Source of the DNA: Tricharina praecox
Lineage: Eukaryota
Direction of reading: 5' to 3'
Assembly (NCBI RefSeq): GCF_024521635.1
Contig: NW_026250404.1
Location: 744,001 to 808,000 of the forward strand
Length of the DNA stretch: 64,000 nt
Made by a program: the position numbers and the translations under genes. Below are positions 1 to 64,000 of this stretch, one piece after another (position 1 is the first letter of the stretch; the number at the start of each line of letters is the position of its first letter). A model generated the notes under the pieces. That model was not told where the DNA came from, did not search any database, and saw only the letters and a list, made by a program, of their open reading frames with translations.

Positions 1-482
1 TATCGTCATTACACTTCGATCTGACCGGCAGTTGTGGTAGAGCAGAGGCTCCCGCTGAGTTCGTTAGTTAATCGGGATATGTGTCCGCTAGAATGATCAG
101 GACGGACTATTCTCGTCATGACGTATGATATTTTTGTCTCCAACTCAAACACCCACGCGCGCAGGCGGCAAAATCGTAGGTCCTTTTACGCGCCTAGCGC
201 GAGGAGCAAGGAGGAGGAAACGGATGGTGCACGCTTACCGTCACAGCTGTTTCTGTTGCTTCCGAATTGCGTTTGAAGCTGGGCCGGGAAGCACGTGTCC
301 AACCCAGTCAGGCGAGGCGAGGCGGCAACGCTCGGCCATTCCTCTCTCCCGAAGAACCCAACACAGCACTCATACATATTCAAACCACACAGCTATGCTC
401 ATGCTCACCAGCACTACCTCAACCTGACACCACGCGCACACCCACAGACACACAGACACACAGACACACGGACACACGCACC

Positions 483-1265
483 ATGTCGGACGCGTCAAAT
501 TCCAAGTCCAAGTCCAAGCAACCGCAACCACAGCTCGACGACGAAGAAAAGAGCATACTCTCCGCCGTCACAAGCTCAGCCGCCGGGCTACTGAGCTCCA
601 TAACGCGGGCACCACCATCATCCGTCGCCTCCGCACTCGACTCGGCATCGTCGTCGAAATCGCACGGTGGCTCGTCGTCCCGCGCAGTCGCGGGTTCAAG
701 TTCGTCGTGGTCCGAGACAGTTGCCGGTCCCGGTCCTGGGCGGATCGACGACCGGAGCTATAACGGACAGGGCTACGGCGATCTCCGCGGCTCGGGATCG
801 GATGCGCACATGGCGTTTGCGGCAGCGGAGGAGGACTATAGGTATTTCGCCGCGGGCGGCGGCGGCAGCGAGGGTGGTGGTGCGTTCCACACTTCGGGGT
901 CGAGGTCGGCGGCACATCCGCAACCACAATACCATCCCCAACCGGACGACGGAGCGGATGTGGTGGCGCTCCTCTCCTTCCCGTTGTCCACCTCCGAGAT
1001 CTACACCGACGACCTCCTCGAGACAGTGGACATCAGACACCCAGTCGTGGCGGCATTCGTGGAGTGTCAAGATCCTGTCGAATTCCTTGTTACGCGGCCG
1101 GAGTGGAGTAATTATACCGACAGTGTGTGGGGCGATCTACTTGACGTGTTGAGAGATGCAAAGAAAGAAATAGAGGTTGATGAGGGGAAGGGGAAGGAGG
1201 AAGAGGATGGGAGGGCGGTTGAGAGGTTGAAGCAGATCTGGGGGCAGTTGAGGGCAAAGCTGTAG
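483..1265 (+). CDS. Hypothetical fungal protein (~260 aa), Ser/Gly-rich middle, helical C-terminal motif region
   Basis: ATG at 483 (CACCATGT) inside ORF 267-1265. Motifs DDGADVVALLS, YTDSVWGDLL and AVERLKQIWGQLR resemble a conserved uncharacterised Pezizomycotina family (from recall, not searched). Confidence 0.8.
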   Translation: MSDASNSKSKSKQPQPQLDDEEKSILSAVTSSAAGLLSSITRAPPSSVASALDSASSSKSHGGSSSRAVAGSSSSWSETVAGPGPGRIDDRSYNGQGYGDLRGSGSDAHMAFAAAEEDYRYFAAGGGGSEGGGAFHTSGSRSAAHPQPQYHPQPDDGADVVALLSFPLSTSEIYTDDLLETVDIRHPVVAAFVECQDPVEFLVTRPEWSNYTDSVWGDLLDVLRDAKKEIEVDEGKGKEEEDGRAVERLKQIWGQLRAKL

Positions 1266-4200
1266 GGAATGTGCGGGTGCGATTTCGGCGTTCAAGAGAA
1301 TTTTTCTCGGCGAGTACATCCTACATACCGTAGCTCCCCGAAATACGGTGGAGCGACGGGACTGGGTTGGCGGAGGTTGAGACGCTTCTGCAGAAGTGAC
1401 GGTAGTAGTCAGCCGAAGCTCTCCCATCCACCTGTCTAGGTGTCTCGAAGGAACATGGACTCTCAGCACCCATAGTAGAAGAAGAACCGCTGAGCCGAGA
1501 CGATGTATCATGTCTGCCACATGCCATCTTTCCTCTCGGTGAAGTAGACGGGTGTCCCACATGCACGCTATATCTTGTTTATTCACTATGAATCACTCGC
1601 AAAACAAACAACAAAACAGAAAACAAAAAACAAAAAAGACCGACAGACAGAACGGCCAAAACAAAAACTTGTTTCCCCTGTATCATCGGCCTCAACATGC
1701 AGTCGTGGGCCTGATTCCACGAGAAACCTTTTGTTTCAACGTTTTCTAGATACCATATGTGCCATAGCATCGCTATCGATGCGGTGATGTCGGTGATGTG
1801 GGCGATGTGAGGTGGCGATGTGGGAGATGTTCAAACGTTTCTCTCCCTCTCGCTCGCCTCACGTTTCCATCTGCTCACCTAAAGCACCCTACCTATACGA
1901 TAGCAGGACATTCGATGTGCTCTTCTCTTCTCGCTTTTGCAGTGTACTTCGTATCGATATCGATAACCCAGTCGTGTTCGTAATTAATGCCCCTCACCCC
2001 TCTGGAATTTTTTCCCACGAGCAGAAGCAGCAGCCCACTCAGCGATAACGACGACCGATTGCACGATTGCACAATCGGCTACCTACATGCCGCATACTTC
2101 TACATACCTGCAGTCGGGTCTGCAATTGTTGATTGTTGGGATCGCTTCACTTCGCTTTTGCTTTCGGTTTTCTTTTTGAGTTTCTTTTCTTTTTCTGGGG
2201 GATCTTTTTCCTGGGGATTTTTTTTACTGACCGCTCGCTCGCTGGCAATAGCAAAGGCAAAGGCAAAGGATGAGGAGCTGTGCATTCAACATTATGGGCT
2301 CTTACAAACTTTACGTCTTATGTACAGACTTTAAGCTCTGTCCAATCCACAAATTCACGCATTTCCGCTTCCTGCTTTCTGCTTTCTGCTGCTGTGCTTG
2401 GCCGACTGGAGCCGACTGGAGAGATGGGATCGCTGCATAATGACTCTTTTACATACACATCCGGTTTTTTCTTCGACTGTGTCCGGCCGGAGGCATGGGG
2501 GCTGGTTGTCAGGAATTTAGTATGTATTGTACACACCGTACTGGACGGTGATGTGCGTACACAGGTAGATGAACCTGCCATCGATATCCGTATCGACATC
2601 CGACATCCTGCGACGCTCTGCCATGTAGGTGCGGTACGAGTAGTGTAGTGTAGTTACAGTGCACGGAGGCCACGTGCAACACGCGTCTGCACTTGTAATT
2701 TACAGGAGAAAGGTACCGATTCCTTTGCAGACGTCTGCGGCGGTTTTGATCCCGTCGTGGTCCTGAGCAGTCGAAATTATCATGGTCGGTTTTGGGGCTT
2801 CTGGAGATGGGATTGAGCGAGGCTCTGGGTAGAGGTCACTGACGCCAATCCCTCGACCGCGATGTGAACCCTCCCTATACGCGGAGGAGCAGGAAGAGAA
2901 GGAGGCGGGAAGAAGACGAAGAAGAAGGCGGAGGCGAAGTCTCGACGCATTCGGCGATCGAGCCGCCCCGCCCCCGCCACGCCAACCATACGTGCAGTCC
3001 CGACTCCCCAGTCCGCACTGCCTAGCATGTGTCAATCTGCACTCGACCACGCGGGGTGGGGTGGAGAGCTCAAGGCGGGGGCGGGGAGGTGGGTATGATA
3101 TGTAATACGATTCCGTTGACAGCGGGGCGGGGTAGGTAGATCCAGAGGCAAGACGTCGACGTCGACGCGGGCAAGAGAGACGAACGGACGTCATCACCGC
3201 CGATTTGACTTTTTGACTTTTCGACCGCGCACGTATGTGGGTAAGAAGTACGGAGATACTCCCCACCCTCTCAGCGCGCGGGAGGAGGTAGGGAGGGTGT
3301 GCAGAAGCAGATGCAGGAGCACTACGGCTGAGTAACCCCGCGATATTGATTTTGATACCGATAACGAGTAGAGTGCCCGACGTCCCGCATGCATAAGTAA
3401 AGTACGGCGCGAACAGAAGTCAGCACGCGGAGTGTATAAACGGCGCCCTGCAGCGGCCAATTGGAAAGCACCCGAGAGGAAACGAGAGTATAGTGATTGG
3501 CGAACCACTTTTGCATCTTGATAACGAAAATTTTCAAAGTGGAGTAGAGTAGAGTGAAGTATGTAGAGTGAAGTATGTAGAGTGAAGATGTAGAGTGGAG
3601 ATATAGGGTATCTAAGGTGCGGGGTGGGCCTGGGCTGGCGCCGCCCCCGGACGGGCATTGCCGATGAATGAGTATCATGGGGAAAACCTTCCCTCGCATA
3701 GCATGAGGTGCAGCAGGGCAGACTGGCCGGGTGAAGGATTGGTTTTGTTTGCTTTTCTCTTTCTCTCTGGTTTTTCTCTCTGTGTTTTCGGCGGGCGGTT
3801 GCTGGTTACGGGGGGCGGCGGGTGGATCGAAGTGAGGTGAGGTGAGGTGAGGAGGGCAAGGGTTGTGCTGCTTAGTTGTGCTGCTTGGTTATGGGGCGGG
3901 CAGGTTCCCATCACGCTGTGCTCGTTGTACCCCTAATCGATAGTCGGGCTCCCTCATGCAGCCAACGGGCAAGGGCGGAAGGAAAACAGCACATGATGCG
4001 GCACGGTTCAGGCGGCTTTCGTCCGCAAGGTTGGTACTAGGTGGGTACGGTATGTGTCCGTTTCTTCTCGCTCGTGGGGCAGTTGGGCATCTACTATGTA
4101 ACTGCTCAGCTCCTTTACCATGGCAAGACCGAATGATGCCGCCGCCATGCAATTGGTAGAGTGGAACAAGAGGCAACTACCTGGCCTTCCCTTCGCCATG

Positions 4201-6299
4201 GGTGTCCCTGGACAGATCAACGGCTCCCGGTTTTCTTCCGCTGATGGGGCGGGGGCGGCAGAGGCCCATGTTCCTTCGACCGCACCAGCCACTCTCCTAC
4301 GGTACTCTACATACTACGGTAGTACATCATGTACAAAGTGTGTGCTCTACTGACACTACGTACCGACCGCACAAACTTAGCCACCGGTTTGTACAACAAC
4401 GCGGCCGTCATACCGGAGAAAACATGATCACCGAACAACAGCTAAGAAAGGCCAACTAGGGGAAGGCGTGATGATCTCCGTTGTACCACCATTACTACCA
4501 ACTACTGCCACCATTGTCCAGGATGGCCACCACCACCACCCACCACCCACCACCACGATCGCGGGCTCCTGAACTCTTCCACTCCGGAGTATATCTCGGC
4601 ATTGATGGTAGTACCACCTTGCTCATGGGCAATGACTCCGAAGTGCGGAAGTGGCTGTCGATGGCTATTTATCCGTCTAGTGAGCGTTTGTGGTGCGTGT
4701 ATGCAGCCAAGGCCGCATTGCAGTTATAATGCATAGAGCTAACCGTGACAACACAGCAGACTTTTGCCCTCTTGCACAATCTTTGCGTCTTCACCGCGCC
4801 GCCGCCAGATTGAGCCACGGACCTACTCTACCCTACTCTACCCTACTCTACTCTACTCTACTTTTGCTTCCGACTGCACTTGCTGGACTTGCCAGGCGGG
4901 GTCTGGTTGGCGGACACGTTGCTCCCTCCTGTTATGTACTTGAGATGGTTGTACGTACTTCACGATTACGGGAGCCTGCTGCCGTGATGTGTGTGTAAGA
5001 GAGGTTCGCCCTGCCTTTATGGCACCAGGCACCAGGGCCCCGTGGAAGCCGTTGGAAGACCTCAGCGTGTAAGATGGACCGACGTCAACCGTGAGCCATC
5101 ATGGGTTACCGCAGCCTTGCTTCTGCATCACGTCCGTTGTTCGTGCGAAATGACCCCAGCCCCTAGGTTATTAGCTATTGCTGCCATCGTTTTTATACAA
5201 CACTGTAGGACGGCCTCGTCTTTCTTTTTTTTCCTTCTTCTTCTTCTTTCCGATCTACATTCTCACCCACGCTCGACTTCCCCGGACACCCCCCTCCACC
5301 CACCCACCGAACCCGTTCTGTCCTCCCACCGCTCGCCATCTGCTCTCCCCGATACAAATATCGATTGGGCCTGCAAGCAATAGCCATAGATTACTGGACG
5401 ACATCCTATTCTCGCGGCTATCAAGGGTTGGTCCGAAACGCCGCAGCTTGTTTGATTGATCCTGCATTGGTGGTGAGTTTAGTTCTGGTTCCGGCCTTCC
5501 GTTAAACAATCATTGTCAGCGGTGGACGTGGAGGAGGGGGGTGGTGGTGGTGGCGGCGGTAGTGGCATGCACTCTGCAGAGCTCTCTTCCATCCCTACAC
5601 TTCTGGTCCGGCCGGCGTCCTCACGGCGTCCACCCGGCGTCCTTCCTCACCCTACCCACTGTATACCCTTGTTGCCACTTTGAAACGCGTCTCGCGGCTT
5701 CATCTGATTCTCATGGGCCAAACCATACCGTGCTTGCATAATCGAAAGCCCTTTGCTTAAAGGCCCATCCATTCCCACCACAACACGTCCCTCCGATCGA
5801 TCGGTCGTTGTCTCCCCCCACCCCGCATCTCATATCCATACTGCACAGCTTGCTGCATGTTGTTATTGTCTTCTCCCGATTCGAAGTCTATTCTACAGCC
5901 GCGGAAACGACTCGTTCGCTCGTAAACCCTCTAATATTGTTTTTATAGTGGGCGAACGATATACCCAATCATTTCCAATAGCTTCCACTGAAGCCCGTTG
6001 TATCTGCTAGTCCCCGTGGTGCGATCCTATAATCGAGAAGAGGTTAGTTTACCGCCCTACTTTGTCTCACACGGATTTCCCCAGCCCGTCCTGGTTAAGC
6101 ACGCACACGACACAATGCCCCATCTCGCATCACTCGCGTTCAGTTCGTGATGGTAGACTGACAGTCGTGCAAGCGAATTGAAGGGGCCCGAGTACGCACA
6201 TCTCTATTGTGTGTACTCCCCCGAAGATTCCAGCGTGCTTGTTTTTCCGTTTTCGTTTTATTGATTCATTTTTCTTAAGACTGCAATTACGAGTTCCAC

Positions 6300-9200
6300 A
6301 TGATCGGTAGATCTGTGACCCGCGCATCAAGAGAAGCTGACTCTCAAGCTGCACCGCCTAGAGCTCCCACTCCTCCAACGAGAACAGCTTCGGCGAGTCC
6401 CGAAGTCCGTGTTCACCGGCGCTCTTCGCCCAGAGAATCCAGTGGCATGAGCAATAGCAATATGGCTGCTCCACTTGGATCACATTCTCCAATGTCGAGT
6501 TCGAGCGCATTGGTCTCACGGCCAACGGAAGAAGAGGAGTTCTCGGACGAGCCCAGAGAAGACTCCGGCAACTCCAGGTCTTCGTCGAAATCCCCCCCAG
6601 GCTCCTCCTCCGGCAGTGGGGCAGTGCGGCACCATACGGCATATTTCCCTCCAACCCCTCCGTACTCAAATGGCTCGCCGAGAGAGTACGCCCCTGCACC
6701 TTCGTACGGCTCATCGAGAGGTGTCCATAGAGTCGAACGAGTGGCCCCAGAATTCAATGGCCACTACCCAGCACCCCAACAATACTCGCCACATCCACAA
6801 CAGGCGCCACATCCAGGCCAAGGCCAACAGCCACAATACACGCGGAGACCGCTATACCACCAACGGATACACAGCAACAGTTCTCCCCCCGTATCCAACT
6901 TTGCGCCTACACGTCCCGGCTATGGCGGCGGCAGCTCAGGATACGGCCGACGGATGAGCGGCTTCGGCGGCGGCCGGTCTCCATCCGATTTGGGCGGCGA
7001 AATGGATTTGGAGCGAATCGATCACCGCGGACATGCGCAGTACGGTAATGGGGGATATGGGATGATGGACGACGCCGGCCCAGAGTTCGGTGCCGGTCCG
7101 TTGTCGCCTCCCATGGGCATGGGCGGTTTTGGCGGCGATCCGCATGAGAACCTTGCTGCTATCATTGCGCGTGCTGGTGGCGCACTTTCGTCGCTTTCTC
7201 TGTCGATACCCTCCCTACACCAGCTGTGTGATCGTCACCGGGCCGTCACGGCGGAGCTGGATCACTACGGACGCATCATCGAGGAGCAGGATATTCAGCT
7301 CAAGGAGCTTCTCGGAAAGGAGAAGCAGCTAGAACAGCTCAAGAAGAGTATGGAGCACCTGTCCGGCGTCCATACCGCTGAGATCAACACGCTCCGCAAC
7401 CGGATTTTCGATATGGAGCGGGAGATTAAACTGTTGAAGGAAGCTGCAGATGTCATGGAGAAGGAGCGGCTGGATCTCGAGGAACGAGTTGAGGTCGAGA
7501 GGCAACGACTTAACGAGGGTTTCGAGGAGTGGAAGAAAGAGGCGGCGGAGGCCCATGAAGTCACGGTCAGGGAGATGCAGGAGAAACATGAACGATGCCT
7601 CACGGACCGGGATGGGCTTCATGAAGTGGCCCTGAAAGAGACTGCAGAGAGTCATTTCTCCCTGGTCGAAGCGAAGGACATCACCCACGCAAAAGCCATC
7701 GAAGAGAAGGAAGTTGCCCATCTCGTTCTGCTGCAAGAGCAGGAGGCAAGCCACGAACTTCAAAAGACCGAACTCGTCACCGCCCACGACCAGGAACTTT
7801 CTTCCATCGAAGGAGCCCACAAGACAAAACTGGAGGAGCTCGAAGCAACCCACGGCAAGATCGTCACGGAACTCAACCTCCAGTTCGGAGAGGAGAAAGA
7901 TGCCCTGCAGGAACAGCTCCAGGCCGAGAAACTCGAGATCGAGGCTGCATTCGCCGCCGAGAAGAAGACCCTCCTGGATGAATTCGACGCGAAAATGAAC
8001 GCATTTTCTGATGAGCTTGCGGCTGTGAAGAAAGGCCTCGAGGACTCTCATGCCATAGAGACGATTTCCATGAAGGAGGCGTTCTCCACCGAGCGCACCA
8101 CCCTCGAGGAACAACGTGAAAGCGAGAAGAACGAAATGCAAGCTGCATTCGAGATTGAGAAGGAGGAGATGAAGAACGCATTCATCCACGAGAAAGAGAG
8201 TATGGAGCAGAAGTTCGTCGAGGAGAAGAAGGCTATGGAGGAGAGCTTCGCCATCGAGAAGAAAGAGATCGAGAAGGTTTTCCAGGAAGAGAAGGACGAG
8301 CTCCTCGGCACCTTTGATTTCGCGAAAGCTGCTTGGGCAGAAGAGAAGGAGCGGATGATATCCGAGTGGGAAGCGGAAAAACTCCGGATGGCCACAGAGT
8401 TCACCGAGATGAAGAAGAGCCTCGAGGACGACAAGGAGAACCTCGAAAGCGGCAAGAAGACGCTCGAAATCGAGAAAGCAGCCCTCGAGTCACTCCGGGA
8501 TCAGCTCGAAGAGCGGGTCTCTAGCCTCGAGACCATCAAGGCCAGCCTCGAAGCCGAGAAAGAAAATCTCGTCACTAAGAACAACGAGTTCTCCGCTGAG
8601 CGGACCAGGCTCGATGGGATCATCCAGAACCTACAGAACACTCTCGACTCCATGCAGAAGGACAATCGGAAACTGATCGAGACGCTGAAGAAGATTGCCG
8701 AAGAAGAAGAGGGTGGTGAGATCAGGAGCCGAGGTGACGGGTACTAGTAAGTGGTTTCCCGATTCCCAGTGCTACAAGCGGAACGACTAACAGCAGAATA
8801 GCATTGATGCCTTCAAAAAGCTCACACGAGATATCATTGATATCTCGTATGAATTTACTTGCCTTCCCATTGCACCTTCAAATGTTTGCCCCTCCATATA
8901 AAATTTGCCCGGACGGTGCTAACATCCGACACAGCGGGTGCTTGCGGAACTCCCTGTTGGCCTTCCCTCGATGCTGAACAACAGTGACGCCTCGGCGATC
9001 CTGCGGCAAGCATACGTGCAACACACCATCAGCAAATATCTATGCTACCGCATCTTCCAGCCCTTCCTCTTCTCCTTGGGCAAGCGCTACGACAAAGCCG
9101 ATACATTGTTCCAAGCTATGTCCAACCAGCTACGGGAGAAGAGCACACGCAAGGAAGCCGTATGGCGGCACTACACACTCCTCGCCGGGTACACCACCTA

Positions 9201-12080
9201 CAACGCGAAGAAGAACCAGCAAGTCGCGGCAGCAGCTGTGATCGAAGAGATCGCTTCATACGTCAAGCCCTTTGCGGATCCGAGCAAGATGGACGTCGTC
9301 ACATCCGGAATCACCCGTATCGTCAAGTACGCCGTCGAGACCTGGCGCTACGCCCGGATGGAGCGTGAGATCATCACGGCCAGTATGAGTGTCGACGACA
9401 CCGACGCCGACTGGTGGACCGCCCATGAATACGCCACCAAGCTACCGTACTCGGCCGACTCGGCACTCACCAACCTGCAGACCCGCACCGGTACCAAGGA
9501 GGTTGTGATCCCGTTGATTCCGGTCTTCCATCGCGAGGGGACATTGCCGTCGCTGCACCGCCCAACCGCCGTCCTCGACGATGGCCGCGTCTTTAGTAAG
9601 GGTGTGGTTTTGTACTCCGACTGCCTGCCCGTTCTGCATCGCAAGTATGAGCTGGGAGAGTTGCAAGGCGTCCTCAACGAGCTGAAGGTGGAGAGCGCAG
9701 AGAAAGAGGCTGCAGCTGCCGAGGCGAAAGAGGCGGAACAGAAGAAGGTGGTAAAGTTTGAAGAGGAGAAACTTGCCAGAGAGCGCCAAGCGGCGGAGGC
9801 AAAGGCGGAGGACGAACGGTTGGCAAAGGCTGTCGAAATCGCCAAGAAGGCGGCCGAGGAGAAGGCCGATGCTGAGGTCAAGGCCGCCGAGGAAGCTGCG
9901 ATCGCCGAAGCCGAAGCCGAAGCCGAGAAGGCTCGTGTTGAGGCCGCCAAAGTCGAAGCCGAAGCAGCAGCCGCCCAGGAAGCTGAAGCTGCCCGTGTCG
10001 CTGCCGAAGAGGCCGAAGCCGAGGCCGAGAAGGCGCGCATTGTCGCCGAAGAAGCCGAGGCGGTTCGCATCGCTGCCGAAGAGACCGCCCGAGCCGAGGC
10101 CGAGGCCGAGAAGGAACGCCTTGCTCTCGAAAAGGCCGAAGCCGAGGTCGAAGCCGAGAAGGAACGCCTTGCTTTCGAAGAAGCTAAAGTCGAGGCCGAG
10201 AAGGCGCGAATTATCGCCGCCGAAGCTGCAGCATCCGCAGCCGCCACCGACCTCGAACGTGAAGCACGGGAAGAGCTCGCGCGAGCCATGGCTGATAATG
10301 ACGCGATGGGCCCACAGGCGACAGACGATGACGGCATGGTTACCGAAGCAGAGATGGCAGCCATCGAGGCAGCGATCGAGTCGGCTGTCTACGAGAGGAT
10401 GGCGCCCGTGCCTAGTGTTATTGGGGGAGTTGACATCTCAGAAGGTGAGGATTGTCATGATTATTAATTTTTACTTTCATCGCGTGTGCTTTCTCGATTG
10501 CGATGAATGCTGATCGTGTGTGTCAAGACGAAGATGATCTCGTCGAGGAGAGCCAAGGCGGCGTGCAAGTGGAGGCTGAGATGGTTGAGGAAGAGGATGA
10601 GGTTAAAGAGGAGGTGGCAGTCGCGCCCATGGACATTTTAGTGGACGAGGACCAGGAGAAGCGAGATGAGCAAGATGACGTCGAGGAAATGAACGTCGAG
10701 GTAACGGAGCAGGAACTCACGGAAGAGCCAAAAGAGGACCCTATCGTCGTTGTCTCTGAGGAGGCCGAGGTGGAGAAGAACGAGGAGGTGATCGTGGAGG
10801 AAGTCAGCGAGGAAAAGAAGGACTTGGAAGATGAGGAGGAGGTCGCCACGGTCGAGGTCGCTGCTGGGGAAGCCATTCTGGAAGATACGATTGCTAAGGC
10901 TATCGACGAGACCGCTGCTATCGACGAGACCGCCACCGTTCCCGAGGTCATCGCCGAAGACGTCGGTTCCGAGGCTGAAGCTGTCGTCGATGTTGCCCCA
11001 GAGCCTGAAGTTGTCGTCGAGGCTGCTATTCCCGAAAGCAACACCAAGGCTGTCATCTCCGAGGACATCGCACCGGAAGTCGAAGTTAACGCGGCCATTA
11101 CTCCCGAGGTTGCTGCTATCGAGAAGGCCACTATCGAGGTGGTCGCCGCTGAAGACGTCGCTCTCGAGACTGCCACTCCGAAGGTTGAGGCTGTCTTCGA
11201 GGCTGTCGTTTCCGAGGACATCGCACCGGAAGTCAAAGCTGCCGTAGCCGCTATTCCCGAGGCCGAAGTTGTCACCGAGGCCGAAGTTGTCGAGGCCGTC
11301 GTTCCCGACAGTTTCACCGAGGCTGTAATCACCGATGCCATCGCTCCGGAGGTCGAAGTCGTTGAGGCCGCTAACCCCGAGGCTGTCGTTTCCGAGGCCG
11401 AAGTTGCCGTTCCTGAAGTCACTGCCCCGGAGGCTGAAGCCGTCGAGACCGTTTCTTCCGAGCCGGATACGATAGTCGCCGAAGCCGTAGAAGAAACCGC
11501 CATCGAGGTTACCGCTCCAGAGGCCATCATTGAGGCTGTCGCTGTCGATACCGAGACTGTTGAGCCCGTTGCTCCCGAGGCTGCTGTCGTTGAGGATGTC
11601 GCCACGGAGGCTGCCGCCCCAGAGGCCGAAGTGGTTGCCGTCGAAACCGACGTTTCCCCGGCTATCACTCCCGAGGTTGAGGCTGTTGAGACCGTTGCTC
11701 CCGAGGCCGCCGCTGTCGAGGCTGTTCCCGAGGCCGCCTCCGATGCTGTCACCAAGGAAGTCGAAGCCGAGCTGGAAGCCATTTCGACCCCCGAGCCAAC
11801 TGTTGAAGCACCCACGGCCATCGCCGAAGAGACGTCATCCCTGGCCATTGACGTAGAGGCAGCCACCACCGCTGCAGCCACCTCACCGCCGCGGTCTCCA
11901 CCACGCTCACCAGTGATGCCACCAGCGATGCCAGTGATCGCCGAAGAAGCTGAAGAAGAAGCGGAAGCCGCCGGCAGCCGCACCCCCACGCTGTCAAGGA
12001 AGTCCTCGATTCCAGTGGCGATCAACTCCACTTCGGCGCCCAACAAGAAGGGCAGGAAGAAGAGGGGAGGGAAGAAATGA
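6300..12080 (+). CDS. Large (~1860 aa) protein: disordered N-terminus, long E/K coiled coil, central globular domain, A/E/K helical region, acidic E/A/V/P/T repeats, basic tail
   Basis: Exons 6300-8746, 8802-8883, 8935-10444 and 10528-12080 join in frame across introns 8747-8801 (GTAAGT..ACTAAC..TAG), 8884-8934 (GTTTGC..GCTAAC..CAG) and 10445-10527 (GTGAGG..GCTGAT..AAG). The central domain reads YYIDAFKKLTRDI...LRQAYVQHTISKYLCYRIFQPFLF. The true start is uncertain and a further 5' exon is possible. Confidence 0.85.
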
Positions 12081-13498
12081 GTTAGTGTGAACCATGAGAG
12101 GGAGTTTGTATGATTTTTGGCGTTACTTTTATCTGTTTTTGGGACGGTTTTTTGGGTGGCGGGGTGTTCGGTGTGCTGCATATTTATTTTTCTCTACTCT
12201 ACTCTATCATGATTTACGGAGCCTTTTACTTTGGGCGTGTGGTTGAATTTCATAATGTGTTTCTGTATATCCTATGTAGCTGGTGCTGAAAAGAATACAC
12301 GTCTACATCCTACTTCAAGTGTTTCCTTCACGTTCGTGATTCACTCCACGCATACGGCGATATACATACTACACGGCATACCTACGCTGCTGCTGCCAGG
12401 TGTACGGCTCAAGGAGGTTCTGGTTCCTGATCTCCGCCCCTGGAACTTCCCGACGATACATGAGCGCACCAAGGAAATAACTGCGTGCTGTTGGCCAGCA
12501 TCCCCCCACCCCATGTGGGCCCAATAACCGAGTGATGAGTCATGTCCATCTCTGGTCTGTAGGTCTGTCATCAGGCACCAACTTCCAATGATTAGCCCTA
12601 CTGCTGATGCTGCTGCTGTGGGGCGGGGTGCTGATATCCCACCTATAATCGGCATCATGGAAATCACGGAGATCGCGGTGAGTTTGAGGTTTTGGACGGA
12701 CGAGTCATAGTTCGTGTCACAGTGGGATGATTGTGGTCGATACGTTGGATGTAGGTAAGCATGTAAGCAGGTATGAAGGTAGGTAAGAAAGCAAAGCTTG
12801 ATGTAGAAATGCTAGGTAGATTGAGACAAAACAAGGCGTAAAGAACGACAAGACATGCAAGACATAAAGAACGACAATTCGAAGAAGGAGAAATACGCAT
12901 GGGAGTCCCCCTCCCCTCCCCCTCCCCCCTCCCCCCCTCAGCCTCCCCGCGCAAAACAAAACAGTGCAATTGCTCCTCCCAGTAAATGAATGAACCCCAA
13001 TCCCAACCCTGATCCGGCCCCGTACACATGCCAATAACGCCCCAAAAACAGAAATAGACCCAAATTCCAAATGTCAAATACCAATGTCAAATTCCAGCTC
13101 TCTAGTGAGCTTCGTAGTAGTAGTCGTAGTCGTTGTTTCTTCATGATCGATCGTGTCTTCGTCGCCGCGAGGGGAGTTTCCTCCAGGTCCCTCATCCAGC
13201 CTTGACCTTCGTCTGCCACGATCCTCTCTTCCCCTCTTCCCTACACCCTCCTCCCACTGCCAACATTGATTTTTGTTTTGTTTTGTTTTGTATTGTTGTT
13301 TTGTTGTGATTGATAGACAGATACTCCAGAACAGCGAATGACTCCAGAACAGCGAATGACACGACTCGGGGAAAACAATCTGGCAACCAACGCATCCTCG
13401 TCCTCGTAGTTGACCTCAGTGAAAGTCTCTTCTGTAAAGATTGTTCGTGCTCGTGTCCGCGCCGGAGCTCTAGTGATCTCGCAATGAGCAACCAATCG

Positions 13499-14773
13499 TC
13501 ACCAGCAGAGGGACACGCTGTGGCTACCAACCGGAGGCAAGAACTGGTGCGGGTAGACCTGTCCAACGGGGAGGTCCCGATGCTGCTGCTGCTGGGGCTG
13601 CGGCCATTCGTTCGTGGCTTGGTGCTGGTGGGGCTGGTGCTGGTGCGGCTGGTGGGACTGCGGTTGCTGGTGGAAGGAAGAGAAGTCGGGGAATGTGGGG
13701 CCTCGGGCCGGATTGCGATTGGGACTGTGCGAGTGATGGCGGCTCAACGGTTGCGAGTAGGAGTGCGAGTGCCTGATGGTGGGCTGGATGGTGCCTGAAC
13801 CGGGTGGGATGGACTGGTAGGCTGCGGGGGATAGTTAGTAGACTACTCGGCGGAAGGAAGAAGAAGAAGAAGAAGGGAAGGAACAGCGACGTACCGGTTA
13901 AGGTCGAATCCCCACGTGGCTGGCCACGTCTCTTTCGGCTCTCGAGCTGACCATTGTACTGTTTGATCAACGCCACGGCGACATTGACCTCATCCTGTTG
14001 CGTCTGGATCCCCCAGAGCGCATCCCTGACTTTGCAGCGCGCTTGGTAGTTGTCGTCTACACCCTGTGGCTGGTTGGGACAGGTCCTTTCGCCGCCCTTC
14101 TTTGTCTGGAGATGGCGGGTTTCCAACGCGAGACGCGTGAAGATTCGCTTACAGGTGGAGCATTGGAACGGTGAGAATTCCATGTGCTCTTCGATCAAAT
14201 GCTCCCTATTACACGCCATCGTGTTAGATTCAGACCGCGCGTTGGAAAGGAGGGGAGGAGACGACGGGAGAGTCGGTGGTCTTGAGGCAGGTGGGGGGAG
14301 GCAGGGTGGACTTGCCTCATGGTTGATGGCAGTGACGCCTCACTAGTACACGGCTGGCCGTTCTTCGTGAATGAACATCGAAGCAAAGCGCATGCTCCGG
14401 CAGGCGTGACGAGGTGGTGTTTACCGGCCTTCGAGACACGATTGAAGGGCCTGCCGGGTTTGAGACGTTTATTTGCAGGCAGCTGGGTTGATGGCTGGTG
14501 TGGCGGTTGCACTTGGGGACTCGACTGAGGGCCGCCGATATTATCGTGTTGCGAGTAGTTAAAAGTGGCCGGCAGGATAGCACTCCGACAGCTTTCAGGA
14601 ATACCAAAATCTATGTCTTCCGTAGGGGAGTGCTGTGGTGGTGAGGCGGACCCGTAGTCGTCGCCAGACGCACCGCCGTCGGAATACGTCTGGTAGAAGT
14701 GTACGTCCTCTTCCTCCTCCGTTGCAAACGATTGAGGGTGGTTCATGCTCGTATAGTCGTGGTGTGTCGTCAT
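13499..14773 (-). CDS. Zinc-finger protein ZF1 (C2H2 + C2HC-like fingers, Q/H-rich C-terminus)
   Basis: Minus-strand exons 14773-14316, 14205-13895 and 13821-13499. Intron 1 (14315-14206) is GC-AG (AG|GCAAGT..TCTAAC..TAG); intron 2 (13894-13822) is GTACGT..ACTAAC..CAG. Spliced product: RCSFTKNGQPCTSEASLPSTMREHLIEEH-MEFSPFQCSTCKRIFTRLALETRHLQTKKGGERTC. Start codon uncertain. Confidence 0.75.
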
Positions 14774-17404
14774 TATTGAGGTATCCGGGAACGTGGTTGG
14801 TCTCGCCGGGAGTTCCGCGCTTCTTGCGCGAGTCCTTAGGGTAGTATCACTGTGGTGAGTTTGATCCCCTGACGACACTCCTGGAAAGAGATGCTCCCAA
14901 AAGGCTGGATGTGAATCCTATAAGTCAATGTCTGTCTTGCGGCTCATCATCAAGGGGGGAGGCTGGCGCCGCCTTGGACAGGATAGTGAGGAATGGGAAC
15001 GAACCGGTTGGTGGATTATGAGCAGGTCGAGGAGGGCCGGATCCTTGCGCCATACAGTCCAAATGAATCCAAAGACAAGAAAGTTTGCCTGGTGTAGGGC
15101 AGTAGTAAACAGTGGGATACTGGAGTATCAATGTAGTTCTGGCTTCAGGTTGTGTTTCTGGACGAAAAGGACTCCAGGAGCGCCGGTTTATAAAAAAAAC
15201 CAACACTCCGACCTCTAAATCGACAGCGTATCTTGAAGAAAGACATAAGTGGTCGCCCTTCCAAAAGCCTCGCGTATCTTTTGAGCCGCTTCACCCCCTT
15301 CGTGTATGAATTTGCTTGCCGGTGCATTATGTGCTTCTAGAAGCGGACCTATCAAGGTCGGTACCCTTGTATCGGAGGGATGCCACACTTGGATGTATGC
15401 CACCACACCCTCCAGAAGGGGTACATCATTCAGCTGATGTCGAGGCGTGGCTGGTAGGTTCTACATACGTTGGCTTTTCTGGTGGGGCCATCTTGAGAGG
15501 ATTTTGGTGTTTTCTTTTTTTCTTCTTTTTTTTGTCGCGCTCTCCAGATCCATGTTTGGCCCTGCAGTTCAATGCGGCTCTTTCTCGATGTACTCCAGTC
15601 GGACATCGATGTCACATTTGCTATGATGCCCTCACAGATATTGGAGCGCACCACCTCCCGGCACCGAGCTTCGGGTGCGGCAGTCCATACGTAAGGATAC
15701 ACCATCTGCATCCAACGGTGATTCGAATCCCTCGTCCGAACGACACGACCCTGGGTGGGTTCATTGCGCACCTCAACACAACGTGCGATATCGATTGACG
15801 TGATGTCTGTCTCCCGGGCCCATGAATCCACTCATGCAGCATCACATCTGTATCGCTGGTGGGCGGACAGGGGTGGCGGCCATGGGCGTGAGTTCGCCGC
15901 TGAGCTGGACTATAGTAATTGGAGCTTCCCCAATCGAGCGGACATATCTGCAATTCTTTGACGTCAATTTTTGCGGGCTCTCTCGCTGTCCAAACGGGGG
16001 AAGACTGAAGAAACCACGATGGTGGATGGGGGCGAGCGTGGCTCAATGGAGCTCCGTGGTCTCGCGCGGCAACGGCCATCAGCGCTGCGGGTGGTTCTCT
16101 GTTGATGCAACGCATAGATAGCTACGGCCCGGGACTGTCGGCGAACGCCGAGCCACAGCCACGGTCCAGAGGCCGGACAGTGGGAGTACTCTGCGTAGGT
16201 CCGTAGGTACGTAGGCGTGCGGCTCTTAAGCCTTTTGAGGCCCAGACGGTACTCTAACAGAACAAACGTCCCGAGTTTCGAGTCGAGGGCTGGGATGATG
16301 TCCATCGATGTCGACGGCACGCACCAGACGAAAATTTGATTCGCCACCGGACCGACTGTTACCGTACCGTTGCGAGAGACAGCTGCAGCAATTATTGGCC
16401 GCTGTGGGCAGGCTCGGTCATCGAACAACGCATCAGCGTCAGGATTGGCAGCGAGACCGCTCGAGTGCGTACATGGTGGTGTCGACCAGAAAAAAGATTG
16501 ATCGCCTACCCGGCCTTTGCGGCTCCGCGGTAAGCATGATTCGCTGGCCGCAGCTCGAGGGCAAGCAACAGTGCGTTTGTCAAGTGGCACGCCAGGTTGT
16601 CTCCGCTTGGGAGCCAGTGGCAGGGCGCAACAGGGGCCGAATTCCTCGCAAGCCTATGGCGGAGGCAATATCGGTGGGTCTGTATGGTATGCAGAGCAGA
16701 GTCACTGGCGCTAGGGTTCTTCAGGGATTCGGATTCCGGTTTATCGCGATCGTGAGCTTGGATGCGGCTCTGAAGAGGCAGAAAAAGGAAGTGAGGACTG
16801 GCGGTATGTACGAACACGATGAGCCGGGGTGGGAGGGGTGGATACCCACGTATGTAAGTCGATAGTTACGCGTGGGGTGGCATCGTCGACTGTCGAGGTC
16901 TCGCCAGCTGGTGCTGTTAGGTACTGCATGTCGGCAAGGTCGAAAGGGGATCACGATCGCACGGAATCGCAGAGCAGAGCCTCCGAGCTTCAAACAGACG
17001 GGGGGAAACAAGTGGTGTCGTTGGTCCGGCCCTCGGGGAGGGCGGGGGGGCCATTTTGTGATTGGCCACGCAGAGCCGCATCAAGTTAAAAGCCGAAGGG
17101 GTGGTGGTGTGTGCAGTGCACTCGTGTATGGTGGAGAATGTATGTGGATACTCTATTGCAGATCATGAGCACGTATGTAGGTGGGGGATGTATGGATGTA
17201 TGGATGTAGGCCCCTCATTCTCCGTGAAGAGCCCCGCATGGGGTGGTGGTGGTGGACTGTGGTAGCACGACGAGAGCTTTGACGCACGCCTCACAGTCTC
17301 ACTTCCCCTCCTCTCCGCATTTCGTTTTTCACCTCGCACTGGCCATGCGCGAATAGAGCAATAATCGCCATCAGCTGCCGGTCCGGCGGAGTAATGTCAC
17401 ATCG

Positions 17405-17620
17405 CCGCCACCACCACCACCCACCACCATGCATCACCACCACCACCTCCATCACCACCACCACCACCACCACTCTACCACCACCACCGCCGCTACCACC
17501 ACCCACCACCCTACCACCACCACCGCCGCTACCACCACCCACCACCCACCATCATCATCACCACCACCACTTCCTCATCTTTCTCCTCCACCACCACCCA
17601 CCACCACAACCACCACAACC
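17405..17620. repeat. Imperfect (CAC)n microsatellite tract
   Basis: About 200 bp of CAC/CAT/CCA triplets between ZF1 and ZF2. Confidence 0.85.
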
Positions 17621-18578
17621 ATTACCCTCCATCCACTATGCACCAACGGCCCGTTGTTTTCACCGTGCTCACTGTACGCGTCTTACACACCAGAGTTGCT
17701 ACTACGTGACCCCGTCCACTTTCCCTTCCCTCCCCGTCCCCCCTCCGCCATCTCACTCTCCTCACGCCTCCCACTGCCCCCGGCCCACATGTGTCGTCGT
17801 CCGGTCCCTCATCAAAAAAGCGTCATGTCCAGTACTTCCGCAGCCAAACAGCGGGTACGGAGGGAACCATGTACCTACTTTGCCCACCGGGACGGCGGTT
17901 GCCTCGAGAACTGCCACTCTCGCCTTCTCCCCTCTCCCGCCCTCCGCAGGGATCTGTGACGTACGCGCATGATTATTGGGGGGGTGCTGTACTCTGTAGC
18001 CGCCATCGTTGATTGGCTGTCGTTATCCGGCCCCAAAACTCCCCAGTGTCGCCGTGCTCGCTCAAACAATCCGTCATGTTCGAGCGCACAGTCAGGCCGG
18101 CAGAGTCTCTCGTTCTTAAACGACTTCCCACCTCTCCAACACGCGCAGTACCCTCAAGAAAAAACACTGCGCACGCTCCCGCACTCCCCCCAGTGTCTGA
18201 TCCCCTATTGTGCTGTCGCTCCCCACCCCCCATCCCCCACCCCCCATCCCCCATCCCCCAAGCTTTCTGCGGCTTTTTCCAGGGGTAGGATGTGTTCTGT
18301 GGTTCTATGTCCGGCGCAACATCGATAAACCCAACCTATCGTATCTCCCTCTCGTATCCGACTTCGTCGCATACTGTTGCTGATCAGCCTTAGCCGGTAA
18401 ACCCCTCCTGATGCGCGCCCCCCATCCCCCCTCCCCCCTCCTCCCCCCTCCCCCTCCGCCCCCCCTCTCCTGTCCCCGCAGACTGCTGGACTCTGCCTAC
18501 CGTCCGTCGTGGGAAGTCTAGAGTACGGTGACGCTGATGGTACGGCAATATGGCGATGACAGGTCACAGCGCCATATT

Positions 18579-20300
18579 ATGATGGCGTCGTCTCCGCGCG
18601 CAATTGTCGCACCCCCCGATAGCCCTCCGGACTGGTGGATGCTCGACATCCAAATGAAGATATTCGAGTTCATATACCACGTCGTCGTGACCCTGGGCGT
18701 GGACTCCGCCCTCCTAACCTCTTCCTCCCTCGACACGCTCCTCGACGACCCCAAGCTGGACTCGGCCATCCAACTGGTGTACAGAAGGCTCCGCCTGCCC
18801 GGATCGCGCGGCGACCCGCCCCACCGTACGGCGTCGGAGTGGCACCACGACAAAAGAAAGATACTGGAATGCCTGGTACCGATTCACCAAGAACAGTCAC
18901 CCTATGAGCCAGCAGTCGATGCCGCCGAGATCCGACCTTTCAACACCCCTCAGGCGTCGGACAATAGCTATCAACTCTGGGTCACACTGGGGATAACCAC
19001 GGGATACACCGAACAACAGCAACATCAACAACACCAACAACAACACCAACAACAACAACAACGACCGCTACAACCATACCACACCCCACGGACGCCCGGG
19101 AACCTGCTAGACCACGACCTTGCGTCATCGGAGACGGAGACAGCCTCCGAAAACACCGTGACTCTGGGTGATTCACAGGCGCCTTTCAGCCCTGCCGATT
19201 CGGTCTCGCGAGGGAGGCGAAAGCGATCTACCAGCTCCATGCAGAACGAGAAGCCCGGAAAACGCACGCGGGGCGGCCCTCAGGATCACGTATGCCCCGC
19301 GTGCGGAAAGAAGTTTCCCTTCTTGTCCAAGTTGAAGGACCACCTCAAGACGCATTCTACCGAAAAGGTTCTCGGTTGTCATCTCTGCTCGAAAAGGTTC
19401 AAACGATCTCGCGAAGTCAATGCACACCTCAAGTCGGTACACAAAATTGACATCCAAACAATCGAGCCGTCGTCAGCACCCTCAATTTCGTCCCACTCGC
19501 ACTCACCGCTGTCAATGAACCCCGCAACCCCGGCCTCGCTTCCGACGCCTCATTCCCTATTCCCACCCACGCCAGGTTCGAGTTCATCATACCAGCCACC
19601 GCCACCTCGGCCTTCTCCTAGATCGACACTTCTTCTCCCGCTTTCGGGACCCTACCCCACTCCCGGACAGTTCGACGAATCAACTCCGGCATCAACCGCT
19701 GGAACCGACTACCGGGAGACGCCAAGCGCATACACCCCCCATAGCTATCAATCATACGATGACGACCGTATGCACGGCTACCGAGAGGCAAGCTATCGGG
19801 GGGATGGAATGGAAGACAATGATGGAGGCGGAAAGTCGGCGGCACGCGATAGTAACAGTCCCGAGCACCTTGCCGACCGTGTCGAGCGGATAGACATGAA
19901 CCGCGACAACTTGAAGCTGGCGCCCCTGTGGAAACTCGCGCCGTCGTCGTCCTTTGCGGCTCCGACACCTCAGAACACTCAACCGCAGCAGGAGCCCTTA
20001 CCGTCCATCGACGAGATCCAAGGCCTTTCCCCTGTTCCTGTCCCTGTTCCCGTTCCCGTTCCCGCTCCAACTCCAGTTCCAACGGAAGCGGAAACGGAGA
20101 CAGAGACGGAAGTGGGAGCGGAAGTAGAGACTCTGGGGAACAAGCCTGGGTTCGAAACGTCCTCACGGGCATCTCCGTCGGAATCCAGCAAACCCCCATC
20201 TGACTGTGGCTCTGACACCGAGTCTGTTACGGAGGCAAAACTGCAGAAGAAGGCTATTCAGGATCATGAAGCCCATGCGCTCTTGGGGGCCAGCTATTGA
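18579..20300 (+). CDS. C2H2 zinc-finger transcription factor ZF2 (two canonical fingers)
   Basis: Single long ORF with HVCPACGKKFPFLSKLKDHLKTH-STEKVLG-CHLCSKRFKRSREVNAHLKSVH (TGEKP-like linker), basic NLS-like RGRRKR..KPGKRTR, polyQ and Pro/Ser-rich regions. Alternative ATG at 18537. Confidence 0.9.
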   Translation: MMASSPRAIVAPPDSPPDWWMLDIQMKIFEFIYHVVVTLGVDSALLTSSSLDTLLDDPKLDSAIQLVYRRLRLPGSRGDPPHRTASEWHHDKRKILECLVPIHQEQSPYEPAVDAAEIRPFNTPQASDNSYQLWVTLGITTGYTEQQQHQQHQQQHQQQQQRPLQPYHTPRTPGNLLDHDLASSETETASENTVTLGDSQAPFSPADSVSRGRRKRSTSSMQNEKPGKRTRGGPQDHVCPACGKKFPFLSKLKDHLKTHSTEKVLGCHLCSKRFKRSREVNAHLKSVHKIDIQTIEPSSAPSISSHSHSPLSMNPATPASLPTPHSLFPPTPGSSSSYQPPPPRPSPRSTLLLPLSGPYPTPGQFDESTPASTAGTDYRETPSAYTPHSYQSYDDDRMHGYREASYRGDGMEDNDGGGKSAARDSNSPEHLADRVERIDMNRDNLKLAPLWKLAPSSSFAAPTPQNTQPQQEPLPSIDEIQGLSPVPVPVPVPVPAPTPVPTEAETETETEVGAEVETLGNKPGFETSSRASPSESSKPPSDCGSDTESVTEAKLQKKAIQDHEAHALLGASY

Positions 20301-22484
20301 TGTTGTACTCCGGTCGGTAGTCTGTCATTCAAGCACGCGTTCCCATAGATCCGTAGTCACATGGCTGATCATGTTTTATTTTTAGTTTCTTTTTCTATTC
20401 TGCAGCAAAACAACTTTCATCCAAAGCAGGGCGATTGGGATAGTGTGTACCGAATCATCTTCCATGGGGGTTCTGATCTTGCAGGTTTTCGTTGTAAATA
20501 ATTTTTGTGTCTACGTTGGCTGTCATCATTTTGGATCATTATGGATCCCTTTTCTCTTTATCCCCTTTTTTCTTTTTTCTTTCTTAGCTTGGCTTTCCGT
20601 CACCTGAATTGTATCACATACTGCAAGTCTCTAGAACGAACTGGAGAACGAGGGACACGGGCCGGGGTGAACGGCCAGGAGGGACTCTCGCGGGGTAACG
20701 GTGGCGTTGGACCGTTCTCTTGGGGCGGGTGATGGCGATGATTCACGCATGCACACGGCCTTGCATGCCTCCCTCCCCCTCCCCCCATGTACATACATAC
20801 CTCATACCTATCTCTTTCGTTCTCCACATCCTGTACTTTCACATCCAAGGTACCCTCCATCCCCCCCGGCTGAGCCTTATTGAACTCTCGCGAAGGAGGT
20901 AGTCACACGTAGGGATCAGTTGTCAGCCTGTGCACGTGTACTCGTGAATGCCCAGTCGTGTGCTCGGCCTCGCTGTGCGCGACGGGGCTGAGGATACGTG
21001 GGGAATGTGAGCATCTGGCTGAAAGTCCGCGCGTTGAAACACATGAAGTCCCCATCTAGAGTAGGTGCTTGCTAACCGATGGACTCGAGTGAAGATGGGC
21101 GTTCCACTACGGCACATACCATGACAGTCTTCCTTCCTTCCTTCCTCCCTAATTCCGGCCAACTCACTCATCGATCGATCTTCATTCGTGTTCAGCTACA
21201 TACAGACATACCCCATACATTCCCCAGCCCCACCGGGGAACCCAACCTCAGACATACAAATTGACTGACTGACTCGAATGCTCCGCCGTTAGTTCCCATA
21301 CCCATCCCGTATAGCCATCGCTATGTAGAGTACGGTATGATGGCTATGACTCGACCAATGTTCGACTCTCTCGGCTCATGGGTTAGCTGTGTGCTCTAGC
21401 TAGCTAGCTCGGTAGTCGCGCACCGCAGCGTGATCAGCAGCTGCACAGGCAAACAAGCAAGCAAGCAGGGCAAGCAGGCAGAACAGCGGGTACCCACTAA
21501 GCGGAGTCGCCTGGGAGGTATAGGCGATGGGCCGGGGATGCAGCACTCTGACTGGCCGCTGGCCGTTGTTGGCGTGTGAGTTTTCGAAGTCGCTTGGTGG
21601 TCGGGTCGCCCGTGACGGACACTGCCTGCGCCTCATTTTTGTTGCGCGCGCACAACGAAATCATCCCTGTCCGGCCAGTGCCCACCCCACACCCCAGCCA
21701 GCCAGCTACATACTCACGGTGGCTGTAACGAAGAGTAAGAAGAGTCAGTCAATCATGCCAGTCATGCAAAAACTTTGTCACCTACCGAAAGAGCGTGAGG
21801 GAGCGGTTAACAGCCTTGCGGAACTCACTAGGCAGGGCAGGGGAGGGGGGAGGGGGGCCGACTCCGACTACCTACGACTCCGACTCCGACCCAAGGCAAC
21901 CAACGAGGTGAAGTGTGCGAGACTGCCCGCAACATGGCAAGGGCTGCCCGCGCTCATTCTTCCCCCCATACATCCATGGGAATGGTGGTGAGAGCCGAAA
22001 ACCTCTAAGCTTTTTGCGCAGCATCCACTGCACTGCACAGCGGTGACATACGGCGCCATTCCCGTGCGTGCGTGCTGGCACCCAGCCAGACATATAAACT
22101 TGACGGTGACCTTCTTCAGTCTGCCAGGCCTTATCATTCCCACCCCACCCCTTCCTCCTAAGCCGCGATCTAATCCCTTCCATCCCGGATAGAGACGCCA
22201 GATCTAGTATTCCCAAGTCACTCCGTTGTTGATTCAAGAACTTTATTGCGGCTTGCGATTTTTTCGTGTGCTTCCGGAAAGAAAACAGCCTTTCCATCTG
22301 CCCGTTGGGGATCTCCCGCGCAGCCAACCCGGATCCCGCAGGTAGCCCGCAGTGCAGCCCGCATCCCACCCGCCCCACCGCCCATCCCGTCCGGGGTCAC
22401 CACAAAACTCGTCCCGTCTCTCGCCACCACATCTACTTCCTTTTAGACTCACCCTTTGGTATGTTCTCATACTACCAACCTATC

Positions 22485-24621
22485 ATGGCTTCCTCGTTAT
22501 TCAGCTCTGACCTTTCCGTCCACGATAGTCTCCCACTGTTCGACCACATGTCCATCTCCGACACCCGGCCGCCCTGGCTGCCAAACAACCTGGAGACCCT
22601 GGTGTTCGAAAAGGGCCTGACCATCCGCATCAACAACCTCCGCGAGAGCCGGTATCACTGCGAGATCGTTGGGCAAGTGCTGGACGCCGTGCTGCAGCAG
22701 CTGCCCGCGTCCCCGCCGCCCAGCGACTTCGAGGTCCGCATGGCCCGCCAGCACCTGGCCGTCGAGCTCCAGCACATCCTCAAGAAGTGGTGCGAAGAGG
22801 GCCTGGCTAAGACGCTGGGCGGCTCGTTTCTCGGCATGATCTCGACGGGTATGGAGGGAGTCGAGGGGCTCGGCGGTATGGGCTCCGTGGGTGGCAGCAC
22901 TGGAGGTAATGGCGGCGGGAGAAAGGACCTCCTCGTCCGCTCGTTCCGGCCGCCGTCCTTAAGCCCGTCCAGCCCGTCCCTTGTGCCGTCGTTCATCGAC
23001 CGGCCGGATCTGCAGGTGTATCGTGGTGGCGGTGGCGATAGCACGTCGTCGGCGCTGGTGCCCATGAAGCGCGCGTCCGACGACGATGATCAGGCGCTGT
23101 CAAATAAGTCGGGGAAGTTCTATACGGGCGGAGAGGCTGGTGGCGAGAAGGATTTTCGCTGCCCGTATAATGTTAGAGATCCGTCGTCCCATACCGAGTG
23201 TGCCAATAAGAGGTTCCCGAATCCGAGGAAGCTGAAGTATGCCCCCCCCGTATGATAGTGCGTGCGGATGCAGAGACTGATATTCGCGCGATAGGGAGCA
23301 TATCTGGAGATTCACCAAACCGTTCAAGTGTCCCACCTGCAACGAGGTACGGCGACCCTATTCCCCTCCGTTGGAGTTCCTGTCCTGACTGTCTCCCAGG
23401 GCTTCGGTAGGGAGAAGACCAAGGCGATCCACTGCCAGCAGCGCAAGGTCAAGTGCGTGCCATCGGAGCGAGACGAGTACGACAACAGCTACGAGCAGCA
23501 CCGAGACCGCCAGATCGACCGGGCCAAGAACACACCCGAGATAATCGGCATCTTTGAGGAGTATGACAGGAATTGTCAGTCCACATCCACATGTCAGTAA
23601 CCAACTACCATTTCTACCTCAAAAAAAAAGACGTCACCGTTGAGAAAAAGAAAAAAAAGATAAAACAACAGTCCTCGGCGAATATTTTCCGGAATTGCAG
23701 CCGCCGGCTGTTGGTTTCATCGCCCGAGATTGAAGAGACGCGGTGATGGTTGGGGTGGGGTACCGAGAACTGGGACTTGCTGACATCGGTGTGGCAGTCC
23801 TGACGACTTACGGCCCCAACCCAGATGATGCCCCGGAGACGGACAGCCCGGGATCTGACGACTCGGGGAGCATGACTCCCGTCGTCACCACTCCCGTCGT
23901 CACACTCCCTAGCCAGCACTGGCCGCAGATACCTCAGCGGAGTCCCGCGCCCATCCTCCGGATCCCCCAGCCAGCCGAGAAGTCGGGCTACCCGACGCCG
24001 CCCGGCGACCGAAACCCGTTCAGCCCGCACCACGACATCAGCCAGCAGTCGCTGGGCATGGTGGGCGAGTGCAACAGTCCGTTCCAGTCCGGGCCCATGG
24101 TGGGATTTCCCGAGGCGGGTACAACCGCGCACGACAACAACCCGTTTAATACCGACGGCATGTTTTCGCCCTCGTCCTCGGCACAACACCAGCAACAGCA
24201 ACAGCATGGCTTTCCCCTCCACGCCCTCGATATCCCCGAAATTGTCATCTCGGAGATGAACCCTACTATGAACAGCCCAATGACCCCAGCAGGCTTCAGA
24301 CCTTCCATGTTCCCCTTGGAAATGGACATGAGCGGCTCCTCGCCCACTCAGAGCCGGAGAACGTCCATGGCGTTGGCTATGGGCTCTCGCCATCCCCCAT
24401 CCCGCCAGCAACAGCAGCAGCAGCATCAGCGCCAGCAGCAACAGAACCAGCAACACCAGCATCAACACCAACACCACCAACAACAACAACATCAGCAGCA
24501 ACAGCAAAAACAGCAGCAGCAGTACCAGGAACCGGACGCATTCGATAGTATGCAGCAGGGAGAAGTCTACTCGCAGGGCTATGGCTCGATTCCACCAGTT
24601 CGGTTCCGCATGAAGTTTTGA
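22485..24621 (+). CDS. Zinc-finger protein ZF3 (atypical C2H2/C2HC fingers, polyQ C-terminus)
   Basis: Exons 22485-23236, 23295-23346, 23400-23574 and 23798-24621; donors GTATGC, GTACGG, GTCAGT with CTGAT/CTGAC branch sites; frame maintained. Spliced: FRCPYNVRDPSSHTECANKRFPNPRKLKEHIWRFTKPFKCPTCNEGFGREKTKAIHCQQRKVKC. Confidence 0.85.
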
Positions 24622-25781
24622 TCTCCACCTACTCTGTTTACGGGGGGATCAGCCTCCGCAGCGGCCCTCTCTCTCTATTCGGAAGAGCTGCGTGTAAAAG
24701 TACTCCTACTTATCTTTTCTTTTTCTTATTCTTCTTAAGTGCAGGTGGCGTTTGTATATTCGGCTGGAGTTTTTTCTTTTATTTTCATGTTTTTTCATTT
24801 TCTCATTTTCTCATTTTCTCATTTATTTTTCTAGCGATGGTCTTTTTGCGCGTTGATACCCTTTAGGCTTGATGTTGTGATACTTTTAGCGTTTCTTTAT
24901 GATATGATATGTTCTCACGTGTGGTTTTATGACGATGCTTCCTTTTCATGATAGTACTTGGGCATGTATTCTAGACGGGGTGCTTTACTTGTGCGCGATA
25001 TGGGCATTGGGAAGTGAAATAAAGGTGCAATACTACTACAGTAACTGGTGCCGTCGGTCATGTATGTGCGCACGGTGGCGCAGCTATGCATAAATCACCA
25101 AGTGCCCGGCGTACCAGTACGCTAGATATGGTATGTATCGGCTACGACGCTCGAATATTTTGCCGGATTTTAGCGGCCTAGAGTGCGGTACGGGAGATCA
25201 TCGAACGAACGAACGAACGAAGGTTTGCGGGACTAAGTACATGCCTGGACTGCCGATGCGCTGGCTGTTGTTGTGGTTGTGGTTGCTGTTAAGGTTGTGG
25301 TGTAGTTGCGGGTTTAGTTAAAGGTATGGTTGTGGCTGTGACTGTGCAGCCTGTGCTTTCCTGCCGAACGGACCGGTACCGATAGGTAGAGTAGGCGTTC
25401 CTAGGTGGTGGGTTGTGGAACAAACACCGCCCTGTGTTGCAGGCTTGCAGTGCAGTGCAGTGCAGTGCCATTTTTGCGAACTTTGCGAACATTGTTCCGT
25501 ACGATTGCGAACTTTGCCGGGTTTCCATACATGCATGCAATTTGCGAACTTTTGCTCTAGCGATTGCGAACACTGTGAACTTTTGGCTGCTCTGCGAACT
25601 TTGGCTGCGTGTGCGCAAAGTTAAAGCACAGGGATGGTGCGGATAATAAGTAGAGTACGTAGGGGTTGGAAGACCTGATCAGTGATTGCACCACGATGGT
25701 TATCTACCGGATCTACCCATCCATCCTAGGCTACTCTATTGACCTGACAGCTGCGCTGGCGGTGGGAAACAATGGAAAACG

Positions 25782-25881
25782 ATCATACAATCATACAATC
25801 ATGCAATCATACAATCAGACAATCAGACAATCAGACAATCAGACAATCAGACAATCAGACAATCAGACAATCAGACAATCA
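25782..25881. repeat. 8-bp tandem repeat (AATCAGAC)n grading from (AATCATAC)n
   Basis: Directly visible, about 12 units. Confidence 0.9.
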
Positions 25882-26629
25882 TAAACACTGCCCTACAGTA
25901 CGTGTGTACCACCGCGACCCGTTACCGCATGCCTACTCCACACAGAGTACCTAGACCGAGACTGAGACCCAGACGTAAGCGAAATATGCGAAGGTTCAAG
26001 GGAGCAGACCGGACTGTGTTGGGAGTCGGGACTCGGGGGTCGCAAGTTCGAACCCGCCTGGGGTGTGGCTTGTCGCTGAGTACCTATGGCAGTACCTATG
26101 GCAGTGTGGCTTGCGCCTGGCTTTGCCATGCCTGCTGTACAATACATATGATACCCAGTGCAGCATACGGTCTCGCCCAGGGGAGCAGGTACAATACATA
26201 CACACGAATTCTCGGCCGCACCCCATCGCAAGGCTGAACACCTCGAACACCTCGACTCTCGACTCTCGACTCTCGACTCCCTGGCCTGTCTCCTTGTCCC
26301 CGCCGGCGTCGTCCACTCACATCGCGCGTTACAACTGTAAGCTGTCACCGCAGTGGTATGACCTCATCCGGCATGCGATGCGCGCGCAGATTTAAGAATC
26401 TAGCCACTGGCCTACTGCAACTCTACTCTAGAGTCTAGAGTTTACTCCAGAGTAGTTAAAAATTTATGCACCCCATTCCGTCAGCGCACATACGTTTGTA
26501 CCACACTTGGGGATGGAGGATGCGGAGGAGGATGGAGGTTGGAGATTGGAGGTTAGAGGATAGTGGACGATGAGCGGGAGGATGGAGGATCAACGGTAGA
26601 GTATATTGCCCTGAGCCAGACCTGAGCAC

Positions 26630-26707
26630 GACCTGAATATGGACCTGAATATGGACCTGGCATTGACCTGGCATTGACCTGGCATTGACCTGGCATGGAC
26701 CTGGCAT
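26630..26707. repeat. Minisatellite (GACCTGAATATG)x2 then (GACCTGGCATT)x~5
   Basis: Directly visible tandem units. Confidence 0.85.
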
Positions 26708-27859
26708 GTTTACTTTGACTTTGGGGGCTGTTGATTGGGGGGTACGAGGGTCAGGGTGCTTGAGGGTGTTTGAGGGTGTTTGCCTACCCGTCAGCCTGCC
26801 CCTGGACGCGGCGGCGGCCATGCGGCCATGCAGAAAGCTGCGGCTGGGTCTGGGGACGGGGGAGCGGAGGCGGAGGCTTGTTCTGTTGGCTTCCTGCCAC
26901 GAGCATAACGAATGGAAGCAACGGGAGGATGTCTCCGGGTACCTGGCTATGCATCTGCTTCGGCGCTTTCAGCATAATCAAAGCTTCTAAAGGCAGCGGA
27001 GCCAGTTAGCCGCTGGCCACATCTGGTATGTACTCTAGATCTACGTAGGCATTGCAAACCGAGTTCCTCTACTAGATCGTCTCATGGGTACTCGGACAGC
27101 GGCCAGCCACCCTACCGACATACCAGTGCCACCCAGCCCAGCCTGTCCAAATAGCCATGCAATCATCTACCGGCAGTACTGTTCCCTTGGATCTCCGCTC
27201 ACCGTACGAGACTGGCCGCTGCACGCCAGCTACGGTAGGTAGGCTGCAGGTATGGTATCCTATGAGCTGGGGAAGGGGGTGATAAAGGGGGAAGGGGAAG
27301 GGCTATTCTGCAGACAAAGTGGCACCGAAGGAGCGGCCCCCCCCTCCCTCCCTCCCTATCTCCGCGAGGCTAGGAGCACTACCGAAGCAGTGCGGTGGTG
27401 TGCGGTGGTGTGTGGTGCATTGAGGTGCGGTGCGGTACGAATTGCCATCTCCATCTTTCAGGTCATCATCTAAGTTATTTCAGGGCACGCAATCGGCGTC
27501 AGGGCTGATATGTAACTCACTCAGGGTTGCTGCTGCTGCACAGATGAGGAGTGCGTGCGTATGTGTGTGCAGATCTCGATATAATACGTTCTACATAATC
27601 TATTGGCGAATTCCGAACGAGGCACTGAGGCTGGCAGGGAGCAGCATTGAGACACAAAAAAAAAGAAAAAAAGTAAAGAAAAACAGGCGCGATGGACGAC
27701 TCTGCGCGCGATGTGCTGGGTATCACTCGGATCTAAGGCTGCTTCTCGAGGTGGGTTACATGGTAGGTACTCGACAGCACGATAAGAGAGCGAGAAAGCT
27801 CTTTCCAATATACCTGTGTTCGAACCCCTAAGAGTCAATGGCCGCTGAGCCTAATGGCA

Positions 27860-28990
27860 ATACACTGTTCACTCACTCAAAGATGTGGACGGAGCCTTGC
27901 TCGGGATGGAGTCTTGCGGGTACTTACTAGTATTCAGCCATTCACAGGTGGCGATGGAGCTCTCACTGCTAATCGAGGCTAGTTTCAAAGGTGGACGAAG
28001 CCCTGCTAGGGATCAAGTCTTGCGGGTACTTATTCAGCCATTCACAAGCGACTATAGAGTTCTCACTACCGATTGAGGCTGGGTTCCAAGTCCAACACAT
28101 TCTTCGCCCAAAGATGTGGAGTCTTGCGGGTATCCATTCAGCCATTCATAGGCAAAGATGGGATTCTCACTGCCCATTGAGGCTGGTTTTCAAGCCCAAC
28201 ACACTGTTGCTCAGGGTGGAGTCTTGCGGGTGTTCAGCCATTCATAGGCGGCGATGGAGCTCTCGCTGCCGATTGAGCCCGGTTTTCCAGGCCCACCAAT
28301 TCGACCGTAGAAATTAGAATATCGGGCATTGCAACCGTTTACTCAAGGATGTAGATGAAGACCTGCTCGGAATTACTTGCGGGTATCCACTAGTATCCAG
28401 CCATTCCTGTTGGAAGGACTCGTGGAGGTGATTCACTGGAACGATCGATATGGAGAGAAGTGAAGTGTTATGTTCGGGTCTAGGGGCTACAAGTACAAGA
28501 GAGAGAGGGAGAGAGAGGGAGAGAGAGAGAAATAAACCAAACTTGGGCCCGCTACCGCACCGGATATTCCAAGTAATCACCACCGGTCCTCCGAACGGGT
28601 AGTGGACTACTCACAGAAGCACACTCGTTCCCACAATTCCTAAGCGATGATGGAGCTCTCACTGCCCATTGAGCCTAGTTTTTCCAAGCCCACCAATTCG
28701 GCCGTAGAAATCAGAATCACTGGCATTGCAACCGTCGTCCGGCTACGTAGTTCCATTCACAGGCGACAATGGAGCTCTCGCTGCCGATTGAGGGTCGGTT
28801 TCCAAGCCCAACACACTGCTCATTCACAGATGTGTAATCTTACGGGTATTCAGCCATTCACAGGCGACCATCGAGCTCTCACTAACGATTGAGGCTAGTT
28901 TTCCAAGCCCACAAATTCGACCGTAGAAATCAAAATCTAACCACCGTCCGGCTATGTAGTCCCTTGCGAGACATCAATTCCTGAGAACGA
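27860..28990 (+). repeat. Left arm of an inverted array of degenerate ~120-bp subrepeats
   Basis: Recurrent blocks CAGCCATTCACAGGCGRCGATGGAGCTCTCACT, GATTGAGGCT, CAAGCCCAACACACTG, CAAAGATGTGGA and GTCTTGCGGGTA. Boundaries approximate. Confidence 0.85.
28408..28635. mobile_element. Solo LTR (228 bp) of an LTR retrotransposon
   Basis: Ends TGTTGGAA...TTCCCACA (TG..CA, imperfect inverted termini); 5-bp TSD ATTCC at 28403-28407 and 28636-28640; internal AATAAA; splits one subrepeat unit cleanly. Confidence 0.85.
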
Positions 28991-30594
28991 TGTAGTCCCT
29001 CCAGAATCCCTTCCAGGAGTTCAACCGGATAGCATCGCTACGGAAGAACCACCACAGCAGCGGGATCTTCTGGCACCGAATTCTATCCAAAGACCCTTAC
29101 CGTACTGGTACATGTGGTCATATTTTTCTGCGGGTATCACCCCGATCACCTAGCTTCCTCGCGGAGTTTTCCAATATCCGAGGAAATCTGTGTTGTGATA
29201 CCTACAGTAGCACTACCGCTCAGATTTAAATCCAGCAGTCTCAGAGAATACAGACTTACTCTGGAATTATTTGTTTCCTTACAGACTTAATTCTACGGTA
29301 TCGAAAAGCATACGCAGTGTTGTAAAGATACGCTTACTAAAAGGCCAGAAGGACTACTGCAATTCTTCCGAAAGCAAAATATTACGCACTGTCCAGAATA
29401 CCAACGAACTACCATAGAACTACCTTATTCGCACAAAAACGTAATGCAGAGAAAACGCTGTCATGCTAATCCGGTAGTTCGTAGACTGTAGTAAAACTAT
29501 AACGACAAGAGGCCTACAGAAGAAATGCCGTGCTGAGGAGAATGCCCCGGTCACTGAATTCGGTATGCAAACGGTAGAAGCCCTCTAGTTTCTACAATAC
29601 GTGCTCTGAGGAAGACGTGCTGTACGCAAGCAAACATTTACGACATTCTTGTAGTGCAGGAAGTGCCGAGTACTTCGAAGAAATAGACCGAGTGATGGGA
29701 CATGAGGCACGAGTCCATCGCATGCGATCGCAATGGAATCGCTCTTACATCACCAGATCCCTCCGCTTTTCGCTGCCTACTTGTATTTTCCTGTGGACTG
29801 GCTTGCCCACAAACTTCCTCGGCGGAGCATGTGCGCTGATCACGTGCTCCTGCGCACATCGAGTTGCAGGCTGTGGCTGCGTCACTTGGCTATCGCACGT
29901 CGTGTCGTGGAGTCGGCTATCGGGCCTGCGGCCTTGCGATAAAAACGGGAGCCTAAAAAACGCCTGGTCACTCACTACGCAATCATCCGAACCTGTTAGG
30001 CTGTTACTTCCTACATATTTCATTTCCTGTATGTACGAAGACCAGCACATCACTGCCCTCGGAGTAACCATCCATGGCTGCTAGTACGTACGTACTGTTA
30101 CCCAATATTGAATCTGACCTTACGAAAGTAACACACAGAGAGCAGCCGCGCGATCATGGTAGTCCCTCCTCCATCCTCGGATGCTCAACCCCCAGACGGT
30201 TTGTTCACACCTGAGCCTTGCTTAAAATCACTCGCTTTTCTGGCGCGCTGTAATGCATGGATAACCAATAGCTATTCATACTACGTATCTCCTCATGAGA
30301 CGACAGTACTACCGCATGTTTTCCACCTTATACATACTTGCTATGGCAAAAACCGAGGTAAACTGACTCTAACATCCACTGTGCATTGTCTCAAGGAAAT
30401 GGCGGGTCAATACTCCAGAGTATCTTTGATTTCGAGTCGCCGCGGTATTGATTCCACGGACCTGTTTTGTTGCTGTGGGTTCTAGTGTGAGTGCTGATTC
30501 AATAGTGGAAAAGGACATCGCGATATTTGTACTCACGGATGATCACTCGTTCAAAACCAGTACAAGATGTTTTCAGTTCTGGCCAAGTATTTCT

Positions 30595-31247
30595 TGAGTC
30601 TCCGCACCACGAGTGAAAGCTCTGTCGTCGCCTGTGAATGACCGAATGGGTACTCGCAAGACATTTTGAGCAGGGCTTCGTCCACACCTTTGAGTGAGCA
30701 GTGTGTTGGGCTTGGAAGACCTGCCTCAATCGGTAGTGAGAGCTCCATCGTCATCTGTGAATGACACTGTCCTTAGGAATGATGCCTCGCATAGAACTAC
30801 GTAGGTAAGTAGCCAGACGACTGTTGCAATGCCCGAGATTCTGATTTCTACGGTCGAAGTGGTGGGTATGGAAACCGGCCTCAATGGGTAGTGAGGGCTC
30901 CATCGCCGCCTGTGAATGGCTGGATGGGTACTCGCAGGGCATCCCGAGCCGGACTTCATCCACATCTTTGAGTGGATAGTGTGTTTGGCTTGGAAGACCA
31001 GCCTCAATGGGCAGTGGGAGTTCCATCTTTGCTTGCGAATGGCTGAATACTAGTATGTACCCGCAAGATTCCATCCCGAGCAGCACTTCGTCCACATCTT
31101 TGAGTGAGCAGTGTGTTAGGCTTGAAAACCCAACATTAATCGCTAGTGAGAGTTGCATCGTCGCTTGCGAATGGCTGAATGGGTATCCGCAAGACTCCAC
31201 ATCTTTGAGTGCACAGTGTGTTAAGCTTGAAGGACCAGCCTCAATCG
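30595..31247 (-). repeat. Right arm of the inverted subrepeat array
   Basis: Reverse-complement copies of the same blocks (AGTGAGAGCTCCATCGTC, TGTGAATGGCTG, TCCACATCTTTGAGTG, GATTCTGATTTCTACGGTCGAA). Boundaries approximate. Confidence 0.85.
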
Positions 31248-31870
31248 GATGTGAATTTATATATTTGCAGGATGTTTAGCAAGACCAGACATATTTACCT
31301 TCGTCTAACAATAACAACGGTGGTAGGTACCACTTTCACGGCATTCTCGAGCTCGAGCGTAGCGTACAGCGAGAATAGGCCTTAGAAGCAGCTGCGGCAG
31401 CCAGATGCAACCAAGCTGGATACTTGGATATGGAACTGGTATCATACGTTGTACTGGTATGCATCCTCGGCCTCGCACCACCTCTCCTCGGCCTACCGTA
31501 CTACGGTATTGCCGCCGCTCTCGCCAACACCACAACCCGCACCACAACCCGCACCATCCCCTCGGCAACTCCAAGTCTCCAACACCGACACCGCCTCCGC
31601 CTGCATCTGCACCCTCCCGTGCCGACATCCGCTCGGGAACCTCCTCCACCTCCACCCTCCAGTGCCGATATCCGCTCGGAAACCTCCTCCACCCCCACCT
31701 CTCAGCGCCGGTTACATAGAGTACACTCATCCCCCGGTAGCTCACCTCCCCCGAAACCCGCGCCCCCCCGAAACCCCTCACCTCCCCTACCCTCGTAGTT
31801 ACACTCTAAGTAGAGCCCCATGCACGCCAGCGGCCAGCAGCCAACCACGCGCTGCCGCCTGCTCCCTTCG

Positions 31871-31938
31871 CATTCCCGCCTGCCATTCCCACCTGCCATT
31901 CCCGCCTGCCATTCCCACCTGCCATTCCCGCCTGCCAT
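31871..31938. repeat. 13-bp tandem repeat (CATTCCCRCCTGC)x5
   Basis: Directly visible. Confidence 0.85.
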
Positions 31939-32674
31939 CGGAACTGCACGCTTCGCCTACGAATCTACGATTCGCGGACGAGGCTACGGGGCTACGGCAC
32001 GCGGCGCGCGAGTTCTTGATGCGGCTGCGGGACGATCCTGACGGTCCCGGAGCACCCTCCGGGTCTCCGACGCATGTCTGGCAGGTCTTGTACAGTCCTG
32101 TCGCCACGGGTTGCGCTGCAGACTGCGGGAAAGATGGGAGCATACATATCAGCAGCAGCAGCAGCAGCGGCGGCGGCGGCGGTGGCGGTGATGGTTGCAA
32201 TGGTGATGATAATGGTGATGACGGGTATGTGGAGCGAGAACGTACGAGACCGGACACGGGGAGGTGGGGTGGGGTCGCAGTGGAGAGAGGCATCAGTATT
32301 CGTGTTTGATGCGTTTCTAGGCATACTCTAACCGGTTCTGCGGCAGCAGGGGAGGATGTGATGTGATGAGGTCGCGTGGTGAGGAGTACTTCTGTCACCT
32401 GGCTGGACTCGTGCTATCCTATCCTAGCCCGATGAGAGGGAGGCCTCAGGTGCTCTCAGGTGTTCATGGGTGAGAGCGTTGCGGACTCCGGAGGTTATGC
32501 AGGTGGACGGGTGTGGATGCATGCATGGAATTGTTCCTGCGGCTCGGTGTGAGATGATAGATCGCGGAGGAGTGGCACATGGTTGCAGGGGGGTAACTAC
32601 TAGCAGGTGCTTGGATGTTCAAGTCTCAGGAGGGAGTCAGGAATGAGTTAACCTGTAGTTAGTGCTTATGTTAT

Positions 32675-32995
32675 TGTTCACTAGTCCGTAGAGGTTCATT
32701 TGTCACCGTATTGAAGAGCGAGAGCGGGATGCTGAGGGAGATCACGCCACTCTACGGTTGTATACCGAGCACCATCGGCCCATCACATCAGCAGCAGAAC
32801 CAGACTTCACTGCTCTCACCCGCGCCCCGATCTAGTGTTCATTGGTCTCCAGAGGCTCATTTGTCACCGTATTGAACAGCGAGAGCGGGGCTCTGAGGGA
32901 GATCACATCACTCTACGGTCGTATACCGAGCACCATCGGCCCACCGCATCAGCAGTATGCATGTATGTAGAACTAGACTTCACCTCTCTCGCCTT
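32675..32995. repeat. Tandem direct duplication, ~161-bp unit x2
   Basis: TCATTTGTCACCGTATTGAA..GAGGGAGATCAC..GTATACCGAGCACCATCGGCCCA occurs twice, about 161 nt apart, with scattered substitutions. Confidence 0.85.
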
Positions 32996-35239
32996 CGACG
33001 ATCCCGAGTGACACCGGGTGCCTCCATAGTCCTTCACACAGGCACGCACCCCTGTTTCTCCACTTTCGCTACCGAGGGATCCACCCGAAACCGTCGGAAC
33101 CAGATAAGGTAGTACCGTAGTGGGTTACGTCGTTCAAATCTCCGAGTGCCCCCCGCCCGCCCCGAGTGTCCCGACCCCGACCACCCCGACCTTCCCCCCG
33201 ACCCCGTAATTGCCCCCAGAGCAGGAAACATCGATGATCCCATCCCCACACTACGAAACGCAACGCAATTCAACTCAACTCGCTTACAACTGCGGACAAC
33301 ACACACAAGATCTACTTGGGTCTATAACGTCAATAAAATGATTCCCCCCCCCCCCCCCCCCCCAACAACGCACACAACACAACACAACACAACACAGCAC
33401 AGCACACACTCAATTTAAATGACGGAATGGGGATGAGTCGACTCATAAGTCGCCATTCATTACTGAAACCGGCAAAGCGCTCGCTCCAAGCTCTCTAGCT
33501 GGGCCAACGGAGCATTATACACATCATATCATATCATATCACACATATGCATAACGGAAAAATAAATCCCATCATTATAATAATAATAGCCAAAAAGCCA
33601 TAAAAGTAGCTCCGGATTTCCCCCGAAGTTCGCACAGCACACCATGTCAAATCCAGTCAGTGATCCCGCGACTCCCGAAACACCACCGCGCAAAAGCAAA
33701 AGCAAAAAAATCGTCCGTCCGTCCGTAAGTCCCACCATAGAGTACGGTAGGTAGAGTAGAGTAGAGTAGAGTACATGGTGAAGCGCAATCCCCGAAAACC
33801 CCCAAGCCCGATTTGCCCGAAACGAAAACGAGCATGCAATAATAAACACGCAATAAATGATGAAATGCAATTGGAAGTGGAAGTGGAAGTGGATATGGGA
33901 AAAGGTAGAGTAAGCTTGAATAAAGTCTAGTGAGAGGTCACAATGCGACGACGACGACGACGTCGGGAAGAAGAAAAGAAAAGAAAAGAAAAAAACATCA
34001 CGCCACTCGGCTCGGCTCGTCCGACACATACAGGAATCAACATGACATATCGCTAAACATCAAACAAATGTCAAAAATCCCCAAATGAAAAAGGTTCGTG
34101 AAAATGAGTTGCAAAAAAAAAACAAAAGAATGAAACGCACGCCCGAAAAAAAAACATCGAACACGCTCCGAACACGAGCTCCCGAACCCCCCGAACCCTC
34201 CGAACCTAACTCGCATCACTTCTCCATCGATGGGATGAAACTTGGTGATGTCTTTGCTCTGCCATCAGTGCGGTCACTGCTCCGCGTCTCCATCTCGTAG
34301 GAAACACGGGAAAAGTCGCCAAGGTGGACGATTTTTGCTCCTTTCCTCCCATATTTGCCCCTTGGTCTTTGCTTTTTTTTTGCTGCTTCATCTCATCTCC
34401 CCATTGTCATTGCTCGTATGATGCCAACGTTAAATCGCTTCTTCTGCCCACCCCTCATCGTCACTTCTTTTCCTGAGCTCGCTTCGACGAAATATGTTAT
34501 CGAATTGAACTGTGAGCGATGCTCATATTTCTCTTTGGCGCTGGCTATGCTCCAAGCATGAAGCCGCTTTTGAGCAGGCATGGCTGTCGTGATGCGTTGT
34601 GGCTGTTGATAACAAAATCAAACAGTCGACACAAAAATGCATGCAAAAGAGAGAAACGTCGAAAACCCCTTGAAGAGTAGTATGGCATTGCCGAACGAGC
34701 ATGATAGCTGCCCCGTGATTATTTTTTGTTGCTTGATGTTCTTGATTCTGCTGAGCCCGTTTGCCCCGGTGAAATGTTTTTTTCAACCGCCAAAACCGTG
34801 ATCTCAATCAATCGAAAAGAGAAAACCAAGAAAAAGAAAATAGAGACAGAATTTTGCTGCCGGCAAGCGGTAGGCAGGGCCGGAATCGCTTGCGAACACT
34901 GTGTAGTGGTGAATGTGCAATGATGATGGTTTGTCGAGACTGCCGTGGTGAAGCTGCGTGGAAAGAAACCCTCAGCAACCTGCCGAAGCAGTCATCCCGC
35001 TGCAGGTTACTCACCTCAGGGAGGTTCTGCAGGTGCTACCTGACGGCGGTAGTGTTTTTGTGTAGGAAGGCCAATTCGTAAAAGCCGTTCCCCAGATGAA
35101 CCATGACAGCAATCGAAGCAAAGAAATGCAAAGATAAAGAAGAGAAAAGAAACGAACATTGAGGTCATGAAGTCATTTCACTATTCTCATCTTTTCCTCT
35201 CCTTTCGTCAAGTCATTAAAACATCAACTGCCTTCAGCG

Positions 35240-37168
35240 TTAGAAAGGACTGTCGCTTAGTGGAGTCATGTAAAGATCCGACGGCGACACAGTGCTGCCA
35301 CCAACCCCAACAGAAAAGTCATGTGGAAGTCGGTGGTCTTGAAGAAGATGCCGGTGGAAAGGGTATAAATCCGGCGATGTGCTGTTAAACATCGTCGAGC
35401 CAGAAGCAGATACCGCCGCATGGCTGATTGTGTGTTGAGAGACCTCGACGGTTGTACCATCGGTGCCCCGTGCTGTCTTTCCTGCAAACGCAAAGTGCTC
35501 GTCGAATTGCATCCAATTGTCGGAAATGCCAGACAGCACGGCTTCAGTGGAGAGCTGACTAGCTTTCCTGAGCTTATCCTCGCGACTAGCGGCAAGTTGC
35601 TGAACGTATGACGCAACAGGCTTGGTCGCGACACCTCCTTGATCTGTGCTCGACGTTACTTCGTACCCTTCCTCTTCCTCTTCCTCTTCCTCCTCCTCCT
35701 CTTCCTCTTCTTCCCATTTCGGCTGTTCGCCTTCTGCAGAGTCTTGCTCCACCTCTCCCTCTCTTTCCGAACTCTCGAGCGACTGCCTTTCCTTTTCCTT
35801 TTCCGCTTGGCCTTTGTTCTTCTTTCCTCCTCTTTTCCGTGCCTCCCCATCGACCTCAACCTCAATAGCCTCGATCCAATCGCGAATGTTGTCGGGAACG
35901 ACTACACCTGGTGTCTTCTCCGGGTTGAAGTGCTGCCTTTTGAGATGTGCGGTGGCGTTGTAGTCGACGCCGTAGTGTCGGTCGGTCGTACACGCCTTGC
36001 ATCTCGAGAGGAGTCCGCTACCCGATCTATCCCGTACCACCCACACTCTCTTCTTCCGGGCATGAATACGTTCGAAGTGGCGTCGGTATTCATGGTCCCC
36101 TCGAAATCCGTTGTGTCCGTCGGGACACAGTGGGCAGAGGACTCGGGGGTGTCTAGGCCGGACGTAGACGCCTCTCCCCCAGGTTGAACTGCCTGTTCGG
36201 GTTTGCGAGTTGCCCCGTTGCTGGGGCTTGGTCCGTTGGTTGCTCGGGGGTTGGTCCTGACCTTGGTCTTTTGATCGTCCGGTAGAAACCCGTTTCGCTG
36301 CTTTGGTCTGACACTTCAAACTGCTGGTGAGAGCCTTCTCCGCTTCCGCTTGATGAAGCTCCTGAACCGAAACCGCTGCACTTCGCTTGGTAGAAGTGGA
36401 CAGTACGATGGGTGGCGAGCTGTACTCGAAATCCTCGAATCCATGGCCGATTCCGGAGATGGCAATGTCGTCGTGCTCGCCGTACGAGGAATTTTCACCG
36501 TGTTGTGTCTCAAAACATGCCGAATCGAACGCACCCGTCATTCCGGTGGATCCATTTGAGTTCCTGCTTGTGGCCGTGTTGAGGAATGTGGCCAACTCGA
36601 AAGAGGGAGGAGCATCGAAATGCTGTTCCATCGTGGCCGTTGTCGTCGAGCCGAGAGTGAACGTTGACGACTCCCAGAGATACGAGGCGTCATACTGGAT
36701 ATTGGGTGCACTCCGAATCTTCGCCTCCGAGGGTTGGCATTCTTCCGGGAGATATATCGGATCGTTTGCCAGGGGCTGGCCAAGATAATTCTCGAGGGCC
36801 GGCGACCACGGCCTTGCTGCTGGATGTGGTGGCGGTGCCGCATCGGAGAAAGAGTCGGGTGTAGGCGGAAGGAAGTCGTAGGTTGGGCTTATCTACTGAA
36901 TGTGAGCCATGCGCCTAGACACAGACCTCCCCCGCCTCGTACACGGACGGATATCTCTTACCGTCGAGTGCTTCGGGATCTGTTGCGGTCTTGTTGCGAT
37001 GCAGCTTTCTGCAGTCAACAGAGTCCGTGCCTCTTCTTCTTCTTCATCTTCTTCCGAGCGATCATTATCGGCAAAGAACACCTTGATCGCCTGTTCCGCC
37101 GACACGTCCGGATTCTCTTTGATATACCGGGCGAACGCCCGCAATGTCGGTTCCGAAGGTGTATGCAT
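35240..37168 (-). CDS. Zinc-finger protein ZF4, KLAP1 (key lime pathogenicity protein)-like / DUF7896-type domain
   Basis: Exons 37168-36962 and 36892-35240 (69-nt intron GTAAGA..GCTCAC..CAGTAG). YVRPRHPRVLCPLCPDGHNGFRGDHEYRRHFERIH...LSRCKACTTDRHYGVDYNATAHLKRQHF matches the recalled KLAP1-family signature (GFRGEHELRRH...CKAC...YNAAAHLRR.HF); a poly-Glu tract follows. Confidence 0.85.
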
Positions 37169-40100
37169 TGTTGATATTCCTGTTTGTCTCGGGTGGTTCA
37201 GGGATTGAAGGAAGCGATGGGAGATGGCGATGAGGGAGGGGGGTGGGGGATGACGATTGAGTATGGGGGTGGGGATTGTTTACGGAGGTCGCGCTGCGTT
37301 GTCGATGCGAGTGCTGCTTTGGAGGGGAGCTGAGCTTGGGGGCTGCAAAGAGGGAAGAAGTCAGCCGTAATATTCATTTTCAGCTCTCAGAGACTCCCAC
37401 GTATTGCACATACATCCTTGGATCGATAGATGATCGCCGGTAACTAACAGCGGAACTATGTTTGGTTCTTATGATACGTATCTAACCGTCGAAAGTGGAT
37501 GATATGTTTCGTTGGGAGGAAACAGAGGAAGAAGAAAGCTCCTTCTTTAATCCCACCCACCTGTTAGGCTATCCGTACCAGGATACGGATGCGCTCCGAT
37601 GAAAGGTGCTAGTCTTATGCCGTAGTGGGTGTGCTATTGGAACGGGAGTGTTCATAGTGTCGGAGTTATGCTGCGAGAGAGGTTTCGTCCGCCCTACTTT
37701 TTGGGGCGGACTGGGGGGGGAGAGCAGTACTGGGGGGAGTACGACGTTGTAAGACGCCCAACCCCGGCTGCAGGAAGCCAATAAGAGACTCCGAAGGAGA
37801 TACTACGTTGTGGCAGGGAGATCTGCTTTGGCTCGGGGTACCCAGCTAACTAGTTGGCTAACCAGTCCAGGACTGCTGCCAGTGGGGGAGAGGGGAGGGG
37901 GCGGTAGGGATGAGTAGTGAGTCAAGGTGAGGGTGTCTGTACCTGCTCCAGGGGCCTTTCGTTCCAGTGTCGTCGTCTCTCCATCGGGCAGTGGTGGTGG
38001 TGCTGCTGGTGGTGGTGTTGCTGGTGGTGGTGGTGCTGCTGCTGGCGGTGGTGATACAGAGTAGTTATTCCGAGTAGGAATGGCACCTACATGCGTATGT
38101 AGAGCATCTTGAGCAGCAGCCATACAGCAACGTGCACAGCCCTCCACCCCCAGGGCGAGAGGATATTGGCCTGCATTCGATTCTCGACGACGCGACTGAC
38201 TGGAGTCGAGGGGAGAGCGGAGTAAAGTGTTCGGGGCATGGATGCGAAAGTGTCATGGGGGGTGAGGAGGGGAGGGGAGGGGGTGAGCGGCGATTGCGGA
38301 GGGGTGTGGTGGGGAACGCCGCGGATTTGCTGGAGCGGTGGGAGTGTGTGTCGGTGATGGCTGTGGTGGTGCGCTGGACACCTCAGGCCATATCATCACC
38401 GTTCTTGCCGTGCGGTGAACGTTCCTTCCTTCGCCAATGACGAAGTTGATCCGACCCGATTGGCGCAGACGGTGGCTTCGCGCAGGGATCGATCGCTTCA
38501 CCCTCCACCACCAACACCAACAACAAAACCTGGTAACCTTACTTAGGGATCCGGATGGGACCGTGTGCTACTCTAGACGGGCACTGGGCGGCAGTGTCGT
38601 TCTGGAATTTCCGGCTCGCGTGCGTATCCGTCGGACCGAGAGCAACACACGCACACAATGTGACAACCCTGGCAGCAGAAACAATGCAAACCATGGCCGC
38701 GGACTGCGACCCTGTCAACCAACGCTCATCAGATGCGCCATGTCCGAACGACTAGTACCGACCAGACAACCACCTCCGTCCGATTCGCTTTTCAGGAGGC
38801 TACGGTACTCTACTAGTAGTGTTTGGGCGCAGCCGGATTAGCGACCCTTCACCGCCCACGGAAACGTGACGTTGTCGAAGATATGGTCCGGAATGCTCCG
38901 GTAGGCACCAACGGTATCCAATCCACCTCTCTGCTGTCAGCGTTACGAATCACGATACCTACCTTCCCTCATCTAGGCCACCTGATGATGTAAAGTAAAA
39001 ACAGCAACTGTCTCCTCCGCTGCGGCGGTCTTCCTCGCTCTTGTGGACCGCATTAGTTACCGTAGGTCCGTAACCGACGACTTCAAAAGCAATATGATAG
39101 GTACGTGGAGTACGTAGTCGGTATGTAACTCTACTAACCGCTCGTTCCTGGATGAATCCTGAACGAACGGTTACCTAGGTCCTAGGGAGCGCCTGCGAAC
39201 CAGTGTCCTGACTTTCCTCCTGGATTATCTGTCACACGCGCCGTGAGCGCCACTGAGCGCTCGTGCGGTAACAAATAAATTATCTACCATACACGAGTAG
39301 AAAGATGGATACTCGAGTGCTGGGTAGTCTAGTTGGTTAGTTAGTGGGTATGTCGGATCAGCATCGCCAGCTCATCGACAAGGAGCGTGACGTCCCCGTC
39401 CCCGTCAACAATGATCCACTGGAATCCGGATCATCCAGATCTCATGTGCGAGCGAGCAAGCATGGAGCTAGAGTAAGGACTCTAGTAGAGTGATCACGGC
39501 CAGGTTCATGATGCTTCGTCCAAACTCCAAAACCTGCCGGATTTTTCCGCGTATCTGCGTCAATGTTTATAATAGCTAGTACCTAGGTCTAACTAGCCTC
39601 TTCGCTCTGCCAGCGCGAGTGTAGATGTATCTGATACCAGTACATACCAGTACATACAGCGGGGGCTTAGTTATGCCTCTGAGACGAGGGGCCTCGCGTA
39701 CGGTATTCACGGCCGTGGATAGGTAATGTGTTTACTAGTATGTAGCTTGTACGATCGTGAGACGGTTTACGGCATCATACCTGTCACCCCGAGCTACAGC
39801 CTACGGTGCCGGCTTGGATCCTCCGGCGAATGGCAGCTTACCGAACGAGCAGATTCCAGATGTGGTACATCTATAATCTGGAAAGAGGCTTGGGTACATG
39901 CCTAGACGGTAGACAAGATCCTGACATTCGGCGATGTTTATCCAAAGTGGCGGGCTTAACGCAGGCGAGTTCGAGGTATTATGAGTAAGTACTTGGTCCT
40001 TCTTCTCAGCCCTTGATAGGATTAGGAGGTAGCTTGCCATGGTAAACAATCCCCTTCCAACCACAGGTTTTTCCAGCGCATGACAATTTTGAAGGGCACG

Positions 40101-41914
40101 GTGGAGAACATCGTAGGTATGTATACCATAGCGAGTACCGACTGCTTGGACGGCGGAACGCACGCGCGCACGCACGCCCGATCCAGCATCTACGGTACTC
40201 TAGTTGCCTCTCCCGTACATACCTCGTGGCAAATCCCCCTATCTACTAGTACATAGCTGGCCGCAACTTACCTATGCATAGCACGGTATTGCCCGCGGAA
40301 CATCGCCGAAGAAAACGGCATCTCCCTCCGTCTTGTCTTGTCTCATATCTCAGCAACAACAGGCGCAGTCTTGACTCGACGAAGGAAGGATGGATCGGAT
40401 CCAGATTCCACAGTGCCCCCCTGCGCTGCCTACTCCCCCGAGTCCCCCCTCTCCACGCTCTCCCACTTCCGCGAACCGAAGCGTCACTAGAGTTTCTGGA
40501 GTTTCTGGAGTACAGGCCTATTCGAGGAGTCCTCCGGCCCGGGTCCGAGCCCTCAGCCCAACAGTCTACAGATATGTACATATACTTGGTATCACGACTG
40601 ACCGCAAGCCCAGTCGTCACTACTCATCCACTCTCAAGAACAACTTCGGCACAAGCCAAATACGGTACCAACAAAGGCGGGGAGAGCTACTTGGAAGAGA
40701 CATATGCAAGGAGCGGTTAAGACTCAAGAAATCATCACATTTACATTGGCAGTGGCCACTGGCTGCATCGCAGAGTGGAGTGGAGTGGAGTGTTTCGGAC
40801 TCATGATCTCACTCGTGCCGAGCCATCCGCCACGGAGGCAATGATTAAAAAAAAAAAAACACAAACCACGTGCACCCTGTGGCTTTGCGCGCGGTGCCCA
40901 GCGAAATTGATTAAAGAACTGGAAGCAGCAGTACGCATTCAGGCGTCCTGAGGGTTGAGCTGGGACAAAAGCCAAGCACTGCTACCTTGTACAGATGATA
41001 GGATACCTCAGTACCTACTCTACTCTACATAACTACTGCGGATTTCCGTAGGCACATACATGCATCTTACACAGCAAGATGTCATGCTCGCAAAGGAATT
41101 CACATTTCAGGTTGAGGATTCCCTTCCAGGTTCACCATGATTTGCAAGCTCCTGCGTATGTATGGTGTGGCGTGTAACTCAGTAACTAAGCAAGCAACAC
41201 TGTAGGTATATAGAGCATGCATGTAACAGTCCAGCTCATCGATCGCTTGGCAGGCACGTCTCTGCTCTGGCATCATCCCCATCATCCCACATCTAGAGTA
41301 CATAACAAGTCCTGGGTATTGCTGCCTAAGTCCGCGCGGGGGGCGGGAACCAGCAGAGCGGTGAAAATCGAAAAGACAACCTCGCACTCGCGTAACGTAG
41401 AGTAGATACCGGTAGGTAACGATCCCTTCTCACCGCTCAGCTCGGATCCCCCCGTCGTCGCCGTCACCGTCACTGGCCGACGCAACGCAACGCAACGGAA
41501 TACTTAGAAACGCGTACATACGGAGAACCGGTTTTATGCTGTGAGTATGCTGTGAGAGTGAAGTGCTCGTTCCGATGGGCCGGCGACTGGACGGGATGGA
41601 ATGGAATGGAATAGTTTGTTCGAAGGAATACTTACATAAGAACTTACTCTTACATACTTGGGTAACTCGGCAGGTAGGGCGCAGCTTTGGTGGAGATTAA
41701 TAGGTATGAATGCATATCGTCACTATGGTGTTCTTGTGGCAGCCAAGATGCAGAACAACACCCTCCAAAGCGTCACAAACGTTACATCGAAGAGACAAGG
41801 CAGACCGACCGCCGGCGAGCGATAGATATCTTCACCCTCAACCACATGTGGGATTTTGGCATGTACGAGCGAAGGTTTGTTCAAGGCTCCGCGGACTCTG
41901 GAGCCGGTGGAAGG

Positions 41915-41946
<32 letters not shown>

Positions 41947-42912
41947 GCATATTGAGCCACGACACATCAAGCCACGACAGCTGAGCAGGCTGAGCGATGG
42001 GCTTCTCGTGGAGAGAGAGGTAACTACATCAGTAGTTACTCTGGAAGCAGCGGAAGGTGGAGTAGAGTTAAGCGTATGATGGCACTGTGCTTACTGGCTA
42101 TAGGTCCTCTAGGTATACTTGCCCTACCGCCGATCCGGCTAAACGTGCGAGGCCGACAGTCTCCAAAGGCACATTCACGCCTGCTGGCTGCTGCTGATTT
42201 CCTCAGCCGGGAACCGCAACCTCTATCTACCTATCCACCCAGCCGTGATCCGAAGGGAAATGTGAGACCAAGCGGCTGAACTCGAACTCGCGCACCGTTG
42301 GATTTATGGAAATCGGCATGTACACATCTTGTACATATCAGCGTAAACTCGCATCGGCCTCGAGGAACATTGGTACGCAGCGCTCGGTTACCTAGCTGGT
42401 GATGCCAAGTTGCCAACTGACTACCGTAACTACAGCCCAACATGTGATGCTTTCCCGCCACAGCTGAGTTACCGTGAAGCCTTCCGAGTGCGTTTGCGCG
42501 GCGCCACTACGGTATCAGTCATGTTCTTCCACCCGGCACTTCTGCCTACAAGCGGCATGTGTATGTACGAGTAAGCAACATTTCCAGCAGAACATGCGCA
42601 TGCACAAAAGCCAGGTACGGTACGCCGGTATGTATGTACGGAGGCTCGGCTACCCCATGCTGCTTTCCCCTCCATCATGCACGAGGGTTTTGCGGCTCTT
42701 CGTCTTTCACAGATGCCTAGCGACAGCCAGTTCTAGGCACGACGATTTGCGCGTGCTACACGACGACGACGGGCCCGCGAGAGAGAGAGAAACCTTCTTA
42801 AAAGTTTGCCATCTCCCGTCTTTCCGACAGAGTCTCCTTGTCCGAGTAGCTTTTCTTTCATATACAATACAGAATTATTCGGAAACATCCGATCGAATCG
42901 CCGCTTTTTTCG

Positions 42913-44816
42913 ATGGGTATGTCCGGTTTGCTCCCCCAGAGTACGCCATGCCCGGCGACTTTCAACGAATCCTCCGGCTAACCGAATGGATATGCACATC
43001 AGACGTCCCAGCAACATCTGCCGCAGCGGAACGGGGCAATGCAGTGGTACATGGCCCTTCTGCAATCCCACTCCGTTAGTTAGCCTCGCCTTCTAACCGA
43101 TATCCATCCATACGAGTAGCCATTTACTGCCGAAGATGCACGCGCTGGCCTTTTCGGGAGCAGAGCAGATGTTGGCCAGGCGGAGGAGATACAGCACCCA
43201 CATCAATATCACCATCACCATATCCGCGGACCTGTGGGAAGCCCCGGCCAACACCTCTTGAGCGAATCTCCACCTCCTTTTGACCCATATGCCAAAACCT
43301 TGCGGTGTAGTTGGGCGGACTGTGGCTTCACATGCCATTTCACTCAGAGTACAGGCTGGAGGTATGTACTTGCCACTAACCATTCTCCATCTCACATCAT
43401 ACTACTATGGTCAGCTAACCGCTTCGCAGGGAGCATAGGAGGTCTCGGGGCGTCTGCCGTTCTAGTCGGAACCGAGCACGCTGCTGTTTCACAGCGTGCA
43501 ATGACTCTTCGTCATCTTTCGCCAGCATCCAAGAGGCATATATTCACGAAGACACGGCGCACACCATCTGGGTGTGCATCAGTTGCAAATATGCCTTTTC
43601 GCAGTCCAACCATGCATTGAGGCATATCAAGCTCGAGCACCCCATGATCGTCGTAGCGGAGACGGCGATCAAAGTGCTGTGGATGCTGCATCGACCGGCT
43701 GGACATGCGTTTTCGATGGAGTTGGGATCGTGTGTCGACCTCGAACGCCCATTGGTGAAATTGCCCTTCGAAGAGGGAGTCTCGCCAAGTAACACGAGGC
43801 TGCTGCTGCTCCACGATAGCAATAATCCTCCGGAATATATGAAGGCCGCCGTAACGCGATACCTCGCGGCCAATATGACGACGTTGAATGCCTTCTTGGC
43901 GGATACACTTCCATTGGATGATGCGAACGGGAGATTTTTGACCGGTTATATCGAACAGCAGACCCAGATTCCGCTCGGTCAAGCCGGCGAAGCAAAGCCT
44001 TGGGGCAACACCGGTAGCGTCCCAACAACATCGGCGCGGCTATCATCGGTGCAGTCAGCGTCAGTTCAGCCGACTCCGTTATTCACTGACCCGAATGCCA
44101 AGCCAGCCTTCTTCGACGCACCCGCCTACCAGGCTCGCAGGCCGCACCGCGAATCATCATGGCACGTGCCACAAGTCCTCACATCCGGCGAGGCACCGGA
44201 GCCGCGTCCCCGTCTTCACCGACGAACCTCATCGGGGGGCTTCGAGCCGCTACAAGAAAAGTCGCTCTCAGGCGAGAAGCAACGCGAGTATTTCCTGCAG
44301 ATGCAGGACTGCATCGTCGAGGCAGCGTTCGACTTCTACATCCGGCACCACAAGATCCTCGACACCGTGACAGACCGGAAGCGACGGCCGCTCTGCTGTG
44401 CCACCGCGGGCCGCGAGCGGATCACGAACAAGAACGACCTCACCCTGCCGCAGTGGACGCATCTGCTCCGGCGACTGTCGGATGCGAAGGGCCTCCTGCG
44501 CAACATGGTCTCGCGCCTCGAGTCGTTCAATGGCGAGATCCAGCCGGTCGACGAAGTGCGCCACGCCTATTCGAAAAAGAAGGAGAAGTCGGATCGCGAC
44601 GTGCTGGCGCTGGTGCAGGTGACGCGGTGCTTCTGCTGGCAGCTGAGGGATTGGGAGAAGTGCAGCCAGCTCGACGACCTTTACGAGACGGTCGAGGCGC
44701 GCATCGCGCTTGCGAAGAGGGAGAAGGAGTGGCTGATGCAGGGCGTAGACGCGACGCCACTGCGGCCGATGCCGCCTACAAGAACGAGTGCGACGTGGCC
44801 GAAGGTCGCGCAATAG
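42913..44816 (+). CDS. Zinc-finger protein ZF5 (three fingers plus C-terminal helical domain of unknown function)
   Basis: Clear intron 43362-43429 (GTATGT..GCTAAC..CAG) gives RCSWADCGFTCHFTQSTGWREHRRSRGVC..RCCFTACNDSSSSFASIQEAYIHEDTAH-TIWVCISCKYAFSQSNHALRHIKLEH; last exon 43430-44816. The 5' exons are tentative (ATG 42913, intron 42917-43002, second intron ending at ~43119). Confidence 0.75.
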
Positions 44817-47800
44817 GCTGTGGGTATGTCAATGAATGGTATCTACATAACGTGGTTGGAGCGGAAGAACACCATGTGCCGTTTAGGGCTCGGATGGGAC
44901 TTTTTGGGCGAACAGTTTGTTTTTTCTTCTTTATTTTTCTTTTCTTTTTTTCTTCGGAGTTCTGGGAAGAGGAAGGCGGTGGGTGGCGGTGGGTGGATAC
45001 GTAAAAGTTGCTTTGTTTCCAGATGTTTTGTGAGTATTTTGGGGGGTGGGAGTCTTGGAGAGAGTGGGCTGAGCTGCGCATGTGGTCCGGCCAGCCTGAT
45101 CTTGGCTCGATCGTCAGCCAACTCATCGGTCGATCTTTTTTGGGGAGTGCACACCCAATCATCAATGTACGATTGTTCCTTTTGGAAAATTTTCCCCGCA
45201 TCGCATCGCATCACAAACGTCAAAGTTCAGCCTTTCAGCCTTTCAGCCTTGTCTCGTCTCCACCTCCCCGATCTGTCCATCATCCCCCAGTGTTGTGACA
45301 ACAGCCACGGCGGGATTCGGCGCCCACCCTCCCGCTCGTCCGTCAGAATTGGGGCGAGAGGTGTGCACGGTATACCTACCGTCACCGCATGCATCACCAT
45401 TCGTCGCTCGCTCGTGCGTCCATTCGTTCGTCCGTTCATTCATTCCAAACTTGAGGCACGAGAAACTTGTGGTCTGCAATGCACACTGCACCACCTACCT
45501 CTTGGCCTACCTACCGACCTATTGTGCACTTGTATCGTACCGTCTCATATCGTCTTCCGTTGGACCGGAACTCGGATCTCCGTCCGCGAAAGCCTAGCAA
45601 ATATGTATCTTAGGTATGTAATCAGTGGTTCGCATCGCCATTCTGTGCGATCAAATCGAATCGCAAACCGCCGAATCGTTTTTCGCGCGCGTGAGCGTGA
45701 GCATCAAAACACTGCGCGAGGAGTCTCCGCCAGCCATCCACATAAGTAGCCTGTAGGTAGGTAGGTAGCTGCCCATGCACCTTTTCTGCCTGTGTAACAG
45801 GTCTGTCGCCCGGACTAGAGCAGACACGGACTGGCTGTCGATATATGTGATCGGGGGTTGAAGCAAGAGAACGTTGCTGCTAGGGCTGGCGATGAGGTTT
45901 GCGGGGTCACTGGGCTTGGTTTGGTTGCATGGGTGGGTTGGTGGGTGGGTGTTCGCTGACTGGTAGGCTGGTCGTTATGTTGGTCGGCGATTAAATGGCG
46001 GATGTGATTTGACGAATGAACGGACGGGACCGGGCAGGTGGTTTAAACTTTACTCTAGAATTTTCGATGGAAGCCGCAGTACGTACTCTACATACATTCC
46101 TATGGAAGTATGTGAGTACGGTAGTTACGGGTGCGAAGAGTCGCAGTGCATGAGGATTCGTCGGTGCAAACCACTGCCCTACCTGAGTACATACCGTACT
46201 CGCTCTTTATCGAGCGAGCGATCTTTCTCCTCCATTCATTCATTTATCCACCAAGTCTTGTGCGCATGAGCGAACGAACGAAAAAGAAGGAAAGAACAAA
46301 ACGGAGCGCCATGCGCGCGTCGCACACACAAGAAAAAGCTAGAGTTTTGAGGATTCGAGTTTCGAAGCATGCATGGAAAGCCCACTCCATCTTGGCGCAG
46401 GCGTAGAGTAGCTACCAACTACAGTAGCACTAGTAGTAGCATTCGTCGGACTGACGTTTCAGCCTTGCGGGGTGCAGTGCGGTGCAGGGAGGGTGGCTGA
46501 GCACGCATGCTGAGCCTGCAGAACATCCTGAGCATCCTGAGAATGCAGAACACCGCGCCGGTTCGATTCGGTATCGAGCGGTTTGATGCGGGAATTCTGC
46601 TTGCTTGCCTGCCTGCTGGTCTGTCTGGTCTGGCTGGTCTACCTGGCTGGCTACCAGTCTGGCTCCCTGGATACCTGTGTACCGTACGGTAGGTATTATA
46701 TTGTCTGGCCCCGGTTACACACGTCGGGACTCGGGAGTCCGCTGCTCCTTTCATCTCCTGGCGTAAACCTGAAGAGTGAGCGGCAGGCGTGATCAGTCAG
46801 CGTGGCTGCGACTCATGAGATATCACTCCGTCTTTGGTACCATAGCAAATGCGTCAAGTTGAAAACTTGGAATGCGGGTTTCGGGGAATACTCTAGGTGT
46901 CCTGGAGAGGAGGGTAGAGCAAGTAGGTAGGGCGCTCCTCTCGAGGCTTCGGTGTCGGGGGAGTCGGATTTAATTCGCCACGGCCCACGGGCAGAACTGG
47001 TCGAACCGTGAACGCGGAGCGCTGGAACAAAACAACAAATCGGGCAACCATAGATATGGAGCCAAAGAAGAAAAAGAAAGAAAGAAAAATGGGAGGACTG
47101 TCCATATCACACCTATGCATCACAGAAGACCCCCGGTGGTTCTCGAGCTCGTGATAGGTATCATATCTGATCGGACGGAGGGAGAGGGTTTCCAGGTTTT
47201 TGACGATGACTGACACTGACGGCATGCAATTGGAGCGGCTTCAAGCCTCCTTCTTCGTACATAAGAGGTATGTACATGAACCAACGCACCCATGATAACA
47301 TGACAGCCTTCTGCAGCCTACAGAGCACCGGCATTTCCCCATACTAGCACAACATGCCCTCGGCTTTCCTTCCTCAACGCATTATACCTTCCAAGCCTAT
47401 GGAGACGGAACTTGGAAGGCCTGGTGTCGGCCGTCCAGTGACCAACATACCTGTTCCCGCCGCACCTATCAGAGAAGACCTTGCCCGCCTGGTACCTACT
47501 GCGCTGCGCACTGGTGCGCCGCCACTCCACGCCACTCGGTCACTCGGCCACCGAATCACGGCACGCCGCACTCGCACTCGCACTCGCACGAGTCGACTTT
47601 CCGCCCTCGCTCGCTCGCCGCCGGAGAAGGGATAGAGTAGATATCTCCATGGTGATGGCTACGCGTTCGAGATGTGAAAAGCTCGGCGCTCGGCGCTCGA
47701 GAGGCATAACTAGAGGTGCTCGGCACCCCCCGCTCGAGGCGGTCAATCACAGCACCTGGTAGGTACGCGGATGGCAACGGGTACACCGCGGTCCTCGCAG

Positions 47801-47931
47801 CGGCGGAGTGGGGAGCGGGAAGCTTGTGTTATTGCCCGCTGTGGTTGGCGGAGTCAGCTGCGGACCACGATATGATACGACTACCGTAGAGTACAATGAT
47901 GACATGTAATGGTACGGAATCATGAATGGAG

Positions 47932-48570
47932 CAGTGTTCGACATAGTCCGGTCCGTCCGTCCTGGGCCTCGGACCGAACTGGGCTGTATCTTGTCAGTCC
48001 GTCCGGGCGCAGTGTTCGGACAGACTAGTCCAAAAGATTTTGAGGTCAGGACGGACTGCAGTCGACTGCAGTCCCCTCCAGTCCTCGGAATCCACGGACG
48101 GGACGGACTACTGTTAGGCAGTCCGTCTGAAGGGTAGTGTTCTACATAGACCAGACCGGTCTTGGTTGAGTAAGACATCGACCAGATCTTCGATTTTCCG
48201 GTCGGGGTAAAATTAAGCAGACCATACCGTGGCTTTGGTCGGTCGGGATATAAGTAGACCGACCCGACCTCTGTCAGCAAGGTCGGCCTAGGTCGGCCGA
48301 CGTTGGGTTAACTGTTAATTCTATCAGCCGCAAAATTTTCCTTAGTTTCCGGCGGTAGTTAGAGCATTTCCGACGTCAAATGTTGTTTCTTAGCCAGACT
48401 TATCCCGACCTATGATTGGTCGGTCGAGATATATCCCGAATCGACCAGACCCTACCCCAATTTGGTCGAGACTGGTCTATGTAGAATACTGCCGAAGGGC
48501 CGGACCAGAACAGATCTTGGCAGTCCGTCCGGTCCGGACTGTAGTCCCGACCGGACTATGTCGAACACTG
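47932..48570. mobile_element. hAT-type MITE (outer element)
   Basis: 22-bp perfect TIR CAGTGTTCGACATAGTCCGGTC / GACCGGACTATGTCGAACACTG; 8-bp TSD GAATGGAG at 47924-47931 and 48571-48578; no transposase ORF. Confidence 0.9.
48135..48491. mobile_element. hAT-type MITE nested in the outer MITE
   Basis: TIR TAGTGTTCTACATAGACCAG / CTGGTCTATGTAGAATACTG; flanks CTGAAGGG (48127-48134) and CCGAAGGG (48492-48499), an 8-bp TSD with one mismatch. Confidence 0.85.
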
Positions 48571-48879
48571 GAATGGAGGTGGTGGACACTGAATATTGTA
48601 ATTTGTGTGCTGCTTTTGGAGGGAAAATTTGCACCGTCTATAGTAGCTGCGTTCTGGGTTTCCGGCTTCTGTATGTAGACGGGGTTGGCGAATAGACAGC
48701 CTTTTAGTCCTTTGCTTTTCGTTCACCAATCGACATGGTAGTATGATACCGTTTCGCCGAAAAAACGGGGATCTTCCTGTTCTAAACGGGTAACTACCGT
48801 ACTCCTTAGAACCAGCTGGTTACAAAGATTTCGATCCACCACACGAACGATACTTGGAAATTGGAATTGCACTGCGGTA

Positions 48880-49091
48880 CAGTGTTCTACATAAACCAGA
48901 TCGGTCGGCAGACCGGTCCAAGTCGGTCTTCCAAGGCGCATATCAGACCTGCGATTTTCCGGTCTGGATAAAATTAACCAGACCAGACCTATGTAGGCTT
49001 TGGTCGGTCTGGATATAAGTAGACCGACCAGACCTTACCCTGCTACCTATTTAGGTCGGCCTAAGTCGGCCGACATCGGATTAACCGTTAA
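48880..49091. mobile_element. Truncated copy (left half) of the inner MITE
   Basis: Starts CAGTGTTCTACATAAACCAGA and is colinear with 48135-~48318 (CGATTTTCCGGTC, GGCTTTGGTCGGTC, GGATATAAGTAGACCGACC, GGTCGGCCTA). No right TIR seen. Confidence 0.8.
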
Positions 49092-52000
49092 CCCTATGCG
49101 TTAATAATGGTAGAGAGAGAGTGAGGTTTTCAGTTTATTTCACATGCAGCCTGTCGACTATGGCGAACAAAGTCGAGTGACGTTTAATACTTCGCTTGCA
49201 TGAGTGATAGTACATGAATAAGATAGTCCAGCCGGCAGAAGTTTCACTCCTCTCACTGCGAGGGCATGTAGGCATATAGTTACAGCGTGCTAGGGGATCA
49301 ATGGGCGGCTGTATCTCTTGCGCCGATAGCGAGAACAACGGAATCGAAACTGGTACATACCTTATAGAAAGGGAACACAGTAGTGGACTCGGCGGACACT
49401 GACAAGGAACACTTTCGGGCCGAAATCGGAAATCATAACCAGTCCAGCCGGTTTAGGGATGCGTTCTAGGCTCTAGGATGGTTACATGAGTTGAAACGTC
49501 GATCACAACGCTAAGCACGGGGAGGGGGTATGAGACCGCGGAGAATCAAGCTATCGAATCTCTAATCGCATGCCCCGACCCCCTAGGAGGCAAGCGGGCG
49601 GGGGTTGTCAGATCTCTTTCGCTAGACTAGGGGGACTGTGCGCGCACACCAGTCGGAGATCATACAGCGGAAGGTAACCTCGCCAAGCGCAGTTGTTCGA
49701 ACTTCGAACGGGCATGGCCGATTGGGAGGTCCGTTGCGAGATTCGAACGGACTAACTCTAGACGCTGTGGGGAGAACCTTGCGTGTATGCACATACATAC
49801 TGTGACTTACATGGTCTGCCGTTAGCAAGGAAGGAACATGAAACGAAGAAGAAAAAAAACGATACCGGTATCATACATACGAAGACAAAAAAACTCTCCA
49901 TACAACAAATATTGCGGTCGGACGCACCTCAACACTCTCTTAGTAGCATCTTCCCCCTTAATTCAAGCATCTCAGTGGTGTCCTTTCGTCTCCGGACCGC
50001 TCGATCTAGCCGCGTCTGTAATTGGGGACGGCGAACTCGCCACGAAATTTAAGGAGCGGCTGGTATGCAAGACGGAACATGTTCTGCGAGGCTGCTCGAA
50101 CGCGTTGCGCAGCATAGAAGCCTGGACCCATGGGGCCCTTTCCTTTTCTTCCCACACCCCGTCAGCAGCAGCCTGCAGACAGACTCGACGAAGGCGTACA
50201 TACGGTAGGGTATTCTGTGCCGTGCCACTGTGCCAGGGCCCAGCAGATTCACCGCCATCTCGTTGCATCGCGGAGGCGATTCCCCGGGGGGAGGGGGAGG
50301 AGAACACAACTGAATGTCTGCGGCGGGATACTCATCGCGCCACGTGGGAATGTAACCTGCCCCCCTTCTCGCGTCAGCTCTGCAGTCTGCGGGAAGCTTT
50401 GCATATGTAGAATGTAACTATTGGGTCTGAAGTACCGTACATGTACTACATCCCATATGTTACAAACTTGCATACATCAGGTACATACCAAAAATCCAAG
50501 GTACGTATAGGTCTCAAAGAGGTGGATATACATAGAAATCATTCCATCCCCCCATCCCCCACTAACCATTCCCCTCCTGATTTGGCGTAGTCGCAGGTTT
50601 CAACGGTCAGCGCACTGGCCACATACCCTACTTCTAGTTTATTAGCATTTATTCCCGTACCCTGCCCAGTTCCCACGTGGCGGCCCCAACCGCGTTTAAG
50701 TTCTTTCTGGTTAAAGGGAAAAAGCGGAAGCGGGGGAGAGGCGCATGGCAGGGCATGGAATGGCGTGCACTCGCTTCCCATCCACTTGGCGAATCCTACG
50801 CGAGGGCAACTATGGATGGATGGAACCTAGAGACTAGACTCTAGAGTATGTACCTCGACAGACCCCCGATGACGAAGGATAATGAGAGATGAGATGTCGA
50901 TATTGTTTCCCGGAGAACCCGTAATTCGAGCCGGCGGCGTGCGTGTGCGCACGAGGTCATGATCCCGCTTCGGGACTTGGGCCTTCGGCGTGGATTGTTT
51001 CCCGAGACGGCGCGGACGCGTCGAGCGCATTGTTTCGCTCTGACAGTGGACGGCGGATGTTCGTCAACAGTTAGGTGGGTTGACTTGTATGTACATACTT
51101 ACGCAGCGTCAATCAAAAATAGCTTTGAGCGGAGGATTCACGCGCCGTTGCCTAACGATCGTCGTCGGCTCGAAGGAGGAGGAAAAAAAACCAAAGATCA
51201 AAATAGGAACGGTGAAGAATTAGAATATGTATGGAGAGGAGAAAATCCCCGAAATAACAAAACAAAATAAACCCCCAACCCCTATAGCAGTAAAAGCAAA
51301 AGCAAACCCCGCCGAACGATGCAATCCCAGCTCCCGAATAGCACCCCCATCTTCCGCGATTTTCCGTATGCACCCGATCCAGACCTACATACATGCACGC
51401 AAAAAAAGGAAAGAAAACGGAGATAGAAGCGTCGGGTAAAAGAACGAAAAGAAAACAGAAGAAAACAAAAGTGGTAGAGATCCAAAGGATTGAGCATCAC
51501 GAGCGCTCGCTATCATCCTCCTCCTCCTCCTTTGCAGCCGAGGAGCAGCCCCTCCTCGCAAGTACCACCGCCGGGTCTTCGTTCTCACTCTGGCCCACGT
51601 ATCGCCGCAGCGGATCGATGGGTGACTGGTTCCCTGTGGCGGCACGACCTCGGATAGCAGCGGGCCGCGGCGTCGAGACCGCCCGGTCCAGTGCCGCAAC
51701 ATATGCTTGGAGATAGCGGAGACGCTGCGCGGTTTTCGGGCTTCTTGGTGGCTCGGAGGCTGCGGCTGGCATGCTGGGTGTCGGAGCGGTATGTACGCTG
51801 TGGTGGTGGTGAAGGGTACTGAAGCGTGTATATCGTCGGTGCCCGAGAGGAGGCTACCTATGTAGGTATCATCGTGAGCGACGGAACTCGGTCGACGGTA
51901 CGTAAAACAGCAACACACCTACATACCTGGAACAGATTTTCTCGGCAAGTCGAAGTTCGAACGATGTGGTGTCGACGTTGGCTGGTTCCCGTGCGATGGA

Positions 52001-55000
52001 ACTCGACGAGCGGGCGGGCGGGCAGCGACAGCTTGGTAGGTAGGTCGGGCTCTGATCGTTGGTATGCGGATTCGCGGAGACTAGACTGGACTGGATCAAC
52101 TGGACGGGGCGAGACGGAAGACAGACAGACAGACAGTGTTTTATAAACGCCGCTCGCTCGTAGACATGGCTGCACGAGACGCTATGTATGTAGGTATGTA
52201 GTAGATGAATATCCCGTTCACGCATCGTATTTCGTCGGACTGTTGGCTGGCTGGCTGGCTGGCTAGCTGGCTGTAAGTACTCCAAATATGTACATAACAT
52301 ACGTAGGATCTTCCAATTTCCGATTTCGGGTGAGGCTCGCGCGGTAGCTTCTTACGTATGGAGAGCATCTGAAAAAAAAGGAAAGAAAAAACGCAAACGC
52401 CACTTCCAGAGACAGGCGAGTGCAAGGCTGCGTCAGCTCGGCAGAACACCTGCGAATAGCGATTGGATTGGCCAGAGGCGAGTGCTCGATAGCGTTCCGG
52501 GATATGCACATCTGAAACGTTGGAGCCTACTCTAGTGGAGGAGTGGTGGTGGTGATAGTAATGGTAGTGGTAGCAGTAGTGGTCGCGGTAGTGGCGGTGG
52601 CTGGTGGTGGAGAAAACTGTTTCCGGAAAGAAAAAACAAACGTGTCTGAACCAACGGGAAACTCTTACCATACATCTAGGCATGTAGAGTAAAGCACTTT
52701 GCGTCTAGTCCGATCTAGTCTCGCTTCTGAATCTAATGACATCCAACTATACATACGGCATACCACCGAGCAGACTACAGGTGAGTGTCCTTGTCCCGGC
52801 TATATGAGGCAAGTTGTTTCGCCCATCGGCTGGCCAGAGTCCGCTCTAGGTGGACTATGTGCAGATGCGGGTTCACTTCGCAAAAGCATACGCCTCGGTG
52901 GTGGCTGCTGGTCGCATCGATCAGTGGAATAATTATAGGCAAGCTGGAGTAAATGAAGGATCCAATTTAAACCGTTCAGGCCTGTTACATACGTTTTCGG
53001 CGGGAGAAACGGATGTGGTTAGTAGTGGACTTCTTCTTCGTTTTCGTCTTCTTTTTCTTCTTCCACAACGCATACCTACCGAAGACAGCCCTGCGCGTGC
53101 GCGCACCTGTGACTCTTCCTTTCCCGGGGAGGGGGGACGATGGGAAAAATCGCACCAGAGATCTGACTGATAATCGATTCAAGCAACAAACGCGAGTACG
53201 CTGTAGGAGCGCATGTAGGGTGGGGTGGGACGGCAGGTGAAGCCTGGACTCTGGAAGTTATGGTATGTTATCACTGGCCACTGCAGATGTGGTGTGGCCG
53301 ATGTGTGTGTGGCTGAGTCTGTGGCTGGCAATTTTTAGCATGTCCCGGCATCGGACAGTCCGAGTTCGCAAGTCCTATCTTAGGGCATCACATACTATCT
53401 TCACCAGTCTGATCTACACGTACTTGCTGGGTAACCAAACTGATAGTGCTTATTCTACCGGACGGCAAACTTGAACGCAACAATGTAGGCCCACAGGTTG
53501 ACCGTTGACGCCGGATAAATCTGGGAACATTCAAAATTCTTGAACTTCGGTTGCTGACAGACAGAAAAGGAACTGTATTAACTACGCCGCGTGCGCACTT
53601 CCGTACTCTACCGTACAGTGGAAAGAGAACGGGGAGTGAGTCACTGGAGTCTGGAGGTGCTCTGTAGAAGAAAAATGAGATTGTCGGAGGGAGGAAGGGA
53701 GTGAGCTCAAGTTCCTTCCTTTTTTTTCTGCATTCTTACGCGTTCGTCTTTTTTGGTTTAGAGGAGAAGATGACGGGCTCCACAGCGTCGTACATACTGT
53801 ACATAACTCCATACATAGAAGATGGGTGGGGGTCACGACTCACGACTAATTACTTATGTAAGATGTAGCTGCCTGAGTGGCCGAAAGCGGCCGGAAAAAA
53901 AGACGATACCAAAGGAGACGAAAGAAAGGGAGAGAGAAAACGGCTATATATATGGGGGAGGGGGATCACGAATCGAAATCGGGGTTTCGTCCTGTTCCTA
54001 ATCCTCCGTACACGGTACACCTTCGACTCTTCCCCAGAAGCACCTACCGGAGTATCGTTTGACCTTGTTGGTAATGCATACGTACGTTTGTTCGCGAGCC
54101 TCGGCCGTGTTTGCGAACCCGCGACTGGCATTGCATATCATGTATGTGGATATAGTAGGGGCAGTGCTGAGTTCTATGGGCGTGGTGCGAACCGTCCTGT
54201 AGTATAGCACAGTCGCGCATAGCCGATATGCGCTGTGTGCGCGGTCACCGGAGAACTTGATGAGAACATGATCGACCTTAGGAAACACTCGGACACACGA
54301 CTCGACTGGGATAAGGCCGAGGCCTGAGTAATCATAGGATCGCACTCGGCTCCACCGTCATTCCAAAACATCGACGGTATGTTTTGCGGAATCCCGACTC
54401 GAGGGCGCGGGGGCAAGTACGAGGGCGCGGGAACAAGTGCGAATAGTGAAGAGACATACTTTCGCGAAAGGCCAGGGCGGAGGGCAGGGAAAGCCACATC
54501 GGGCCGCCTGACGAAAGTTGGGTTGGACAGTGGCGTGGAAACGGGGGGCACGTGTAGATGACATTGCCATGATCTAGATAGGTCGCATGCAATCAATGGC
54601 TGAACAGAAAAAAGTTTTGAGGAATCCGATTCGCTTTCCCATCCATCCACCAGACGGCACTCTGTGTTGCTTCCTTACTTAGCATCCGGGCACCTAGGCA
54701 TCGCGAGTACATATGGAGGATTTAACGTTTCGCTTCAACGTTCCGCCGGCTTACTGTGGAGTGCAGTGTGCTGAATGATAGTCGCCTTAATGAAGGCCAT
54801 CGATTTCCACGATATTACTAAGTTCGCCTCGCAGACTGGAGTGTTCAACTATTCGCGGGCGGGTGGGCGTGCAAACCAACAAGCAAGCATGGATGATGGA
54901 TCCTTCGACCGCTAGTTAGCTGGCTCCATCTTGCTACGTCACAAGGTGCTCGATTCGAAAATTTCTCACTCGATTTCTCTTGACAACTTCAATGATGACA

Positions 55001-55900
55001 CCGTGCATACTTCCTTTGTAGTGAATTGGATGTACAACACACAATGAAAGATTCGCCCGAATTGCGAACCAACCAAACTCCTGTTCTCAATTCGCCCCCT
55101 CGCCCCTAAGGGTAGCTAGAGCACATGCAAGCGATAGCGCACCTGATACCTGATTGAGCACAGTGCACAGTGCACACTTGCACAGTTGCACGCTGAGTCA
55201 CCGCTGCTCGGGTTCCTTCCAGCCAGACTAGTGGTGCACGTTTTCGGCATCGGGCCGGAGCCTTGTGGGACAGGCAGTAGGATGAAGGATGGTCTGAGCA
55301 CCGCGGCGTCGTCAGCGTCCACCGAACCGAACCGTCTCGGGGATCGGGATGCTGGTACCCTACCCAGCCGGACTCGGCATGGCTGAGCTTTTTCGGAGCC
55401 TGGTTGTGCATTTGCACAACTTTTGGTTCGGGGGTATTTACTTCGGGAAGATCGATGTCTGGAAAAATATTCTCCGTGTCCGCTACCCACTCCTGTGCCG
55501 ACCGACCACTGCTTCCGTCCTGCTACTATTCATACACTCCTCGGGCTTCATAGCATTCAGCCCGGCTTAAGACTGCTGTTTGCTCGTATTTTTATCCAAT
55601 ATATCCGCGTCCGTGGTTGTCACCGTGCAACGTTTACCTCTCGGACTCGGTCTTCGACTATCAACCCTAACCCCACGGGTCGGGCCCTCGCAGCTCCCTC
55701 TCTCCCGTGCGTTCTCAGCGCTGCATTATCACGCTCGGTCGTAGCCTACCGTGGTCTATTACCGCACGGGTAAGCCCACGGAGCATCTCAGATGCGGGTT
55801 GAACGCAATGCTGAATCCTGAAGCAGCCACAGTTTTCGGCGGCCCCTCCCAATTCTCACTCGCCCTCGCTCCCTCCAGCCAGCCCTTAGCGCCGTGAGCC

Positions 55901-57175
55901 ATGGCATCCACGGGACCACCCCCGTCGCCGCCGCCAGGCTGGACCATCCTGCCGGACAATGAGTGGCTGACGCGCACGGCTGCGGTCCTGCTCGGCTACA
56001 TCCAGCCGTCGAGCCCGCTGCTTCCCGGGGAGCTGACCAAGATCGCGACGCAGTACCTCAACAGCCGGAACAGCAACAAGCTGCAGGGCTACGAGATCGA
56101 GTACCTGGAGGGGTACATCCGGAAGCAGCTGCCGGCGCTGGACCTGTCGGCGTACCACCGCGTCGGCGGCGGAGCCGGAGCCGGAGCCGAAGAGACCCAT
56201 ACCCATACCCATACCGACGCCATGCGCAGCGTCCTGGACTACTACGGCGGCGTCGTGGACCACGGTAATTCTGAGGCAAGTGCGCTCAACGCCCCAGCCC
56301 TGTGTTTTCAGGGCACCAAGGATCTAGGGATTTTCCTGCGTGAGAATGATGCGATGGATGATACCGACTACGATGACAACGACGACGGGTCGTCGGCGCA
56401 GACCGTATATAGCGAGGTGGGTACCGAGTGACCGTGGGGGAAAAAAGATACCCATCTGGCGCCAAGTGAGCCGGCTGCCGGCTGGCTGGTGGGGGAGGGG
56501 ATTCGGACCTTTACTTGGCGGGATGGATCCCGGGTAAAGGGATCACCGTTTCTCGTCAATGATACATTATGTACCTACATATGTGCCTATCGGCACATGA
56601 TGGCAGAAACTAGTACGCTAACCATGGTCCTCCACCAGATTACGAGCCAGTATGAGCTCGCCACGGTAGCAACCAGCGTCAGCGGTGCCAGCGCGTCGCC
56701 GGCCTGCAAGCGGTTCGGCTGCGGCTACTGCGGGAAGGAATTCAGCAAGCGATTCGAATTGAACCGGCACTGGATCGGACTCGCCAAGTCCTGCACCGAG
56801 CGGCTCGTCGAATTCCCTCCGTCATTGTCGCAGTGCAGCCGCTGCGGCAAGAAGACGTCACAATCCGGAACCGGCATCGACAGTATCGCCGAGCACGACG
56901 GTAATTTCGGCACTCAGGTCCGAACCGATTCCCTTCCGAAGGGGTGGAGACGCGGCTACCCAAAGCTATCGGAGCAGGAAGAGGAGGACGATTTCTTTGA
57001 ACCGACCGAGGCGGGCTATCCTTCGGCCCGGCCCACGATGTTTGCCGGCCGGTTCAGAGAGTCGGAATCGGCGGAGTGGATGCCTAAGCACGTGCAGTTC
57101 AAGCACAACCCGAACGACCGAAAGCCTGCTCGGAAGGCGGGGTGTGGTAGCGGCATCGGGGATGCATGCGCCTGA
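55901..57175 (+). CDS. Zinc-finger protein ZF6 (C2HC-like finger, N-terminal helical domain)
   Basis: GCCATGG start. Exons 55901-56416 and 56639-57175 (phase-0 intron GTGGGT..GCTAAC..CAG). Finger FGCGYCGKEFSKRFELNRHWIGLAKSC, followed by a second CxxC (QCSRCGKK). Confidence 0.75.
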
Positions 57176-60100
57176 AGCGCGCCGTGAGTGATCCTTGATG
57201 ATGCAGAAACTGCGTACCCGATCGATACGTTACCGGCTAACGGAGGTCACCCAGAAGCACCAGACGCGTGCGACGACAAGCGGATTTGACGCCGAAGCAT
57301 GCAGCGTAAGCTCGAGCGGGGTGAACGTTGGGATGATTAAGATCCTGCGTTGGACTTGCTCTTGCTTGCTTGTGGAGAGCCCCTGTGTCTTTGAGTACCG
57401 ATTCGATCTGCCGAAGTTCTTTCGTGTCGCTTTGTTTGCTGTTGATTATTTTTATGTACATGACGAAACATGATTATTTTCGCGCATGAATGGAGAGTCC
57501 GCCACGAAAGGGACGGAAACGCATATCGTATGTGAGACCACGCAACGTAAATCCTGTCAACCGGCGACGAACGCAGGCGGAACTCCAATGAAGTGAGGGG
57601 GTGGGGAGTAGGTGGTACCGTAGTAGCTACCTAGGTTTCGGACGATTGCTGAACACTTCTCTTCTGCGAGTGGATGCAAAGCAAGCAAAGACGAACAGCT
57701 CTAGATATGGGTACCTGGGTTTTGCCCCATGATCGTGGCTCCGCTTCACCGGAAGGATCGCCATGGGACTGTTATTGGACGCGCGCGGATCGGTACCCCG
57801 AATCTGTACATCAACACAGTCTGAGCATGGGGAATCATCTTATTTAGCCATCCATCCATCCATCCATCCATCCATCCATCAAGTGGGGCGGTTGCAGACG
57901 TGCGGAATGGGCGATGGCTACTTACGTACGTAAGAGCCATCGCGGCGTAGGCATTGCTCCACGTCAACCCGCTGCATACCAGTAATCCCCAGTCCCGGCA
58001 GGTTTCTAGGAGTACAGAGAAGCGGCGTTCACAGTACTTGGAGGGGGGGCTTCTGGAACACCGATGCTAGCTCGATAATAGACTTGTGGTAGTGGTAGAC
58101 TAGTAGCAGATCCATTTGCCGGCCGTCACGGTGAACCATGCCGGTCGGTGTGTACGACATGTACGTACTGTAGGTCGCGGAAACCGGTGCACACGGAGAA
58201 AAAACATGTTCCCACGCAACGAAACGTGACGAGTTCTGTGCAACTTGATGCGCAAGAGCAGATGGGGCTCGAATGACCACCGATCTCGCCGAGCGGAGCG
58301 GACGCAACGGACGATTTTAATTTCATTGTTGGGTACCCGCCGCACGGTAGTAGTCGCTCGAGGGTATCGAAAAATCTAACGGACGTTCCTGATTGAACAG
58401 CGGATAATCGATGTCTCACATGCTAACGCGCCGATTAGCTTTCTACGAGGAAACAAGCAAGTGGACGCGCGCCGGATGGAGGGGGAAGGGGAGGGGGGAC
58501 TCGGGCCCGCCGCGACAAACGATATCGATAGCCACGATCGGGGATCGCATTGAAGCTCCTCCTCTACGTCCTCAGCATGTCCGCGGGGTACATACTAGCA
58601 TGTACCGTGGTATGTACAGAGTTACCTACACGACCCATGGAAGATCGCAGCCGTGAAACTCACCGGAAACTTTCCGGCCGCGTAAGCGATAATGTCCGTA
58701 GGTCGTAGGCGTGATTTGAACCAAGTTTCCGAACAGCCGACAGGGACTTTCCATGGCACGGCTATGGGCATTGTGAGCACTGTCGTGAGCTATTTTGAGG
58801 AGGGGGAGGAGGAGGAGGAGCAGGATGCGCCGACTACCATCGTCTCTTACAAGTTACGGGGGTTGTCCCTCCCTCTCTCTAGTCGCCCGCAAGGTTTCTC
58901 ATGTGCCGAAGTCGAGCCAATAACTGCAATCTGCCGATTATTCCTCGCATCTGGCCGAGTGCCTGCGATAGGTGGTGGCAGTGGTGGTGACGGTGGTGGT
59001 GGCAGTGGTGGTGGTGGTGGTTCACAGAGTCGTTCCAGTTACATACCCCCGTCCTTCGTCCCCTCTCGACGCAGGTGTGTCTCCACCGCAGCTCTCGGAC
59101 CAATTGGCAGTGTGCTTCGTTCGAGTCCGCATCCCGGGCATCCCACAAGGAGCCAGCCCTAGATAGATGAATGAGTCAGGCCAACCGGTTAACCATGCAC
59201 CAGCCAGTCCTGCCCACTATCGCAGATTATAGAGTATGTAGAGTAGAGTAGAGTGAATAGCAGTCAGTTAGCGTTTGCGGTGGTGGTGGTGGTCTCTCCA
59301 TTATTATCGAGCACTCCACGAACATGATCGATCTGGGGCTCCGCCCCCCTCACTACTCTATGTATTGTACTTGGGTGGCTGTCGACTGTAGACTGTACAT
59401 ACATCATACATCATACATATACCACATAGTGTCTAAAAGAGCCTCAGTTGGTCTGCGTCTGCGTCTGCAGGGAAGGGAGTGGATTGAGAGCCGCCGAGGC
59501 TCTGCGGGTGCTCGCATGCATCGGGGAAGAGTTGCCAAAGCGGAAGGAGGTCGGGACAGTCCGCATGCCGCACCATGGTTAATTAGAGCCGCAAAAAGTT
59601 TGACTGCATCGCTCGCAGCTCGCATTCCAGGATCGTTCATTCGCATTGAACGAGGGCCGAGACATCCCCCGCCCCCGCCCATCCACGGCCAGCGCCGGTC
59701 TGTCCCACCAATCTGCCCGGACCGTCGCTAAAAAACTTGGACTTCCCGATTTCGGGCCCCGCTCACCCCACTCCGACACACCGGCTATTCGATCGCGAAT
59801 CGACTGGAGTGGTTAAAACTCACATACCTACGTGTGGCCCCCATCGCGGCATGGCGGGCCACAGCAGGCAGGCAGAAAGAACCCCAAACCCTGGAAACTG
59901 CGTGTTGGTTAGCTTCACACTACACATATGTGAGGTCTAGATACTTGCGTGGGGGGACGGACAGGTAAGTCTGTACTTGCTTAGGTAGGTCTCGTACTCT
60001 ATCGTGGCAGGGGGCTTCCGAGCCGGCCATGCAAATCATATTGCGAAGGAAGGAACATTCCAATCTGCAATGCGCTGCTGAGCCGCAACTTAACTGGTCG

Positions 60101-61174
60101 GCCCACCCCATATTTAGCCGTGGGACTAGTATGGAGGGAGGTAGTAGCAGTCGGAGTGGATGCCACTGATACATACACACGGTAGTAAGCACTGTGGAAC
60201 GGCCGGTGTCGGTGGAGGTGACAGTTCGTGGCCATGGAGTTGCGTGGTGTAGCACGGAGCTCCACAAATTTGCCCCAACTTCCTGGGAAATGTTGATAAA
60301 TTTACTCTCTTTTTGTGGCTATGCCCCATGTTCTCCCCTCGGCGACTTTCTCGTAGACATAAAGACATAGCCCTTCCTTCATGGGCCCGTGAGCTGGCCA
60401 TCCCCGGAGACAGCGCCCGAGGCGTCCGTGATGACGGCTCCAGGGATCGGCTTGCTGGTTCGCCCGGGTGTGGTTTGCTCTGCACGAGACACCCCCCCTC
60501 CCCATCCCCCCAATGCACTCAGAAGCTGGAGCTGACTGATGCTAGATCGCCGTGGCTCGACGCATTGACTGTCGTCGAATCCGAATGGCTGTGGTCCGGA
60601 GGGGGAGGGGATTTCGCTGATATCAGAGCGGTGGCTGGGCGGGTCGCTCTTCTACTTTCCACAAATGACGGCCACTCTGTGAGCTGCTCCCGCAACATAA
60701 GTCAGTATAGTACGGTAGGTAGCGGACGACGTATCGGAACTCTCATTCAGTGGCCAGTTGTGGGCTAGTTAGCTGACATAGCCGTGATGGTTTTAAGCCG
60801 CCCACCACGCTATGCATGAATGCAGGTCGGTATCCTAGATTGAACCGCTAACCCCAAGAAAGTGCTTGTTGTACGTGAAGCAAGCCGCAGGCTCCATGAG
60901 AAATTCTCGGCGGCGCAGAGCTGCGGGTGAGCCTCACGGCAGGGGAAGGGGAAGGCAAGAGAGGGTGGGGAGAAAGGGCGCCATACTAGCCCCATCACGC
61001 TGCCGATAATCATTTGTCCACACTGAGACCCCTCCATGGCCGAAGTCCTAGAAAAGCAACGCGGAATCCCTTGGAGGCTGAGAAGAGGCTCTTCGTTTCA
61101 GGGCACCAATTCGACTTTCTCTACCGGCAAAAATAAAAACTGTTTATATCTGCTTCTCTGCCCTCTTGTTGACC

Positions 61175-62529
61175 ATGGATTCGTCCTTCCGTTCCAGCAT
61201 CCACCTTCACCAGACTTCCGCCGCCGACGCTTTGGAACATGCGCTTGACCGAACAGCCGCAGAGTACCAGTTGCATACACTGAACCTGCCGTCCTCGCCG
61301 CAATCCTTGGACATGCACGAGTCTAGACACCAGGCCCGAAGCTTTCAACTGTCCCATCCCTCCGTCCTCACGCCGCTGCACAGCTCGTTCGGATCTCGAA
61401 GCCCGTCCCCCTCGGCCTGGCAGCTCTGCTCGCACAACACTCCCGTCCGGCCATCTTCGCCAATCTCTCTGGACGGCCTGGAACCGTCTTCCTGCGATTA
61501 CCAGCGGCACGCCGAGTACCAGCGATATACATCGCCGCTATTGTCGGACGACTTCTCTACTTCCGAAGACCAGCTATACCCCGCGCTCATGGCTTCCAAC
61601 GGTCTAGGGACGCCGCCGGGCTCGATAAACGGGAGCACTACGGAATTGGATCGCCAGCCCCAACTCTACATGCAACACTCTACTCCCATGCCTGGCGACT
61701 ACCTGACGCCGGTGGCCCACGGCCATCCCTACGGAGACCCGACCTACGGCCGTGAAGCTCCCAGGGAGATCCATCACTCCAGAAGCGGTATGTTGACACC
61801 CCCCCACCTACGCAAGCCTGCAGGTTGCCGGTGATGCATGTGACTAACATCGGACAGGTCATTCGTCCTCCGCCCCATACGTATATTCGTCCTACGGGAT
61901 GGATCCGCGGTCGCCGCAGCCCTATCAGCCCAACGATCTGCCTCCGCTGCCTTGGTCCACGACCGTTCCAAGGAATCTCCCGCCGCCACCCGCGGTAGTT
62001 GGGCAGTACGTCGGGCAATCGCAGCAGTGGGGCGAACGAAGTCCCATCTCATACCATGACGACTTGCAGGAGAGCAGTTACCGGTGCGCCAGTGCGCGCT
62101 GCCGGTTTACGGCGAGCTCCCCGGAGCAATTGACGTGAGTAATCCACGCACCCTGGTGCATACGTACATACATTGTGTCTGACATCGCTGTTCAGTAAAC
62201 ACCAGCAAAAGCACCTAAAGATCCACCACTGCCGGTTCGCGTCCTGCTCTCGAACCGAAGGCTTCGCGACGCCCAACGACCGCGAGCGCCACGAAAAGTC
62301 CATCCACAAGATCCCCGGCTGCTACTGGAAGTGCCTCGACAACCACTGCAGCAGCTACGGCAAAGAGTTTAGCCGCCGCGATAATCTGAAGGATCACCTG
62401 CGCCGCATGCACCCCGTCCCTGAGGGCATGAGCGAGAATGAGGCCAGCGCCCTGCGCAGCAGGATGGCGGACATGTGGCGGTTTGACAAGGGAAGCGATG
62501 CGCAGGTCATGGCGGTGGAGAGAAGATAG
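61175..62529 (+). CDS. C2H2 zinc-finger transcription factor ZF7 (three C-terminal fingers)
   Basis: ACCATGG start. Exons 61175-61787, 61858-62134 and 62196-62529 with canonical introns. Spliced: YRCASARCRFTASSPEQLTKHQQKH-LKIHHCRFASCSRTEGFATPNDRERHEKSIH-KIPGCYWKCLDNHCSSYGKEFSRRDNLKDHLRRMH. Confidence 0.9.
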
Positions 62530-64000
62530 CAGCAACACCGTAGTCAGTCCACTAACGATGCGGGAGTGATGTGTACGATTTTTTTATTTTTTTTTGTTGG
62601 TTCGGGCATATGGAAGGAGTTCATCTGTAAAGGGTTTTGGGGTTTTATTTGGTTCATCCTCTGTTTTTCTCGACTTTTGTTTTCCTGGTGTATCTGGGCT
62701 CCGGTATTGGTTTGGTATCTGGTTTTTTCGGGAAAGAGTTTCTTGGGTTTTGGATGATTCGCACAGGGCAGAACAGTTCGAGCAGGACAGGGCAGATCTG
62801 ATGGGGATGGAGGTTCTGTATGTAACGTTTTTGACCGTCAATTGTTTTTGGGGGGTCTATCTCTAGTTTTTTTGTTTCCTATTCCAACGAAGAATACGTT
62901 GACTTCACGGATGAGATTGATCGTTCAGTTCAGTTCGGTGATTGGGTAACAAGCAACCAAGGTATCCACTGCTATGTGCCCGTTCCTTCTTTTTTGATCA
63001 CACCGGTGACGGTGACCGGCGGCTCCGAGATGAACACCACCGGAAGGTGGGGATGTACTAAGGGTCCTCAAAGTGACTGGAGAAGCAGCTGGCTGGACTT
63101 TAGCGTGCCTAAACGGGGACGGAGGTGTGGTGGAAATTCAGTGTGATTGGCCGACGTAACCTCGAGTGCCGTGATAGGGATAGAGCAAAAAATGAAGTAC
63201 TCGCACACGCGTTGCTACGGTGATATGAGAAGCTTTTGAGTTCCGGATACTATCAAACCTCCAACATCATGCCCCACGTGTCACGGAAAAAATACGCGCT
63301 TCAAACAATCAACACAACTGTACGAGAATTACAAATTATCAACTTAATTTTCGACAGAAACTAGGTATGATACAGACCCTTTCGCAGAAGATCTATCTGC
63401 CATTCGCGATATTACAACAACCTGATGAATCTGCGCATTTTCCCACCTTGTTCTGAGTAAAAATCGTACGAAGAGGATTGTATTGGGGGTGTGCTCTAAT
63501 TTCTGGTTGAAGTATCTGATGCCTGGCAAAGCTGGTGATGTGTGTGTGTACGGAGGGTAACTATTGTCTGAACGCGTGCTCCAGATTCGTCACTCCATCC
63601 AGCCAGCTCCCATCCAGTCCCCAGCCGGTCGCTCAGAGTTTATGGGCTTTATTTGGTTAGACTGTCCCAATACGGGGCGTGACGCTAAAGTCCAGCCAGC
63701 TGCTCCTCCAGTCACTTTGAGGACCCTTACTATATACCTCCTACCTACCTACCCGCTCCAGTCAAGTTGTAGTAGTTGGGTCTGTAATTCGCGGCTCTCA
63801 GAGTCGCAGCTCACGTTAGTTATGTAAGTGCGGATGCTTCGCTGGCGAATATCGTCCGTCTGCAGACCTTCCTTTTCTCCGCACTCAATTCCTCCCCTGC
63901 TCTGCGCTTCCCTGCCTGGCTTTCCCCCATCCCAACCGACCGACCGACCGACCAACCGACCGACCTCCCTGTGTGCCCTGTGGGCACAATCGACTCGATC

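What the first reader, a model, noticed from the sequence alone, without database searches (positions are those of the whole stretch)
13499..62529. Uninterrupted cluster of seven divergent zinc-finger transcription-factor genes over ~49 kb
Seen: after 13.5 kb, all seven credible genes (ZF1-ZF7; orientation -,+,+,-,+,+,+) encode C2H2/C2HC zinc-finger proteins with disordered Q/P/S-rich regions. No enzyme, transporter or housekeeping gene is recognisable between them. Outside the fingers they share no obvious similarity, so this is not a recent tandem duplication. Known: fungal gene clusters are usually metabolic and fungal C2H2 factors are normally dispersed; arrays made only of transcription factors are better known from animals (Hox, KRAB-ZNF). 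Inference: a candidate ancient regulatory gene complex (developmental, non-self recognition or antiviral cascade) that includes a KLAP1-like member and may continue beyond 64 kb.
Basis: partly seen in the sequence, partly recalled or inferred. Interest (0 to 1): 0.9.

Follow-up and report, generated by a model that had tools for sequence, protein, structure and literature searches.

The report
Seven zinc-finger genes side by side
A cup-fungus (Pezizomycetes) chromosome segment carries seven unrelated zinc-finger regulator genes in a row with nothing else recognisable between them; part of the row stays together in related fungi, which is unusual for fungi, but what it does is still unknown.

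Summary
Seven genes with C2H2/C2HC-type fingers lie at 13.5-62.5 kb in the stated orientations (-,+,+,-,+,+,+). No other Pfam domain passes its cut-off in 452 ORFs scanned, and the seven share no similarity outside the fingers. The zinc ligands are invariant in relatives for ZF2, ZF4 and ZF5, and the three fingers recur in the three ZF7 orthologues read. ZF1, ZF3 and ZF6 rest on motif spacing and weak Pfam scores. Spliced RNA-derived contigs fix the ZF3 and ZF4 gene models.

The "ancient uninterrupted complex" reading is only partly supported. ZF4 (DUF7896) and ZF5 are head-to-head neighbours in 5 of 7 metagenomic relatives (three lineages, down to about 39-45% identity). ZF4 and ZF7 orthologues are 3 protein accessions apart on one scaffold in Trichophaea hybrida and Wilcoxina mikolae. 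They are 26-44 apart in Geopyxis and Pyronema.

On the ZF3 side of ZF4, relatives carry an mRNA cap methyltransferase or a C2-domain gene. The window has a foldback-like repeat element there.

Best reading: a composite, with a ZF4-ZF7 core shared by at least three Pyronemataceae lineages and a ZF1-ZF3 block juxtaposed in this lineage, in gene-poor DNA. Function and co-regulation are untested. ZF1-ZF3 orthologues could not be mapped.

The parts
13499..14776 (-). ZF1 coding region, about 364 aa. Exons about 14776-14316, 14205-13895 and 13821-13499. The first intron has GC..AG ends.
   Evidence: Read by eye from the sequence. Finger spacings are C-x8-C-x12-H-x4-H and C-x2-C-x12-H-x10-C. Pfam zf-C2H2 15.1 bits, E 0.034, below cut-off. 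The leave-one-out codon score matches the other genes. No orthologue data.
18579..20300 (+). ZF2, single-exon ORF of 573 aa with two classical C2H2 fingers at 19293-19442.
   Evidence: Pfam zf-C2H2 E 6.5e-7, 29.9 bits. Five full-length relatives at 33-73% identity to the window's protein in the alignment; C253, C256, H269, H273, C281, C284, H297 and H302 are invariant.
22000..25400 (+). ZF3 transcript. CDS 22548-24621. Introns 22458/9-22527/8, 23237-23294, 23347-23399, and 23593-23659 or alternatively 23593-23797 (335-aa or 585-aa product).
   Evidence: GT..AG joints in contigs of runs X2, X3 and X5. Spliced ORFs were computed. The finger region is atypical and has no Pfam match.
27872..31253 (.). 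Foldback-like repeat element in the ZF3-ZF4 spacer. Two arrays of ~100-nt tandem units in inverted orientation (27.87-28.95 kb and 30.66-31.25 kb) flank a unique centre of about 1.7 kb.
   Evidence: the repeat finder families D4, D8, D10, D13 and inverted pairs I1-I6, I8-I11 and I13-I16. TRF periods of 100-132. No Pfam hit in its ORFs.
33621..38033 (-). ZF4 transcript (DUF7896 protein). CDS 35240-37168 with intron 36893-36961, about 619 aa. Two 5'-UTR introns (37179-37282, 37343-37413) and one 3'-UTR intron (34954-35014).
   Evidence: CT..AC joints in X2, X3 and X5. Pfam DUF7896 E 1.6e-13. Twelve-sequence alignment with invariant Cys/His. Atlas top hits are DUF7896 clusters of Ascomycota.
38295..38565 (.). 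Largest of about ten collinear conserved non-coding blocks in the ZF4-ZF5 head-to-head spacer (37.4-43.2 kb).
   Evidence: blastn against L001 (68% over 276 nt) and L004; the blocks lie in the same order in the window and in the relatives.
43233..44816 (+). ZF5. Main ORF 43419-44813 plus an upstream exon of about 43230-43400. It has a two-finger N-terminus and a nearly invariant helical C-terminal domain of about 150 aa from no known family.
   Evidence: Orthologues in L001, L003, L004, L005 and L006. Alignment A3. OrsD is sub-threshold at 19.6 bits. No Atlas hit and no PDB sequence hit.
55901..57175 (+). ZF6, about 350 aa, with intron about 56418-56638 and a single C2HC-like finger at 56705-56794.
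   Evidence: Splice sites read by eye. Pfam zf-C2H2 26.4 bits on the fragment 56660-56899 and 22.9 bits on the ORF. No orthologue data.
61175..62529 (+). ZF7. Exons about 61175-61771, 61857-62134 and 62196-62529. Three canonical C2H2 fingers, the first split by intron 62135-62195.
   Evidence: tblastn of eight ZF7-family proteins, from Trichophaea, Wilcoxina, Geopyxis, two Pyronema species, Ascodesmis and Morchella plus one unnamed Logan/ENA protein. Sequence reads. Six homologues of 27 candidates, 65-86% identity.

Best explanation
The stretch is a real run of seven consecutive genes for small, mutually unrelated C2H2-type zinc-finger proteins in a Pyronemataceae-like Pezizomycete. It lies in DNA with about half the usual gene density.

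It is a composite rather than one ancient complex.

(i) A core, ZF4-ZF5-ZF6-ZF7, is shared with at least two other genera. Within it, ZF4 (DUF7896) and ZF5 form a head-to-head pair that persists down to about 40% protein identity. The two share a 3-6 kb spacer with collinear conserved non-coding blocks.

(ii) ZF1-ZF3 form a second block. Its junction with ZF4 is specific to this lineage and now holds a foldback-like repeat element.

The proteins most likely act as nuclear nucleic-acid-binding regulators. This is inferred from fingers, adjacent basic stretches and long disordered Q/P/S-rich tails.

My inferred reason for the clustering is that such regulator genes need large, undisturbed regulatory DNA. 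ZF4 has long UTRs with introns, and the ZF4-ZF5 spacer holds conserved blocks. Such genes may therefore collect and persist in gene-poor neighbourhoods, where rearrangements can set blocks of them side by side.

Shown here: gene structures for ZF3 and ZF4, finger conservation for four genes, partial synteny, and the non-conserved junction. Inferred: DNA binding, any co-regulation, and the reason for clustering.
For: - Motifs and Pfam scores for the seven genes. Ligand invariance for ZF2, ZF4 and ZF5. For ZF7, three fingers are seen in the three orthologues printed.
- No other domain passes its cut-off in 452 ORFs.
- No paralogy among the seven. ZF1 exon 2 against ZF6 exon 2 gives E 0.12.
- A ZF5 orthologue lies divergently next to ZF4 in 5 of 7 loci. 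L001 and L003 are one organism (99.7% identical), as is L002, whose hits equal L001's. L004 is a second lineage. L005 and L006 are a third (97.5% identical). Of the two loci without a match, L002 has only about 1.2 kb of flank and L007 is a 43%-identical domain-only match.
- Ten collinear conserved blocks lie in the ZF4-ZF5 spacer against L001, and eight against L004.
- Protein accessions, ZF4 orthologue then ZF7 orthologue:
  - T. hybrida: KAF8542951 and KAF8542954, one 390,745-bp contig
  - W. mikolae: KAF8246039 and KAF8246036, one 435,497-bp contig
  - G. carbonaria: KAI5796591 and KAI5796565, same contig
  - P. omphalodes: KAI5819304 and KAI5819266, same contig
  - P. domesticum: KAI5793937 and KAI5793981, same contig
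- The junction is not conserved. L001:19368-21155 is an mRNA cap guanine-N7 methyltransferase (PF03291, E 5e-90) with no counterpart in the window. L005:20570-20941 is a C2 domain. Nucleotide similarity to L001 stops at 34337. A foldback-like element lies at 27.87-31.25 kb.
- Spliced contigs show that ZF3 and ZF4 are transcribed and that ZF4 has UTR introns.
- Coding fraction is about 21%, with one gene per 7 kb. P. confluens has 29.2% coding and one gene per about 3.7 kb (PMC3778014, Table 1).
Against: - That accession order equals gene order is an assumption. It is supported only by three consecutive S. brunnea accessions on one 13-kb contig.
- The two proteins lying between the ZF4 and ZF7 orthologues in T. 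hybrida and W. mikolae were not seen, so their identity as ZF5 and ZF6 orthologues is inferred.
- Orthologues of ZF1, ZF2, ZF3 and ZF6 were not located in any named genome. ZF1-ZF3 could still lie a few genes beyond the methyltransferase or C2 gene in relatives.
- The loci reach only 10 kb from ZF4.
- ZF1, ZF3 and ZF6 have no conservation support for their fingers, and ZF3's first unit lacks a canonical fourth ligand.
- No DNA-binding or expression-pattern data exist.
- Three spacer ORFs (41678-42076+, 46896-47240-, 47750-48307-) reach codon-score margins of 0.22-0.25, inside the range of the real exons (0.21-0.45). Small RNA-derived contigs lie at 31909-32418 and 41277-41876. Small unrecognised genes therefore cannot be excluded.
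- The 'regulators need large regulatory DNA' rationale is my inference. No paper was found for or against it in two searches.
Confidence: 0.55

Rival explanations
1. The seven genes form one ancient regulatory gene complex that selection has kept together and uninterrupted because the members act in one cascade or share one regulatory landscape.
For: - Seven of seven consecutive genes carrying fingers is far beyond independent chance.
- ZF4-ZF5 adjacency holds in three relative lineages.
- ZF4 and ZF7 orthologues are 3 accessions apart in two genera and share a scaffold in five named assemblies of four genera.
- The ZF7 family reaches Morchella, and one source names a Penicillium protein as similar.
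Against: - The neighbour of ZF4 on the ZF3 side differs in all three lineages seen: ZF3 here, a cap methyltransferase in L001, a C2-domain gene in L005.
- ZF4 and ZF7 orthologues are 26, 38 and 44 accessions apart in Geopyxis and the two Pyronema species.
- There is no evidence for co-expression or a cascade.
Confidence: 0.15
2. A very old tandem array, like an animal ZNF cluster. All seven would descend from one two-finger gene by duplication and have diverged until only the finger scaffold is left.
For: - All seven carry one to three fingers.
- The last finger often has H-x4-H spacing. The second units of ZF1 and ZF3 and the single finger of ZF6 share the unusual C-x2-C-x12-H-x7-10-C pattern.
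Against: - No detectable similarity between any two, by BLASTP at E<1e-3. ZF1 against ZF6 gives E 0.12.
- Finger spacings differ and so do the families: zf-C2H2, DUF7896, and PF27716 on ZF7 orthologues.
- ZF4, ZF5 and ZF7 each have their own conserved non-finger domains.
- A planned shuffle statistic on the spliced finger modules of ZF1 and ZF3 was not completed.
Confidence: 0.1
3. Ascertainment artefact. The run looks pure only because finger motifs are easy to spot. Orphan or small-exon genes sit unrecognised in the long spacers, and one or more of ZF1, ZF3 and ZF6 are not true zinc-finger regulators.
For: - A relaxed finger pattern matches 49 times in six frames, mostly in noise.
- ZF1, ZF3, ZF5 and ZF7 fail the local Pfam cut-offs.
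- Three spacer ORFs have codon margins like real exons.
- Small RNA-derived contigs lie at 31909-32418 and 41277-41876.
- The window as a whole has few recognisable domains.
Against: - 452 ORFs down to 58 aa give no domain.
- Only two accessions separate the ZF4 and ZF7 orthologues in two independently annotated genomes. That fits ZF5 and ZF6 alone.
- The ZF4-ZF5 spacer shows collinear short conserved blocks rather than a conserved ORF.
- The ZF5 and ZF7 fingers are validated by conservation despite failing Pfam.
Confidence: 0.15

Closest known systems
Animal KRAB-ZNF (C2H2) gene clusters
   Same: Many C2H2 zinc-finger genes lie side by side with few other genes between them.
   Different: Those are tandem paralogues with many fingers and a shared KRAB domain. 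Here the members have 1-3 fingers, no shared domain and no detectable paralogy. The comparison rests on my recall of that family.
Hox-type conserved transcription-factor clusters
   Same: An array made only of regulators in gene-poor DNA, with conserved non-coding blocks. A sub-block (ZF4-ZF7) seems to keep its order in related genera.
   Different: Hox genes are paralogues with deep, collinear conservation. Here order is conserved only within part of one family, and one junction is lineage-specific. No collinear expression is known.
Basidiomycete A mating-type loci (divergently transcribed HD1/HD2 homeodomain pairs)
   Same: It is a known fungal regulator-only locus built from head-to-head pairs of unrelated DNA-binding protein genes. 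ZF4-ZF5 is such a conserved head-to-head pair.
   Different: No homeodomains are present. No allelic hypervariability was seen: L001 and L003 are 99.7% identical, and contigs of three runs show 0 differences over ZF4. Heterodimerisation was not tested. The comparison is recalled, not searched.
Pfam DUF7896 (PF25438) family of Ascomycota
   Same: ZF4 is a clear member, at 51 bits against a cut-off of 25. The family is uncharacterised; a full-text search for 'DUF7896' found 0 papers.
   Different: I found no description of either.
Fungal biosynthetic gene clusters with pathway regulators, including OrsD of the orsellinic acid cluster (PF12013)
   Same: This is the usual kind of fungal gene cluster. 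ZF5's fingers weakly resemble OrsD (19.6 bits).
   Different: No enzyme, transporter or backbone synthase lies anywhere in the 49 kb. The OrsD score is below its cut-off of 26.6.

Membership tests
Classical C2H2 zinc finger (Pfam PF00096 / PF13894) | Score at or above Pfam's gathering cut-off (25.2 bits for PF00096) | tested here: inconclusive
   Met by ZF2 (29.9 bits) and by a ZF6 fragment (26.4 bits; 22.9 bits as the ORF). Not met by ZF1 (15.1), ZF7 (13.7), ZF3 (no hit), ZF5 (no hit) or ZF4 (a different family). Full ZF7 orthologues with three canonical fingers also fail (17.8 bits), so the cut-off is conservative here.
Classical C2H2 zinc finger (Pfam PF00096 / PF13894) | C-x2-4-C-x12-H-x3-5-H spacing of four zinc ligands | tested here: inconclusive
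   Canonical in both ZF2 fingers, the first ZF7 finger and the second ZF5 finger. Near-canonical in the second and third ZF7 fingers and in ZF4 (13-15 residues between the second Cys and the first His). Non-canonical in ZF1 (C-x8-C; H-x10-C), ZF3 (C-x12-C, with no clear fourth ligand in unit 1; H-x7-C in unit 2) and ZF6 (H-x7-C)..
Classical C2H2 zinc finger (Pfam PF00096 / PF13894) | Zinc ligands conserved in orthologues | tested here: inconclusive
   Invariant in ZF2 (6 sequences), ZF4 (12 sequences) and ZF5 (4 sequences). Present in the 3 ZF7 orthologues printed. Not tested for ZF1, ZF3 or ZF6, because no orthologues were retrieved.
Classical C2H2 zinc finger (Pfam PF00096 / PF13894) | Beta-beta-alpha fold and sequence-specific DNA binding | tested here: inconclusive
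   The AlphaFold model of the ZF4 domain has mean pLDDT 58.9, with a hairpin plus helix in unit 1. The best Foldseek rows are tandem C2H2-DNA complexes, but at E >= 2.1. DNA binding is not testable with these tools.
DUF7896 (PF25438) | Profile score above the cut-off of 25 bits | tested here: met
   ZF4 scores 51.0 bits, E 1.6e-13. Orthologues in L001, L005, L006 and T. hybrida also pass. The Atlas top hits are DUF7896 clusters.
OrsD (PF12013) | Profile score above the cut-off of 26.6 bits | tested here: not met
   ZF5 scores 19.1-19.6 bits over profile positions 4-38 of 114 only. Its L001, L005 and L006 orthologues give no hit.
Tandem paralogue ZNF cluster (KRAB-ZNF type) | Members are detectable paralogues of each other | tested here: not met
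   All-against-all BLASTP of window ORFs of 50 aa or more finds no ZF-ZF pair at E<1e-3. ZF1 against ZF6 gives E 0.12.
Anciently conserved collinear regulator cluster (Hox-like) | The same genes in the same order across the class | tested here: not met
   Only ZF4-ZF5 (three lineages) and probably ZF4..ZF7 (two genera) keep their order. The ZF3|ZF4 junction differs in every lineage seen. The accession gap is 26-44 in Geopyxis and Pyronema. ZF1-ZF3 were not mapped.
KLAP1-like transcription activator (Colletotrichum acutatum) | Sequence similarity to KLAP1 | not testable with these tools
   No KLAP1 sequence was available. One paper only describes it as a putative conserved transcription activator and pathogenicity factor (PMC12735693, passages read).
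Mating-type-like head-to-head regulator pair (HD1/HD2 type) | Divergent pair with highly polymorphic alleles and homeodomains | tested here: not met
   The divergent arrangement is met for ZF4-ZF5. No homeodomain is present. No hypervariability: L001 and L003 are 99.7% identical, and the ZF4 pieces listed for X2, X3 and X5 show 0 differences, the only change over the transcript being a 1-base deletion in its 3'UTR.

The most novel reading that the evidence does not exclude
ZF4-ZF5-ZF6-ZF7 would be a conserved, selectively maintained cluster of non-homologous zinc-finger regulator genes in Pyronemataceae. That would be the first regulator-only, non-paralogous gene cluster in fungi outside mating-type loci. 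Its oldest element would be the head-to-head DUF7896/ZF5 pair, whose products work together from a shared bidirectional control region. ZF5's nearly invariant, unclassified C-terminal domain would be the partner-binding or effector module. ZF1-ZF3 would have been recruited to the same regulatory neighbourhood in this lineage.
Probability: 0.2. Interest if true: 0.75.

Novelty: new variant of a known kind. Interest (0 to 1): 0.5.

Why it matters
Fungal gene clusters are almost always metabolic. Regulator-only clusters are known mainly from mating-type loci and from animals.

A run of seven unrelated finger genes, with a core kept together across genera, would give a tractable case for asking why regulators cluster. 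Candidate answers are shared enhancers, shared chromatin state, and tolerance of gene-poor DNA.

It also gives the uncharacterised DUF7896 family a fixed partner gene and a first genomic context. It flags ZF5's strongly conserved C-terminal domain, which matched nothing in Pfam, the PDB sequences or the Atlas clusters.

If the clustering proves to be neutral, that is a useful caution against reading function into regulator neighbourhoods.

Tried and rejected
- **Whole genome:** none is held for this window.
- **Six-frame Pfam on long pieces:** I scanned ORFs instead.
- **RNA holders:** The look-up of sequencing runs listed no holder on record as RNA.
- **RNA cover in spacers:** the RNA-derived contig sets X2 and X3 leave bins 26.7-27.3, 29.3-31.3, 32.7-33.3 and 39.3-40.7 kb with next to no cover. 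Depth figures (ZF4 in the thousands, ZF3 about 45-130) cannot rank genes.
- **Exhaustive representative search with ZF2:** swamped by multi-finger proteins (23,718 hits at E<=0.001). It gave no orthologue information.
- **ZF2 homologue search:** capped at 8000 candidates, so the lack of named Pezizomycetes hits is not evidence of absence.
- **Extending the metagenome contigs:** ZF6 and ZF7 could therefore not be sought beyond the 10-kb flanks.
- **ZF5 structure:** AlphaFold mean pLDDT 37.5, too poor for a fold search.
- **ZF5 relatives:** no Atlas hit and no PDB sequence hit for the ZF5 or ZF4 profiles.
- **ZF4 domain model:** pLDDT 58.9. Foldseek found nothing at E<=0.001.
- **Shuffle statistic for the spliced finger modules of ZF1, ZF3 and ZF6:** not completed. 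The ZF1-ZF3 resemblance in spacing is therefore by eye only.
- **Complex prediction for ZF4+ZF5:** not run. The alignments are shallow and I do not claim binding.
- **Earlier findings of the scan:** nothing relevant.
- **Literature:** 0 papers for 'DUF7896'. Nothing on fungal regulator-only clusters in two searches.

Full report
**What the window is.** The window is eukaryotic DNA of about 55% G+C. No whole genome is held for it. The best named relatives of two of its proteins are Pezizomycetes of the Pyronemataceae group: Trichophaea hybrida, Wilcoxina mikolae, Geopyxis carbonaria, Pyronema, Sphaerosporella brunnea, and further out Ascodesmis and Morchella. No protein in the collection is identical to the window's own, so the organism itself seems not to be among the annotated genomes searched.

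- ZF2 (18579-20300, +) is one ORF with two textbook fingers. Pfam zf-C2H2 scores 29.9 bits. In an alignment with five full-length relatives, all eight zinc ligands and an N-terminal motif are invariant.
- ZF4 (CDS 35240-37168, -) is a clear member of Pfam DUF7896, at 51 bits against a cut-off of 25. Its two finger-like units are invariant in twelve sequences.
- ZF5 (about 43233-44816, +) fails every Pfam cut-off; OrsD reaches 19.6 bits. Its eight Cys/His positions are nevertheless invariant in four orthologues that are only 48-71% identical overall. A helical C-terminal domain of about 150 residues is almost unchanged among them.
- ZF7 (61175-62529, +) has three canonical fingers, the first split by an intron. 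Its finger exon is 65-84% identical to proteins of five named Pezizomycetes genera.
- ZF1 (13499-14776, -), ZF3 (CDS 22548-24621, +) and ZF6 (55901-57175, +) are weaker cases.
  - The second finger units of ZF1 and ZF3, and the single finger of ZF6, have the spacing C-x2-C-x12-H-x7-10-C.
  - ZF1 and ZF3 also have a first unit with a long Cys-Cys loop.
  - Pfam gives 15.1 bits for ZF1, nothing for ZF3, and 26.4 bits for ZF6 as a fragment or 22.9 bits as the ORF.
  - I retrieved no orthologues for these three.

**Between the genes.** I scanned 452 stop-to-stop ORFs against Pfam:
- 125 ORFs of 120 aa or more in the whole window
- 140 ORFs of 88-119 aa from 12.2 kb onward
- all 187 ORFs of 58-87 aa in the spacers

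Only ZF2 and ZF4 pass a curated cut-off. Seven other hits are sub-threshold and look like noise. Rfam and tRNA scans are empty.

All-against-all BLASTP finds no similarity between any two of the seven. The only repeated protein-like matches come from a repeat element. The spacers hold simple repeats and one structured element at 27.87-31.25 kb: two arrays of ~100-nt tandem units in inverted orientation around a 1.7-kb centre, the build of a foldback-type element.

A codon-usage score trained on the genes themselves gives real exons margins of 0.21-0.45 in leave-one-out. Three spacer ORFs reach 0.22-0.25, so small unrecognised genes cannot be excluded.

**Chance.** Pyronema confluens has 25 Pfam zf-C2H2 genes among 13,369 (PMC3778014, Tables 1 and 3; I read the passages). 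With that frequency, two Pfam-grade members among seven neighbours is expected about once per genome. Three or more is expected 0.003 times. Seven of seven stays below 1e-5 even if 5% of all genes were C2H2-like. The run is therefore not a chance product under independence, provided the gene calls are right. A relaxed motif matches 49 times in six frames, so motif alone is weak.

**RNA-derived contigs.** Runs X2, X3 and X5, laid on 22000-41999, carry joints with GT..AG ends on the plus strand in ZF3 and CT..AC ends in ZF4. The DNA run X1 covers the stretch unspliced and shows none of them. X2, X3 and X5 are thus cDNA-derived. They fix the gene models as follows.
- ZF3 has four introns and an alternative acceptor, giving a 335-aa product or a 585-aa product with the Q-rich tail.
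- ZF4 has one coding intron, two 5'-UTR introns and one 3'-UTR intron. Its transcript spans about 33.6-38.0 kb.
- The same two runs hold 0.77 of the sampled words of 13400-23399. This suggests, indirectly, that much of the ZF1-ZF3 region is transcribed.

Lack of cover in the spacers is not evidence and is listed only under Tried and rejected.

**Relatives and synteny.** A scan of metagenome contigs with the ZF4 alignment gave seven loci. They fall into these lineages:
- L001, L002 and L003 are one organism. L001 and L003 are 99.7% identical to each other and about 75% identical to the window at the nucleotide level, and L002 gives the same hits as L001.
- L004 is a second relative.
- L005 and L006 are a third (97.5% identical to each other). 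Their ZF4 domain resembles those of Trichophaea and Wilcoxina.
- L007 is a distant domain-only match.

tblastn of all window ORFs shows a ZF5 orthologue divergently upstream of ZF4 in five of the seven loci, with spacers of 2.6-4.9 kb against about 6 kb here. L002 lacks the flank, and L007 has none within 2.9 kb. The spacer holds ten short conserved blocks in the same order against L001, and eight against L004.

Nothing else of the window recurs in these loci. Downstream of ZF4, nucleotide similarity to L001 ends at 34337. L001 then has an mRNA cap guanine-N7 methyltransferase 7.7 kb from ZF4 (PF03291, E 5e-90), and the window lacks it. L005 has a C2-domain gene 9 kb away. The ZF3|ZF4 junction is therefore different in all three lineages.

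| Species | ZF4 orthologue | ZF7 orthologue | Accession gap | Same contig |
|---|---|---|---|---|
| T. hybrida | KAF8542951 | KAF8542954 | 3 | yes |
| W. mikolae | KAF8246039 | KAF8246036 | 3 | yes |
| G. carbonaria | KAI5796591 | KAI5796565 | 26 | yes |
| P. omphalodes | KAI5819304 | KAI5819266 | 38 | yes |
| P. domesticum | KAI5793937 | KAI5793981 | 44 | yes |

If accession order follows gene order, exactly two genes separate ZF4 and ZF7 in Trichophaea and Wilcoxina, as ZF5 and ZF6 do here. That assumption is usual for such submissions and fits three consecutive S. brunnea accessions on one 13-kb contig. I could not see those two proteins.

**Explanation.** The best reading is a composite.
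- A ZF4-ZF7 core is shared by this lineage and the Trichophaea/Wilcoxina group. Its oldest visible element is the ZF4-ZF5 head-to-head pair.
- The ZF1-ZF3 block was set next to the core in this lineage. The junction now holds a foldback-like element.
- The proteins look like nuclear nucleic-acid-binding regulators. They have fingers, long Q/P/S-rich disordered regions, and basic stretches next to the fingers in ZF1 and ZF2. No binding has been shown.
- I infer why they sit together. Genes with large regulatory regions tolerate and persist in gene-poor DNA: one gene per 7 kb and about 21% coding here, against about 3.7 kb and 29.2% in P. confluens. A shared control region would also hold the ZF4-ZF5 pair together.

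**Rivals.**
- The single ancient complex is weakened by the variable junction and by the 26-44 accession gaps.
- A decayed tandem array is weakened by the lack of any similarity and by the distinct families and non-finger domains.
- An ascertainment artefact is weakened by the empty domain scans and the gap of exactly two accessions. It is not excluded for the 45-56 kb spacer, for which I had no RNA data.

**Known systems.**
- Animal KRAB-ZNF clusters share the look, but not the paralogy.
- Hox clusters share the regulator-only content and the conserved non-coding DNA, but not deep collinearity.
- Basidiomycete HD1/HD2 mating loci share the head-to-head pair design, but not homeodomains or allelic diversity.
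- Fungal metabolic clusters do not fit, because no enzyme is present.
- DUF7896 membership of ZF4 is firm. The family is undescribed: 0 papers in the full-text search.
- The KLAP1 likeness could not be tested.

**Limits.**
- ZF1, ZF2, ZF3 and ZF6 orthologues were not placed on any named genome.
- The loci reach only 10 kb from ZF4.
- The gene models of ZF1, ZF5, ZF6 and ZF7 are by eye or by homology.
- No genome-wide test, expression series or binding data were available.
- Supplements of the Pyronema paper were not consulted.

Noticed in passing
window 27872-31253: Foldback-like element. Arrays of ~100-nt tandem units (27.87-28.95 kb) face inverted copies (30.66-31.25 kb) around a ~1.7-kb centre with no recognisable ORF. 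Contigs of the RNA-derived runs match the repeat units with loose ends, so other copies probably exist in the genome.
   Followed up: partly
window 43419-44813 (ZF5, residues about 280-445); L001:3189-4577, L005:5888-7252, L006:5667-7031: The C-terminal ~150 residues of ZF5 are almost invariant among orthologues that are only 48-71% identical overall. They match no Pfam family, no PDB sequence and no Atlas cluster, and may be an undescribed conserved domain. The AlphaFold model was too poor to use (pLDDT 37.5).
   Followed up: partly
window 23593-23797: ZF3 is alternatively spliced. The donor at 23592/3 joins either 23660 or 23798. The products are 335 aa, or 585 aa with the Q-rich tail, so the putative activation region is optional.
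   Followed up: partly
window 33621-38033: The ZF4 mRNA has a 3' UTR of about 1.6 kb containing an intron (34954-35014) and two 5'-UTR introns.
   Followed up: no
window 14206-14315 (minus strand): The first ZF1 intron, read by eye, has GC..AG ends (donor GCAAGT) with a CTAAC branch site. No RNA data were laid here to confirm it.
   Followed up: no
window 6279-12080: A large plus-strand gene just before the run encodes a coiled-coil region and long acidic A/E/V/P-rich repeats (about 1,870 aa in three ORFs). It has no Pfam match. The gene at 483-1265 is also an orphan.
   Followed up: no
Sphaerosporella brunnea proteins P0024, P0202, P0203 (KAA8892769-71): Three DUF7896 proteins of one 90%-identity cluster carry consecutive accessions on a single 13,058-bp contig. 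The ZF4 orthologue may be tandemly triplicated, or split into several models, in that species.
   Followed up: no
window 17408-17621, 25782-25881, 37991-38053: Long simple repeats lie in the spacers: about 69 copies of CCA (it reads as His/Pro/Thr runs in three frames), 12.5 copies of an 8-mer, and GTG/CTG runs. They caused false long-range 'joints' in the contig laying.
   Followed up: no
window 63050-63106 and 63682-63738: A 57-nt inverted repeat, 93% complementary, with 575 nt between the arms, lies just after ZF7.
   Followed up: no
L001 beyond 17414 / L003 beyond 17098: Two otherwise 99.7% identical metagenome contigs diverge completely about 5.8 kb downstream of ZF4. Only L001 reaches the cap methyltransferase. 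This could be a structural polymorphism or an assembly break at the same side where synteny with the window is lost.
   Followed up: no

Follow-up and report, generated by a model that had tools for sequence, protein, structure and literature searches.

Our analysis indicates that four zinc-finger genes in a 64-kb window (C17:744001-808000, the whole stretch of DNA that was analysed) share an intron at one position of the first finger, and that this intron marks a divergent, short-linker lineage of C2H2-type fingers, in which a real and conserved cluster of about 120 kb is rich. By itself the shared intron is ordinary and family-marking: it supports common descent of the genes, but does not prove local duplication. 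The best relatives of ZF7 (Trichophaea, 86%, then Geopyxis, Pyronema, Ascodesmis and Morchella) indicate that the source of the window is a Pezizomycete; ZF7 orthologues bear PF27716, and orthologues of ZF1 were found in Wilcoxina, Geopyxis, Pyronema and Tuber.

In ZF1, ZF3, ZF5 and ZF7 (Table 1) the phase-2 intron interrupts the codon that lies two positions ahead of the first His of finger 1; re-reading of the sequence confirmed the coordinates, phase and placement proposed in a first-pass annotation for all four genes. The spliced reading yields a Cys..Cys..His frame in each case, and every intron has U2 features (GT or GC donor, branch point, YAG acceptor), with a motif resembling a branch point placed 16-22 nt ahead of the 3' end. 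Two of the four junctions are established by RNA-like contigs, which skip the ZF5 (68 nt) and ZF7 (61 nt) introns exactly in both runs, X1 and X2; the runs belong to two studies and their RNA nature is a guess, but their contigs skip many GT-AG and CT-AC introns. Six of eight aligned homologues of ZF1 join at an invariant Arg153, and the other two read through an intron-like insert there; a library protein 100% identical to ZF1, probably derived from this genome, has the same splicing. For ZF3, two unlinked paralogues have the same predicted intron. That four genes should share one site by chance has a probability of about 3e-6 if sites are uniform and about 4e-3 at the rate of the commonest other site.

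Table 1. Features of the window (positions from its first nucleotide) and unlinked genes with the same intron position (contig and approximate position).
Feature	Position	Strand	Description
ZF1 gene	13416..14773	-	370 aa; finger 1 C-x8-C-x12-H-x4-H, finger 2, then conserved helical domain
ZF1 shared-position intron	14206..14315	-	GC-AG, 110 nt, phase 2; homologues join or read through at same Arg
ZF2 open frame	18522..20300	+	two fingers around 19287-19442, neither split by an intron; uncertain start; PF00096 29.9 bits
ZF3 gene	22461..24621 (ends approximate)	+	finger 1 C-x12-C-x13-H-x3-F; paralogues C9:609k, C1:1956k
ZF3 shared-position intron	23237..23294	+	GT-AG, 58 nt, phase 2; splice signals and two unlinked paralogues
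ZF3 second predicted intron	23347-23399	+	inside finger 2
ZF4 main exon	35240..36892	-	DUF7896 (PF25438) finger pair, E 1.6e-13; no finger intron
ZF5 gene	42914..44816 (start approximate)	+	has three divergent fingers and a further intron upstream (43047-43119)
ZF5 shared-position intron	43362..43429	+	GT-AG, 68 nt, phase 2; spliced in X1 and X2
ZF6	55902..57175	+	open-frame prediction with a single finger near 56714-56790; lacks the shared intron
Spliced antisense transcript over ZF6	55078..58761	-	longest ATG frame 108 aa; CT..AC joints at 56456-56508 and 57804-57925 (X1 and X2) and at 55294-55358 (X2)
ZF7 gene	61175..62529	+	three fingers; finger 1 C-x4-C-x12-H-x3-H; first intron 61788-61857
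ZF7 shared-position intron	62135..62195	+	GT-AG, 61 nt, phase 2; spliced in X1 and X2
First-found unlinked carriers (7)	C83:894k, C10:504k, C10:508k, C1:1956k, C9:609k, C15:198k, C8:1139k		
Later unlinked carriers (7)	C2:25k, C2:30k, C11:52k, C17:208k, C19:609k, C21:281k, C50:1665k		site-directed pattern; C50:1665k less sure

The split codon often encodes Arg or Lys (AG/R or AA/R, the stroke marking the junction), a favoured context for intron insertion, and in most cases the flank upstream of the junction ends in AG, AA or CG. The identical GGAGCAT with which three of the four genes were said to resume is indeed present, but it comprises only the last base of that Arg/Lys codon plus the coding of Glu-His, and the four other carriers in the cluster resume differently. 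Among the contig matches listed, none was a plus-strand spliced contig for ZF6, over which a spliced antisense transcript runs.

The fingers are C2H2-type with departures. ZF7 fits the pattern of two Cys, about 12 residues and His-x3-5-His, and ZF1 fits it with an 8-residue loop; its two Cys and two His are invariant among aligned homologues. ZF3 has Phe for the last His, and ZF5 an x14 spacing and a final Cys (C-x4-C-x14-H-x6-C). For ZF3 and ZF5 the description of the first His as zinc-ligating is thus a presumption. Neither the exon pieces of the four genes nor spliced ZF1 reach the PF00096 gathering score (25.2), which the homologues P0196 (28.2) and P0001 (26.6) exceed. The structure model of ZF1 is beta-beta-alpha with pLDDT >90 over residues 131-240, and the junction falls inside helix 149-160, also at pLDDT >90. 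A Foldseek search with this model gave no significant match (best E 0.087), its top fold matches being C2H2 fingers, and the Atlas look-alikes of the model are likewise C2H2. The canonical four-residue TGEKP-type linker is absent from these fingers, whose linkers are short. Judging from sequence, these C2H2-type proteins presumably bind zinc and DNA. In finger I of SltA, as given in the part of the paper considered, Lys +6 stands just before the His (PMC4557415); by this analogy the split codon would be helix position +5.

The same intron position recurs widely in the genome (38.4 Mb, 104 contigs). Pfam and pattern searches, followed by intron prediction within fingers at the fetched loci, yielded at least 14 unlinked carriers on 10 contigs, with one duplicate (C54) and one degenerate copy (C10:506k) excluded; their introns are predicted models. 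The initial count was 7 of 92, and a wider pattern (79 matches, 51 loci examined) doubled the carriers, so that 14 is a lower bound. A further genome search (35 hits versus 27 in the control) gave only two already-known carriers in the 30 loci examined, and at the remaining five hits general scans saw no split finger. Five dispersed genes, all found late, have the intron in two successive fingers. Altogether 27 introns occupy this site (8 in the cluster, 19 unlinked), which is easily the most frequent of the intron sites detected within fingers in this genome; the other 25 finger-internal introns are spread over 16 sites with a maximum of four per site. None of the canonical-linker genes among the fetched loci, which we take to be of CreA, Msn2, PacC, Ste12, Crz1 and Azf1 types, has this intron; they have introns elsewhere or none. 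Because at least 14 carriers are unlinked and the canonical-linker genes examined lack it, the intron marks the short-linker lineage. As a marker specific to the cluster it was rejected, the 14 unlinked carriers exceeding the eight inside.

The cluster extends beyond the window: in 284 kb of C17 examined, 13 C2H2-type finger genes lie between about 711k and 832k, a span of about 121 kb. This density is above chance (0.33 genes expected), although scanning was more thorough in the cluster than elsewhere in the genome. Eight of the 13 carry the shared intron (710840, 712392, ZF1, ZF3, ZF5, ZF7, 817271 and the Ace1-like 831663) and five do not (720k, 729k with PF26082, ZF2, ZF4 with DUF7896, and ZF6). 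At 735-740k three housekeeping genes break the array: a kinase gene, a member of the S8e family and one other, presumably Mps1, Nsa2 and MrpL21. Carriers are enriched in the cluster, 8 of 13 versus 14 of 99 outside (p=4.5e-4, the 99 including weak Pfam hits and both sides being subject to search bias). Two intron-blind pattern searches for a finger plus a two-residue linker found that 12 of 15 genuine short-linker genes carry the intron, and within this class the enrichment vanishes (3/3 inside versus 9/12 outside, p=0.48); the cluster is enriched for the intron because it is enriched for the lineage. The cluster apparently has no prior description: in the literature outside subscription, mostly covered as listings and abstract openings, we found no paper on it or on the intron.

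Orthologues of cluster members are linked in seven named Pezizomycete genomes (Wilcoxina, Geopyxis, Pyronema omphalodes and four Morchella species), linkage being read from accession order and the equal size of the carrying contigs rather than from DNA. In Wilcoxina the orthologues of the Ace1-like gene, ZF7 and ZF1 (KAF8246029, 036 and 049) share one contig, where their order matches that in the C17 cluster, and the 729k orthologue sits on a different contig. One Geopyxis contig holds the ZF1, ZF7 and 729k orthologues, ZF1 and ZF7 orthologues share a contig in Pyronema omphalodes, and 12-13 accessions separate the 729k and ZF7 orthologues in the four Morchella species. The neighbourhood looks older than the class, because in 3 of 30 long metagenome loci from other fungi Ace1 adjoins an orthologue of the kinase, of the S8e gene or of Rad17, all of them genes with orthologues in or close to this cluster. 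No C2H2 neighbours of Ace1 were seen within the flanks, as opposed to whole contigs, of 30 loci of at least 5 kb in other fungi. The gene most like the 720k gene in a published table for Aspergillus nidulans is AN7580, numbered a long way from sltA (AN2919), and the portion considered of that table has no C2H2 row after AN7580 (PMC8396895 supplement).

A finger tree of 54 two-finger units and 58 columns, with seven late-found carriers left out, is largely open (4/51 branches starred). The intron label nevertheless requires only eight changes on it versus 13.3 when shuffled, and none of 500 shuffles was as low. AU tests (fast search, 2000 replicates) marginally reject the 15 carriers then known as an exclusive clade (p=0.044) and do not reject the carriers plus four intronless relatives (p=0.39), which allows one origin with losses. 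The phylogeny proposed as a check on the four window genes leaves their single clade neither shown nor rejected (p=0.12). ZF7 is grouped with the 711k gene at 95/70; the only protein-search match of ZF3 is unlinked, as is the tree sister of the Ace1-like gene. Given the favoured insertion context of the split codon, parallel gain could account for some carriers, for example C15:198k and C8:1139k. In relatives of Ace1/SltA finger 1 is contiguous in 80/80 metagenome loci, many of which may be transcripts and 21 of which are contigs of at least 8 kb; because of this, the intron was either lost there or gained later in Pezizomycetes. The first-pass annotation had derived the four genes from one ancestral gene by local duplication. 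Common descent of the fingers is likely, given that the intron occupies the commonest site and tracks short-linker fingers, but local duplication is not implied, since more carriers are unlinked.

Overall, we consider it probable, with considerable room for doubt, that an ordinary U2 intron was inherited from the ancestor of a divergent short-linker C2H2-type lineage, which multiplied both locally and by dispersal and whose old members are clustered. The intron would split the recognition helix at +5, with the beta-hairpin and positions -1 to +3 before the junction and position +6 and the His ligands after it, and would be removed constitutively, having no regulatory role of its own. From a single origin, some members of the lineage would have lost it. 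A dense set of old members, Ace1/SltA-like at one end, would have been kept together in Pezizomycetes as the cluster, and the intron in two successive fingers of the five dispersed genes would point to copying of a phase 2-2 exon. Alternatively, the cluster may be the cradle in which one intron-bearing gene was duplicated in place, the unlinked carriers being later emigrants. This explanation, which extends the view of the first-pass annotation and which we hold to be rather unlikely, accommodates the gene density, the excess of carriers inside, the grouping of the 711k gene with ZF7, the linkage of orthologues and the Ace1 loci beside cluster-neighbourhood orthologues; it has to contend with the larger number of carriers outside, the lack of enrichment within the short-linker class, the unlinked relatives of ZF3 and of the Ace1-like gene, the five intronless members and the three interrupting housekeeping genes.

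Repeated independent gain at a proto-splice site in the helix, whereby the position would say little on ancestry, appears improbable. The flanks ending in AG, AA or CG, the contiguous Ace1 relatives of other fungi and the eight changes on the tree are what it would predict, but the adjacent codon, with the same Arg context in canonical fingers, has only three phase-2 introns versus 27 here, and gain alone hardly explains the absence from the examined canonical-linker genes. It is highly improbable that the intron acts as a common switch, coordinated retention of which would inactivate the cluster genes' DNA-binding domains simultaneously. The proposal that retention destroys the finger is borne out to the extent that each of the eight cluster carriers would undergo a frameshift or a translational stop, but such loss of function is generic and equally true of any intron inside a finger. 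The GC donor of ZF1 is weak, and in one homologue that reads through, the residues at the donor match; on the other hand, the introns share no motif (mean core score 10.2 within the cluster versus 10.1 among other introns), and only spliced joints are listed for ZF5 and ZF7 in the X1 and X2 contigs, though contigs drop rare forms. The suggested shared splicing control is accordingly unsupported, and splicing is presumably constitutive.

With inheritance in a short-linker lineage as the preferred explanation, the intron is a usable marker for fungal finger genes that sequence trees fail to resolve. Since the intron divides their first finger, these genes escape Pfam scans of genomic DNA. The results further suggest that a conserved set of about 13 putative regulators surrounds Ace1/SltA in morels and cup fungi, and its origin and possible co-regulation are now testable. 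A bolder idea, speculative and in our view unlikely, is that Pezizomycetes retain an ancient array of C2H2 regulators of filamentous ascomycetes, the Ace1/SltA ancestor among them. This array, with its antisense RNAs and long intergenic regions, would be the source of families that dispersed and, in other classes, lost the intron; it would be held together by co-regulation, and the phase 2-2 half-finger exon would be the unit building new finger arrays.

Among known systems, Ace1 of Trichoderma and SltA of A. nidulans resemble the intron-carrying gene at C17:831.6k, which matches proteins named Ace1 (PF28329). In contrast to those relatives, its finger 1 is split, and its two named Pezizomycete matches lack PF28347. 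SltA is described as restricted to Pezizomycotina, and no cluster is mentioned, in the part of the SltA paper considered (PMC4557415). Conserved microsyntenic blocks are known from filamentous ascomycetes, those of Mycosphaerellaceae being enriched in transcriptional regulators; the paper concerned, as far as it was considered, covers Dothideomycetes, and the term 'C2H2' is absent from its main text, supplements aside (PMC3516569). Classical C2H2 fingers (PF00096, TGEKP-type linkers) resemble the beta-beta-alpha model of ZF1, with the junction within its helix, whereas the cluster fingers have short linkers and long Cys loops, ZF3 and ZF5 have altered last ligands, the four window genes fall below the Pfam cut-off and the examined canonical genes lack this intron. 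Animal KRAB-ZNF and Hox clusters are tandem transcription-factor arrays with shared exon structure. The members of the C17 cluster differ from these in being extremely diverged and of mixed orientation, with housekeeping genes between them and a marker intron that is not cluster-specific, but like them the cluster is a closely packed series of genes of one DNA-binding class, with an intron in common and linkage that has been conserved.

The predicted zinc-finger gene ZF6 is covered over its full length by a spliced antisense transcript, seen in contigs of both RNA-like runs, X1 and X2, in which a scan for open frames found no long ATG frame. Contigs from the runs also place further spliced transcripts, with no obvious open frames, on the minus strand of the long stretch that separates ZF5 from ZF7, and several alternative introns in the 5' UTR of ZF7, upstream of the gene, appear in contigs of X1. 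Summed contig depth is very high in one bin (327 and 644), where X2 has a non-canonical joint of 83 bases; the bin may hold a repeat or else encode some small RNA of high abundance. Elsewhere in the window, low-complexity long open frames with repeats rich in Glu, Ala and Val had no match in a Pfam search.

Coordinates of features (window positions unless a contig is named)
Feature	Position	Strand
Low-complexity open frames	6279-12077	
Spliced transcripts	50148-50203, 51855-51923, 52905-52992, 59898-59962	-
High-depth bin	54237-54897	
ZF6 antisense transcript	55078-58761	-
ZF7 5' UTR introns	60457-60863	
Mini-cluster (L065-L067)	C10:503.7k-508.1k	
Intronless short-linker relatives	C12:390k (L005); C26:423k (L124); C1:1976k (L058)	

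Beyond the window, two close paralogues with a predicted intron at the shared site flank a third, degenerate copy in a mini-cluster. In the finger tree, the Ace1-like cluster gene has as its supported sister the intronless locus L005, possibly a retro-copy or a case of intron loss. The finger loci L035/L036, L103/L104 and L312/L313 form pairs, each identical and on two contigs, which suggests assembly redundancy or recent duplication. In the dispersed loci L286, L287, L301, L310 and L312 (C2, C11, C17:208k, C21), whose second fingers have a very long Cys-to-His spacing, predicted introns split two successive fingers at the shared site, so that a symmetrical phase 2-2 exon would comprise two half-fingers.
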